DNA of 64,000 bases from the NCBI GenBank assembly GCA_951406725.2, contig OX597830.1, positions 67,890,001 to 67,954,000 on the forward strand, read 5' to 3'. Source of the DNA: Octopus vulgaris. Taxonomy: Eukaryota. The position numbers were made by a program, and so were the translations under genes. The notes under the pieces were generated by a model. The model was not told the origin of the DNA. It was given only the letters and a program-made list of their open reading frames with translations, and did not search any database. Every line of letters begins with the position of its first letter. Position 1 is the first letter of the stretch. Below are positions 1 to 64,000 of the stretch, one piece after another.

Positions 1-547
1 CTCTCATGGCTTCTGATCTTAACTGATTGGAAGTGTTATCATGTACATTGTTTTGTCTTGGTATAAAAGATGGGCTACAGCAAATATTCTGCTCAATACC
101 ACAGATTTGCTTGTCAGTTGTTTGACCTTAACCAGTTGAGCATGTCCCTTAGTGGCTGACGATATGTGCATCTCTGATCACGAGCAGAAGTAGTGGGGGA
201 GCATCATAGCCATGTGTTGAGAGGGATTCTTTGGGGTTTGAATAGTTCACCTCTGGAAACATGGGTGGTTCTTTCAACATCCTTAAACAACCCTTATTCA
301 GGGACCGTTTGAGCGGGATGGGCTACTCAACCTGAAGAAAATTCTAACTGGGCCCCACCTGCAAGGTCATGTGCTGTTTATCTTGATATGAGATCACCAT
401 GTCGCACACATATGGTTGTGATGCATGTGCCTGGTGTACCTTTATCAGACGGGTAGTCATGATGGGTATATTGGGCTTCGTATATTTTACCCCAGTGTCA
501 CTTTGATGGCATGAACTGCTCTCTCACTCAATAATAATAATAATAAA
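1..547 (+). repeat. Dispersed repeat (retroelement 3' end) with (AAT)n tail
   Basis: 342-545 is nearly identical to 21385-21582, and both end in (AAT)n. Confidence 0.7.
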
Positions 548-699
548 TTGAAGTGCAGTGGAGCCAGAAGCCTCTGCATGGACAGTATATACATTGAAGC
601 CGAAATGCTGATGTAGACCAAGCAACAACCTATCAGTAGCTGAGAAGCTCAGGACTGAAAACAGTGACTGAAAGTTTCATATTGGCAGCAAAGATCAAA

Positions 700-1310
700 T
701 GTTGCCTTCCCGGAGAGTCATGAGAAGCTAAAGAAACTTTACAACAAAGTTTTTCTGAAAGTACGATTCCTTCTTGGCTCGTTAATGGTGTTACATTTCT
801 ACTTCAGAAAAATGAAGAAGCAAATGAACCAAAAAATCATAGACCCATAACCTGCTTAACAACAATGTATAAAATACTAACATCTGTCTTAACTGACTAT
901 ACCTGTAGTTTTTTAATAGAAGTGGTATCTTCCTTAATGAACAAAAGATTGTAAACATGGGTTCTATAGTTGTAAAGATCAGCAACTCATCAATAAGATG
1001 ATTTTGGAAGATTGTCACAAACAACACAAGAACTTATCAATAGTATGATAAATAAGTCTTTGATAGTCTACCACAAAGCTGGATTGGAAATATTTGGGAA
1101 GTTATAAAATAGCACCTGCTCTGCAAAACGTCTTATGGTATGAGATTATGGAAAACAACACTGACTTTGAATAGTGACAAAGAATCTTTCAATGCTAGGA
1201 ATGTAAGAATTTCATGTGGCACTTTCCAGAGCGACCCTATAAACACTCTTCTTTTGTCTAGCTTTAATGCCTCTTTAGAAATTGCTCGGTGATAGGCAAA
1301 TAGCTATGTC
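700..1310 (+). mobile_element. Degenerate R4/Dong-like non-LTR RT fragment
   Basis: Frameshifted NEPKNHRPITCLTTMYKILTS and CKDQQLINK motifs. Confidence 0.65.
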
Positions 1311-1576
1311 TTTTAAAAACATTCATGATTAACAACGATGAATATAATGATCAAATTCTTCCATTAACGTTATTAAGTTTTGGATCAACCTTAAAGAATA
1401 AAATTTAAGGATTGTGGGGTCTGACAGAAGTAGAGAATTGAAAGACATTTTGTACTGCTTTTGCCCTTTCTATGATAAATATTGAGGACTGAAATATCTG
1501 GAATAAGTTTGTCACACTAAGTTATTACACATAATTACATAAAATTTAAGCATTAAACTTCAAATCCAAATATTAC

Positions 1577-1602
1577 TCCTCCTCCTCCTCCTCCTCCTCC
1601 TC

Positions 1603-1653
<51 letters not shown>

Positions 1654-1678
1654 ATACCACTACTACAGTAACTACTAT
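1577..1678. repeat. (CCT)n/(ACT)n microsatellite
   Basis: Seen directly; explains spurious ORF 1553-1870. Confidence 0.95.
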
Positions 1679-1924
1679 CATTTGGCAACATGTTAGGCAT
1701 AATTGTGCAGACCAATGGTCACGGTCTTTTAATTGTGACCACCCTATCTTTTTTTCCAAGTCATCTACAATTTCATCTTGGACATCTTTATCTGATTTGT
1801 GCTTCCGTTTTAAGTCAGTAGGGTGATATAATATGGTGATTCCATATTTATTTCTATTTAATAACAACATAGATATTCTTCATATATTCCCGTCATAACC
1901 TTGTCATTTCATTATGAACACTGA

Positions 1925-2692
1925 ACATCAGAATATAAAGCTAGAAGAAATACTGCTAAGCATTTTCCCCGTTACACTAACGACTGGCAAGCTCACTGTT
2001 TTGGGAAATAATATGAACAATAATAAAAGTAGAGTGTAGGAATTACAAGGTATCATATGAGTCAGCAGTGATTTGCGTTGGACAAAGCATATCTCTAAAA
2101 TTGTCAAGAAGGTCGAGGGTGTCTTGGCATCACTCAGCAAGACTTTTGTTAGCCGCTCTCCAGCCATCTATTTAAAACTGTATACAGCTATGGTACGACC
2201 ACACTTGGAATTCGCATCATCAGTTTGGAACCCCTATCTTGCTCAGAACATTGACCTCCTGGAATCTGTCCAGAGACGTGCAACCAAACGCATACCCTCC
2301 ATCAGACACCTACCATATTCTGAGCGCCTTGCTTCCCTGGGCATGGATTCACTGAAGCTCCGGTGTCTGGCGACGGACTTGGAAAACACCCACAAAGTTA
2401 TCAACCACCTCACCAACAACAACACTGAACACCTTTTTGATCTCCATGAGTCTGACACACGTGGACATGCCTACAAAGTCAGAAAACAACACAGCTCCCA
2501 TGACTTTCGGAAACAATTTTTCACGCTCAGAGTTGCTGAAGCATGGAATAAACTGCCTGCATCAGTTGTTGACTGCCATGACACTGCATCCTTTAAGGCC
2601 CTCATGCTTTCCGAAATCCGCCAAAACTACACCTGATTATATATACACTTTAGATGAGTTGTAGTGCACCTGAGCACTGTACACAATTATTA

Positions 2693-2723
<31 letters not shown>

Positions 2724-2726
2724 CAT
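1925..2726 (+). mobile_element. 5'-truncated CR1/L2-group LINE (RT C-terminus, ORF 2073-2636)
   Basis: LYTAMVRPHLEFASSVWNP, LESVQRRATK, RGH..K and WNKLP motifs; (ATT)n tail. Confidence 0.85.
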
Positions 2727-2739
2727 TAACTATTTTGAT

Positions 2740-3143
2740 TTACTCTCTTTACTCTTTTACTTGTTTCAGTCATTTGACTGCGGCCATGCTGGAGCACCGC
2801 CTTTAATCGAGCAACTTGACCCCGGGACTTATTCTTTTGTAAGCCCTGTACTTATTCTATTGGTCTCTTTTGCCGAAGCGCTAAGTAACGGGGACATAAA
2901 CACACCAGCATCGGTTGTCAAGCAATGCTAGGGGTACAAACACAGACACACAAACACACACATGCATATATATATATATATACATATATACGACGGGCTT
3001 CTTTCAGTTTCCATCTACCAAATCCACTCACAAGGCTTTGGTCGGCCCAAGGCTATAGTAGAAGACACTTGCCCAAGGTGCCACGCAGTGGGACTGAACC
3101 CGGAATCATGTGGTTGGTAAACAAGCTACTTACCACACAGCCA
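2740..3143 (-). mobile_element. tRNA-derived SINE
   Basis: Reverse complement begins TGGCTGTGTGG (A box) ... GGTTCAGTCC (B box). Related copies at 50541-50898 (-) and 17051-17165 (+). Confidence 0.8.
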
Positions 3144-3194
3144 CAAGAACATTTTAATATCAACACACTGTTTCATGTAAAATCTATATTACAG

Positions 3195-3289
3195 CAAAGA
3201 ACAACATAGAAAATATGAGGCTCGGATTGGCATGGAACAAACCTGATGTTCTAAAACGTCTAATATCTGAAGGAGATATTCCCTGGGAA
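3195..3289 (+). CDS. TRPM-like exon, MHR3/MHR4 boundary (last exon of an upstream module)
   Basis: tattacag|...|gtaaga, 95 nt. Encodes [31 protein letters not shown], matching the TRPM L.LALAWNR.D...W motif. Confidence 0.85.
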
Positions 3290-6200
3290 GTAAGATAATA
3301 TCTTTTTTTATCACTTCATGTTGTGAACAATTATTAATTTAAAATTTTTTATCTTCTTGAGAGGATGAAGAGTAAAATGTTTTCAATAAAAATGTATTTT
3401 AAATATCGTTTTAATAATTTGAATGCTTGTAAAATAATTATTGCTTGTTTGTTAAATTTTTTCACTGGAGATAGTCGAAGGATCACTTTAGGCAGGAATA
3501 GCAAGTGGGAAATTTATGAACCTTGTGTATGTGTGTGTGCATACTTATTTGTCAGAATGTGTATGATGCTGCTGTGTACATCCATGTGCGTTTATCTCTG
3601 TCTGTCTGTCTCTCCCTATAAAAAAAAAACAAAAAAACTTAGATATGTTTCGACCAAAGATTGGTCCAGGCCATGTCTAACTTAATAGCACCACCTAATA
3701 GGATTATTCGAATCCTGTTTAAGTCAAGTTTTGTTCAAGTAGTGAGTTCTTGTTGGGTGAGTTGTATCCAGTTTTGTTCAAGTAGTGAGTTCTTGTTGGG
3801 TGAGTTGTATCCAATTATGGGTGGCTTATCTGGTATTCTTTGAAGGAATCTATCCAGACTCTGTTTAAAGTTGATGGGATCCTTTTCCTCTTTGATCTCT
3901 CTCGGGACAATGTTAAATAGGGCAGGGCCTGTTGAGGAAAAGAAATTATGTTGCAGTGTACATGTATGTTGTGATCTTGAATTTGGCAGGGGACGTATAG
4001 CCCGTGGTCCAAGTCTTGGATGAACCTTGAAGCTAATGTTTAGGTCGTTTGGGCAAAGTTGGCGGTATATTTTCCGCATCGTACAAATGATGTACCGCTC
4101 ACGGCGACGCTGGAGGGAGTAAAGTTTCAAGGCTTTAAGGCGATCCCAATAATCGAGAGCAGCCATGCCTTCAATTCGTTTAGTGAGTGCCCTCTGGGGT
4201 GACTCAATTCTGGAGATGTTTTGTCTTGTGTGAGGAGACCACAGTGGGCAGCAGTATTCAAGGTGTGGCCGTACAAAGGAGGAAAAAAGTGGTATGATGA
4301 CACCTTGTTCTCTGGACCGGAAAGTTCTTAAGATCCAGGAACTCATCCTACGAGCTATATCGACCTTCTTGTTGATGTGTGCACTCCAACTGAGATCGTC
4401 ATCAACAATTACACCCATGTCTCTGATATTGTTAGAGGCTGTGAGCGGTTCCCCTGAAGGAAGAGAGTATGGCTGTTTTAGTGAGGAGTTTCTTCCAAAA
4501 TGCATCAGCTCAAATTTTCCCTCGTTCAGTTGCATTTTGTTTCTGTCTGCCCATTGACTCACGGCATATAGATCAGACTGGAGTTGAGTTCGGTCTGCTT
4601 CTTCATTGACGATTTGCTTGAGCTTGGTGTCATCAGCAAATATTTTCACTTTGCAGTGATGTACGACACTGGAAAGGTCGTTTATGTAGATTATGAAGAG
4701 TAGCGGACCCAAGACAGTCCCCTGGGGGACACCGCTGGTGACTTTTGCTGGGCTTGAGTGGACTCCATCAACTACAACATGTTGTGTTCTATTCGCCAGG
4801 AAATACTTGATCCAGTGTAGAACTTTTCCACGGATTCCAACATTTGCCAATTTTGAGAGTAGGATATTATGGTCTACCCTGTCGAACGCTTTACTGAAGT
4901 CAAGATATATGACATCAGAGTTCGAACCTGTTCCCAAGGCTTTGAGTACATCTTCAATGTGATGTAAGAACTGTGTTAGACAGTCCCTGCCACAGCGAAA
5001 GCCATGCTGATTTGCATTTAGGAGTTTCTGGGTCTCCAGGAAGTCAGCCATCCTTGATCTTAACACTCTTTCAAACACTTTGATGATGTGGGAGGTGAGT
5101 GAGATTGGGCGATAGTTGAGTGCGAGGGATCTGTTTCCCTGTTTGAAAACCGGGATGACTGACTGGGATAGAAACTGTCTTGGTATATAACCTGCATCTA
5201 ACGAATTTCTCCAGAGGTTGGTCAGAGGGACTGCAAGTTGGTGTTTACATTCCTTCAGGAGACTAGCGGGGAATCTATCAGGGCCTACAGCAGAGTAGTA
5301 TTTGACCTCATTTATTGCTGCTACGATGTCAGTGGGAGTGAAGGTTATGTCTGCAATTTTGTGTTGGGAGTCAACTTCGTTCGTTTCTCTTACGTCAATA
5401 TCAGTGGGAACACTAAAGACAGAGCAGTATTGTTTCTGCAGTATTTCTGCCATTTCTTTAGCATCGTGTTGGGGAATGCCGTTAGCATCAATCAATGGCC
5501 CAATGGGTGAGACAGGGGTTCTATGCTTATTTGCATAGGAATAGAACACTTTTGGGTTCTGTTTGATGTTTTTGATTACCCACTGTTCCTCCGCAGCTCT
5601 TTGATTTTCAATGGAGGTTTTCATGTCGTTCTGCAGATGAAGTTTTTCCAGCTCTAGCCTTTTCATTGTTGTTGAACGTGGATGTTGTTTGTGGGAATAT
5701 TTTAATTGGTTGATTTTTTTGTTAAGTCTTTTGATGCGCCTGATGAGTGTTTTCTTCTTTTTAGGGAGCCGATTTCTGTTTGTGTTAGTAGATTTCGTGG
5801 GAGCGTGTTTAGACCATGTATATGTGACAATGTTTTCAAAGTGCTGCCATGCGGTCTCAATATGGGTGGAATTGAGAGTAAAAGACCAGTCGATGAAAGA
5901 CAGATCCTTTCTGATTGCTCCCCAGTCCGCTTTGTGGAAGTTTATGTTATCAAATGAGTGCCATGGAGTGGGATTGGCTGGTTTGGTTTTTATATGTCGG
6001 GAATTGAAATTGCAGAGTACCATGTCGTGATCTGAGAGGAGAGTTTTTTCAACTGAAATACTGTGAACGAAGCTAGAGTGATTGGTCAATACCAGATCCA
6101 AGATCGTTTTATTCTGTCTCGTTGGTTCGAGCACAAGCTGAGTCAGGAAGTATTCATCCATTAGATTAAAGAGCAGTTCCGCTGCTGCTCTATCTGATGT

Positions 6201-8428
6201 AGAGCACTTGCCTAACTTTAGTGTATTTGTGGGCCAGTTCACATGAGGGAGGTTAAAATCACCCATTACTAGTATGTTTCCGGAGTGGTACTTCCGAAGG
6301 AAGGACTTGACTTTGCTAAGGCACTCTTCAAAGCACTTTAAAGGTGCTTGGGGAGGCCTGTAAAGACCAACAATGACTATGTCCTTGGCCTTGCTGAATA
6401 GTGATACAGATTCACAATAGCCATTGGAAAATATGTCCTTGGCATCAAGTAAGAAGGAGTCATGGATAAAGATGGCTGTCCCTCCCTTATTTCGGTTTGT
6501 ACGATCCGCACGAACAATGGTAAAATCTTTTATTTTCACCTCGGCGTCTATATGGGTGTTGTTCAGGTGAGTCTCGGTAAGGATAAAGAAAGGGAAGCAA
6601 TGTGTCGTTTCGGCAAGCCAACTCTCTATATATGGGATCTTCCATTTTTGGGCAATAATTGATGGGTTGATGCCACGTACATTTAATAGGAATGTCGAGG
6701 TAAGTGAAGTTTGATGTTTGCATTGTTCTAAGTTGTTCAGTGGTAACAATGTGGGTAGTTCTTGTATGGAGCTGTGTGTGTATGATTTTCTTGTTGGTAG
6801 TGGGTGTGTGGTCCTTGTGATTTGCATAGGTGGTTGCTGATAGCTCGTTGGATCTCCTGGCTTAGGTCGGCCTTCATATTTTCTAGGTAAGTCAGTAAAA
6901 AAGAGAGTTACCACTTTGGTTTGCCACTTGGTCGGAGGATACATATTTCATGTTTGTGTTATTTGGTGTTATGGTTTTTTCATGGTTCCGTCTTCGTTGT
7001 TTGATTGTAGGAGGGGAAACGTGATTGTATGTTGCTTTAATTGTTGTCGAAGATCTCCTCTGTTGCTGTTTATATATATTTTGTGATCGTTTTGTGCCCT
7101 TCAGATGGTGGTGGTTGCATTCTGGGTTCAGGCACATCCTTAGTGACACAGAAGTTTGGCACAGTTTAGGATGAAAGAAGGTGCATCTATTGCCTTTTGT
7201 ACATCCATATTTGGGATCAGGACCATGGATTCTGTATTTAGGACAGTATTTGGGGTGGAGGTGAGGACAGTTTTTTCCCGTTATACCGTGTGGACAGATG
7301 CCCTTAACAAGTCTACGACATAGGGTGGGATGGGAAAAAGCACAGCGTCCCTTGTTGTTGTTGCCGCTGGGGCCAAATTTACAGTTGCCTTGAGCATAGT
7401 AAAGGCAGGGTGTTTGATATGGGTGTATGGGTGATTTTTCTATAGCAGAGTGTTGTTGTTGCTGTAGCAGCAGTGAAACTTGACTTGCAACAGCAGGGCT
7501 AGCAGGTGGAATCGGGTCAGGTACTGGTGATGTAGTAGCAGAGACAGGCTGTTGTGGTAGTGAGTCCTGTGGAGTGGGTGAAACTTGACTTTCAACAGCA
7601 GAGCTAGCAGGTGGAATCGGGTCAGGTACTGGTGATGTAGTAGCAGAAACAGGCTGTTGTGATAGTGAGTCCTGTGGAATGGGTGGAATGAGGTCAGATG
7701 TTTGTTGCTGGCTATCGAGTCGTTGAAGTGATCCCTGACCTGTTGGAGTTGGGTCATTTGGTGCACTACATTCATTGACAAGGATTGCTTTTAGTGTTGC
7801 CATGTGCGTGTGAATAATAGGAAATATTCTGACAATCTCTTTTGTTTTATTTTCTATCTGTTTTACAGATCTGTGAAAGGATTGCTTTGCTAATTTTTCA
7901 GCTATTTTACTGTAAACATTAGCTTCATTGTGGTGAGTGTACCAAGCGTTTATCATTGCAGTGATTTCATTTTCAACCCAGTGGCGTTTTTGAATATTAT
8001 CGGCCATATTCAGTGGGACAGTATTATACACTGTACGTTAGTTATTGATGAAAAGTTTGTGTCGATATATTCGGAAATGCGTGGCTATATCTGAGTGTGT
8101 GTGGGAGAGTTCAGTGTATATAGTACAAATCAGGATGAGCGCTGAGTTTAATACAGATCAAGGAAAAAGAATTGTACTCACGGGGCTAGTTTTAGAACTA
8201 GTCTTGGGTTTAGATTTGGTTTAAATTTCTTTCTCCAGGTTGTATATAAATTTGTATAAATTTATCCTCCGATGGTAGTAGAAGAGTAGAATAGTAGAAT
8301 TGAAGAATTCAAAAGTACTGGGACTAAAAACAATGAGAGTTTCTGCTGGCTTGAGTTGAAATATGCTTCTTTGGCTACTGACTTTCACCGGAGCTATAAA
8401 AAGTACGTCTTGTCAGGACGAATGCCTT

Positions 8429-8526
<98 letters not shown>

Positions 8527-8726
8527 CGGGAAGCTTTATGAAAATAAACAAAAGACGAAGGCAGGTGGAAAACAAACGAACAATTGTATTAGTATGGCGC
8601 TCAGGAAATATAAATAAAACAAGTCTTTAACGTTTCGAGCCTACGCTCTTCAACAGAAAGATACACAGAGAGAGAAAAACACAGAAAGAAGGAGAGAAAA
8701 AAAATGCGTGCAGTAGCTAACGATAC

Positions 8727-8786
<60 letters not shown>

Positions 8787-8957
8787 GGAGTATATATATA
8801 TATATACCGGAGTAAACACATAAATGTGAAACAAGGTGGAAAAAAGAGTAATCAAATACCAGTGGTAGATTAATATGCTTTATTTAAAGCAGCATAAAAT
8901 TCAACATAACCTGTTACTCTGAGTTTCCCGTTGCCGTTCATCGGACAGTTTTTGCTA

Positions 8958-9016
<59 letters not shown>

Positions 9017-11122
9017 CATACACACAATTATGTATCATCATTTAACTGCCATCTTCCTTGCTAACGTAGGTTGGACAATCCAATAGGATCAAAACATCTG
9101 GAGGACTGCGTTGAGCTCCAATGTCTACTTTAGCATGGTTTCTTTTTAGTGGGGGAAAAAGAGGAAAATAATCAGAATATAATATGAAAGTTGGATGGTA
9201 CTGACTTCATAAACAAAGGAAGAAAGTCTTTGAAGAATGTAGTTATAGTTGGACATTCCTTAGCCTCTTACATTGGAAGATAAACATCCAGTGAACTGAG
9301 ACACTGACCTAGTTTCAATTCCCAGTTTCAATTCCTTGTTTCAATTTCTGCTTGAAGGAAATTAAGAAGTTATCATAAATTTGTATTTCTCTTCCTATAA
9401 AATTGTTGTCACGTGCTTCATATAAAACAATGAATATGATAAATATTAAATATCATCATTATCAGTTAGACATCTGTCCTTCTGTGCTGACACATTGTTG
9501 CATAGGTCTATTCTATTGTATATCACAATTCCGTTGATCTTCCATAATTTTATTTGTTAAACCCTGCATTCTCATGTCACAGTTGACAATTTCTTCCAGT
9601 GACTCATCATTAATATTACTCTTCTCTGTATACCTCCATTATCTCAGTCAGATCTGTCAACGTATAAAATGCATCAAAGACAGAGCAAGGTTAACATTCG
9701 ATGACTTTGTTGGCTTTGACAGTGCCATATTCCTTTAAGTTCTATTCTATCATGAACGTATCGTATGGAATGAAAATTATGTTCTTGTAGAGATGAATAA
9801 TCAGAAACCTTATGGAATATTTGTTCCATTTCCAAAACTTAGCACTTGGAAATGTAGAATGTTTAGTGAATTCAAGTTAAAAAGTTACCCAGGTTGGAAG
9901 TGCAATATGCTTTCAAGGGGGGGTGGACTACAAAATATTAAATAAACAGAACTATTTAACTGTTCTTTGTATTCCTTTTCCCATTCATTTTAGTCATTTT
10001 TTAAAGATATATTAGAGCTATTCTCTTGTGTCTGGGGAGAGTCATTCTCTTTTAGTGCCTTATAATCTGACAAACTCACTGGTAAAATTTTCACTCATTT
10101 CCTTCTTTATTTTTCTAAAATTTTCACTGCGTCCTGCAACCTTTTCAATAGTTTATAATTATATCTTTGTAAGTCTGACATGGCTTATAAGTTTTACACA
10201 AATGATTAAACTGGTTAAGCAAAATTCTGTTATCATGATGTGGCACTGTTTCTATCCAGATTTCATTCATTACAGTCCAATGTCAAAACCAGTGTACCAT
10301 GCAAAAAATTGTAAATAAGACAAACTGAAATCATGTGTATCTGTATTAATAGTGATGAGATTATCTCCACCTGATAATCTTGGCTTTACTCGTGTCTTGT
10401 ACTGTTTATATGTCTTCTCTATAATTTGTTGTAAATTTTGAGATTCTCTGTTATAGAATTAATGTCAGATGTTGGAACTCCATCATTCCTTCAAACATTC
10501 AAATTAAAATTTTTTTTATTTTCAGGATGTAAAGAAATGGATTCAGGAAAACATAAAATTGAGGTAATTCAAGCAATAAGCTCATAATTCTGATAGAATA
10601 TAAGTACATGAGTAGAAGGATTTCAGTTATACTACATAGTGAGTTGAAAAACTTTGGTCAACCAAGATTATCCAAGTAACTAGTTGACAAAAACTTCTGG
10701 GGATGTCAGTAACCCCAAAACAACAAGCAATGAAGATAACTTAAAATTAATTGATTGTTGATTTATACATAAGTCTTTTCACATAATATATTGCAAATAT
10801 ACTAAGTTGCTACACTTCAAAAACTCTTACACCATTAGATCACTGGTGTTATTTATCAATAGCGGAAAAAAGTCAACAGAAGGCTCAAAAAAATTTGGTT
10901 GGCAAAATGAGAATTCATCATTTCTGTATACTTAATTCTTTTAAGACAGCTCTAGTATTAATAATTTTAACAATCAGACTCATTTCTTTTATTGGTGAAA
11001 GAAGTTAGAGTTTATGATATCGATTTCTTTCTCTGTTTTGTAAGGATCAGATTGCTGTAAATCAACTCAGTGGGAAATCCATAGTGTCTGCTAATGATAC
11101 TTCAAATTATACTCATGCATAC

Positions 11123-11160
<38 letters not shown>

Positions 11161-13676
11161 GGATACAGAAAGAGAGAGAGACACACACACACACAAAGAG
11201 AGAGAGATTTACTCATTTTGGAATTCTACTTTCTGGCAAGAGACTTCACCAAAGTTTGTGTTGAACGTAAAATGACTTCATCATGGATGGTGAATGATAG
11301 CCATCTCATCATACATTTATTGTTATATTCACTATATTTATATTTTCATATTTAGTGTTAAATATGAGTTAAGGCGGCGAGCTGGCAGAAACATTACCAT
11401 GCTGGGTGAAATGCTTAGCGGTATTTCGTCTGTCTTTACGTTCTGAGTTTAAATTCCACCAAGGTCGACTTTGCCTTTCATCCTTTCAGGGTCGATTAAT
11501 TAAGTACCAGTTGCATACTAGGGTCGTTCTAATCGACTGTCCCCCTACCAAAAATTTTGGGTCCTGTGCCTAGAGTAGAAAAGAATATTAAATAGGAGTA
11601 AGTCTCAAAGGTTACATCAAATACATACTTTTTGGAGGTTTGGGATGAAGTTCAAAATGTCGTTTTATTGTTATTTAATAATTCAATAGATTCCAGTTTC
11701 CTCTGCTTCCGAAGATACTGAGGGGTAAGCAGCAATTAATGCATGAAATACAATATACGGGAAAATGAGATCTTTGTGTTTCTCAGCAAAAGGAATTCAA
11801 AGAAGCAAAAATATGAGAAATATAAATCAAAGTCAGTATATTAAGCCATGCGGAAATGGAAGACAACAGAGAGAGGGGGAGAGGGAAAGAGAAAATTAAG
11901 GGAAGGAGATGAGGATTGTCTATGTCTTATTATAGATGGTCATCATGATATTGGATACAAGAAGTGTTAGTAGGTATGGGATTTCTAGCAGAGGAGAGTG
12001 GAGATGGGTGGTTGATGTTCATGTGGAACTCAGGTGAAAAAGAAATAAGGAAAGAGTAAATAGCAACAGGTGTGTGTGGAGAGATGTGTGCCACTATACA
12101 ATGTATATGTGGGAGAGGGTAAGTATAAGATTCAAGCAGTGTGAATATGTATGTGCACTTGTATGTGGTGGATGGAATATGAGGGAAGGAGTTGGATAAA
12201 AAAAGAAATATTCTTTAATTCCAGTGGGAGATAATACTTATAAAGGGACAGTTAAGCAAAGTTAAAAAGTGAAAGGAAAAATTTAGGGGAAAATTTACCT
12301 TTAGGGGTTGATTCTGGAAAATTCACATTTAGGGGTTAATTATGGCTGTGGATTGATGCCTTTAAAAAGAAAATCAATCATTGTTCACTAAGACTTTTAT
12401 TGGATGAATTGGGATATCGGAGAAATCTGTAAACGCCAACAGCATGTTGACCAACTCCGTACACAGGTGTGTGTGTGCATGAATGTGTGTGCGTGCACAT
12501 ATGTGTATGCATGTGTAAATATTCACTGATGAATACATCCATTAATTTTAATGTTGTACTTGTTTGTCAAATGACTTGATCTGAAGTTGAATGTTGAATC
12601 TAAAACAATTGCATCATGGGAAAGTCATAATAGCCATCACATCATGTATACACTATTGATAGAGATGTGAGAGAAATTATCTACTAACTCTTATCTGGAT
12701 GGAAAAGAGTTTCTAATTTAAGCACAAGACCAGCAATTTTTAGGGGAATGGTTAAATTAATACCATGAGCACCAGCACTTGACTACTACTTTATTTTATC
12801 AAACTCCAAGAGGACAAAAGACAAAGATGGCCTCATCAAAAATTGAACTCAGAATGTTAAGTATCAAAAGTAATATGTTTTAACAATTCTGCCAGCTCAT
12901 AACTGTACTGCCATTGTTTTTTAAATTTTGAGGAAATTTTAAATAATTGATAATATTTAAGAAAAAAATTCTTTCGCTCAGTGTCTGATACTAATTTGAT
13001 GTGACCTTTGCATTTGCAGGCAATAGTCACTGACATGTTTTGGTACTTTATTTTAATGACTCCCCAACTCCAGAAAGACAAAATGAAAGGTTGAGCAATG
13101 TAAAACTTGAACTCAATATAAATACTTGAAGCTAATACCACATGGTATTTTTTCTGACCCGCTAATGATCTTGTTGTTTACATATTTTAGTCTAATTAGA
13201 TTACCTCAGCAAAGCATAGCCTTCATCGGAGCTTGTCTTTTCTTACTCACCACATAATTATTATTAATTAAGAACAGTTTTTATCAATTACTATGTTGGC
13301 TAATGCTGAGAATACATATATTTTGCCAATCCAGGTAATATCAGGTAGTTACATAACTATAATAATTATAATTATATATTTTCAAATTTCATAGAAAATG
13401 AATGCTAATTTTCAAAATAAAAATATTTTTGAAATTAAAACATAAATTTTAATAGATTTTTCTGATTTGTTTATTTCTCATGAATATATACTATCAATAA
13501 TGATAATACTGTTTATATATTGAGGAACTACATTAGTAATAATATCTGATACAGTTAACTGTGACAAATACACATACCCAATATTACCTTTCATATGAAT
13601 TTAGTTGTACAGTAAGCAAGGGGGATAAATCCAATAAGATCAACATTTTCTTTCCTTGGGCAAGAGGGGAACAAAT

Positions 13677-13713
<37 letters not shown>

Positions 13714-16700
13714 TGATAAAAGGAGACACTACCGGACATCTCATGCAGTTTCTTTTCACACCTACTTAATTCAATTTTTATATTGTTAGTGTGGGGACCT
13801 AGTCTAATGGACACAAGAGATCTGTGTATCAGTGGTACCTGGATAGGGTGGAAAGAGAGCAACCAGTTCTGTGGGGCAGAGGCTATTGTAGTAGTGGTAA
13901 AAAAGGCAAAGAGAGGACACAGCACAACTATAGGTCAGAATTTAGTGTGTATTGGTAAGTGACTTCATGCCAGTCAGATGAGTCACCTTTTTTTCTTTCT
14001 TGATGTGGTCTTATGAGACCTGTATGTGTAAGGGCAGCATCATCCCAGATGTGGAATCACTATTCCTCAGTGTGCCTCTTTTTTCTCCATTTACTTCTGA
14101 TGGCAAAATGTTTCTTTGCTTTTCCTTTTAAGTTTATTTTAAATTAATCATTGTTTTATTCAACTAAATTGAAAGATAAGTATCCATTTCTGTGTATAGA
14201 TTTATATCTCTATATCTGTGAATATTTGTATTTTTCATTGGAGTTGTTCTTCATCTCTTGATTTTGTCATTTTCCTTTTTCTACCTTCCCCATCAAAAAT
14301 TTACTCCAATTGTTCATTTGGCTTTTGTTTGTCTTTGATAGAAACCTTAGAGACGAAGAGGCATCAAATCCCTGTGATGCATTTGGTGAGGTAAAGTTTG
14401 TAGAACATGATCAGAAAATTGCAAAGGTAATTGTTTTAATGCTTTTAAATATTTTTATTGATAATACTTGTCTGTAGAAATTTTATTGAATAATCAGTTC
14501 ATGATTTCGGCAATGTATTTGTATAGCAGCAATGTTTTAAATGCTTTTTGTGAATGTCTTTACATACCCTTTTCTTTTTTGTACAGTTGGTTTTTATATT
14601 TCATATTGGTGTGTATGAATTATTAGTAATACACATACACTTAGTGATTCTGAAAAGAAAGAAGCATAAAAGAGCTATCATTAAAGGTTATTATATGTGG
14701 TGATTGTAGTGAAAAAAAGGTCTTCTCAACATGAACTCAACAGAGGATCTAGTCTTTCTAGTTGACAGCACTGAAGAATATAAATGCATGGGAATCTCCA
14801 TGAAGCGTTAGGAACGATTGCTATAATGCTTAAAATATTTGGCTGTATGGGATATGGCTTTGTTACTTCTATAGTGAATCAGATTATAGATGAAGGTGAG
14901 ATTCCCAGTGAATGACATTACAACATAACAGCCAACTGTTGCAATGGTAAAACAGATGCTAGAAAAAGATAAATATACAGAAGTATCAAACTGCTGGACA
15001 AGGGTACAAAAGTTATGGAGACAACGAATGATCAAGTTATTAGAAGAAAAGTTAGACTAAATGAGATATAGTTTGGTTTGGTTGCTTTCTATAGACAAGT
15101 ATTAAAAATGTCCTGTTTGGGTGAGGTAAGTGCAAGAGAAGTATCTGGCTAAAATTGTGTTCAATGACCTGTAGAAAACCTTTGAGAGAGATCCTTACTC
15201 TCTCTGATCTGGTGGTCACAGAGGAAACTGGCAGTTGATAGCCATACAAACCATGTACAAAGGTGCTGTTAGAAATTCCATACAGTGTAATTAGTGCAAA
15301 TTATAGAAACACAAGTCTTGCAATAGTAGCACAGTGTAAATATTTAATGAAGGTCAAAACAAATATACATGATTAACAATTTAGTCATTTTTATAAAACC
15401 TCGGTATGACTAAACTTTCAATCATGGATATTTCTTATGATCTTCAGCGAAAATTTAGACTTATATTACATTCTGGCTCAGTGAAACTCATTGGAATTTG
15501 TGTGAACATCCGAAAATTTGATCGTTTAAACAAGTTTTTCCGAATTTTGCTTTGTACATATAAACTTACCCAAACCTTTTATTATTTATTTATTTTTACC
15601 ACTGATATGCAAAACGTTGTTGAACCAGCTTGATATTTGAATAAATGTGTTACAAAATTTTGAAACACCCACACAATTTGAGATTTAGATGCATTTTCAA
15701 ACCCCAAATAAATTCTGTCATTTATATATATATATACATAACTTTCTCCAGAATATTCTTATTCAGATAGCAGATCTTGGTCACATAGGTAACAGAAGCT
15801 ATCAACTACTTCAAGTTTTTTACCCTGGCATGTGATGGAATCTGTTTTCTGTGCATTTTCGTTGTTTATTGCACTTGTGCAACTTCCACACACAGAAACT
15901 ATCTTCCCATGTAACTTTCCTTTGATATTGCTGTACCTCTTAAGTGTCTATAGCTTACAACAGGTACATCTTATAGATTTTCTACGTACGCCTTTTCTAC
16001 AGATCAAGCAGGGCCATCTACTCGAAGGGTTTGTGTTTTGTCCGCCTTATATATATATAAATCCTGAAAACACATAAATTCATGAAATGCAAAAAGCAAC
16101 ACAAATCGCTAAAGTGACTTCTAACAATTGCAAAGCTTTACACAACAACCACGAAACCAATGGTTAAAAATATTTACGCCCAAACTGTGCAACATACTCC
16201 AATCTACTTGAAGGCTCGAATTTCCTTTCCAAACAAGGAGAGAGGGTCACAATTTAAATCAATTTTACTTATGCCTCTGAGAATCTAATTTATGTAATAA
16301 CCTGCTCGGGTTGTGGACATAACTATATAGAACAACGAGTATGACATTGAGATGGAGAACCACTCTACATAAAGAACAGATTCGATTCCCGTAATACAGA
16401 CAGATTCCTTTAAGGGAACACATAGAGAGATGTGCAGGTAACATCAAACCAGATTTCACAGTTTTCCCTTCTACCAGCGCAACAATACAATTTCTATACA
16501 AATAAAGAAAATTTATTCAACGAAAAATACAGAACACATCTAAATATGCACGCATAACCAGCTTTGTTCTCTATACATATTTTGACTCACGATTGCATTC
16601 CCATCACTGTACATATTTCTCCCCACTACTCTAGCTTTTGAAATTTTGTGTATATATTTCCCTCCCCCGGCACCGAAAGATGAACAGTTATCTTCCCTGT

Positions 16701-17202
16701 CCAAAATGATAACGATCACCAATTACCTCCCCTTAGAATTTTATACTTGTTGAATCATTCATTCATAAACTACACACACATAGATGAAGAAAATTTTCTT
16801 AAGAAAATACGTAATTAAAATAATTTTAATGTCATGATTAGCTAAAACGAAACCAGTCGACAAACAACATAAAATATATTTTAAAAAACTAAAACTATGT
16901 AAAGTGTGTGCATTTTCCTTCTTTAATTTCTTATATATATTACAGCTTACCACGTGAGGATAATTGAAATTCCACCCTTTCTGTTACTAAGTAAACACAC
17001 ACACACACACACACCCAAATATATATATATACACACATATATATATATATAGGCGCAGGAATTACTGTGTAATAAGTAGCTTGCTTATCAACCACATGGT
17101 TCCGGGTTCAGTCCCATTGCGAGGCACCTTGTTCAAGTATCTTCTGCTATGGCCTCGGGCCAAGCAAGGCCTGAAAGGAGCTTTGAAAGAAGCCTGTCGT
17201 AC

Positions 17203-17259
<57 letters not shown>

Positions 17260-20200
17260 TTTTATGAATTATTATAATTTTTCTATTGAGAAAGGAGCCG
17301 GTTTCCAACAAAGATACCAGGCTCCATCTTCGGGATGTAGTTAACACAGACAAATTCAAATTTGGAACTTGAGAAAAGTCTTGCATATTTTTAGTGTTCC
17401 ACTCACAGATTGAACTTGTAATCTACGAATCAGCCTGTCAAAATGCTCTTTCAGAAAATCTCAGTTTATCCAGATTCTCTTTGTATTTATGTACGTATGT
17501 TCACACGCATGCATATACTTATGTTTTGTGTCTATGTAATTATTGATTCTTGTATCTACCACTTGGACAATAGTCTATTTTATTGTAATGATGCAATTAA
17601 TTATGTCGATCTTAACTGAATTATAATTATTCTCAACGATATACCTCATTGATATTAGAATTTTATTCTGTTGTGGCAGAACTATTGGAATAAGTATTAC
17701 AAAATAGAACAGAGATTACAGAAAATTTTGTGGAAAATAATTGCATCAAGAAATGGCTAATTCTAAATTTTATATTCATGACTAATTCTAAGGTCTGGCC
17801 ATATGGTGCCAGAGTAGCTTATATGTAGTTTAGATCCAAGAGAATCTAACCGTTTGATGCTTCGCTCCTGGTATGGCTACTTCATGCAGGAGACAGGACT
17901 TCTGACTAACAGACTAACTGTGTCCCACAGTGTGTCGGCACATCGCCAAGATAGCAGGACCATCATCCGTCTGAAGAAATCAGACTGTCCAACATCGGAA
18001 CAGACACATGCATGTCACCGACCAATGAGTAATCAACTTACGCTACAAAAGACGTGCTACTAAATGGAATGTCTTGTTGCTCATTCGTCCAGGAGAAGCC
18101 ATTCTGCTATTCCAGGAGTTTCTTCTAGAGAGGCCCCGACGACAGAACAGGTCTATGTGGTGTGGCATTAGTCGTGCCCAAGTACATCTGCAATTACTCA
18201 TAGGATGGAACCCGGTGAATGATCGTTTGCTGTCCACCTGTTTTCATCATTGCCTATACCCCACAGACTTCGCAGAGAAGACAGTCAAGGGCGACTACTG
18301 CAACCAACTCCAAAAGTTTTAGGACCAGTCCCCACCACGATATCACCCCGCGCCCCTGACGGACATCAGTGCTGCCATCTATTCTGCCAGGTTCCCTTCG
18401 ACAAACTTATTCCAGACTCAAACTATTGGTAATTGCCTCCTGCTCCAATGCCGCAACAACAATTTCTATATTGCAGACACATTTTCCTCCAGCAGACTTG
18501 ATCATCACAGGACTTTGTACAGTCCGGACTGTTAAACACAGAGGGCGATCAACTACATCAACATCTCCGCTGCTAGAGGTCATTTCTCACTAGCTGCCGG
18601 CTCTATAGAGGAGATCAACTCGGGATTATCTACTATCGATTGCTGGTGGCGACACTCACGTTGAAGTTGCGAGCTGACTCTGTCTCAAAGTACCAGCAAT
18701 GGCCTGATTCATTTTGTGTCTGTAATCTCAACATTGCCTCAACAGTTGCGTGATTTAACAACAATCACTTCACTTCCGTATCCAAAAATGAGACTACCAA
18801 CTGAGAAATTTTCAAATCAAGTGTCAAAAGTTAGAACGTGATGTCCTGGTAAACTCATTATCTCTTCTCAAGCGACCCTTGATCCTACTGTGGAGGTCGT
18901 ACACAAGTAACTGCTGCAGTGAGGCTCACCTATGCAGTAACACAAATGAAAACAACCAGCCCAACTGGATAGGCGACGACTCCATTCAGAAAACTGGGAG
19001 AAGTTCTGAGCGGGAGAAACCGAGCACCTGGATGCAGCAGCAAAGAATAACAAGATCAGTCTGATATTCAATATGATCCACAGAGACTGTACCAGTCTCT
19101 ACTTTAAGACCACCTCAGCGAGGGATACCAATGAAATGTAGTCATCGTGGAAACCACCTGCTTCGAACACTGGAAGGAAAACTTCGGCTTTCTCTGTCAC
19201 GTATCTGTCCAAATCGATCCCAGTCTAACCCTCACTGCACACACAGCCCCAACCAACGACACTTGTAGACTCGATCCTGTTAACTCTGATGAAGTCAGTG
19301 TCACCCTGAAGAAGATCGAAAACCTCAAACACCCAGGAATCTGCACTGTGGCCGCGGAGATGTTCAAGCCGGATGGAGAAAACATGACTCAATGACTCAG
19401 ATACATCATCGACCATCTATGGGTATCTGAGCAGCTCCTAAATGACTGAACTCAGAGTATCATCCTCTGCGTCAGAAAGCGGAAGGCAACAAACTCGTCT
19501 GCAGCTACCACGGTGGCACCACCCTCCTTTCCATCCCCAGTAAGTCCTTCATCAGGATCTCTTCTTGTCATTAGAAGCACACACCATTCACAATAAGCCA
19601 GATTCATACCGTGTTGATCTTCTGCAGACCATACTTTTGCCCTTCGTCTCGTAGTTCAAAGATCTCGGGAGGTCCGCAAAGATCTCCACCTCTACATCGC
19701 CTTTATTGACCTTAAGGTGGCTTTGGACACGGTCGACCATGCATCCTTCTGGAAAATTCTCGAGCTCGACGGTGTGTCTCCCATGATCACTATCCTGTTC
19801 TAGTAGCTCTATAGCAGTACCGAAAGCTGGGTTTAGGTGAACGGGAATGATTCTGACTGGTTCCTCCTCAAGAGCAAGAGACAGGGCTGCGTGGCCGGTC
19901 TCGACCTCATCATCTATGTCATCGATTATTTGGTGAGTGAGTTTCTGGCGTGACCTTCTGAAACTACCATCATACCGACCTGGAGTATGAGAACGACACC
20001 ACCCTATTCAGCAACTCGATTGACGAGCTAAGGGACGCACTGACCATATGCAGAGAATCAGCAAAGCTTGGCTATCAGGTGAGATGGGCGGAGACCATGC
20101 TGATGCATGTAGTTGATAGCTCAGACCCTCTTCTTCCCTATTGACCCTGACGTCGTGAAGTTTGTCAACTCCTTCATCTATCTGAGCCCAACAATGGAGA

Positions 20201-21306
20201 TCAATCGCAGATGTGGTTTGGTCACTGGGGTCATGTACTCCCTATGGAAGCCCCTTTGACACCATTATTCTATCTTCCTCAAGACGAAATTCTCTATCTA
20301 CAACGCATCGGCCCTCGCCAAAAACCCTGGCAAAGAAGATTGGTGACGTCGATAGCAGAATATTTGAGAACATCAAATGGTACCATCATGTTTCCAACAA
20401 AGAACTGCGTGTGCGCATGCATCAGCCCCAGCTTCCCACCTCACAGCTATCCATCGAATTCACTGATACGAATGTTTCCTCCATCTCCTGCTATATCCTC
20501 CTACCTGGGTTTTACTCCCATTCGATCCTGAAGCTGTAGACTAGGAGAAGCCTCATTATGGCTGGATGTGGTTGGAGGATATGTCCAGAATACTGACGTC
20601 ACCGTGGAGGATGCATTAGGGGCTGCTACGGGACAGCCAGTGATAGAGCACCGGTAGACCTGGTCGGTTCTACGCATGGTGATGTCTCTGTAACCACTTA
20701 CCTGGGAGGATCTCAACCACAACAAGCAAGAGCTTGAAGCAACCAGACATGGTTAAACTCTACGTATGAGAGAAATATTGAAATCTGTTACAATATTCAA
20801 CTTATATAACAAGATAATGAACATATAATAAATGATTATGACAATAACATTTATGGCTGATAATCCTTGAAATTGTTGCTTGAATTTTCCTGACTTCCCC
20901 TGTGACAGGACAAACCCACAACATTTAAAATACTTAATGTCAAATAACGCAATTCTCAATATTATGAATACAAATGTTAAATCATCACAATGAAATCTGT
21001 TCACCAAATTCCCCAGTATTTGAATGTATTTTTCGCATTGTATCAAACATTAAGGAACATTAATTAAATTTTTTTTTTACATATAGTTTGTTCGTGTGGA
21101 TCACCAAACCCCCATGGATATTATAATTAATTTGATAATATATCAATGGAATTTCTCATTGCCAAACTTACTTATTTCTGTGATTGGGGGAAGAGAAGAC
21201 GTCCAGTTGAATGAACCTACTAAAGAAGCTCTTGGGCATAGTTTAGTTAAAGCTGCAAGAACAACAGGTAAAAAGGTTTTAGCACACTTATTGTGAATAC
21301 TACTAT

Positions 21307-21371
<65 letters not shown>

Positions 21372-24300
21372 ATAATAATAATAATTCTAACTGGGCCCCA
21401 TCTGCAAGATCATGCATTGTTTATCTTGATATGAGATCACCATGTCACGCACATACGGTTGTGATGCATGTGCCTGGTGTATCTTATCAGACGAGTAGTC
21501 ATGATGGGTATACTGGCTTCGTATATTTTACCTCAGTGTCACTTTGATGGCATGCACTGCTCTCTCACTCAATAATAATAATGATGATGATGAAGCGGCT
21601 GGACGTATTCTTCGCTGCACTGAGCTGTCAGCAGCTGAAGACACAGAAACACTAATACAACCCAGCAGGACAACTGAAAAATAACTCTAAAAGACTGGAA
21701 TATCTAAAGTTTCATGTGAGTATTTTGAATTTCCCTGAAAATAAGTTAAGGGACTTACATATCTAAAGCTTTCGAATACATAAGCAATCAGCTTTAAAAC
21801 CTTTAATATCTATAACTTCTGTGAATACCCACCATTTCTTCCTTTCCTCCTGAGTATTCGAAAATGTAAACATCCTCTTTATTCCAAGAACACTACAGTT
21901 TTCTCTGTTCGGACAGACAAAGATCATCTCCAGTAAATTTTTAAAATTTCAAATCTTCAATTTTCTGTGAAAAAGTTTTACCTTCCTTTTCTTTCCGTTC
22001 CTTTTTCCCTGAATATTCAAAAATGTAACCATACTATTAATGAAGAAAAAAAAACACTACAGTTTTCTCTGAATGGACATACAAACGAACACTTCAGAAA
22101 ATTTAGAAACGTTAATATCTCCAGTTTTGTGTGAACATTTTGTCTTTCCATCTTCCCTGACTAACAGAATATGTAAACATGCCTTTTATTGTAACAACAC
22201 AATTAAATGCAAGATAAAAAATTAAGTAAGTAAGCACCTGCCAATATATACATACTGCACAACTACAAAAACTGTAAACCACAGCAAAACGTTTTAAAAG
22301 AAAAGAAAAATTCCAAAAGAAAAATAAAAATAAATTCGGAAATTCAAAAACCCAACAAGGTGAACATCTCTTCCTCCTACTATTCCCAAAGACTGGAACA
22401 TCTACAATTTCCTGTGAATATTTTATAAAATAAGCTAGGAAACTTACATACCTACCGCTTTCGAACACACGAATGATCAGCTTTAAGAAAAGACTTTAAT
22501 ATCTACAACTACTGTGTGAATACCTATCCTCCACACCATCTGTCGAATCTATTTATACACCTGTAGAATATGATCTATTCACTAAAATGCTACCCAACTA
22601 TTTCCTCCAACAATGATATATTTATGATTATATTAAGTACAAGACGAATGTTGAAAATAAGAACGTTTAGTAAAATCTTTTAATAATAAATGGAAATAGT
22701 AATAATGAGAATAACAATGGTAGTGGTGGTGATGTTGATAATGATAAAAATAAAAATTATAATAATATGCTGCAGCTGCTAATACTAAATACTACTAACA
22801 CTACAATGATACTACAACTACTACTATTATGATAGCACAGGAATCTGAAACCCAACTACCAAACTTACCACTACCCCACCCCTGCTGCTGTTGCTGCAAC
22901 CACTGCTGCTACTACACATAAAAACAATAATAACTGTGATATCAGTGATAATAATCATAATAATAATCATAATAATAATAATAAAAATGAAAGGAAATGG
23001 GTGGAGCCTCCTCACGGGCTGATTAATGATACATCTAGTGATGGTGTCACAATAAAAACACTGGTAATTGTGCAACCTGATAATCGATACCTCATATGAG
23101 CGACAATGAGAAAACAAAATATTGTAAATAACGGTGGTAATGAAACTGAAGCCAATGATGGGGACAGTGGTACACCTGGCGGGCTTAGAGATTCTGGTCT
23201 GGCTCCAGCCTGTCGATATCCAGAAAGGGACCACCACACACGGCGTAGATGGAGCATGCAAATTAATGCTGTGGTCATGGAGTGTTACTATCTTAGCAGC
23301 CCGGTAGATGAATATGGTTCTCAAATTAGGGGTTACCAACAACGTAAGTATTATCATTGGAGAGAAAAGGAATTGTTTCAACTCACGGAATAGAGATTAT
23401 GTGATCAAGCTAATGCAATAAGGAAAAATCGTTGGTTCACAGAAGTAGAGCTCGAAGCTATCAAAAGATGGGTCATGGAAAATAACAGCAGAGATAACAA
23501 TGAAAATACAGTTCTTACTAATAAAAGTAATCTCATATCACAGGAAAGGAGCAGTGGAAGTTTACTTGATGAGTGACATATAGATGATCTAAAAGAAGAC
23601 AATAAAACTAATGGCAACATGACAGATGAAAAAAGGCAATCTACAACAGAATAAATGCAAGACTGCAGGAGAACGATAGCGACATTATTTGCAACCTTAA
23701 AAAGGTTGATTGGTGGAAATTGAACCAAGAAACGAAAAATGTCAATGAAATTCTGAAATACATCAGAAAAAACAATGTCACAGAAACAAATAATTTGATA
23801 AAAGGCAGCAAGTATTGTTGTAGCAGAAAATGCGTGTGTTGATGTCAAGAAAAAGAAATATAATGGGAGTGACAAAAGAAAAGATCCATGGTGGAAAAGA
23901 AGAATCCAAGCAGGGTTAGACATGCTCTCGAAGGAAATCTCTATGTTAGACCGAAAAGAGAAAGGGAATCTTAAAAGCAAACAAAAATACAGGGCGCTAA
24001 AAAGGAAGTATAATATTGAAAGGAAGGGTCTGAAAGGAGTAACAGAGGAACTCAAACAGTGCCTTGTTGCAAAGAAACTAAAGACGGTAAGATACGACCA
24101 AAGAATGAAGGGTTACCAGCAGAATAGGCTATTCGGAGTAGATCAGAAGAGATTCTACAAAGAAATAAATGGAGAGTGTACAAATGAAATGTTGATACCA
24201 GATAACATTGAAAGTCAAAGATTTTGGAGTGACATCTGGAGCAAAGACAAGGAGCACAAGAAAGATGCTGAACGGTTGTAAGAACTGAAACAAACAGTAG

Positions 24301-26131
24301 TCTGTCCAAAACAGGAAGAACTAGTTATTTCAGTTAAGAAAGTGAAGGAAATCAGCAAAAAAAAAAAAAAAAATGAGCAGCTGGAAGGCCCCGGGACCAG
24401 ATGGAGTTCAAGGCTACTGGATCAAAAGATTTGGTGAATGTCATGCACGAATAGCTGCACAACTCAACACCTTGCTAAATGCTGACGAAGTAACACCCGG
24501 GTGGTCGACATTGGGTAGGACAGTGCTGTGCCTGAAAAACATCGAAACAGGCAATACAGTAGACAATTACAGGTCGATATCCTGCTTGCCACTTATGTGG
24601 AAGTTATTGACTGGAATACTTGCAGAGTCAATGTATGATCACCTAGAAAAAATGGAGTCCTGCCACATGAGCAGAAGCGTTGCAAGCGTAAGTGCAGAAG
24701 TACCAAGGATCAACTCCTGATAGACAAAACTGTACTTAGAGACTACAAGAGAAGGAAAAGTAACTTAGCCATGTCATGGATCGACTATCGTAAGGCATAC
24801 GACATGATCCCACATTCTTGGATTATGGAGTGTATGAACCTATATTGGTATTGCATCGAATGTTAAGCGATTGCTTGGAAAAAGTATGGTGAATTGGAGG
24901 AGGGACCTGACAGCATAGAGAAGAAATTTAGGGACAGTAGAAATTAGAAGGGAGGTTAAGCAGTTGTGGTCAATGAAAAAGATGGTAGTAGTCCCAATAA
25001 TTGTTGTAGCCCTGGGAACAGTGAGCAAAAATCTTGAGAAGTACATGGAACAAATAGGGGCTGCAATAAGGGTGGAGCATTTGCAGAAAACAGCACTGCT
25101 TGGAACCGCTCGACTATTCCTGAAGGTGCTCGAAAAATATGAGGTGTTACGTTAGTTCACTGGTAGTGAACAGCTGACACTGTAGTACATCTCCAGTGTT
25201 AGAAGCTGTGCAAAGGCAATAATAATAATGATAATAATAATAATAATAATAATAATAAGGATCTCTAGGAATGATTAAAAAAGATACTGAAACCTATTTG
25301 GAAATGATACCAGGCTTACCATCCCTACAGGAAGTGCTAAAAATCGTATTAACTGGAACAGCTCATGTACTGAGAAGAGCATTATCGCTGTGAAAACAAC
25401 ATCCATTCATGAATTTATTAATTCATTAATTTTTAAATACATATTTTACCTGTGAATTTGCGTGTGTAATCTGAGAATGCATACAATGATCTTCTCTGCC
25501 CTGGTGTACGGAAAACACTCGACGAAAAACGGAAGAAAATTTGAAGAAAAAAGGGAGGAAAAATAATAATAATAACAAGCCAGTTGTTGAAGGTAAAAAT
25601 GTTACTATCAACTGTAATTTTCCAGTCAATACCGACAGAAAGATTCAGTATAATCGACCAGACATAGTTAATAAAGACAAGGAAGACAATACTTGTAGTC
25701 TAATAGATTTAAGTGTTCTCACTGATAAAAATATATCTGCAAAGGAATTTGACAAATTAAGTTAATGTAAGTATCTGGAAATTGAAATGAAAAAGTTGTG
25801 GCATCTTAAATCAAGGACTGTTCTTGTTATTGTAGGTGCCCTAAGAATGATAGGAAAGAGATGTCAGAAACATTTAGATAATGTCCCAGAAGAACAATGT
25901 CTCAGAGATTGTGCTGACAAGTGCTGCCCACATCCTTAGAAAACCCCTATCAATTTAAATGTCTGTGTTGTATTACGTGAAGATATTTCGCTACTGCCCC
26001 TGCCACTTCCCCACCCCAAGCTTTCAGTCATTCTGTAAAATCTCATATCCTTCACTCATACTAAGATGCTGGGTGTGTCTCGGCGAGTGATTGTAACAAA
26101 CACGCCTTTCATATAATAATAATAATTATTA

Positions 26132-26222
<91 letters not shown>

Positions 26223-29200
26223 CTAATGAACCATGTGAGAGTTATTAGGAGGAAAGGTTACTTATCTGGAGTAGAAATATCTCAGATTAGTGAGAGTCTG
26301 AGAGACCCTGCAAATGAGCTACAAACGTTGGCTGCAGTTGAAAATAGAGAGGTGGGAGATGAAAGCAGGGAGAAGAGTAGACAGGAAGAAGAGGGGAATA
26401 GTGATGGGGCTGTTAAAGATAAGGAACAGGAACATTAAGCAGTGAACTCTGATATTGTGGTGGGTGGACATGCAAGGGAAATGATCCAACTAGATAATGA
26501 ATTGCTTGAAATTCAAAGACGTCTCACCGAGTTGATGAATGCTCCAGAAAAAAAATCCCCATGAATATGAGAAGGGTAGATAGGAGTATGATAAATAAAG
26601 TAACACAAAAGATAAATACTGTCATACCATCCATCCAGATGGAGGACATAACACAAACAAGGAATCTTCTCCGAGCTATTGCACTACTTGTTGAGGAGAA
26701 ATTACAGCTTTCTTAAGCAAAAAATGGTGGAGCCAAAGAACCATATTGGAAACGACGCTTTAAAAGGGACATAATGTGAGCAAGGCAAGATCTAGGGAAA
26801 ATTAAGCAATGGTTAAGAGGAAACTAGAAAAATGGGAAAAAGAAAGACCGAGAAAAATTAGAGAAGAAATATAAAATATGGAAGAACGGGTTTGATGCAG
26901 TAATAGAGCAGTTAAAACAGAGGATCATGGCAAAAATCCAAAAGATCAGAAATAAGGAATAAGCCGTTAGAATAAGCAATGAACAGGAATAAGCAGTTAG
27001 AGGGGAACATATTGTTCAAAAATAACTAGAAGCAATTCTTTCGAATGTTAGAAGGAGACAATGGTGAAAATGTTGCTCCTGATGCAAATCAAGCCAAGGA
27101 GTTCTGGAGCGGATTATGGGGAAACGATGTGGTACATAAAAGGGATGCAATATGGAAAGGAAATATCAAGGCAGAATTACAAGGAGGAAAGAAACAAAGG
27201 AATATTGTCATAAGCACAGGTGATGTGAAAGAACAAATGGGTAAAGTGTCTAACTGGAAAGCCCCAAGACCAGATGGGATTTATGGCTTTTGGCCGAAGA
27301 GATGCCACGCGGTGAAGGAAAGACTAGCAGCCCAATTGAATGAGTGTGTCCAGAAAGGTACAGTCCCTGTGTGGATGGTGACTCGGAGGACAACACTTAT
27401 AATAAAAGATAGAAGGGGAATATTGTGGAAAACTACCGTCCCATAGTATGCCTGAGGATAATCTGGAAGATACTCACTGGAATATGTGTGGCAAAGACAC
27501 ACACTTTCCTGGCACAGAAAGAAATACTACCAAAGGAACAAATAGAATGTAGGAAGAGTTCTCAGGGTAGCAAGGATCACCTAATCATAGATAAAACAGT
27601 TTTGAAGTATTGTAAAAAGCAACATACAAACATGTATATGGCTTAGATTGACTTCAGGAAGGCATATGATATGGTGCCTCATTCTTGGACCATTGAATGC
27701 CTGCAGGTGTTTAGTATTGCTGACAACATCACAAATTTCTTTATGCATAGCATAAAAGATTGGTAAACCAAATTGTACTCAAGTAATGTATTACTTGGAG
27801 AAGTTAATATTAAAAAGGGAATCTTCCAAGGTGACTCGTTCTCACCGTTAGTTTTTGTAATTGCACTAATACTCATAACAATGACACTTAGGAAAGTTAA
27901 GATGGGTTACAAATGTGGGAAGAAAGGCCCATCCTTGAACTATCTTCTGTTGCATCACACAACTCCAGCAGCTTGGTTTCCTCCCCATTGCGGGAACCAA
28001 ATCCAGAGCCACCATCTACACCATGGAATCCCGCTAGATGTTGTCCAATATGATTGTTGAAGTCACCAACAACAAAGAGAAGGTTCCTGTCATTCATCAA
28101 CAAGATAGTCTATAAGAGGGTGTCATAAAATCGGTCTTTCTGTTCATCAGGTAGCCCTGGCTGAGGAGCATATGCCAAGACAATGGTTGCTAATCCATGT
28201 TGCTGAACTAGTCTAAGCTTAAGTATTTTATCACAGACTTTGACTACCTCGATTACCTTATCAACCCATTTCTCTGTAAGGAGTACAGTCAACCCCATCA
28301 GCGTTTGCTACTCAGAAAATCTTATACTTGTGTTCTTTGCCTGTGAGGAACCTAACAGAACTTCCTCTTCACCTTACTTCTTGGATACAGCATAAATCAA
28401 CACGTCTCCGTTCAAGCATCTCAACAATTTCACCAGACCTACCTTTGAATATACCAACATTAAGTGTGCTAACTCTGAAGGTGTGAGAGGTGTGGGACAG
28501 CGAGACCCTGGGATGGAGGACAGTAGCATTTTCCATCTGAAAAGGAAGCATTTGAAAGATCTCGTAAACATACAATCGTCTTCAACCTGCATTCACTAAC
28601 TGTCATTTTATTCGCTATATAACCACTTCATTCAGTAGAAGATAGACACTAGGTAGGGATGGAGGGGGAAGGGAAAGGGAAGCTTTCTGTATAGTAAAGA
28701 AAATAATTAGAGAAAACAAAAGAAAGTAAAATATGGAGACGACTAAAGAAATAATTGAAACCAAAAATGTTTAAAAAAGTAAACAAAAGTTGAGTATGGG
28801 ACGCAACACAATCATTAGCCTAAATTATAACGATGGAAAACAGCTGACAGAAGTTGTACAAATATTAGAAAGAATAAATGAATTCTATGAAAACATATAT
28901 CATTCAAAGAACGAAGTTTCTCAAACAGTAAATTCAAACGAAATGATCTGCATAATCAGTTATTATTTACCTGAGTTCATGATGGCACATCCAGGTAATC
29001 CATGTGATAGATGTCAAGTTGGAAATATATGTGTCCCAAATCCAGCATTTCTAAGTTCCACAGCAATGATTTCTATAGTAAAATATATAGAAGGGACAAA
29101 AGGGGAGATTCTCGACCGACCAAGCACACAGTGTAAAAGGGTTTCAATAGATGACCATTTCTTTTGATTATTGAACAATACAATTTCCAAGTAACAATAA

Positions 29201-32200
29201 TCAAACCCAATCAAATTTATCAGTATCCTGGAATAATATGGTTGTGAGTTTATTGATTTCATTTTGCAATTATGCATTTTCCGGTTCCGCCCCAATTTGT
29301 AACACCTTGGGTAACTGTCTTTGATTATACCTATGGGATAACCAAAGATTTGTGATTGAGATTGGCAGACCTCATCCATCACTCAGCTTGGTATGTCACT
29401 CTGTTTCTTCTCTGACTGAAATAAAAATTCGGATCTATACCTTACACTCTCTATGATGTATGAGGCAGAGGATGTTTAGGATCGATCCCTCAAGAATTGC
29501 ACAAATCTGAGTATTCCTAATACACTATCTGTCACTAGCATCAATCACTCTGTGAGCACTTAAAGTTATTGGCTACATCCTTCTTGCTTGAGTCCTTCCT
29601 CCTCAGGGCCACCTCTCCTCAACTAACATGGCTGGGAAGGGAATTCTCTCAGTATTCTCAGATCCATGCTGAGATATATCTTATTCCATACTTGCATAGG
29701 ATTTATCTACAAAATACTAGCAGCTGAATCTATTTTATTTGTAATTCCAAAGGATTTATCTCTTCTTTGTAATAATAATTCATTTTGACTTGTTATAAAG
29801 GTTTTCTAGCTGAGCTGTTTGTTGCTGTTGAAACCGAGGTCAAGCTTAATTCAACAGACCTATGTTCAAAATCATTCCAGCAATGACCATCTCCAGTTAT
29901 CAATATAGAATAAAATATGCTGGCTGCTGATGACTATATCTGAAAAAGGCTGAATAAGCATATTGTTGTATTTAGGTTTTTGTTTCTTTCAGTTATGAGT
30001 TCAAATTCTGCTTGGGTTGTATTTTTGTTTTACATGTTTTGTCAAGGACTGATTAGAAAATCGATAATTGAGTTCTAGATTGATTCAGTATATCATATCC
30101 TTACTTCCATAATGAGGAATATATCAATGATTAGATTAACCGCAGTTAATGACTGGTGCATATTTCATCAAGCTTACACGGACAAAGAGAAAATTCAGCC
30201 TTTTTGTGTGAAGCCTGAATGTGACTGAATATAACAAAATGCCATCGGGTATTTTGTCCAAAAACATACTGTAGTTTTAGAATAAGAAATAAATGTTTGA
30301 ATATAATTATTGATCTCTTGTTTTGCAGATGCCTGGATCATAAGTGAAGGTTTACATAGTGGAGTTGTGAAATATATTGGGGAAGCTATATCTGATAATG
30401 AAAATAAAGTGGCTGACATGAAAAAAGTGAAAACCATTGGTATTGCACGGTGGAACTGTGTACAAAACAAAGAATCCCTAGTGAATAAGGAGGTAAATTT
30501 TTGTTTCAGTTATTTTCTTTTTTTAACTTTTTATCTAATCTTTTCTCCATATTAACATTAAATATTGATTTATAACATTTTACTGTTAATGTTTGAATGT
30601 TTAATATTAATTATTAAGTTTTAACATTTAAACATTAGATTACATCAAGGAATCAAGAAAAGACCCTTATAATTTCCATTCATGTTACAATGCTCATTTT
30701 GTGATAAAGGAATTAATATAATATATTCAAGGTTTTTGGTTTTTGTGTGTGTGTTGCTTTTCTATTTTACTTGAAGTGAAAAAGTAAAATGATTGAGTGA
30801 ATAAGGTGTTAGATTACCAGACCTTAGAGAATGAGTTCTATTCTACTTCAGGTATTTCATTGTTTCTGGGAAAAATACCATATTCTACATAGCCTCAGTT
30901 TCCTTAGTTATCAAGAATAAACACATCAGTTTGGCAGTGTTCCGTCTCTTCTCAAATATTATCAATCATCTTGGTCGCTTGTTTGACATTGGATCTAGTT
31001 TCTCGTTCTGCTTAGAATTTGTGTGCAATGGACATAACTCAAAAATTAATTCGTTTGTCTAGATTTACTATTTCTAAGAGATTAAAGGAGTATGTGGTTA
31101 TATAGCAGAGAACTCTTGCTAAATACAGCAGGAGCCTGGTTCTATGAGCATTATCTCAGGAGCCTTATTTGTTTTTGTTGATTCCTGGGATTCAGTCATA
31201 TTATTTACATGAATCAAAGTAGTAAAAATAAAGACAACACATGACTTGTAGCTTTTTAATCTCTAACCACCACCTGTTTCAGAAATCCTTCAAAGACCCT
31301 AGATACTTCACTTTTCCCTTTGTCTAAGTTAGAAATATTATAACAATGAAAATATAAAAAGAAAGAGGTACCTTGAGGACTGTAGGAAATTTGAATTAAA
31401 CTGGGGAATATGCTAGGTGGAGAAGAACTTTGTAGCCAAGTTTCCTCAACTTCTGGAGCATCATTAGTGAAACCTATGGCCGAGCATTGTCACGAAGAAT
31501 GATTGGCTCTCTTCTGTTGCCTTGTCTGGAACGGAGTAGTAGCAGTTTTTTGTTCATTTTGCGTAAAAAGTAAGCAACATTTTAAATCATGAAGAATTTG
31601 TACTGGATTTTTTTCAGAGTTTTGAATTATTTAAAGCACTTTATTGCAATTGTATGATAATATAGACATAGACTTAACCAAATGCAACGGTAAATTAACA
31701 TTGATATTTCTTTAGCCGTTGTCAGAATCATCTGAAATGGAGTTGTCAATGCGCGATATTCAAGCAAGTTTGCTATTCAACTTCAAAATTGGATGCAAAG
31801 CAGCTGAAACTGCTTGTGATATCAACGAAACATTTGTTGAGTTGTCATCTCGAAAATAGTTTAAACGATTTTGCAGTGGAGACTAGGGCCTTGAAGATTG
31901 TGAGCGTAGCCCATCTGTCATCGATTACAGTAAATTAAAGACCGTCATTGAGAAAGATCCCTGTACAACGACCTGAGAACTAGCACGTGAACTTCACGTT
32001 AACCAGAAAACTGTTTGAAACCATTTGTATGCAATCGAAAAATCAATAAAGCTCGACAAATGAGTACCACACGATTTGAATGAATATCAGGAAATGTACA
32101 GATATGAAATTTGTTCGTTGTTTCTTCTCCGTAACCAGACCGAACCATTTTTCAACCATATTGTAACTTGTAATGAAAAGTAGATTCTGTACAATTATAA

Positions 32201-34311
32201 AAGAAGTTCTTTGCAGTGGTCGGAGTAATATGGAGTACCTAAAACCTTTCCTAAACCTGAGCTCTTCAAAATGGTTATAGTGACTGTTTGGTGGTTCACT
32301 GCTGGAGTCATCCACTATAATTTCTTTAAACCCGGAAAAATCATTAACTTAGAAACATATTGCCATGAAATTGCCAAAATGAACAAAAAACTGCTACTCC
32401 TCCGTTCCAGACAGGGCAACAGAACAAGGCCAAACATTCTTCATGACAATGCTTTAATGATGCTCCAGAAGTTGAGGGAACTTGGCCACAAAGTTCTTTC
32501 CCACCTAGCATATTCCCTAATTGACAGATAAATTATCTGTCAATTACTCTGAAGTAAACTGGCTATATGAAAGAGTTATACTAGCTCCAACTAATGACAT
32601 GAGCTTCTTCAAAGTTAACAGATACATCAGAAATGACTTTTTGATCAATTGACAACAGTCGATCAAAATCAGGTCCTTCAATACTTGTTGAATTTTTGAA
32701 CACACTTAAATCCATTGGGATGCCACCGCATAGCTTGACATTAAAACTGGGTGCTCCCATTATGTTGCATAAGAATCTTGACCCATTTAGCCTGTGTAAT
32801 GGAACTCACTTAATTGTTACTTCCAAGAAGCCCCATGTCCTTCAGGCAACAATCATAACAGGTAGTCACAAAGAAGAAAATGTCCTTATTTCAAAAATTC
32901 CTCTCGTACCTACAGATGTTCCATTTGAATTTAAGAGGCTTCAGTTTCTAGTCAAACTAAGTTTTGGTATTTCAGTTAACAAATATCAGAGTCAATCCCT
33001 CAAAGTAGTTGGACTTGATCTCTCCACTACAAACTTCTCCCACGTCCAACCCTTTGTTACTCCCTTGCGAGTTGGAAGCAGCAATAATTTATTCATTTCA
33101 ACACCAACAAAAAATGGCACAGTGAATATTGTTTACCCTGAGGTGCTTCGGCATTGACAGATTTTCAGTTCAAAATTCTATTAACATTACAATTTGTATA
33201 TTTATTGTTTACTAATGTAAATAAGAAATGCAATAACCCAGACAACGTCGGTCATTCAGCTAGCATACACACGCACACACAAGCATGCACACACACACAT
33301 ACATATAAACACACGTATACATAATTATATATATACATGCCTTCATATATATGGATATTTATATATATATATAAATAAAATAAGAGGCTTCCAAAGAGGA
33401 AAGCCTTGTGCTAGAAAGAACAGTAGAAAAACTCAAATCACCAAATAAAGATAAATTCTTGAAAGGAATGAAAATTAAAACGTTTACCATCTCAATTATT
33501 TCCCAGGCCATGGTTTCTAACTATTTCCAGCAAAAAAATATTCACTGAAGGCCAGTTTTATCAGTGGGACAGCCTTTAGATTTCAAATATACACACAGCC
33601 AGTTCCACATGTAAAACTAACTGCCTGTATATCCTAACTTTCCAGATCACTGCGCAGACACAGATTATACCCGGCGACAGAGAGGATGCCGATAAAAATT
33701 TCGAACAAATTTCTCAAGGAATAAACATAATAAATATCAATAGGGTAATAAGAAATTATTATTACCAGTGGCCTAGCACAAAAACGAATTAGTCATTAGA
33801 CTATATATTATTCACATAGAAATATAATGTCGCCGGGTATAATCTGCGTCTGCGCAGTGGTCTGAAAAGTTAGGATGTACAGGCAGTTAGTTTTACATGT
33901 GGATCTGGCTGTGTGTATATTTGAAATCTAAAGGCTGTCCCACTGATGAAACTGGCCTTCAACAAATATTTTTTTGCTGGAAATAGTTAGAAACCATGGT
34001 CTGGGAAATAATTGAGATCGTAAACGTTTTTAATTTTCATTACTTTCGAGAATTTATCCTTATTTGGTGGTTTAAGTTGTTCTACTGCTCTTTCTAGCAC
34101 AAGGCTTTCCTCTTTGGAAGCCTCTTATTGTATTTCTATTGTATTTCAGAGGTAAGTGTTGGTCGAATATAGAGCGGAATTTGAAATTAAATGAAAGACA
34201 ATGGAGAGATTATGCATTCTCTTTACCTTGTCATTTATTTTTCAACACACTTTTTTATATACACTTATACATGTGTATATATGTAAGTGCATACGCATGT
34301 GTGTATGTGTG

Positions 34312-34351
<40 letters not shown>

Positions 34352-34930
34352 GCACATGTCTTAGTGGCTAAGTGCTTTGCGTATTTGACTCACAATCGTA
34401 AGGTTGTGAGATCGAGTCAGAGCAGCGCGTTGTGTCCTTGGACAAGATACTTTATTTCACGTTGATCCGGTCCACTCAGCTGATAAAAATGAGTTGTACT
34501 TGTAACACCTTGTCACATTGTGTGTTCTGCTTCATCTTCAAGAGAACAATGTTAGGGATGTGCGTGTCTGTGGAGTGCTCAGCCACTTGCACGTTAATTT
34601 CAAGACCATGCTGTTCTGTCGATCGGATCAACTTCTTATCGTATCCAACAGAGTGCCAGTTCTATAGGCATATATGTGTTTGTGCGTGTGTGTGAGTGCA
34701 TTCATATATGTATGTATATGTATATGCATATATGAATCTATATATCTGTGGAATGGTGTATGAATGTATGTGTGTGTATGGGAGGCGTGATTATGCATCT
34801 GTATAGCAATTCATTAGAGTTCCTCTTTCTAATGTCTGGGAACATCAAAATCTCCCCCACCAACACTTTCAGTATAACTCAATTTATATTCTGATACTCT
34901 CTCTCTTTTTATCCCCTTTCTCTTTTTCCA

Positions 34931-34996
<66 letters not shown>

Positions 34997-37900
34997 TATT
35001 TTTCTGTGTCAGAACAAACACAATAAATATATTTTTAGACCATAATGATTTTTATAATAAATATATATATATATAAAACTAAAATTTCGATTTAATTTCC
35101 AGGGATTGTGGCCTGCAAACTATTCTAATGGAGGAGAGTACGCCTTGGATCCTAATCATACACATTTTATCCTTGTTGATGATGGTACCAACGACACTTC
35201 TGGGGTAGAACTTGAATTCAAAAAACAGTTAGAAGATACTATTTTACAAATCAAAAGGCAAAGTAAGTTGTTATTAGAGAAATAAAACCATAAAATATAG
35301 ACCGGAAATGAAATATTAAGGATAACTGGTTAAGTTTATATATACATCATATTAATTTACTCTCTTTAATAGCAAACCAGTCTTTTATTGGTTATAGTTA
35401 GGTTATTATTAATAGTTAACATCTAAACAATTCTATTCTTCTATGCCAGTGTTACTCAAACTGTGTCGCGACACATTATTGTGTCGCCAGCAGGGCGTGG
35501 GTGTGTCGCAACCGCACAGGAAATCAATATATAAGATACCCAATACCAATTTATTTCAGCTTTTCGTAATCTATTTAATCGTAGAGTGAACATGTCAATG
35601 CAGGTCCCTACTGGCTATCATATCCCACTTCATATTTAGTGGCAAGATTAAAAAACAAAAAGATAAAAAAGGTAGAAGTAATCTTCATTATATAACACTC
35701 ATTTTTGTTGTATTTTATTCAGTGTAAAAGAATTAACATATTTCAAGCGCTATTCTCTTGTTCGAAGTAAATCGAAAATCGATTAAAAATTTTCAAATCC
35801 GTACCTGTTTTAGTGAACAAAGCACACTGGAACTGCTTTCAAATTGCCTAAACTTATTACTCACCTATACTGGTATTAGGCATTACTGATAGTAAACTAA
35901 TAATTATGAAATCATATTAAACACATGCCACACTTGCTCCTTGTTCATCAGTCTCGCTAGTTTAGCCTTAGGAACCGGGTGTTCTAATTAAGGGCAACGT
36001 ACCATCTCTAACTTTATCGAGTTTAGTATTGGTGATATTATTACATGTTTAGTTATCATCCTCATCATCATTATCATGATCTTAACGTTCGCTTTCCATG
36101 CTGGCATGTGTTGGATGGTTTGACTGAGGACTGGCAAGCCAGTAGGCTGCACCAGGCTCCAATCTGATCTGGCAAGCTTTCTACAGCTGGATGCCCTTCC
36201 TAACACCTACCACGCCGAAAGGATAGTGGGTGATTTTTGCATGTCACCGATACGGGAGCCAGTCAGGGACATTCGACACGTTCAGATAGTGCTTTTTACG
36301 TGCCACTGGCATGGGAACCAGTCAAGGGGCACTGGCATCGACCACATTCGGATGGCACCTTTTACGTGCCATCGGCACGGGAGCCAGTCAGGAGGCATTG
36401 GCATAGACCGCGTTCGCATGGTGCTTTTTACGTGCCAACGGCGCAAGGAGCCAGTCAGACGGCACTAGCATCGACCCACGCTCGAATGGTGTTTATTACG
36501 TACCACCAGTACAGGTCTCAGTCAGGTGGCACTGGCTACGACTACGATTTCGACTTCACTTGACTCAACAGGTCTTCTCAAGCGCATCATATCGCCCGAC
36601 GATCCAAGGGTACTTTTAAATGGCCCGGTTATGCAACAGTGGCATCTGCCATGGCTTCAATCTCACTTTACTTGCCGGATCTTCTCAAGCATATCATATA
36701 TCCAAAGGTCTCGGTCTCTTGTCATTGCCTGTGAGCCCCAACGTTCGAAGGTCATGCTTCGCCAACTCATCCCATGTCTTCCTGGGTCTACTTCTTCCAC
36801 AGGTTCCTTCCACTGTTAGGCTGTGACACTTCTTCACACAGCTGTCCTCGTCCATATGCAACACATGACCATACCAGCGCAGTCATCCCTCTTGCACACC
36901 ACATCTGATGCTTCTTATGTCCAACTCTTCTTGCAGGAAACTTTCACTCTGTCGTGTATGCACACTGACATTACACATCCAGCAGATCATGCTAACTGCA
37001 TTTCTTTCAAGCCTACGCAGCTTTCATTACCATATCTATAGGTTTTAGTTGCTGTTGCAACTGCACCATAGAGGTCTTGACATTTTTTCTCCATTTTCTT
37101 ATCCATTACTGGTTGACATGCAAGAATAAGAGAGCAATCTTTTTCTTCAATTTTATCTGCATCATGTCTTAGATTTATAACCCTGTGGCATTCTTCTGCT
37201 ACTGCCTGTTGAGTTAATATTTGGTCCTATTCCAATTTCGTTAATATCTGGAACGTATATCTGCATGTTTGCTTGCAGTAAATCCTTGAACAAAATTTAG
37301 ACATTTGAACATATCCGGAGTTAATTCCTTTAGGCTGAATTTTTCATACACTCTGTTAACAACTCCAGAATAGATGAGGAAATCATCTTTTATGATAAAA
37401 TTCAAACATTGCCAGCGAGTACTGAACAGGGGACTTCTTTCGGTGAAAATGTTCGATAAAAAATTGTTTCATCGAAACAAATCTCACTTGGCTTCTCTGA
37501 CAGAATATAATTACTATATTTTTCATTTCGGCAGGGGATATCTTTCTTAAAAGTAGTCATACTTTTTTCATCAATCCAATTTTTACATTCTTCTTTGAAG
37601 ATTTCTTCATATCTTCGAAAACATGCAGAGAAAGCAATCATTTTTCCTGGTTTGTAACTGAATTCTTCATTTGAGTTTGCTACACTGTCTGGCGTGTACA
37701 AACCTCAAGTATTTTCAGACTTCTTCAACATTAATTCCAGCAGCTGTTGGTTTTGTTGTTGTTGCTGTTTAGTTACTGTTGTTGCTGTTGCAACTGCAAC
37801 ATAGAGGTCAATAAGTCTTCCATGCTAAAACGATTTTTTTCTTTGGTTTTGTACCATAAAAAATTTTAAGCATCCAAAGCAAGCTTCGAACAACTCGTCG

Positions 37901-40900
37901 TCACTTTTATTTCCTGGCTTTGAATATATAATTTAATGAGGCAGGGGGAAAGAAATATTTACATGACGCAATTCGATTACTATTACACGAGGCTCGACGC
38001 TCTCAATCAACAGCTTACAGTGACTTGCTTCTATGAACTCATCAGTTGTCTATTTAATAGAAATGTGTCAGTCTACTTTTAGTCGCATGGAGATGGTTGG
38101 AAACCTTCCACAACAGAAGAGATAGATTAACTGTAGATTGAGTAATATACGAGATAAATTAATTTAATTCAGGGAGAAATTAATGTTGTCATGTGTGTAT
38201 TTGCAAAAAATACGTATTTATACAAATGTGAACGGAACCTGAGGAAAAGGAAGTAAAGACGTGTGACAAAAGACGGGAAAATGACCTTCAGAGATAATGA
38301 GTTTCACAGAGGAGATTGGCAAAAAACTGAAATGTTTGGTAATATGGGGTTGAGAAGATCAGTCCATCTGGGTGAAATTGGGATAAAATTGAGGCCTTAA
38401 AGTGATGTTGTTTATGTCTATACCTCTGCATATGATCTGTGTCCCTGATGAATCTCTCCCCTGCAAAATATCTTCCTATACCCCACTCTCTCTCTATCCA
38501 TGTTCACCTCCCACTGTATTTCCTGCCTCTCCATCTTCTACTCACCTTTCACACTCTCACACACCTACCTACTCACCCTGTCCAGTCCTCCGTACCACTT
38601 CCCATATATACACCTCCCTGTAATTTGAGGGAATACCCCAACACATCCTCACCCACTTCTCCTCTCTGTTTCCACCAGGGGTAGCCATATATCTCCTCTT
38701 CTGCAACATGCCTGTTTCTGGTTCTTTATTCATGCTCTAACTTATCACCTGGCACAAAGCCACCTCACTCAATATCAATCACTCCCCCTCAGTTGAAGTG
38801 TCTTCTTTTCCAAGTTACTCGGTCACCTCTCTGGTGTTGGGGCCACATAAAAAGCATCCAGTAAACTCTGTAAAGTGGTTGGTATTAAGAGCATTCAGCA
38901 GTATAAACCATGCCAAAGCAAATAGTAGAGCTTGGCATGGTCTTCTGGCTTGCAGTTCCTCTCAAACCATCCAACCCATACCAGCATGGAGGGAGGACAT
39001 TAAATGATGTTGGTATAGACAACGACGATGTTGATGATGGTGATTATGATACTAATTTATGTTTTCTAAAACCTGCTGCTAAAATTTATAGTTTAGTCTA
39101 GTTATACTTTATACATTAGTCAAATATATTTCATAATATTTTACACCTAAATCAAGTTATACTTTATATCTGAATCAGAGATGTTGTGTACCTTAATCAA
39201 GTATTCATTACACCTTGATCATGTTATACTTCATGCTTTAAAAGGTATATATTTTTAATTAAATCACGTATGTTTTTCATTCAGTAATCGGGTGTATGTT
39301 TTACCCTAATCAGGTATATTTTATAAATTAACCAGATATATTTTGTATATTAATTGAGTTATATTTTTCTGTATATACTTTCCCGACAGAAACCACGATT
39401 CCAGCTGTTGCAGTAATGGTTGGAGAGGAACTTGAAACTCTGAAGTCAGCCTATGATTCACTATCTCGCAACATCCCTGTTATAATAGTAAAGGTCAGTA
39501 AATAGACTATTATCTAAATAAGGTTACTGGAGGTTTTTCCATTTATAATGTTTACATATCTAAAGACGTTTGTGGTTAGGAAAAATAAACGGAAGAACTA
39601 TGTATTTTGTTGGTGCAGAATTTTATATAAATATCAAGCTGAATAAAAAGTAAGCAACGCTTTGAAACATGAAATTCAGGACAATATAGTTCAACAACGG
39701 GGAAATTTAAGTACCATTACAATCAACACATTTTACCAATGACTTACAAGTTTATTTATTCTGATAACATAAAAAAAACTTAAAGATGATGAACTCTTTG
39801 AAAGCATTTACAACATCGGTTTGATTTTGGAACTCCTTCTTTCGTATGAAATCATCAAGGTTTTTGAAAAAGTGGCAGTCGGTTGAAGAAAGGTCTGGGG
39901 AATAAGCTGGCTGGGGAAGAACTTTGTAGCCATGTTTCCTTAACTTCTGGAGCATCATTAGTGAAAAGTCTGATCGATCATTGCCATGAAGAATGACTGG
40001 CCCTCTTCTGCTGACCAGTCTGGGATGGATGAGTAGCAGTTTTTCATTCATTTTGGAAATTTCATGGCAATATGTTTCTGCAGTAATAGTTTTTCTAGGT
40101 TTGAGGAAGTTATGGTGGATGAGTCCAGCAGTACACCACCAAACAATCACCGTAGCCATCTTTTTGAAGAGCTTGGGTTTAGGGAAGGCTTTCAGTGCTC
40201 TATTTTAGTCCAGTCACTGCGAAGAACGTTTTTTATTATTGTACAGAATCCACTTTTCATCGCAAGTTAAAAAATGGTCGAAAATGAAGCCGTTTGGTTA
40301 CGGAGAAGAAGCGAGAAACAAATTCAATAGCTGTGCATTTTCTGATTTTCATTCAAATTGTGTGGCACCCATTTGCTGAGCTTCATTGATTTTCCAATCG
40401 CATGCAAATGGTTGCAGGTAGTTTTCTGGCTAACTTGAAGTTCTTTTGCCAGTTCTCGAGTGGTTTTACGTATCTTTCTCAATGACAGTCATTAATTGAG
40501 TGTTATCGATGACAGATGGGCGTCCACTATGCTCACGATTTTCAAGGCTCAGATTTCCACTGCGAGATCGTTTAAACCCTTTTCAAGCTGACCTCTATAT
40601 TTGTCATTTCTTCACCAAATGTTTCGTTGTCATCGTGAACAGTTTCAGCTGCTTTACGTCTTTTTTTTATGATGAATAACAAACTTGCTTGAATATCGCG
40701 TTTTGACAATTCCATTTCAGTTGATTGTAACATTTTCTTTATTGCCCACAGGGGGCCAAACATAGAGGGGACGATACAAATGACAGAGGGGTCGATAAAA
40801 CGAATGTTTTTTCAAAAAATTTTAATAGTTAAAAATTTAAGTTAAAGATTTCGTTTCGACCCCGCAAGCCCTATGCCACCACTGTAACCTTTCGTATAAC

Positions 40901-43900
40901 CTTATAGATATACTATGCGGATTCATTCTTCTCAACAAACTAAGCCTTCCATCTTCCATATACATCAGGTGGTAAATGAGGACATTAACCAGTCCAAGGC
41001 TGGCGAGGAAGATGCCAGTCATGATTCCTTTCACGTGGGTCTTCCATACCACTTCTTTCGCTATAGTGACCACAGTGAGGAAACAAACCTTACCTTGTTT
41101 TAAAAGATGAAGGACGAACATTCTTTACAATCGATTCGGAAGACAGTTGTACTCTTCTCAGCCTTCACAGCAGGTGTTCAACGTAAACCCATATTTCGGA
41201 AATTTTGGGGCATTGCACAATTGCATGCAGAATGGTTTCCCTGTCCTGCTCGCATCTTGGGCACATGGGTGAACAAGGGACATCATATCTTGCGTGTTTA
41301 TCAGGAAATGGTAAGGCTCCTCGGTAACTGCCATGCCAGGCCAGGGGTCCTTGGAAGTTACCCAGGGGTCCTGGCCCGATTGTCCTTCGGAACAGGCCGG
41401 CTAGTTGACCATTATCAAAGCCTAGAGTCTTGTCCAGGATGTCGTCACACTGATCCTCTACCAACCCTCTATAGAAAGATGAGGTGGAATTCCCGACACT
41501 GGCATTGCTCGTGTGACAGAGAAGCTTGAGTGTCTCACGACACTCCGCTTGCCATGCACCCCACTTAATCCAAGGCCCTAGTTCACTCAAACTAGTAAGC
41601 TCAGGAAGTAACGACCGAATGAATGAAGACCGCGCTTGTTCACCATCAAGGTAGAGCCACAGATGTCTCAGTGCATGTCTGCGCATCAATAGCTAAGGCC
41701 TAGCCCACCCTTTAGCAGGTACTGGCAGCAGGCAGAGCGCTTTACAAGAGGACTTCTACCCTCCCACAAAAAGTGGAAAAGCAGCCTCGAACGGGGGCAC
41801 GGCACGACGGTTAGGCGGTATGTAATCCCAAGGGTGATAAACACTCTTGCAACTTCCGCCCTTCCTTTCAGTGATACCCACCGCTCAGACCAGGTCTGAG
41901 TTCGATGGATCACCCTGCTTGTCACCTCACACCAATTCTTCCTTTGTCGATATCTTTATTTTATATTCTACTACTGACATTTATTGTGTTTCTTTGTCGA
42001 TAAATTTACTTTATATTGTCACATATCATCTCTAAAGAATTGTTTCTAGAACAATTTAGTTCCATCTCATACCAAAACAACAGTTGACTCTATCTATTTT
42101 ACTCTTGTTTCCACAACCTAGGCCTGATGGTGTCACTGTATATCATCCCTGGATGCGTTACAGCTAAGTTCACATTAAATTCATAAAGGAGACATCTTTA
42201 TTGGTTGTATGTGTGTATTGTTTAGAATTTCTCAAAATATTTGTTCAATACTAAATTACTAAATTAAATCCAAGATTTAATTTTAATGAATTCTTTAAAT
42301 TTTTCCTTTTAATTAACAGGGTTCTGGTAAAGCAGCAGACATTATGGCAGATGTTTATGAAGCACTACTCAAGAAAGATGAAGAGGGCAAAGACATAACT
42401 GAAAGGTTTGTTCTTAATTTGGATAGAATGATAATTTTGTTCATTTGGATGGAATGATAATTTTGTTATTGCTGTTGTTTTTTCTGTTTCTGTTGTTATT
42501 AAAATGTGGTCTTTTGGCACGTATTAGTCCTCATAAAAAGAAACCCTGAATATAAGTAATCCAGCCTTTACTATCTTGTGTATCTAACAACACAACCTTA
42601 TCCTGCAGTATCTGTCTCCATTTAAGCTGAAGGGGTGTGATTAGAGAGGGATATAACTTATATTTTTGATAGGTTGAGTGACAAGGTAATTTGCTCCCAC
42701 ATTGGCTTGCAACTCACCTATTATTAGGTTGGTGCATTATTATTGTGGCTTTTTTCAATAAATTTTATTTAACAAAAACAATAAAAACATTTAACAAATA
42801 ACATCTTTAAATGATTATTCCAACCGGCTGCCAAGCAAATGGGAAGCAGTAATTTAAGTAGATGGTGAATATGCTCTGGAATAATCATTTAAAGATGTTT
42901 TTGTTAAATGTTGTTATTGTTTTTGTTGAATAAAATTCATTGAAAAAAGCCGCAATAATTATGCACCAACCTAATACTACAGTTGATAGTTTGATTTTAG
43001 AGCTGGTATTCATAGCTTTGAGGATATTCATAGCTTTGACTGAAACTGATGACTCATCAGATTTCTGTTACACAATACTCAAATTTAAGGCAGTATGACA
43101 TGACACTGCTAATAATCAAGGCTCCATATTTGCTGGGGAATGATAGTGGATAAAGTTGAGGACATGCCTGGAGGTGTTTGGATTTCTTCTCTATTTCTTT
43201 TTCTATCCAATTTAAGGGATCAGATCAAGCAGTATCATGACTTACCCTTATGAAACAACACTAAAGCATATTGATAGAACTGGTTAATATGAATTAATCT
43301 GGTATGGGTTTAACCAATTCTGGGCCCACTGTCTCTGGTTGTTAACTTAATTCAAACACTGAAGTACCTGGTGGTGGTTCAACAGGACCACTTGGTCCTT
43401 CACAAACTTTAACAGAATCCACAACATTGCAAGCATTCAGGCCAGATTATCAGTGTGGAAATAAAATGATGTCTTGATTCACAGCATTTTCAATTCATGG
43501 CATCACTATTTACTAACAGATTGATGCTAAATGGTTCTCCAAAAGAGGCCTACCACCATATATGACAGAAATACTCTGAATAACATCTGTAGAGATAACT
43601 CCTATTTCTTGTCAGGCCTACCCACACTATAACTTTCAAGTTAACTATTTACAGGATCCAAGAATTGATTAACAACAACCCATGAGTTGGGGTTTATCCA
43701 AGAATTTCCCTCACCAATCTTCGATATCCTGTAAAGATTATGTGTTGTGCTCTTCCTCCTTTAATCAAGCTCCATTCCATCAAGAGGAACGTCCATCAGC
43801 TAACATCATTCATCATCTGTGTCACTAACAGAGTAACCTGGCTAACATTAATTCTAGTTAACATATCTTGCTAGTGACATCAGTGTAGACCTTATATTAT

Positions 43901-45837
43901 TCTCTAAATGTAATTTTCCTTGAATCACCATTACATGTTTTATATAATATTTTTTGAAACAACTTTTTTCCTAGATCAATACTAGAGCAACTGAAAGCTG
44001 ATATTAAAAAACAACAGGGAGCAAATGACTTGGTTGATTGTGTGTTTGATTCCATGAAACATCTAGATTTGATAACTGTATGTAATATACAATCACCAGA
44101 AGACTTTGATGTCGCAATCATGAAAGCTGTGTTCAAAGGTAAGAAATAATTTTAAAATTGAATTTTCGTTCTTTTCTTTTTCACATTTTCCAGTGAGTTT
44201 GACTTTCATTGAATATGTTCCTAACTTAGATTAATTATTATTAATTAAACCAATTATTAGACATGCCAAAAAGTTAAGAGCTATTTTTAGCATAAAATAT
44301 TAAAAATCTAAATTAGGGTGAAATGTACAAGGAAAGAATAATAGTTAATGACTAATGTTATTATTTTTATATCTTTCACCAAGTTTTTGGATGTTAATCT
44401 TGGAATGTTGAAGCTTAATTGAGCTTCATCAATAAGAAATCATATGGCTGTATTAATAAATTTTCTGGAGAAGTTTCTGGAATGTGAGGGAATGGTATGT
44501 TATCATTAGCATTGTACTTTGTCTGTGATGAAGACCTTTAACTCACAAATTCCCCTTTTCTATATTACTGTAAATAGGCACTAAATAGTAAAAGGAGTAT
44601 ACTTCTGAAATTGTTAACCCAATGAATATTTTCCAGAAGAAATTGTCATTTAAATGATATACAAACTAGAGATAAGATGGGGTCTAGAGTCGGAACAACA
44701 GAAGCTTATGGAAAGGTGACTGTTACTGCTCTTTAGTAATAGCATCAAACTCACTGGTTTTATGAGACTTTGTGAAGACCGTGGAAATATAATAGTTAGA
44801 TGTTAAAATATTAAGTATTAATTATGGAATAATTATGAATTAACTGCTAATATATTCAACATTTAATCACATCAGTTATTACAAAAAGCAATTTGCAGCA
44901 AAACATATTGCACTTTTTCCCCTCAAAATGGTTTTCATAATATCTAAGTAGCATTGCTGTGTCGCCAAAAATTCAGACAGTTTTATTAATTATCGAAAAT
45001 GGCACAACAACAAAATAGGAGAACCCATTGCAAAATTTAAGGGATCTAATAAACAAATGTACATTCACAGACTTGAAGTTCTTGAAGAATCAGATACGGT
45101 TGTACTGTCATTTTGGAAGATATGGTCCACAATATGTGTATTTCTGTATGTGTGCATGTGTATGTGTGTGTGAGTGTACACATATACACTCACACAAACA
45201 CACATACATACAAACACACACACATGCATATATACATATTTATGCATGTACACACATCTATGATCTTCGAAGCCTCGCAGAAGCAATGACTAGTGACTGA
45301 GACCTTCGGTGATATGCTGTGCTTGAGATGACTCGACAAGCCAAGGGAATTCCCAGTTGTGGCCGTTGTGGTGTCATGTAAATTGCACCCATGAAATTGT
45401 TATCGTGGCCGTTGCCAATAGCATGATCTTCGTATGTCAAACCTCACAGAAATAAAGGAGCCAGTAATGAAGCATGGGCCTCAGGGAGGCATGGACAAGC
45501 AACCTACAACATGGCGATATGCTGTGCTTAAGAAAACTCATCAAACCAACTGAATCAGTAGTCATGGCCTTTGCCAGTGTTATGTAAATGGCACCTGTAA
45601 AATCGTAGTCATGGCCGTTACCGGTGTCGAGTACATCACACCCGTCCTAGTGACATGCAAAACGCACCCATTACACTCTTGGAAGTGGTTAGCATTAGGA
45701 AGAGCATCCAGCTGTGGAAACCATTCCAAATAAAACAGGAAGCTGCTACAGATCTCTGGCTTACCAGTTGCAGTAAAATCGTCTAACCCATGCCAGCATG
45801 GAAAGTGAACATTAGATGATGATGATGATGATGATAT

Positions 45838-45891
<54 letters not shown>

Positions 45892-47178
45892 CAAAGGAAT
45901 TCCAACTCTGTCTGTTTTTTACGTTTTACTTATATTCTTTATAATATTAATGTAGAATATAGAATACATAGTATAAATAGTATATATAGTAAAATGAAAT
46001 GAAGTATTGATTGTCTTATTGAATAGATGAAATACTGAACATCAAATATTAAGGGACTAGTATACTTTCTTGCATTTAAGCAGTTTTCAAGGTCCCAGGT
46101 TGTGACAGGAATGTTTCAACTGTACTTGACTGTCTGTCTTTTGTTCTTTATATACGTTCCTGTGGACAGCAGTAGTAGTTGCTTGGCTATTTTTAGAGAT
46201 GATGCCAAACCATTTTTCAGTGTTTATTCTTAGAAATGATGGCAGCAGAACTTTTTAGGGATTTTTATTTTTTAGGTATAGGAATAAGATTTTTAAACCT
46301 TAAATAAGATTAATTTAATCCTTGTTTATTAAGCTTCGGTTTGAATTTATTAATTTTCTCTCAGTTTTCTCTCGATTTTGTTCAGATTGTATAGTTTATG
46401 AAATGGAAATATCCTAAATGTTTTCCGACCACATGTTGCCAGATGGTTACGCAGTGGTATCTGACGGACTTCTGGATTTTTAATTTGTTGTCGATGCATA
46501 CGCGAGCGTTCTGATAGTGCATTGCCTGTCTGGCCAACGTACAGTTCTTCACAATTTGGGCATTTGATGCAGTAGATTAAATTTCTGCTTTTGCAGTTCA
46601 TGTTCACGTTTGAGAATATTTTCCCTGTTTTTGTGTTCATACATGGGCCAGTATGAATTAATTGGCATGTACCACATCAGCTATCATTGCATTTAGACAC
46701 AGTGAATGGTTGATCTTTGTTGCTAAGGTCAAACCTTGCCTTAGTTAATAACTTTTTCAAACTTTTAGGCTGTCTCTTGCTGAGAGTTATAGTTTGATCT
46801 GTAATGATATTTCTCAATTCCTTACTTTATGCAATGATTGGTAGGTTTGCTTTAGCGATATTGAAGATGTTCTAGTGGCATGGATTGTGTGTCACTATAA
46901 ATGGTATGATTTGTTCTTGTTTTTCTCTTCTTTGTGGTGTCCTCAGTTGTTGTATGGGTATTTTCATAGCCTGCTGAATACCATTTTCTATAAGTAGTTT
47001 TGTTTGAGCAGAAATTCTTTCAGTTCCATCAGGCACTGATTTTGAATATCGACTGATGGTTTATTTTAAAATCTATATTAAAGGAAGAAAAGAATTGAAA
47101 GAAGTCACGCTTACATCGAAGAGAAAAAGAATTGACAGTCTACTAAATAACGTATTTTCAGACGGAACTCAGTGGCAA
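3195..47178 (+). CDS. Partial multi-exon TRPM-like cation channel gene, N-terminal MHR/SLOG region: join(3195-3289,10526-10563,14342-14426,21087-21267,30329-30492,35103-35262,39390-39493,42320-42405,43975-44138,47084-47178). No start codon, transmembrane exons or stop codon were found in the window.
   Basis: All ten exons are bounded by AG/GT, intron phases are compatible (0,2,0,1,0,1,0,2,1) and the joined frame has no stops. TRPM motifs appear in family order: [32 protein letters not shown]...[52 protein letters not shown]. Confidence 0.88.
3735..6944 (-). CDS. LINE ORF2: AP endonuclease + reverse transcriptase
   Basis: LNVRG, LTETHL, YRPP, MGDFNLP, LDLVL, LSDH (APE); [25 protein letters not shown] (RT); VRPHLEY. 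Confidence 0.95.
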   Translation of the reverse strand: MYPPTKWQTKVVTLFFTDLPRKYEGRPKPGDPTSYQQPPMQITRTTHPLPTRKSYTHSSIQELPTLLPLNNLEQCKHQTSLTSTFLLNVRGINPSIIAQKWKIPYIESWLAETTHCFPFFILTETHLNNTHIDAEVKIKDFTIVRADRTNRNKGGTAIFIHDSFLLDAKDIFSNGYCESVSLFSKAKDIVIVGLYRPPQAPLKCFEECLSKVKSFLRKYHSGNILVMGDFNLPHVNWPTNTLKLGKCSTSDRAAAELLFNLMDEYFLTQLVLEPTRQNKTILDLVLTNHSSFVHSISVEKTLLSDHDMVLCNFNSRHIKTKPANPTPWHSFDNINFHKADWGAIRKDLSFIDWSFTLNSTHIETAWQHFENIVTYTWSKHAPTKSTNTNRNRLPKKKKTLIRRIKRLNKKINQLKYSHKQHPRSTTMKRLELEKLHLQNDMKTSIENQRAAEEQWVIKNIKQNPKVFYSYANKHRTPVSPIGPLIDANGIPQHDAKEMAEILQKQYCSVFSVPTDIDVRETNEVDSQHKIADITFTPTDIVAAINEVKYYSAVGPDRFPASLLKECKHQLAVPLTNLWRNSLDAGYIPRQFLSQSVIPVFKQGNRSLALNYRPISLTSHIIKVFERVLRSRMADFLETQKLLNANQHGFRCGRDCLTQFLHHIEDVLKALGTGSNSDVIYLDFSKAFDRVDHNILLSKLANVGIRGKVLHWIKYFLANRTQHVVVDGVHSSPAKVTSGVPQGTVLGPLLFIIYINDLSSVVHHCKVKIFADDTKLKQIVNEEADRTQLQSDLYAVSQWADRNKMQLNEGKFELMHFGRNSSLKQPYSLPSGEPLTASNNIRDMGVIVDDDLSWSAHINKKVDIARRMSSWILRTFRSREQGVIIPLFSSFVRPHLEYCCPLWSPHTRQNISRIESPQRALTKRIEGMAALDYWDRLKALKLYSLQRRRERYIICTMRKIYRQLCPNDLNISFKVHPRLGPRAIRPLPNSRSQHTCTLQHNFFSSTGPALFNIVPREIKEEKDPINFKQSLDRFLQRIPDKPPIIGYNSPNKNSLLEQNWIQLTQQELTT
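6892..8007 (-). CDS. LINE ORF1: Myb/SANT-like domain, Pro/Gln/Ser linker with 35-aa repeat, four CCCH zinc fingers. Probably ends at 6737 once a 1-nt indel is corrected.
   Basis: [15 protein letters not shown]...VYSKIAEKL...RSVKQIENK; four C..C..C-x3-H units; first ATG at 8007. Confidence 0.85.
   Translation of the reverse strand: MADNIQKRHWVENEITAMINAWYTHHNEANVYSKIAEKLAKQSFHRSVKQIENKTKEIVRIFPIIHTHMATLKAILVNECSAPNDPTPTGQGSLQRLDSQQQTSDLIPPIPQDSLSQQPVSATTSPVPDPIPPASSAVESQVSPTPQDSLPQQPVSATTSPVPDPIPPASPAVASQVSLLLQQQQHSAIEKSPIHPYQTPCLYYAQGNCKFGPSGNNNKGRCAFSHPTLCRRLVKGICPHGITGKNCPHLHPKYCPKYRIHGPDPKYGCTKGNRCTFFHPKLCQTSVSLRMCLNPECNHHHLKGTKRSQNIYKQQQRRSSTTIKATYNHVSPPTIKQRRRNHEKTITPNNTNMKYVSSDQVANQSGNSLFY
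7474..7686 (-). repeat. 105-bp in-frame tandem duplication in ORF1
   Basis: [30 protein letters not shown] occurs twice. Confidence 0.9.
8623..8661 (-). ncRNA. Minimal hammerhead ribozyme-like motif (variant core)
   Basis: Reverse complement: TCTTT CTGTTGA A GAGC GTAG GCTC GAAACGTT AAAGA. Palindromic AACGTT stem III as in Penelope-type minimal hammerheads. Confidence 0.55.
8911..8948 (-). ncRNA. Minimal type I hammerhead ribozyme-like motif (variant core)
   Basis: Reverse complement: CTGT CCGATGA ACG GCAA CGG GAA ACT CAG AGT A ACAG. Stem I CTGT/ACAG, GUA site. Confidence 0.55.
10526..10563 (+). CDS. TRPM-like micro-exon, start of MHR1
   Basis: Strong acceptor ttttttattttcag and donor gtaatt, 38 nt. 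Encodes [12 protein letters not shown](R), resembling the TRPM2/7 N-terminal WI..NI/F.KR segment. Phase fits both neighbours. Confidence 0.75.
11371..11590 (+). mobile_element. SINE, second family
   Basis: tRNA-like head followed by a ggtcgactttgcctttcatccttt...taagtaccag core. Degenerate relatives near 12770-12860 (-), 13040-13140 (-) and 29990-30070 (+). Confidence 0.65.
14342..14426 (+). CDS. TRPM-like exon, MHR1
   Basis: ttgatag|...|gtaatt. Encodes [28 protein letters not shown] (TRPM PTDAFG.I.F motif). Confidence 0.9.
17051..17165 (+). mobile_element. tRNA-derived SINE head, same family as 2740-3143
   Basis: aagtagcttgctt...ccacatggttccgggttcagtccca. Confidence 0.7.
17780..20735 (+). 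mobile_element. Degenerate RTE-like LINE
   Basis: GC-richer block with broken RT motifs (LYIAFIDLK...DTVD near 19690, RQGC near 19878) and many stops. Confidence 0.7.
21087..21267 (+). CDS. TRPM-like exon, MHR1/2 (SLOG)
   Basis: catatag|...|gtaaaa. Encodes [60 protein letters not shown]. Confidence 0.93.
21385..21582 (+). repeat. Second copy of the 342-545 repeat
   Basis: Direct sequence match; sits after (ACT)n(AAT)n. Confidence 0.75.
22828..25258 (+). mobile_element. R4/Dong-like non-LTR retrotransposon, degenerate and internally deleted
   Basis: [39 protein letters not shown] and [15 protein letters not shown] motifs, then a jump near 24950 to the endonuclease tail ([22 protein letters not shown]); (TAA)n tail. 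Confidence 0.8.
25259..26130 (+). mobile_element. Two short 5'-truncated R4/Dong-like 3' ends
   Basis: [17 protein letters not shown] and [15 protein letters not shown] (restriction-like endonuclease), each bounded by (TAA)n. Confidence 0.7.
26225..27945 (+). mobile_element. Another R4/Dong-like element, degenerate RT region
   Basis: [40 protein letters not shown]. Confidence 0.75.
27946..28490 (-). mobile_element. RTE-like AP endonuclease fragment
   Basis: STLNVG, CCIQEVR, AYAPQ, VGDFN.H.G, GFGSRN.E. Confidence 0.75.
30329..30492 (+). CDS. TRPM-like exon, MHR1/2 (SLOG)
   Basis: ttttgcag|...|gtaaat. Encodes (D)[54 protein letters not shown]. Confidence 0.93.
31566..32520 (+). mobile_element. 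Degenerate mariner transposon
   Basis: KAAETA.DINETF, VPHDL, VTVWW...GVIHYNF and ILHDNA motifs with stops; related to 39640-40735. Confidence 0.8.
32540..33263 (+). mobile_element. Helitron 3' fragment (PIF1-type helicase C-terminus, ORF 32696-33157)
   Basis: [32 protein letters not shown]...[15 protein letters not shown]. Ends in a small GC hairpin plus CTAG. Confidence 0.85.
33501..33569 (-). ncRNA. Mutated inverted copy of the hammerhead
   Basis: Core reads CTGATAA and the site reads GCC; probably inactive. Confidence 0.6.
33938..34006 (+). ncRNA. Type I hammerhead ribozyme
   Basis: TCCCA CTGATGA [AACTG...TAGTT] A GAA AC CATG GT C TGGGA. Intact core, GUC cleavage site after 34001, palindromic loop III. 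Confidence 0.8.
34349..34665 (+). mobile_element. Probable tRNA-derived SINE
   Basis: Degenerate A/B-box head (cttagtggctaag...gagatcgagtc) followed by tgtgtccttggacaagatacttt. Confidence 0.55.
35103..35262 (+). CDS. TRPM-like exon, MHR2
   Basis: tttccag|...|gtaagt. Encodes [53 protein letters not shown]. Confidence 0.95.
36054..37010 (-). mobile_element. RTE-like retroelement 3' region with internal ~66-bp tandem array (36234-36536) and (GAT)n tail
   Basis: 36600-37010 matches 51590-51840 in reverse. The terminal segment ctttccatgctggcatg recurs at 38840-39030, 45660-45835 and 9035-9140. Confidence 0.7.
37050..37900 (-). mobile_element. Degenerate Ty3/Gypsy-like gag fragment
   Basis: EEFSY.P.....F...[11 protein letters not shown]; ILTKLE segment shared with 49400-50530. 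Confidence 0.6.
39390..39493 (+). CDS. TRPM-like exon, MHR2/3
   Basis: ttcccgacag|...|gtcagt. Encodes (K)[34 protein letters not shown]. Confidence 0.9.
39640..40735 (-). mobile_element. Degenerate mariner transposon
   Basis: KAAETV.D.NETFG, WVPH.L, EKWILY, VWW...[18 protein letters not shown]. Confidence 0.85.
40850..41930 (-). mobile_element. L1/Tx1-like LINE ORF2 C-terminal fragment
   Basis: W..R.VSLKGR, FLW.G, GGLG, CPRC....[10 protein letters not shown] zinc motif. Related fragment at 48300-49110. Confidence 0.75.
42320..42405 (+). CDS. TRPM-like exon, MHR3
   Basis: ttaacag|...|gtttgt. Encodes [28 protein letters not shown] (TRPM GSGRAAD motif). Confidence 0.9.
42724..42974. mobile_element. 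Mariner-derived MITE
   Basis: Ends TTAGGTTGGTGCA...TGCACCAACCTAA with flanking TA and extended palindromic arms. Confidence 0.88.
43975..44138 (+). CDS. TRPM-like exon, MHR3
   Basis: ttttcctag|...|gtaaga. Encodes [54 protein letters not shown]. Confidence 0.88.
46290..47030 (-). mobile_element. Penelope-like element 3' fragment (GIY-YIG endonuclease)
   Basis: [25 protein letters not shown]...R...H. Confidence 0.8.
47084..47178 (+). CDS. TRPM-like exon, diverged paralogue of exon 3195-3289
   Basis: aatctatattaaag|...|gtaaga, 95 nt, same length and phase as 3195-3289. Encodes [31 protein letters not shown]. Flanking introns are homologous to those of 3195-3289. Confidence 0.75.
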
Positions 47179-47183
47179 GTAAG

Positions 47184-47229
<46 letters not shown>

Positions 47230-47446
47230 TTTATTATTTTATCAATTCATGTAATGAACCATTAATAAATTGATTTTAATTTCTCTTTCCTGAGAAGAAA
47301 AGTAAAATTACATAGGTAAAATATGTATTTTAAAGATTGTTTACTGAAAGTTTTTAAAATTTTATGCTTGTAAAATATTCATTGTTTGTTTTACTAACAT
47401 TTTCACCAGTCTTTCCTCTCTCTTGCATTCTCTATGCATCTAACAC

Positions 47447-47486
<40 letters not shown>

Positions 47487-48004
47487 ATTATAAATTGTGC
47501 AAAGGTTACAAAAATTACAACACAATGGTAGCGTAAAACAAAAACACAGAGTTGGTATAAGTTTGATCCTCAGTAAATGATGGAAAAAAACAGTAAGAAG
47601 GAATAATCTGTAATATTTCGATTATTTGCTCATCTTCTGAAAGATAGGAGAGACATGGAAATACCAAAAAGGAAAAGGTAAATTGGAGAAATTGAAACAC
47701 ACATGTATCTAACTATCTCAGTATGATGGATAACTGGAATTAGTCTGGCATATGTGTGTGTATATGTGTGTGAGTATATATGTGCACTTTCTTGCTTGCT
47801 TCTATGTATAGATAAGGCTATTGTGTACCTGTATATTCTCTGTGTGTGTGTGTATGTTTATATCTGTTGATATGTTTGTGTATGAATAGTATGTCGAAAT
47901 GTGTGAGGCGGGTGGTGTGTGTATGAAGAAGGGGTGGTAGGTAAATAAAGAGCATTGAGTACTAAGATGGAAGAAAAGTATGCACAAAAAATTAATTCCT
48001 ATCG

Positions 48005-48074
<70 letters not shown>

Positions 48075-48299
48075 GAGTAAGGGTGCAGAGCAGCATCTAC
48101 ATTGCTTGAAGCAAGAGTCCAAGACATTTTAGTCATGAACAAAGCACATTTCTCTGTGAGGGAGACAAACTTCTCACAGCAAGTGAGGGCATCGGATTGA
48201 GATAGGACAACCAATTTCACATGAAATTCATGCTCATCCATAATACCACTCCATTGCTAATGGTTAAGCTGAAATCTCACCTGTCAGTATATAGACATT

Positions 48300-49110
48300 G
48301 GAAAAATGTATGCAGGACAGTTTTTTCATCCTCCGCATACCTCAGAGCCGTGTGTCTGACAGCATTTCCGTATCTGAAGTGGCACAGATCTCCAGTAGAA
48401 CTGCCAGGCCAAAGATTCCTGGAAGATCGCCACAGAACCCAGCCCAAAAGCCCTCCAAGAAAGAGTCACTAGCTGATTCCTCCAGAGGTCCAGAATTTCT
48501 CTGAGGACGTCGCCGCTTTTGCCCGCTACTAATCTCCTTTAGAAGTCTACAGTGGAACTTCTACCGACCGCATTGCCTAACTGGCACAAACTTGTGAGCG
48601 TTTGCCAATCGTCCTTTCTTGGCCTTTGCATGAACTAGGAGTGCAGCTCTGTCAATGAGACAAACTGTGGAAAGTCCTGCCCGAAAAATGGTGACCACAC
48701 CCACTGACCGTTAAGAAAGTGCTGAACATACTGCAGCCTCAGTGCATGTCTGTGCATCATTAGTCATGGCATACCCACTCCTCCACTCAATGACTGTTGA
48801 CTGAAGATGGACCATCGGACAAGAGGAACACATGCCTTGCACATAAATTAGGAGAGCAAGCGCATCCAATGTGATCAGACACAAAGTGATGCAAGAGACG
48901 ACTGTCAGGCTGTAGTAGATGACGGAAGTGAAGTATGTAGTCGCCATCTCCACCTGACCCTTCATAGACAACTCCATCTCTGCCCATTTCTTGATGAAAT
49001 TGGCCACCCTGCTCATCACACCCCATCAGTTCTTGACCACATGGAGTTCTAGACCAAACTGGATCACGAGCAGCTTAACTGGTCCTTCCGTCAATCACAT
49101 TTCAACACTG
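48300..49110 (-). mobile_element. Degenerate L1/Tx1-like LINE fragment
   Basis: W...LSMKG...A..Y..SVIYY.LTVV; parallels 41686-41925. Confidence 0.6.
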
Positions 49111-49379
49111 TCATGGCATGGCCTGCCTCATTCGTCTTCCACTTATAATTAAACATCAGAAATATCTCATTTTGAGAACAATTTATCACCATTTAATTTC
49201 GATAATATTTCATCTGGGCTATGTTATGGGCAGTTATACTGTCTTAAACATTTGTTTAGTCACGTCGATAAATCTGCACATACATGAACTTTATTATTAT
49301 TCTTGTTTACATACATCATTTGAGAATAGACGATATGTTCAATCATTCCCATTTTGTTCCAGTCTTTCTAATTGTTCCA

Positions 49380-50530
49380 GGGCAGCACACGATATATTGC
49401 GTTTGGGTTTGAAAACTGGTAATGAGTTTTCCCTTACCTGAAATTTGGCTTAAAATTTATTGCACCAACCCAACTCATCCGAAAAAATATCAGTGAACAA
49501 CCTTTTCACTTCTTTTAATAATATTTCTGATTCTGAATTAGAACTGGTGCACAACTGCATTACATATTTATGATAATTATTTATGGGTAAATCCGATAAG
49601 TTGAACAATTCTATCCAGTCAGTTATAAAAAGGTTGCTTGTATGATTTTAATACATAAGCTTTCGCTTTTATAATCGTACTGCGAAATTTAATGCTACAG
49701 ATAGTTTCACCTTTAAAATTTAATTTAATTCCCGAGACTCCACGTGCAATTTTCGAGGTTTCTTGTAACGTAGGTTTCCCAATAGTTTTCCATGTGGTTT
49801 CATTAACTAAAGTAATGTCACTACCTGCATCTTACTGTAATTTTACATTTGTGTTATTAATTTTTACATCCCCAAATTTCCTTTGAGTACCGTTTGTATT
49901 TCCTGTCACTGATAAACAATTTACATGATTTTTTCTGTTGAACTATCTTCTAAGTTTTGTTTTAGAGTGTGATTTTTTTTTACCTATCTTACCGCATTTG
50001 AAGCATTTTTGCCAGTCGAATCTGTTGTGTAATTCTCCACATCCAAAACATGGGTTAATTTTCTACTTTTCATTTCTTACTTTAAGCCACACTGACTGTA
50101 AATTTTCTCCTTTTCATTACTTACTTTTGTTTGCAACGACTGTAAATGAGAGCAATTTCTTATACTAATTTGTTCCGTATCGTGCCTTAGACTTATTATT
50201 CTCAGGCATTCCTCGGATATTTCTTGTAGAGTTAGCTTCTGATTCTGCTCTAATTTAGTCAGAATTCGGCTAGAATTTCCGCATCTTTCTTTGCTGTAAA
50301 ACCTTATAAGAAAATTAAGCATTCAAACATAATTCAATTTTGGTATGAGAAGTGGTATTAATTTTTTAATTTTGAATCACTTCCATTTCCTATTAACGAT
50401 TCCAGCATATGTAATAAAATCTTTGTCCTCCTTTTTGTAATATTCATGCATTGCCAGCGTGTATTAAATAAAGAGCATTTTTCATGGAAAATCTTTGATA
50501 GCATGTTCACCATTTCTTCAGAATAGGTTT
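49380..50530 (-). mobile_element. Degenerate Ty3/Gypsy-like gag-protease fragment
   Basis: ILTKLEQNQKLTLQEISEEC and CCHC-like PCFGCGELH...KCFKCGK.G. Confidence 0.6.
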
Positions 50531-50540
50531 CACCTTCTTA

Positions 50541-50898
50541 TTCTTTTACTTGTTTCAGTCATTTGACTTCGGCCATGCTGAAACACCGTCTTTAGTCGAA
50601 CAAATCATCCCCAGGAACTTATTCTTTGTAAGCCTAGTACTTATTAATCGGTTTCTTTTGCTGAACCGCTAAGTTACGGGACATAAACATACCAACATCG
50701 GTTGTCAAGCGATGGGGGAAGGACAAACACACACACACACATAAAGGACGGGCTTCTTTCAGTTTCCGTCTATCAAATCTACCCACAAGACTTCGGTCGG
50801 TTGAGGCTATAGTAGAAGATAGTTGCCCAAAGTGTCATGCAGTGAGACTGAACCTGGAAACGTGTGGTTGGGGAGCAAGCTTCTTACCACACAGCCAC
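50541..50898 (-). mobile_element. tRNA-derived SINE, same family as 2740-3143
   Basis: Direct similarity along its whole length. Confidence 0.8.
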
Positions 50899-50977
50899 TC
50901 TTGCTCGGCTGGTGCCAACTTTCTCAAAAATAGTCGAATTTTGTCGATGAGGAGGTCCAACAAAACCTGTGATAAAC

Positions 50978-51012
<35 letters not shown>

Positions 51013-51013
51013 C

Positions 51014-51585
51014 TGATAGCACAGGAATCTAAGGCCCAAACAATAATACCAGTGATATCAGTGATGATAATAATAATGATAATGAAAGGAGTGAGTAGAG
51101 TCTCCCCGAGTCTCTCCATGTCCTGATTAATGATACATCTAGTGATGGTGTCACAATAAAAACACTGGTAATTGCGCAACCTGATAATCACTACCTCATA
51201 TGAGTGACAATGAATAAACAAAATATCGTGAATAATGGTGGTAATGAAACTGAAGCCACTAACAGTGACAGTGGTACACCCGGTGGGCTTAGAGATTCTG
51301 GAAAGGGGCCACCTCACACGGCATAGATGGAGCAAGCAAATTAATGCTGTGTTCATGGTGTGTTACTACCTAAGCAACCCAGTAGATGAAAATGGTGCTC
51401 AACAAATAGGGGCTGCAATAAGGGTGGAGCACTTGCAGAAAACAGCACTGCTTGGAACCTCTCGAATACTCCGGAAGGTGCTTGAAAAATAGGATGTGTT
51501 ACCTTACTTCACTGGTAGTGAACAGCTGACACTGTTGTACATCTCTAGCGTTAGAAGCTGTACAAAGGCACTAATAATAATAAAA
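51014..51585 (+). mobile_element. Short non-autonomous derivative of the 22828-25258 R4/Dong-like element
   Basis: 5' part matches 22830-23325 and 3' part matches 25049-25225; flanked by (TAA)n. Confidence 0.8.
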
Positions 51586-51935
51586 GAAGCATCAGATGTG
51601 GTGTGCAAGGGAGATGGCCGTGCTGGTATGGTCATGTGGCAAGAATGGATGAGGATAGCTGTGTGAAAAAGTGCCACACCCTAGCAGTTTAGGGAACCAG
51701 TGGAAAAGGTAGGCCCAGGAAGACCTGGGATGAAGTGGTGAAGCACGACCTTCGAACATTAGGCCTCACCGAGGCAATGACTAGCGACCGAGACTTTTGG
51801 AAATATGCTGTGCTTGAGAATACCCGGCAAGCCAAGTAAGACCGCAACCTCATGGCCTATGCCAGGGGTGTAACTAGGCCACTTATGCATACCTTTCCTT
51901 CATTGGACACTAAACTCTGCTTGTGAAGACCTGTT
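51586..51935 (+). mobile_element. RTE-like LINE 3' end
   Basis: [20 protein letters not shown]. Confidence 0.7.
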
Positions 51936-54900
51936 GGTCAAACTATTGTCCAAAAAGAAGTGAAGAGATTGTCAAGGTACAAAAATCTAAGTTACTAATT
52001 AGTTTGTCTAAACTAATAGATGTCACTCTGGCTTTCCTTTTTAGAGGAACCCACCACATGTCATGGATGATAGCTACTGTTAATTCCTGTTTGACCAGCA
52101 TTCTAACACAATCCCTGACATCATTCCGTGCTGAGAACTGTAAAGTTCCTGAATTTGTGTTCAGGGAAGCCAGCAATCTGAATCTGTGAACAATTCATAT
52201 CATGGTCATTTACTACCCTAATGAAGACCCTCTCTAAATATGACCTGCATGATCCACTGCAATTTGACCAAGTTCACAAGACCGTATTCAGGATATCGAG
52301 GCAAAGTCTATCAGATATTTAAGAATACTTAAGAAGTTATATGAGACTTTGGTATTTCACTCCCACATCAGCTTTTCTCATATAATCTTTGCTTGAATCC
52401 GATTAACACTAATGACCGGGATGTTACTACAGTGGTTGTGCAGTTGTCGGTATTTTGTTAAGAATATCATTTATTTCCTAATGTGTTACTGCTTTGATAT
52501 GCCACTGACAAACTGATAAAAGAGAAGCTCATAAAATGTGGTCCTTTCTTACTCGTACTTGTGTCTATCTTTTCTATGAGCTCTATTTTTTTGTACTCCA
52601 GTATTTGAGAATTTGCGATGTATGCAGGGTTACACAATATCTTAAGGATCTTTCTTTAATTGTCCCATGTAGTTTGCTATACATTCTGGGTTTGTTATTG
52701 AATAAATTTCTCTTGATTGCACAAATAAATCATTTTGTTTTTATTTTGAAGAGCTGCTTTTTTTCCCAAACAACGTATATCTTATCGTTCTGACAGATTT
52801 AAACATAAATGACTGTTGGGCCTGCCACATGTTTCTATTCTTGTTTCTGTTGCTATTTTGTAGTTTGGTCTTTATTAATATTGTTTCATTGATTTATAGA
52901 TAGAAAGATTTTCCTCCCTCCTTTTATTTGTGATAAGGCTCTCAGAGTATTTTACTCTTTTTGCTTTTAAATTAAATTTACTCATGTCAAACCACCTGAT
53001 TTTAAAAAATAGGCATGTACATGTGCACACACACACACACACATTTGAACATTTCAAACTAAAAGGAAAGAAATCAAAATGAATTCGTTCCTTCAGTTAC
53101 ATCTATATTTGTGCGTTGTTGGGATTTTTAGATGTGGTTATTCTTCTTTCTCTCTTGCTTGCTACTGTTCTATATTCACCCCTTCAAATTTATATTCTAT
53201 TAAACCCTTGTTTTTAATAGCTATTTTTTCAGTAGTTAGCATGATTCTGTTTTATTTTCTAGTGTGGAAGAAGAAAGAAGAATAATGAGTAAGTAGACAG
53301 ACATTTCCAGATAACTTTTATTCATCATATTTCGAAACCCCACTAAACCACTAAACCTTTGAATATCTGATTCTTAAAGAATTTAAATATCAATTTTTAT
53401 TCTTATATATTTAGACAATTTAAACAATAATAAACAACCTCAAGACAATTAGAGCATTAATAACTTAAAGTTAATTTCGTACAAATTATAAATACCATAA
53501 ATGCCTAATCACTACATGATGTTGAAAGAATTGGAAAATGAAAATGTAAGGTAAAAGGCTAATAATAATGAGATACCATCATTACAATAAAGCAACTAAT
53601 ACAATATAGTCCAAGAAAATATTCTCCAGATAAACTCCCTGAAATGCAGAGAGTATGCAGCACAGATATTCACTATTACATTCGTGGATAATTTGAAACA
53701 ATGAAACAACTGAAATTTGTTAAAGACTTTATTAGAAGACCGTATTTCATGTATTTTGGAGTGAAATTAAGTGATCAAAACAAACTCTGAATCATTTCAT
53801 TTACTGAACTTGTAATATAAATCTGAAGCAATGGACCAAAAATAAAAGAAAGAGAATGAGTTTTATTGGACAAGTGGTCTGCTGAGAACTAACAAATCAT
53901 TTTGACAATTCCTAATTTTGTATTTTTTTATGCTGGATACAAATCGAAAATGAATTACTCTCTTGTTCTTGACATTTAAAGCTGAGCCTCATTGACCTGA
54001 ATTGTATGTTGTTATATCTAATAAGTTTTTAATGATCTGGAAGTCCTGTGAACAAAACTTATGCACAACCTGCTGATCTAGACTGAATTAAATGACTTAG
54101 TGTGTAAGTTAGATCTTTCAGTGACATCAGCAAAATGATTAAGCTCCAGCTTGAATCAAAATATCCTCCTAGCTTTGAGAACAGAATTTGGTTTTTATTG
54201 ACAAGAGGAAAACATTTGCAGTTCTTCAGTATGGAAAGAGCACTGTTTAATTTAAACAGTTTAATTAATGGGCTTAAGATAACACTAATGATAGATTAGC
54301 CAATTAAGAATTTTTTTAATGTTTTGAGAAAAACTCTAGCATTCCTAAAAGCTGAGGAAAAGCATCAAAAGAAAATTGATATTTGGATGATGAAATACAA
54401 ACATATCAAACAGTTGTTGTTTCCTAGCAATAGAACAAAACGAAAATTCAACAATCCAAGAAAGGAGATCTGCTTTCTTTAACAGTGCACATACTAACCT
54501 GACACTGTTTTTTTTTCTATTATTCTAATTCTTCAGATATTGAATTAACATAAAACGTGAACATTGATGGCTGAGAGTGAATTTTATCTACAATATAGCA
54601 GTGTTAAACTATTATATGTATTATCTCAATGATACTTGGTGTATTTCACTGTTTCATTATGGCAGGATAATGCAAGGGTGACTACATTTCTGTTATGAAA
54701 ATATACCAACTTTTAATAAATTTATACAAAATCTAATTTTCATAAATGTACACATAGTGCTGTGCTACATGTAAATAAAAAGAGCTCAGTCTTTCTTTAA
54801 AATAGTTAAAATGACTTTTCTGTTTATTATACTATATAAAAGCAACACCACTTCTACTTATATGTGCGTTTTGTGTTCACCATATTAATGAAATATAAAA

Positions 54901-55461
54901 CTGTTTTTTGAAAAGTCTTGTCATGATATCATCATCATCATCATCATCATCATCATCTCATCATCATCAACATTCTGTATGTATTATGTATGTATGGATG
55001 TGTCTATGTATCAATGGTTTCAAGCTATTTATTTTCATCCTCAGTAGAGGACCCGTCTGCTAGAGATAGCAGTAGTTCATTCCACCACGGAGCTCAAGTA
55101 GCTTGAAATTGGAGGGTCAAGTGGTCATGTCATCTGCTACAAGATAATAAGGGTTTGCTTGCCTGCTTGAAATATATATTGGGTGCAGATTGCCTCACTA
55201 ACCAGCTGTAAACATTATATGTAAACATTGGCAAAAACACACCTTTAGTGCATATAAGTAATCTCTATCATTATATATAATTTAAACATTAATTTCCTTT
55301 ATATTTAACATTCACTATTAATATCCCTACTCTTTCTGTAAGCTACTTCTGACGTTATATTATATAACGTTTTTTTAAACAATATATATAGCGTTCAGTT
55401 AATCACTATACAAATCCATCATTTTTTGCTAAAATGTCTTATTGACGAGTTTCATTTTTTC

Positions 55462-55547
55462 ACTTTCCTGAAGAGAAGATTGCATTGTTTATACCATTTA
55501 TTCTTTTGAATAATATCAGTGGAATTTTCGAAACATGTGTCGAAAGT
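55462..55547 (+). ncRNA. Type I hammerhead ribozyme
   Basis: ACTTTC CTGAAGA GAAGATTGCATTG...CAGTGGAATTTTC GAA AC ATGT GT C GAAAGT. Perfect 6-bp stem I, long stem II, GUC site after 55541. Confidence 0.8.
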
Positions 55548-56645
55548 AAAAATATTTGATTTATACCTGAGTTAAACTCCAGGTATATATTTATTCATAT
55601 GTATCATCATCATCATCATCATTTAACGTCCGATATATATATATATATATGTATATAATACTGGGATTTTAACAACTGTTGTTCTTATAGAACTTACATA
55701 TACCCGAGAAAGAATACTAGAACCATTTTACGACTGATTAGCAAAGTTATCTAATGTAGCTACCTGGCAAAGTAATCCGTGAAAAAGATCTCTTTTGAAT
55801 TCTCTTGTCCAAGCAAGCAAGAAAAAGAAAAATTAATCCTACAAATGGATGAAAGATACTAAAAAATATATATATATTTACAGCTAAATATACAATATAC
55901 CTCGTTTATGAGGTTTAATTAAATGTATATAGAGAGTAGATTGAATTATAAACAGTACCAAATTACTTTTTTATATTCTGACTTAATTTTCCTAATTTAT
56001 GAGTATTGTAATAATATTTAATGATTGTTCATGCAAAACATAGAATTACTCAGAATATGGGACTTGACTATACAGTGTAAAGGAATATACATTTTCATAG
56101 GACTTCCTATGAAGTAATCCTACTTCCTAAAATTGACATCTTTGAAAGGTCACCAGTCCTTGTGAGAAAATGTGTTTATTAATAAATATGTTGATAGGTA
56201 TACAATGGAAAGAAGAAAGAAAGGAGAAACAAAAAGAAAAGAGCTTTGTAATGTAATTTCGATGAATTGACCACATTAAATTAAAAAGAAACCTCCATCT
56301 ATCTATATATCTATCTACTTTAACTTCTATCTATGTATGTATGTATCTGTCTATCCTTTCCCCCTCCTATGTTATTATTCTTTCTTCTCTTTCTTGAGTT
56401 TCCTGAAACCACTCTCTCTATCTATTTCTCCACCATCTTTGCTTTTCCCCAAAAAACAAACACAGTATTCTCCTTTTCTAAACAAAGCAAAACAAAAATC
56501 TAATTCATATAAATGAACAGCAAAATCTTCAGTTTTTACCATTTTTATTTTGATGTTGTTTTGATGAGCTAGAAAAACGAACAAAAGCACTAATAAAGGA
56601 TTATCCAAAATTCCTACTGTCCCCATTTCTCTAAACATATGAGTG

Positions 56646-56689
<44 letters not shown>

Positions 56690-56693
<4 letters not shown>

Positions 56694-58375
56694 TAGGGGA
56701 ATGAATTATCCTATGTTTATCGTCCGCATGGAAAATTCGTTAAACCGAAACCTGGGTAGCAAATTTCCGTCAGAAAACACGGTTGAAGCGACCTGTCAAG
56801 AGTAGAAACTCCGGGTTCATGTGTAGAAATTCGTGTGTTGTATATGAATAAATGAAAGAATGGAGTCGAACGAAGATGTTAACAAAATTCCTTTACTCTC
56901 GACACATATTTCGAAGACAGCATATTTTCATTCCAAAGGAATAAAGGGTGCATTATGCAATCTTCTCATCAGGAAAGAAAGGGAGCCTCTCTCGACAACA
57001 AGACAAACAAAAATTTCGATGATTGCCTACATGGTAAACAAAGCGATAATGAGTGTTTTTTTTTTTAAAAACCGTTAGAAGAATAGACGTCAAAAATAGA
57101 TAGTAGGAAGAGAAGGGATAAAGTAGTGATAGTTAGGGAACAGTATGTTTGCTGTATGCATGGAAATGTGTGGGTGTGTGCTTGTGTTAATGAGTGTGTG
57201 TGTTTGTGTGTGTGTATATGTGTGTGTATAACTGCATTTGTGTCTGTGTGTGTGAGAGAGAGAGAGACAGACTTCAAAGATAGATAGTAGGAAGAGAAGG
57301 TATAAATGAATAATATGTAGGGAACAATTGGAGAGGGAAGGGTACATTGATTGAAAGAATGTTCGGAGGCTTAGGAAAGAATTTCTCTATAGCAGTGGGG
57401 TGGACGTAAAGCTAATTGTTCAAACCACAGTGGCTATCGTTATCATTTATATGAGTAGAAAGTGTGTTTCTACCAATGTTTACATTTGAACGATTTTTCT
57501 ATGAGTGTGTTTACTAGGGGAACCTTAGAGAAAATAATATGGAAGAGTTCAGATTTACAAATGTTACAAAATCTCCTGCCCTTATCAAAAGGAAAGGATA
57601 CAGACAGTATGAACCAATCTAACTTGAAAATTATATTGTCTTTGAGACGCCAAACTAATTTACTTAGCCCTGTGCTATGTCGTTTTTTACTATCCCTGAA
57701 TGTTGAGTAGTGGTTTGAAATTCTTTTGGATAACTGGGAGGTGGACGCTCCTATATAGAAGAAGACATCGGTACCGGAAGAAATTCTACACTGGTAAATA
57801 GAATTCTTAATCTTAGAATTACTAGACAAAAATTTAATTCTGTTGGGGTTGTCCTCCGAGATCGAGACGAAGTTTTTATTGTTATGATTGTTGTTACCAT
57901 TATTATTAGCGCTAACAGCTACACTATTTCTATTATTATTAGTATTATTAATGGCATTACAACCAGTAATACCACCGACAATAATACCGTTATTGTTGTT
58001 ACATTCAACACTACCATTGTTATTAACACGACTAATACTATTATTAATATTATCATTGTTAACACTTTCGCTGCTACTAATGCTGCTACTATTAATACTA
58101 TTCCTATTATTATGATTGTATAATGGGTTGGAATTGGCAAGATTAGTGTTGGAACTCCCGGGTGAAGAATCTTTGTTTAACAGCTTGTTATTGTGGGAAG
58201 ATATAATTTGTGAAAGATTCCTAGTGTTAGAGAAAGCTATTCTGACCTTGTGGGAATTGATAATAGAATGATATCTAGAATTTCTGGGAAAGTTCCTAGC
58301 AACGGCTTCACGGAACTGTAAGGGAAGGTTCGATTTAATTTGTTTTCCGAAAGGTATTACAAACCAGATAAATAT
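56690..58375 (-). mobile_element. Penelope-like element 3' part: GIY-YIG ORF (57470 to about 58372) plus pLTR
   Basis: IWF..PF, HKVRIAFS...NL.QII..HN.KLL, IYQC.I...YIG.ST...KR..NH...F, LSK..W.LK, C.IC..E, KCKH; downstream hammerhead. Confidence 0.85.
56895..56978 (-). ncRNA. Type I hammerhead ribozyme (same family as 55462-55547), 3' of the Penelope-like ORF
   Basis: Reverse complement: TCTTTC CTGATGA GAAGATTGCATA...TATGCTGTCTTC GAA AT ATGT GT C GAGAGT. Confidence 0.75.
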
Positions 58376-58827
58376 ATAATATATATATATATATTTATAA
58401 ATGATTGCCATCTGTTCGTGACCAAGGAAGATCATTGTTGACCTTCAGGAACATTGTGCGCTCTAGGACAAACTTTTATTTTGCATTTACAGTTCGTTGG
58501 TGGCACAAGAGCCTTGCTCTTGTAAGTATATATGACTGCAAACATTGCAAACCAACCTTTCCGCATTCACTACGCTAGCAATACGCTTTTGAGCAGCGTG
58601 TTTAAATTCTTCATGAAGAATACGTACCCTTTCTAAAGAGAGGTTATATGGAGAACTTGTTAGTGGAAAGAGACCCTGACAGAAACCAAGGCTGCGATTT
58701 AAGGACTCTGTCAAGTCCTCATTAAAGGCTTGTGATATGCAGGAGACCAACTGGGTGAGCAATGCCTGTCATCGCCACAGATGGAGGAGACAGGTTAAGG
58801 AGGGTGTCGATACCTTTGATAGAGCAC

Positions 58828-58872
<45 letters not shown>

Positions 58873-58873
<1 letters not shown>

Positions 58874-60142
58874 GAGGGGCGTTCAATAAGTAATGCCCCT
58901 GACCCACTTCCCATAGCAGTAGAGCAACGACACTTGGCACAGTTATTAGTCTTTTCCTACATAGGAACTACCCAGAGTTATACATTTCTCCCATCGTTTG
59001 ATACAGCTCTGGAGACCGTTTTTGTAAAAAAACCCAGCTTGGTCCTCCAGCCACGACGTGACTTCAGAAATCAAGGCTGAATCATCTAGGAAACGCTTTC
59101 CTTTCAAAATCAACTTCATGGCTGGGAAGAGGTGAAAATCAGAGGGTGCAAGGGGAGGAGTTCATAGCTGCATGCCTGTGCTTCTGATCTGGCGACACGC
59201 GAGTTGTGGACCGGAGCGTTGTCCTGCAGGAGGAGGATGCCTTTGCTGATCTTGCCCCGCCTCTTGATTTTGATAGCTTCTCTTAATTTCCTCAAAAGTG
59301 AAGCATAATAGGCTCCTGTAATTGTGGTACCCTTTGCCAGGAAATCTGTCATCACTACTCCGTCCTGGTCCCAGAAGACTGTGAGCATAACCTTGTCAGC
59401 GGAGGGCTGCACCCTTGCCTTCTTTGGAGGAGGTGAGTCACGGTGCTTTCACTGCATTGACTGGGCTTTGGTCTATGGATCATAGTGATGGACCCAGGTT
59501 TTATCCTGTGTGATCAGTCTTTTGAAAAATTTTGACTCATCTTCTTGGCACATCTCCAAATTCATCCTCGAGCACTCAACGCGTTCTTGCTTCTGGAAAG
59601 GTGTGAGCAACCTGGAAATCCATCTGGCAGACACCTTTTGCATATGCAAATGGTCATGAATGATAGTTTCCACAGACCCGGTACTAATCTTGACCTTATG
59701 GGCTATTTGGCGAATAGTTATGCGTTGACCTTCCAAAATGGCAGCCTCAACTTGACGGACAGACATCTCATCAACGGCAGAAGGGGGCGACCAGATCTGG
59801 GAGCTGTTTCCACAGAGTTCCGACTATGTTTGAATTCACAATGCCAGCGTTTTACAAGGTCATATGATGGGGCATCATCACCATAAGTTACTTTCATTTC
59901 ATCAAAAGTCTCCCGTGGTGTGCGTCCTTTCAAATACAAAAACCGGATCACTGCTCGACACTCAACAGGCTCCATTTCACACTTGACTCAGTTCAAACAC
60001 CTGTAAATCAGAAACCACAATTAGTTCAGGGCTGTAATTCGCCACTTAATCTATAAAGGTATAAATAAGTGCACATGCAAAATTTCAGCTAGATCAAACA
60101 ACTGCAAATGGGTCAGGGGCATTACTTATTGAACGCCCCTCG
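58873..60142 (-). mobile_element. Full-length mariner transposon, frameshifted transposase (59975 to about 58930)
   Basis: Perfect 34-bp TIRs CGAGGGGCGTTCAATAAGTAATGCCCCTGACCCA inserted in (TA)n. Motifs RAVIRFLYLKG, RSGRP, LIT.D.TWVHHYDP, KVMLTVFWD, LLQDNAPVH. Confidence 0.95.
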
Positions 60143-60196
<54 letters not shown>

Positions 60197-60703
60197 TGTA
60201 TGTATGTATGTATGTATGTATGTATGTATGTATGTATGTATCAGATTAGAACAAGAACACATTCGGTACTTTTTAATTACATATCATCCGTGCTTCATTA
60301 CAAGATAAGAGTTACTAAGCTATACTTGTTGAAAATCTCTTATCTGTAATTCTTCTGATTAACATTAAGAAATAATACAAATTTACACTTTGTTATCTGT
60401 GTAGTGTGCTATGTTTTATATTTAATTAAGGTAATTTTCTGTCATTGAATTTACGTGGGGAAAGGGGCCGTTTGCCTGGCCTTCACCAGGCTTTCTGGGA
60501 TTCATAAGAATGAGACAATTAGCATTCCTCTATGCAGTGAGAGAATTTTAGAAAGCGAATGTTCTAGGAAGGGAAAGTGGGCGTAATGTTTATAGCAAGG
60601 CTTAAAAGGGACGTGAGATGTGTGACGGAAGAGGAGAAATGATCTAGAGGTGCCACAAGAGCACCTGACCCTGAGAAAAAAAGGCCACTGCAATAATGGT
60701 AGG

Positions 60704-60771
<68 letters not shown>

Positions 60772-60879
60772 TCTGCATGTCTCTGGATTAGACTTTCATT
60801 GAGTACCTTCTAGTTAATCAGTCACGTGGATATTTTTTCATATGTTTCAGGATATCTGTGTCTGTAGCAACTATAACAT

Positions 60880-61790
60880 CCCATATATGAGAATTACATA
60901 TATTTTGGGTTTCACCTGAGCTTAATAGCAGGTTTTTGAAGTTGATGAGATGAAATATTCTTTGGTTCTGAAGTGGAAAACTAGTCTATTCAATATCAAT
61001 TTTATTATGCAAAATATTAGCACTAAGAGAGCTCTTGGTCAATTCAAAATTGTTGAATCTATCAATCAGTATGTACCAGCTTTCTTAAGATTGCTTTTGA
61101 AACTAGGAGTTGAGATATATCAATATTATTCTGATGGAGCTCATTGCACCTTACCATTGACAACTTTGACACTGCACTATTGTCAAAGGAGCCAACAAAT
61201 ATGGAGTTGTATTGGTGCAGAGGTTTGACATTTACAATACTGAACTCTGGCATCTCAGCAACCATCTTTCCTGTATCAGACTATCTAATAATTATATCCA
61301 TTTCAACCAATAATTTGTCTTTGTCACAGTTCAAAGAACTGTAATATTTTGTGTGTGTGTTGTGTGTGTACATGTTTTATAAGTGACTGTATTTAATGCT
61401 CTCCAGTGTTGTTGGCAAAAAATGTGGGGTTGATAGATGTTGCTTTACTTTCAATCTATTTAGGGGCCATGTTTCTTACTAATTTAAGTAGAACTGTGTT
61501 AATTTGGCAGCACTGTCTGTAAAGTCCTGGGAAGATGTGAGTGTTTATGTTAGTGTGCATATGAAGTCGACTATGTGTATTGAGGTTGAATAGGAAGAGA
61601 TTGAAAACTCGTAGGAGAGAATGCATGCCCAACTGATTCCATGTGGAAAATTAGTATCTGAAAGTGTTGTTCTTGTACACTACATAGACATGGCAGCTTG
61701 ATAGATTGTTGGCTCACCAGCATTTTGTATTGTTTGCTGGAGAGGGAGGAGAGAGATTGCAATATTTCCAGACTGCTATACTACGTACCA
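60880..61790 (-). mobile_element. Highly degenerate LINE AP-endonuclease fragment
   Basis: Remnants of LC.VQE.H, IVNV.KP and IFVGSF. Confidence 0.4.
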
Positions 61791-61879
61791 TACATTTTGT
61801 AATTGAATGTCATAGTTAAAATGTACGGTGATGTAGGATACAGCCTAACCACCTGTATAGTTAATCGAGTTATTGAGTA

Positions 61880-63100
61880 AGACACCATCCTCAATGACTG
61901 ATGTAGTAGTATTATAGTTAGCTGTAACAAGGATAAAGGTGATGCCTTATATAGAAACAACTACAAAGGTACCAAACTGCTAGACCAGGTCATGAAAGTT
62001 ACTGAGAAGGTTATAATTCAGTTGATTAGGTATAGAATTAGACTAGATGTGATGCAGTTTTGTTTTGTACCTGCCGCAGTTACCATGTTCCAAGTGAAAC
62101 AGCTGCAGGAATCGTATTTGGCCAAAATTAACTTTCATTGACCTGGAGAAAGCTTTCGACAGATACCCCACTCTGTTATCTGCTGGTGTCTAAGGAAATT
62201 AGGAATTGATCAGTGACTCGTTAAAGATGCACAAGCCATGTAAGTGATGCAGTCAGTAAGGTGAAGTCGGCCATGAATACAGTGAGGAACTTAGCATACA
62301 AGTAGGGGTTCACCAATGCCCAGTTCTCAGCCCACACTTTTTCATTATAGTCCTCCAGACCATAACTGAGGAATTCAAAGCTGGATGCTAAAGAAAACTA
62401 ATATACGCTGATGATCTTGGTCTTCTGGCTGAATCAATAGTAGAACTAGAGAAGACATTTCAGGTACAGAAGAAAAACCTAGAATCAAAGACCTTAAAGT
62501 TAACCTAGTAAAGAGCAAAGTTGATGTTAACAAGAAAGCAGATAAGACTCTATTTCCATCATTTAAATTGGTCCCTTTGTAGGAAAGGAGTGGCAAGTAA
62601 TACTATTCATTGCATCCAGTGTAAGCCAGGGACAAATAAGAGGCGTAGTGGAATCAGAGGTAGATTAACAAATAAAGTCTTCGTATATGACATGTGCAGG
62701 AACAATAATCTCTAAAAGCACAGGGGACTTGGATTCTCTCAAATGCGCAGGAGGCTCTCTTGTGGTTGTAGATATTTTCTGTTACCTAGGTGACCAAATT
62801 AGAAATGCTCTGAAAATATTGTTTTCAAAATAAGAATAGGATGGAGGAAGTTCAGAGAACTATTACTTCTGTTGGCAAGAAAAGGACTCTCTCTTTCTCA
62901 GAGTTAAAATAGATTAAATGATGCTTGTGTGCGAATGGCTATACTCCATGGTAGCGAGACATGGGCTATGAATGGCTATGAATATAGACAACATGCGTAG
63001 ACTGGGGAAAAGTGCAATATCAGTGTGCATATATGACAAAGTGCAAACGTATTGAGAGAAAAGTTGGGCATAAGATGAAGCAAATGCAGCATGCAATTTC
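61880..63100 (+). mobile_element. Degenerate RTE-like RT fragment
   Basis: NYKGTKLLD.VMKV.E, FIDLEKAFDRYP and YADDL remnants. Confidence 0.7.
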
Positions 63101-63420
63101 ATGCCTTGCACCTAGAGTAGAAACGAACATTAGCCATATGGATTCTGTGGATCTAGTTGAATTGCAAAGTATCTATGAAACTGCCAAGTTTGATTCTTAT
63201 CCTAAATGGCTGAGCCCTCATTGGACATAATTTTACAGAAACACTAAATATACATGGATATGATTTGATATATTTATTTAATAACCTATTTTATATTGGT
63301 ACAGTTGTAAATGTATATGTGTGAGGGAGTTTGTGAATAGATCTGTTTTTTAAGGTTTGATTCCTTATCAAGACTCGGGGTACACACGCTCTGCAAGTAT
63401 TTGCAACCTCTTCAGGTGGT

Positions 63421-64000
63421 CCTGAAGAGGTTGCAAATACTTGCAGTGCGTGTGTACCCCAAGTCTCAGTCTGGCTTTAGGGCAGAGAGGTCTACAATCG
63501 ACATGATCTTCTCACTCAGGCAGCTTCAAGAAAAGAGTCGAGAACAGAGACAGCCCCTATACGTGGCCTTCATCGACCTGGCTAAGGCGTTCGACTCAGT
63601 CAGCAGGGAGGGGCTGTTTGCGCTCCTGGGTAGGATAGGTTGCCCTCCCAGACTGCTGAAACTCATCACCTCCTTTCACGACGGTATGCAGTTTGACGGA
63701 TCGCCCTCGGAGTCGTTCCCCATCCAGAGTGGAGTGAAACAGGGTTGCGTTCTGGCGCCGACGCTCTTCGGAATTTTCTTCTCCCTTGTCCTGTCCTATG
63801 CCTTCAGAACGTCCGACGACGGAGTGTTCCTCCACACCAGGGCTGATGGTGGATTGTTCAATCTTGCGCGCCTCAGAGCTAAGACCAAAGTCCGTCAGGT
63901 GCTGATCAGAGAGATCCTCTTTGCTGACGATGCCGCCCTAACATCACACAACCAGCCGGGTCTCCAGAGGCTGGTCAGCTCCCTGGCGGATGCCTGCCAA
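63421..64000 (+). mobile_element. GC-rich RTE/BovB-like LINE RT, 5'-truncated, runs off the window
   Basis: SQSGFRAERSTIDMIFSLRQLQEK, LYVAFIDLAKAFDSVSR, GVKQGCVLAPTLF, LFADD. Confidence 0.9.

Follow-up and report, generated by a model that had tools for sequence, protein, structure and literature searches.

Tandem MHR1-3 modules ahead of a predicted pore half in a probable βTRPM gene of Octopus

In the text of PMC13143021 available to us, all TRPM members are described with MHR1/2, MHR3 and MHR4 in a single set. The accessible part of PMC8145809 likewise gives a single MHR1-4 set and includes the first two linker helices in MHR3, a definition that by our reading matches the unit repeated in the Octopus gene described here. 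In human TRPM2, as set out in the portion of PMC6759353 that was consulted, ADP-ribose is held in the MHR1/2 cleft via Y295, R302 and R358, the ADP-ribose-driven change is relayed through MHR3/4 to the pore, and Ca2+ is liganded by E843, Q846, N869, D872 and E1073. The best PDB matches to the Octopus gene are Nematostella 6CO7 and human TRPM2 6MIX (E values of 1e-104 to 1e-102). With βTRPM/TRPM2-like channels the gene shares SLOG/MHR1-2, MHR3, MHR4, the six-helix pore, the TRP helix, the coiled coil and the Ca2+-site positions. Instead of the single MHR1-4 set of a βTRPM, however, it has four or five MHR1-3 units ahead of one MHR4, and it further differs in a 136-aa acidic linker and in giving no NUDT9-H match.

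No multi-SLOG TRPM was found in the literature titles and opening parts of abstracts that the search covered, with subscription papers and preprint supplements outside its scope. Repeated MHRs are also unmentioned in the available text of 2026 surveys of TRPMs and of cephalopod TRPs, one of which names a fragment of the gene an ordinary TRPMβ (O. bimaculoides XP_052830018 is TRPMβ in PMC13143021, Table S1). The main text of PMC13402157, in the part available, mentions neither SLOG, MHR nor a repeat, and the accessible text of bioRxiv 10.64898/2026.06.15.732245 describes variable choanoflagellate TRPMs without repeated SLOG domains. According to the available methods text of PMC7306681, sequences without six membrane helices were removed, so that front-half models of the kind discussed below would drop out.

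Layout of the gene from module A to the pore half

The window analysed here, a stretch of 64,000 nt of Octopus vulgaris DNA (C17:67,890,001-67,954,000), is free of N, and one of its exons is up to 100% identical to O. vulgaris predicted proteins. It contains module C of a probable βTRPM gene of Octopus with the order A-B-C-D-acidic linker-E-MHR4-S1-S6-TRP-coiled coil, in which we name successive repeat units, each consisting of MHR1-3 (SLOG plus helical), A to E. The initial annotation had described nine exons that rebuild MHR1-3 after an upstream LAWN exon, and recomputation agreed with it: the nine exons (Table 1) sum to 1,077 nt (359 aa), are stop-free and have AG/GT ends throughout, while the LAWN exon, B9, ends in phase 0 and lies 43,889 bp from C9. 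The annotation gave C1 as lacking an ATG; the sole ATG of this exon is out of frame and followed immediately by TAA. The view of C9 as a second LAWN-position exon held for homology, as C9 and B9 have equal length and phase and 59% ungapped identity with flanks (shuffle control, n = 2,000: mean 29 ± 4%, maximum 45%), but the LAWN motif itself has been lost. PF18139 (SLOG/LSDAT) matches exons C3-C5. The initial annotation missed the 26-nt micro-exon that carries the frame on toward module D.

Table 1. Features located in the window (positions counted from its first nucleotide)
Feature	Position	Strand	Phase	Description
Exon B9	3195..3289	+	1->0	LAWN helices, MHR3 end; last exon of upstream A/B module; seven copies on C17
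LINE ORF2	3735..6947	-		1,070 codons; endonuclease and reverse transcriptase
LINE ORF1	6892..8037	-		381 codons; Myb/SANT-like
Exon C1	10526..10563	+	0->2	WIQENIK, MHR1 start
Exon C2	14342..14426	+	2->0	
Exon C3	21087..21267	+	0->1	SLOG, LSDAT positions 3-66
Exon C4	30329..30492	+	1->0	SLOG
Exon C5	35103..35262	+	0->1	SLOG, DPNHTHF; S and K at human TRPM2 Y295 and R302 positions
Exon C6	39390..39493	+	1->0	SLOG end
Exon C7	42320..42405	+	0->2	K at R358 position
Exon C8	43975..44138	+	2->1	MHR3 helices; 9 nonsynonymous and 0 synonymous changes vs 79-Mb copy
Exon C9	47084..47178	+	1->0	LAWN-position exon without the motif
Micro-exon (26 nt)	53263..53288	+	0->2	First of two C-to-D joiners; also in gene models of O. 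sinensis and O. bimaculoides
Retroelement-like fragment	2061..2636	+		No Pfam match
PIF1 helicase 2B fragment	32645..33157	+		In C4-C5 intron; probably a Helitron remnant
Retroelement-like fragment	41165..41692	-		zf-RVT match
Open frame (324 codons)	57470..58444	-		No Pfam match; probably transposon-derived
Retroelement-like fragment	63416..63973	+		RT-like translation

The 7.2-kb gap between B9 and C1 had been ascribed mostly to a LINE, and such an element is indeed present in antisense orientation (3735..8037, minus strand), with two open frames. In two paralogues the B9-C1 intron measures 2,072 and 2,066 nt, and that of the window consists of the homologous intron plus approximately 5.2 kb. 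Among the three copies compared the LINE is found in the window copy alone, and its insertion looks recent. Further fragments of transposon or retroelement type are scattered through the window (Table 1).

Onward from module C come two micro-exons (26 and 28 nt, the second 1.2 kb beyond the window end), module D, ten linker micro-exons and E1-E2. From B6 to E2 the window copy has 36 exons, all with AG/GT ends and compatible phases, which give 1,089 stop-free codons. The D-E linker, with 30 D/E among its residues, is encoded by the ten in-phase micro-exons, which hold the frame in two copies; a transposon origin for the acidic stretch of the gene models is ruled out, as the stretch maps to these exons. 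The linker micro-exons (C17:68,040,630-68,074,590) alternate between phases 0->2 and 2->0. Around the odd-numbered ones the flanking sequence is similar to that of module exon 1, and the linker appears to consist of tandem exon 1/2 pairs that have decayed. The window copy ends at a 100-N gap at C17:68,083,022, about 5 kb short of where comparison with a paralogue places E3.

No MHR4 or transmembrane exon had been noted at the outset, and tblastn likewise gave no match to either in the window, against 32 in the positive-control paralogue; nor was MHR4 or pore similarity detected by this search across 67.81-68.114 Mb. The gene nevertheless extends beyond the limits first given to it and probably has a pore. 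A paralogue at C17:79.25-79.62 Mb (minus strand) runs A/B-C-D-linker-E-MHR4-S1-S6-TRP-coiled coil, with A and B fused as one module, and is colinear from A3 to the coiled coil; the stretches read at this locus are N-free and leave out 79.580-79.595 Mb and exons A1-A2. The predicted protein P0014 from the same locus has two LSDAT matches followed by TRPM2-like and Ion_trans (PF00520) matches. It contains no NUDIX family and ends in the coiled coil, its last exon being undelimited on the genome. Of the alternatives offered initially, a multi-SLOG channel or a pore-less poly-SLOG protein, the channel therefore fits better, and a pore-less family was rejected on the basis of P0014 and the 79-Mb locus.

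PF25508 (MHR4) follows module E at 79.3, 67.6 and 56.9 Mb, the window copy being cut earlier by the gap. Pore exons could be read from s1 to t2 at 79 Mb and from s1 to s6 at 67.6 Mb, where the pore half is open in all compared exons from E3 to s6 (E6 in part); between MHR4 and S1, one small exon that was expected could not be found in the 67.6-Mb pore half. The pore halves at 67.6 and 56.9 Mb were considered as continuations of the window copy and rejected, as they have their own linker and E1-E2 and overlap it at 95-99% rather than 100% identity. Summed exon lengths predict a subunit of about 2,800 aa with five modules and of about 2,400 aa with four.

That the modules are stacked in one reading frame, as first proposed, is supported by their matching phases and by public gene models, although their number is four to five rather than two. 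The models checked number 21 and are not independent, several being isoforms or re-annotations of one gene. Among them the B9-C1 junction is found in 10, C9-micro-exon-D1 in 4, D6-D7 in 2, D7-D8 in 1, D9-linker in 5, linker-E1 in 6 and E9-MHR4 in 5, and each of the nine junction patterns tested, those with the 26- and 28-nt micro-exons among them, is covered by overlapping models. Of nine related proteins scanned, eight have two to four stretches matched by PF18139. No model covers the whole gene, and none of five matches is an annotated Octopus protein longer than 1,731 aa. In O. bimaculoides, XP_052830016/17 span A to D6, and the consecutive accessions XP_052830018-21, annotated on a contig of equal length, span D8 or the linker through E-MHR4 to S2. 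XP_036366207 (O. sinensis, P0004) joins C1-3 to D4-9, which could reflect either the in-register loss of another module or splicing past one module length.

Such partial models could mean that each locus yields two products, a soluble pore-less poly-SLOG chain (A-D, ended by intronic polyadenylation) and an ordinary channel with a single module (from E onward, transcribed from an internal promoter). XP_036366249 and XP_052830016, with four LSDAT matches and no channel, would represent the first product and the channel isoform XP_052830021, which begins inside the linker, the second; the absence of a full-length model also agrees with this. We consider this arrangement unlikely, and hold the same doubt about a poly-SLOG chain acting in trans as ligand buffer or regulator. 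The junctions from D to the linker, E and the pore are crossed by XP_052830018-20 (D8-D9-linker-E-MHR4), XP_036366207 (D6-D7-D8-D9-linker) and CAI9735657 (D to pore), and the ten linker micro-exons keep the frame in both copies. Two RefSeq front-half models that end via intron read-through at D4 or D6 count against a single channel, as does the start of XP_052830021 inside the linker, although ends that fall exactly at read-through donors are a common sign of truncated annotation. Annotation pipelines seldom call exons of 26-40 nt without transcript alignments. A single predicted channel transcript that joins at least two modules to the pore is likely.

Relatives, copies and selection

In a tree of 45 rows, all modules A-E fall into a single clade (99/98). 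Within it, O. bimaculoides and O. vulgaris/sinensis cluster by module type, at 99-100 for each type, and the same was obtained with 20 rows; partial matches shorter than 200 aa were left out of these trees. As the module types group across species, the repeat predates the split of O. bimaculoides and O. vulgaris/sinensis. Identity between modules is 43-60%. The sister rows of A-E are two single-module Octopus TRPMs (clade 100/100), and the modules group with two Octopus proteins named TRPMβ in Table S1 of PMC13143021, in a tree without labelled αTRPM/TRPS references. The single-module βTRPMs XP_014781149 and XP_014774531 are 50-56% identical per module to A-E and, unlike the A-E gene, have one module and keep LxWNR and R302/R358.

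A search of 1.84 billion representatives returned few other multi-SLOG proteins among the best 150 of 2,118 matches, and the best matches in the ESM Atlas (0.84-0.88) were to SLOG clusters only. Four multi-SLOG relatives were checked: a two-unit jellyfish model, the two-unit XP_072049890-2, and models from oyster and sturgeon, of which the last two look like fused or unverified predictions. Sanderia malayensis P0026 and XP_072049890-2 (P0027/P0171) resemble the Octopus gene in having more than one LSDAT ahead of the membrane part. However, they are predicted models with two units that arose by independent duplication (each pair forms its own clade, with long branches flagged), and the Sanderia repeat, unlike the Octopus unit, includes MHR4-like sequence. 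Duplication of SLOG may be recurrent across animals. Judged from sequence, the architecture described here is a new variant of a probable βTRPM and is conserved across Octopus.

The genome scan with PF18139 gave 106 matches from 114 candidates, mostly in multi-module arrays on C17. Exon B9 is present in seven copies (92-100% identity) and the related A9 in three (together 10 of 41 matches, the rest being a short flanking repeat). For the pore half a DNA search with the S3-S4 pore exon was used, since the PF00520 genome scan is insensitive to short exons (two weak matches beside E copies); it returned five copies (96-100%) and two distant ones (7 of 24 matches). C17 therefore carries seven front halves versus five pore exons, an imbalance that counts against the single-channel reading. 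Intron divergence among copies is approximately 2-5%, and the copies are accordingly read as paralogues rather than alleles. One module order is common to seven copies and to three species. By exon positions, four of the seven front halves are A/B-fused and three have both A and B. The 67.4-Mb copy keeps A and B as separate modules with all of their 18 exons, and C1-C2 come next, whereas the window copy has A1-5 joined to B6-9; the breakpoint of this crossover lies in homologous intron sequence near 67,854,000. Modules have thus been lost via in-register crossover.

Codon changes between the window and 79-Mb copies were counted over 38 exons (A5 and A1-A2 left out), pairwise and uncorrected. 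The exons differ at 178 of 3,782 sites and the flanks at 225 of 10,536 (2.1%, one misaligned flank included); between these copies, exons change faster than introns. There were 151.8 nonsynonymous changes at 2,794.5 sites (pN 0.054) against 18.2 synonymous changes at 745.5 sites (pS 0.024), which gives an overall pN/pS of 2.2 (p = 1.9e-4). For exons 7-9 (MHR3 helices), a grouping picked after viewing the per-exon divergence, the counts were 92.3/849 (0.109) and 6.7/222 (0.030), with a ratio of 3.6 (p = 1e-4). Neither the SLOG exons 1-6 (ratio 1.3, p = 0.25) nor the linker (ratio 1.5) deviated significantly in this comparison. D7-D9 hold most of the signal, and B7-B9 plus C7-C9 alone show 31 nonsynonymous and no synonymous changes. 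Among three D8 exons, 17-23% of nonsynonymous sites differ, with flanks differing by 2-3%. Between the window and 67.4-Mb copies, B6-C2 gave 25.5 nonsynonymous and 0.5 synonymous changes. In the pore half, MHR4 has a weaker nonsynonymous excess (p = 0.04) and the membrane exons have none, pN being about equal to pS. Amino-acid change is in excess in the helical exons.

Gaps of 100 N interrupt the 67.4-Mb copy (two), the window copy and the 44.5-Mb copy. Between D6 and D7 of the 67.4-Mb copy lies a reversed, gap-bounded contig with linker end, E and pore (C17:67,565,374-67,695,502), likely as a scaffolding error. Single-base deletions that break the frame occur in each of the three long copies examined, count against an intact single channel and number six: one in A5 of the window copy, one in A4 of the 67.4-Mb copy, and four in the 79-Mb copy (two in A4, one in C6 and one in an MHR4 exon). 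No nonsense substitutions were found in the compared exons of these copies. Deletions of this kind alone are what consensus error in long reads typically leaves in near-identical repeats, and the six may stem from such error or from real decay. The deletion in A5 upstream of the window, the LINE in the B9-C1 intron and a pore half that is unattached in the assembly might otherwise suggest that the family is real and the window copy a recently dead segmental duplicate. This is doubtful, as all six lesions resemble consensus error, the break in the copy is an assembly gap, and the changes in B7-B9 and C7-C9 relative to the 79-Mb copy are exclusively nonsynonymous.

Binding residues and predicted role of the module array

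At the positions of human TRPM2 Y295/R302/R358, module A has F/R/P (F/R/R in O. bimaculoides), B a gap/R/R, C S/K/K, D L, P or S/R/G, and E S/R/Q. F/R/R is kept solely by A of O. bimaculoides, and the pore-proximal module E lacks two of the three residues that contact ADP-ribose. In the window copy, the A/B chimera unites F and R of A with R of B. The initial suggestion of an ADP-ribose sensor can be kept only in part, since part of the binding residues is missing from most modules. In the pore half the Ca2+-site positions N869, D872 and E1073 are aligned and kept, and EEIHQ is assigned to E843/Q846 by position, beyond the printed alignment. The pore filter reads YAELF in both multi-module copies (C17:79,271,074-79,271,250 and 67,577,502-67,577,678) and YGELF in single-module relatives, a difference that could alter ion selectivity.

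With at least one of the three ADP-ribose contact residues lost in most modules and a long acidic linker between D and E, the extra modules of one long channel might have a mechanical or structural role (tether or spring), or a chemosensory one, rather than a role in defence. The ankyrin spring of NOMPC is an analogue for the mechanical case. We regard this as improbable, since a structural spacer would be expected to show neither pN/pS above 1 nor a set of three highly divergent D8 variants in copies whose introns are approximately 97% identical. Chemosensory diversification is conceivable. An artefact in the form of tandem truncated paralogues, or of a mis-assembly juxtaposing unrelated N termini, is largely refuted and very improbable: the cluster is gap-broken, with the reversed pore-half contig inside another copy and a gap in the 44.5-Mb copy, but the shared module order, the B9-C1 intron of approximately 2.07 kb in two paralogues, the N-free window and the 2-5% intron distance between copies all speak against it.

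On present evidence we favour, with some reserve, a predicted channel of approximately 2,400-2,800 residues with one MHR4-pore half behind four or five MHR1-3 modules, the extra modules likely serving as a diversifying sensor array. It would be a Ca2+-gated cation channel, with module E and MHR4 forming its usual cytosolic cage and modules A-D hanging from that cage on the acidic linker. Through their variable helical surfaces and changed nucleotide clefts, A-D would recognise ligands of foreign or stress origin, or decoy pathogen effectors, and such binding would tune or trigger opening. Taken together, gene clustering, unit shuffling and helical-exon selection would fit best with a host-pathogen sensor or decoy. 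Given a single channel transcript, the selection pattern tips the balance slightly toward a function as sensor or decoy in biological conflict.

Repeat-array and integrated-decoy immune receptors offer an analogy only: they too have clustered paralogues, unit numbers changed by unequal crossover and selection on helical surfaces, but no domain is shared with the Octopus gene. It is tempting, if speculative, to see these expanding, positively selected giant TRPMs as variable immune receptors in which a recombination-shuffled SLOG chain sits on a calcium pore. Equally tentative is the corollary that such an immune-sensor channel would reuse the SLOG nucleotide-sensing fold of biological-conflict systems.

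If the subunit does have five modules, as many as 20 SLOG clefts would lie beneath a single pore, and the series of one-, four- and five-module genes would provide a natural test of how MHR1/2 binding reaches the gate. As the gene is split in every annotation examined, octopus expression data could be re-mapped at once. The strong selection seen in the helical exons suggests a ligand or antagonist in octopus biology that drives it.
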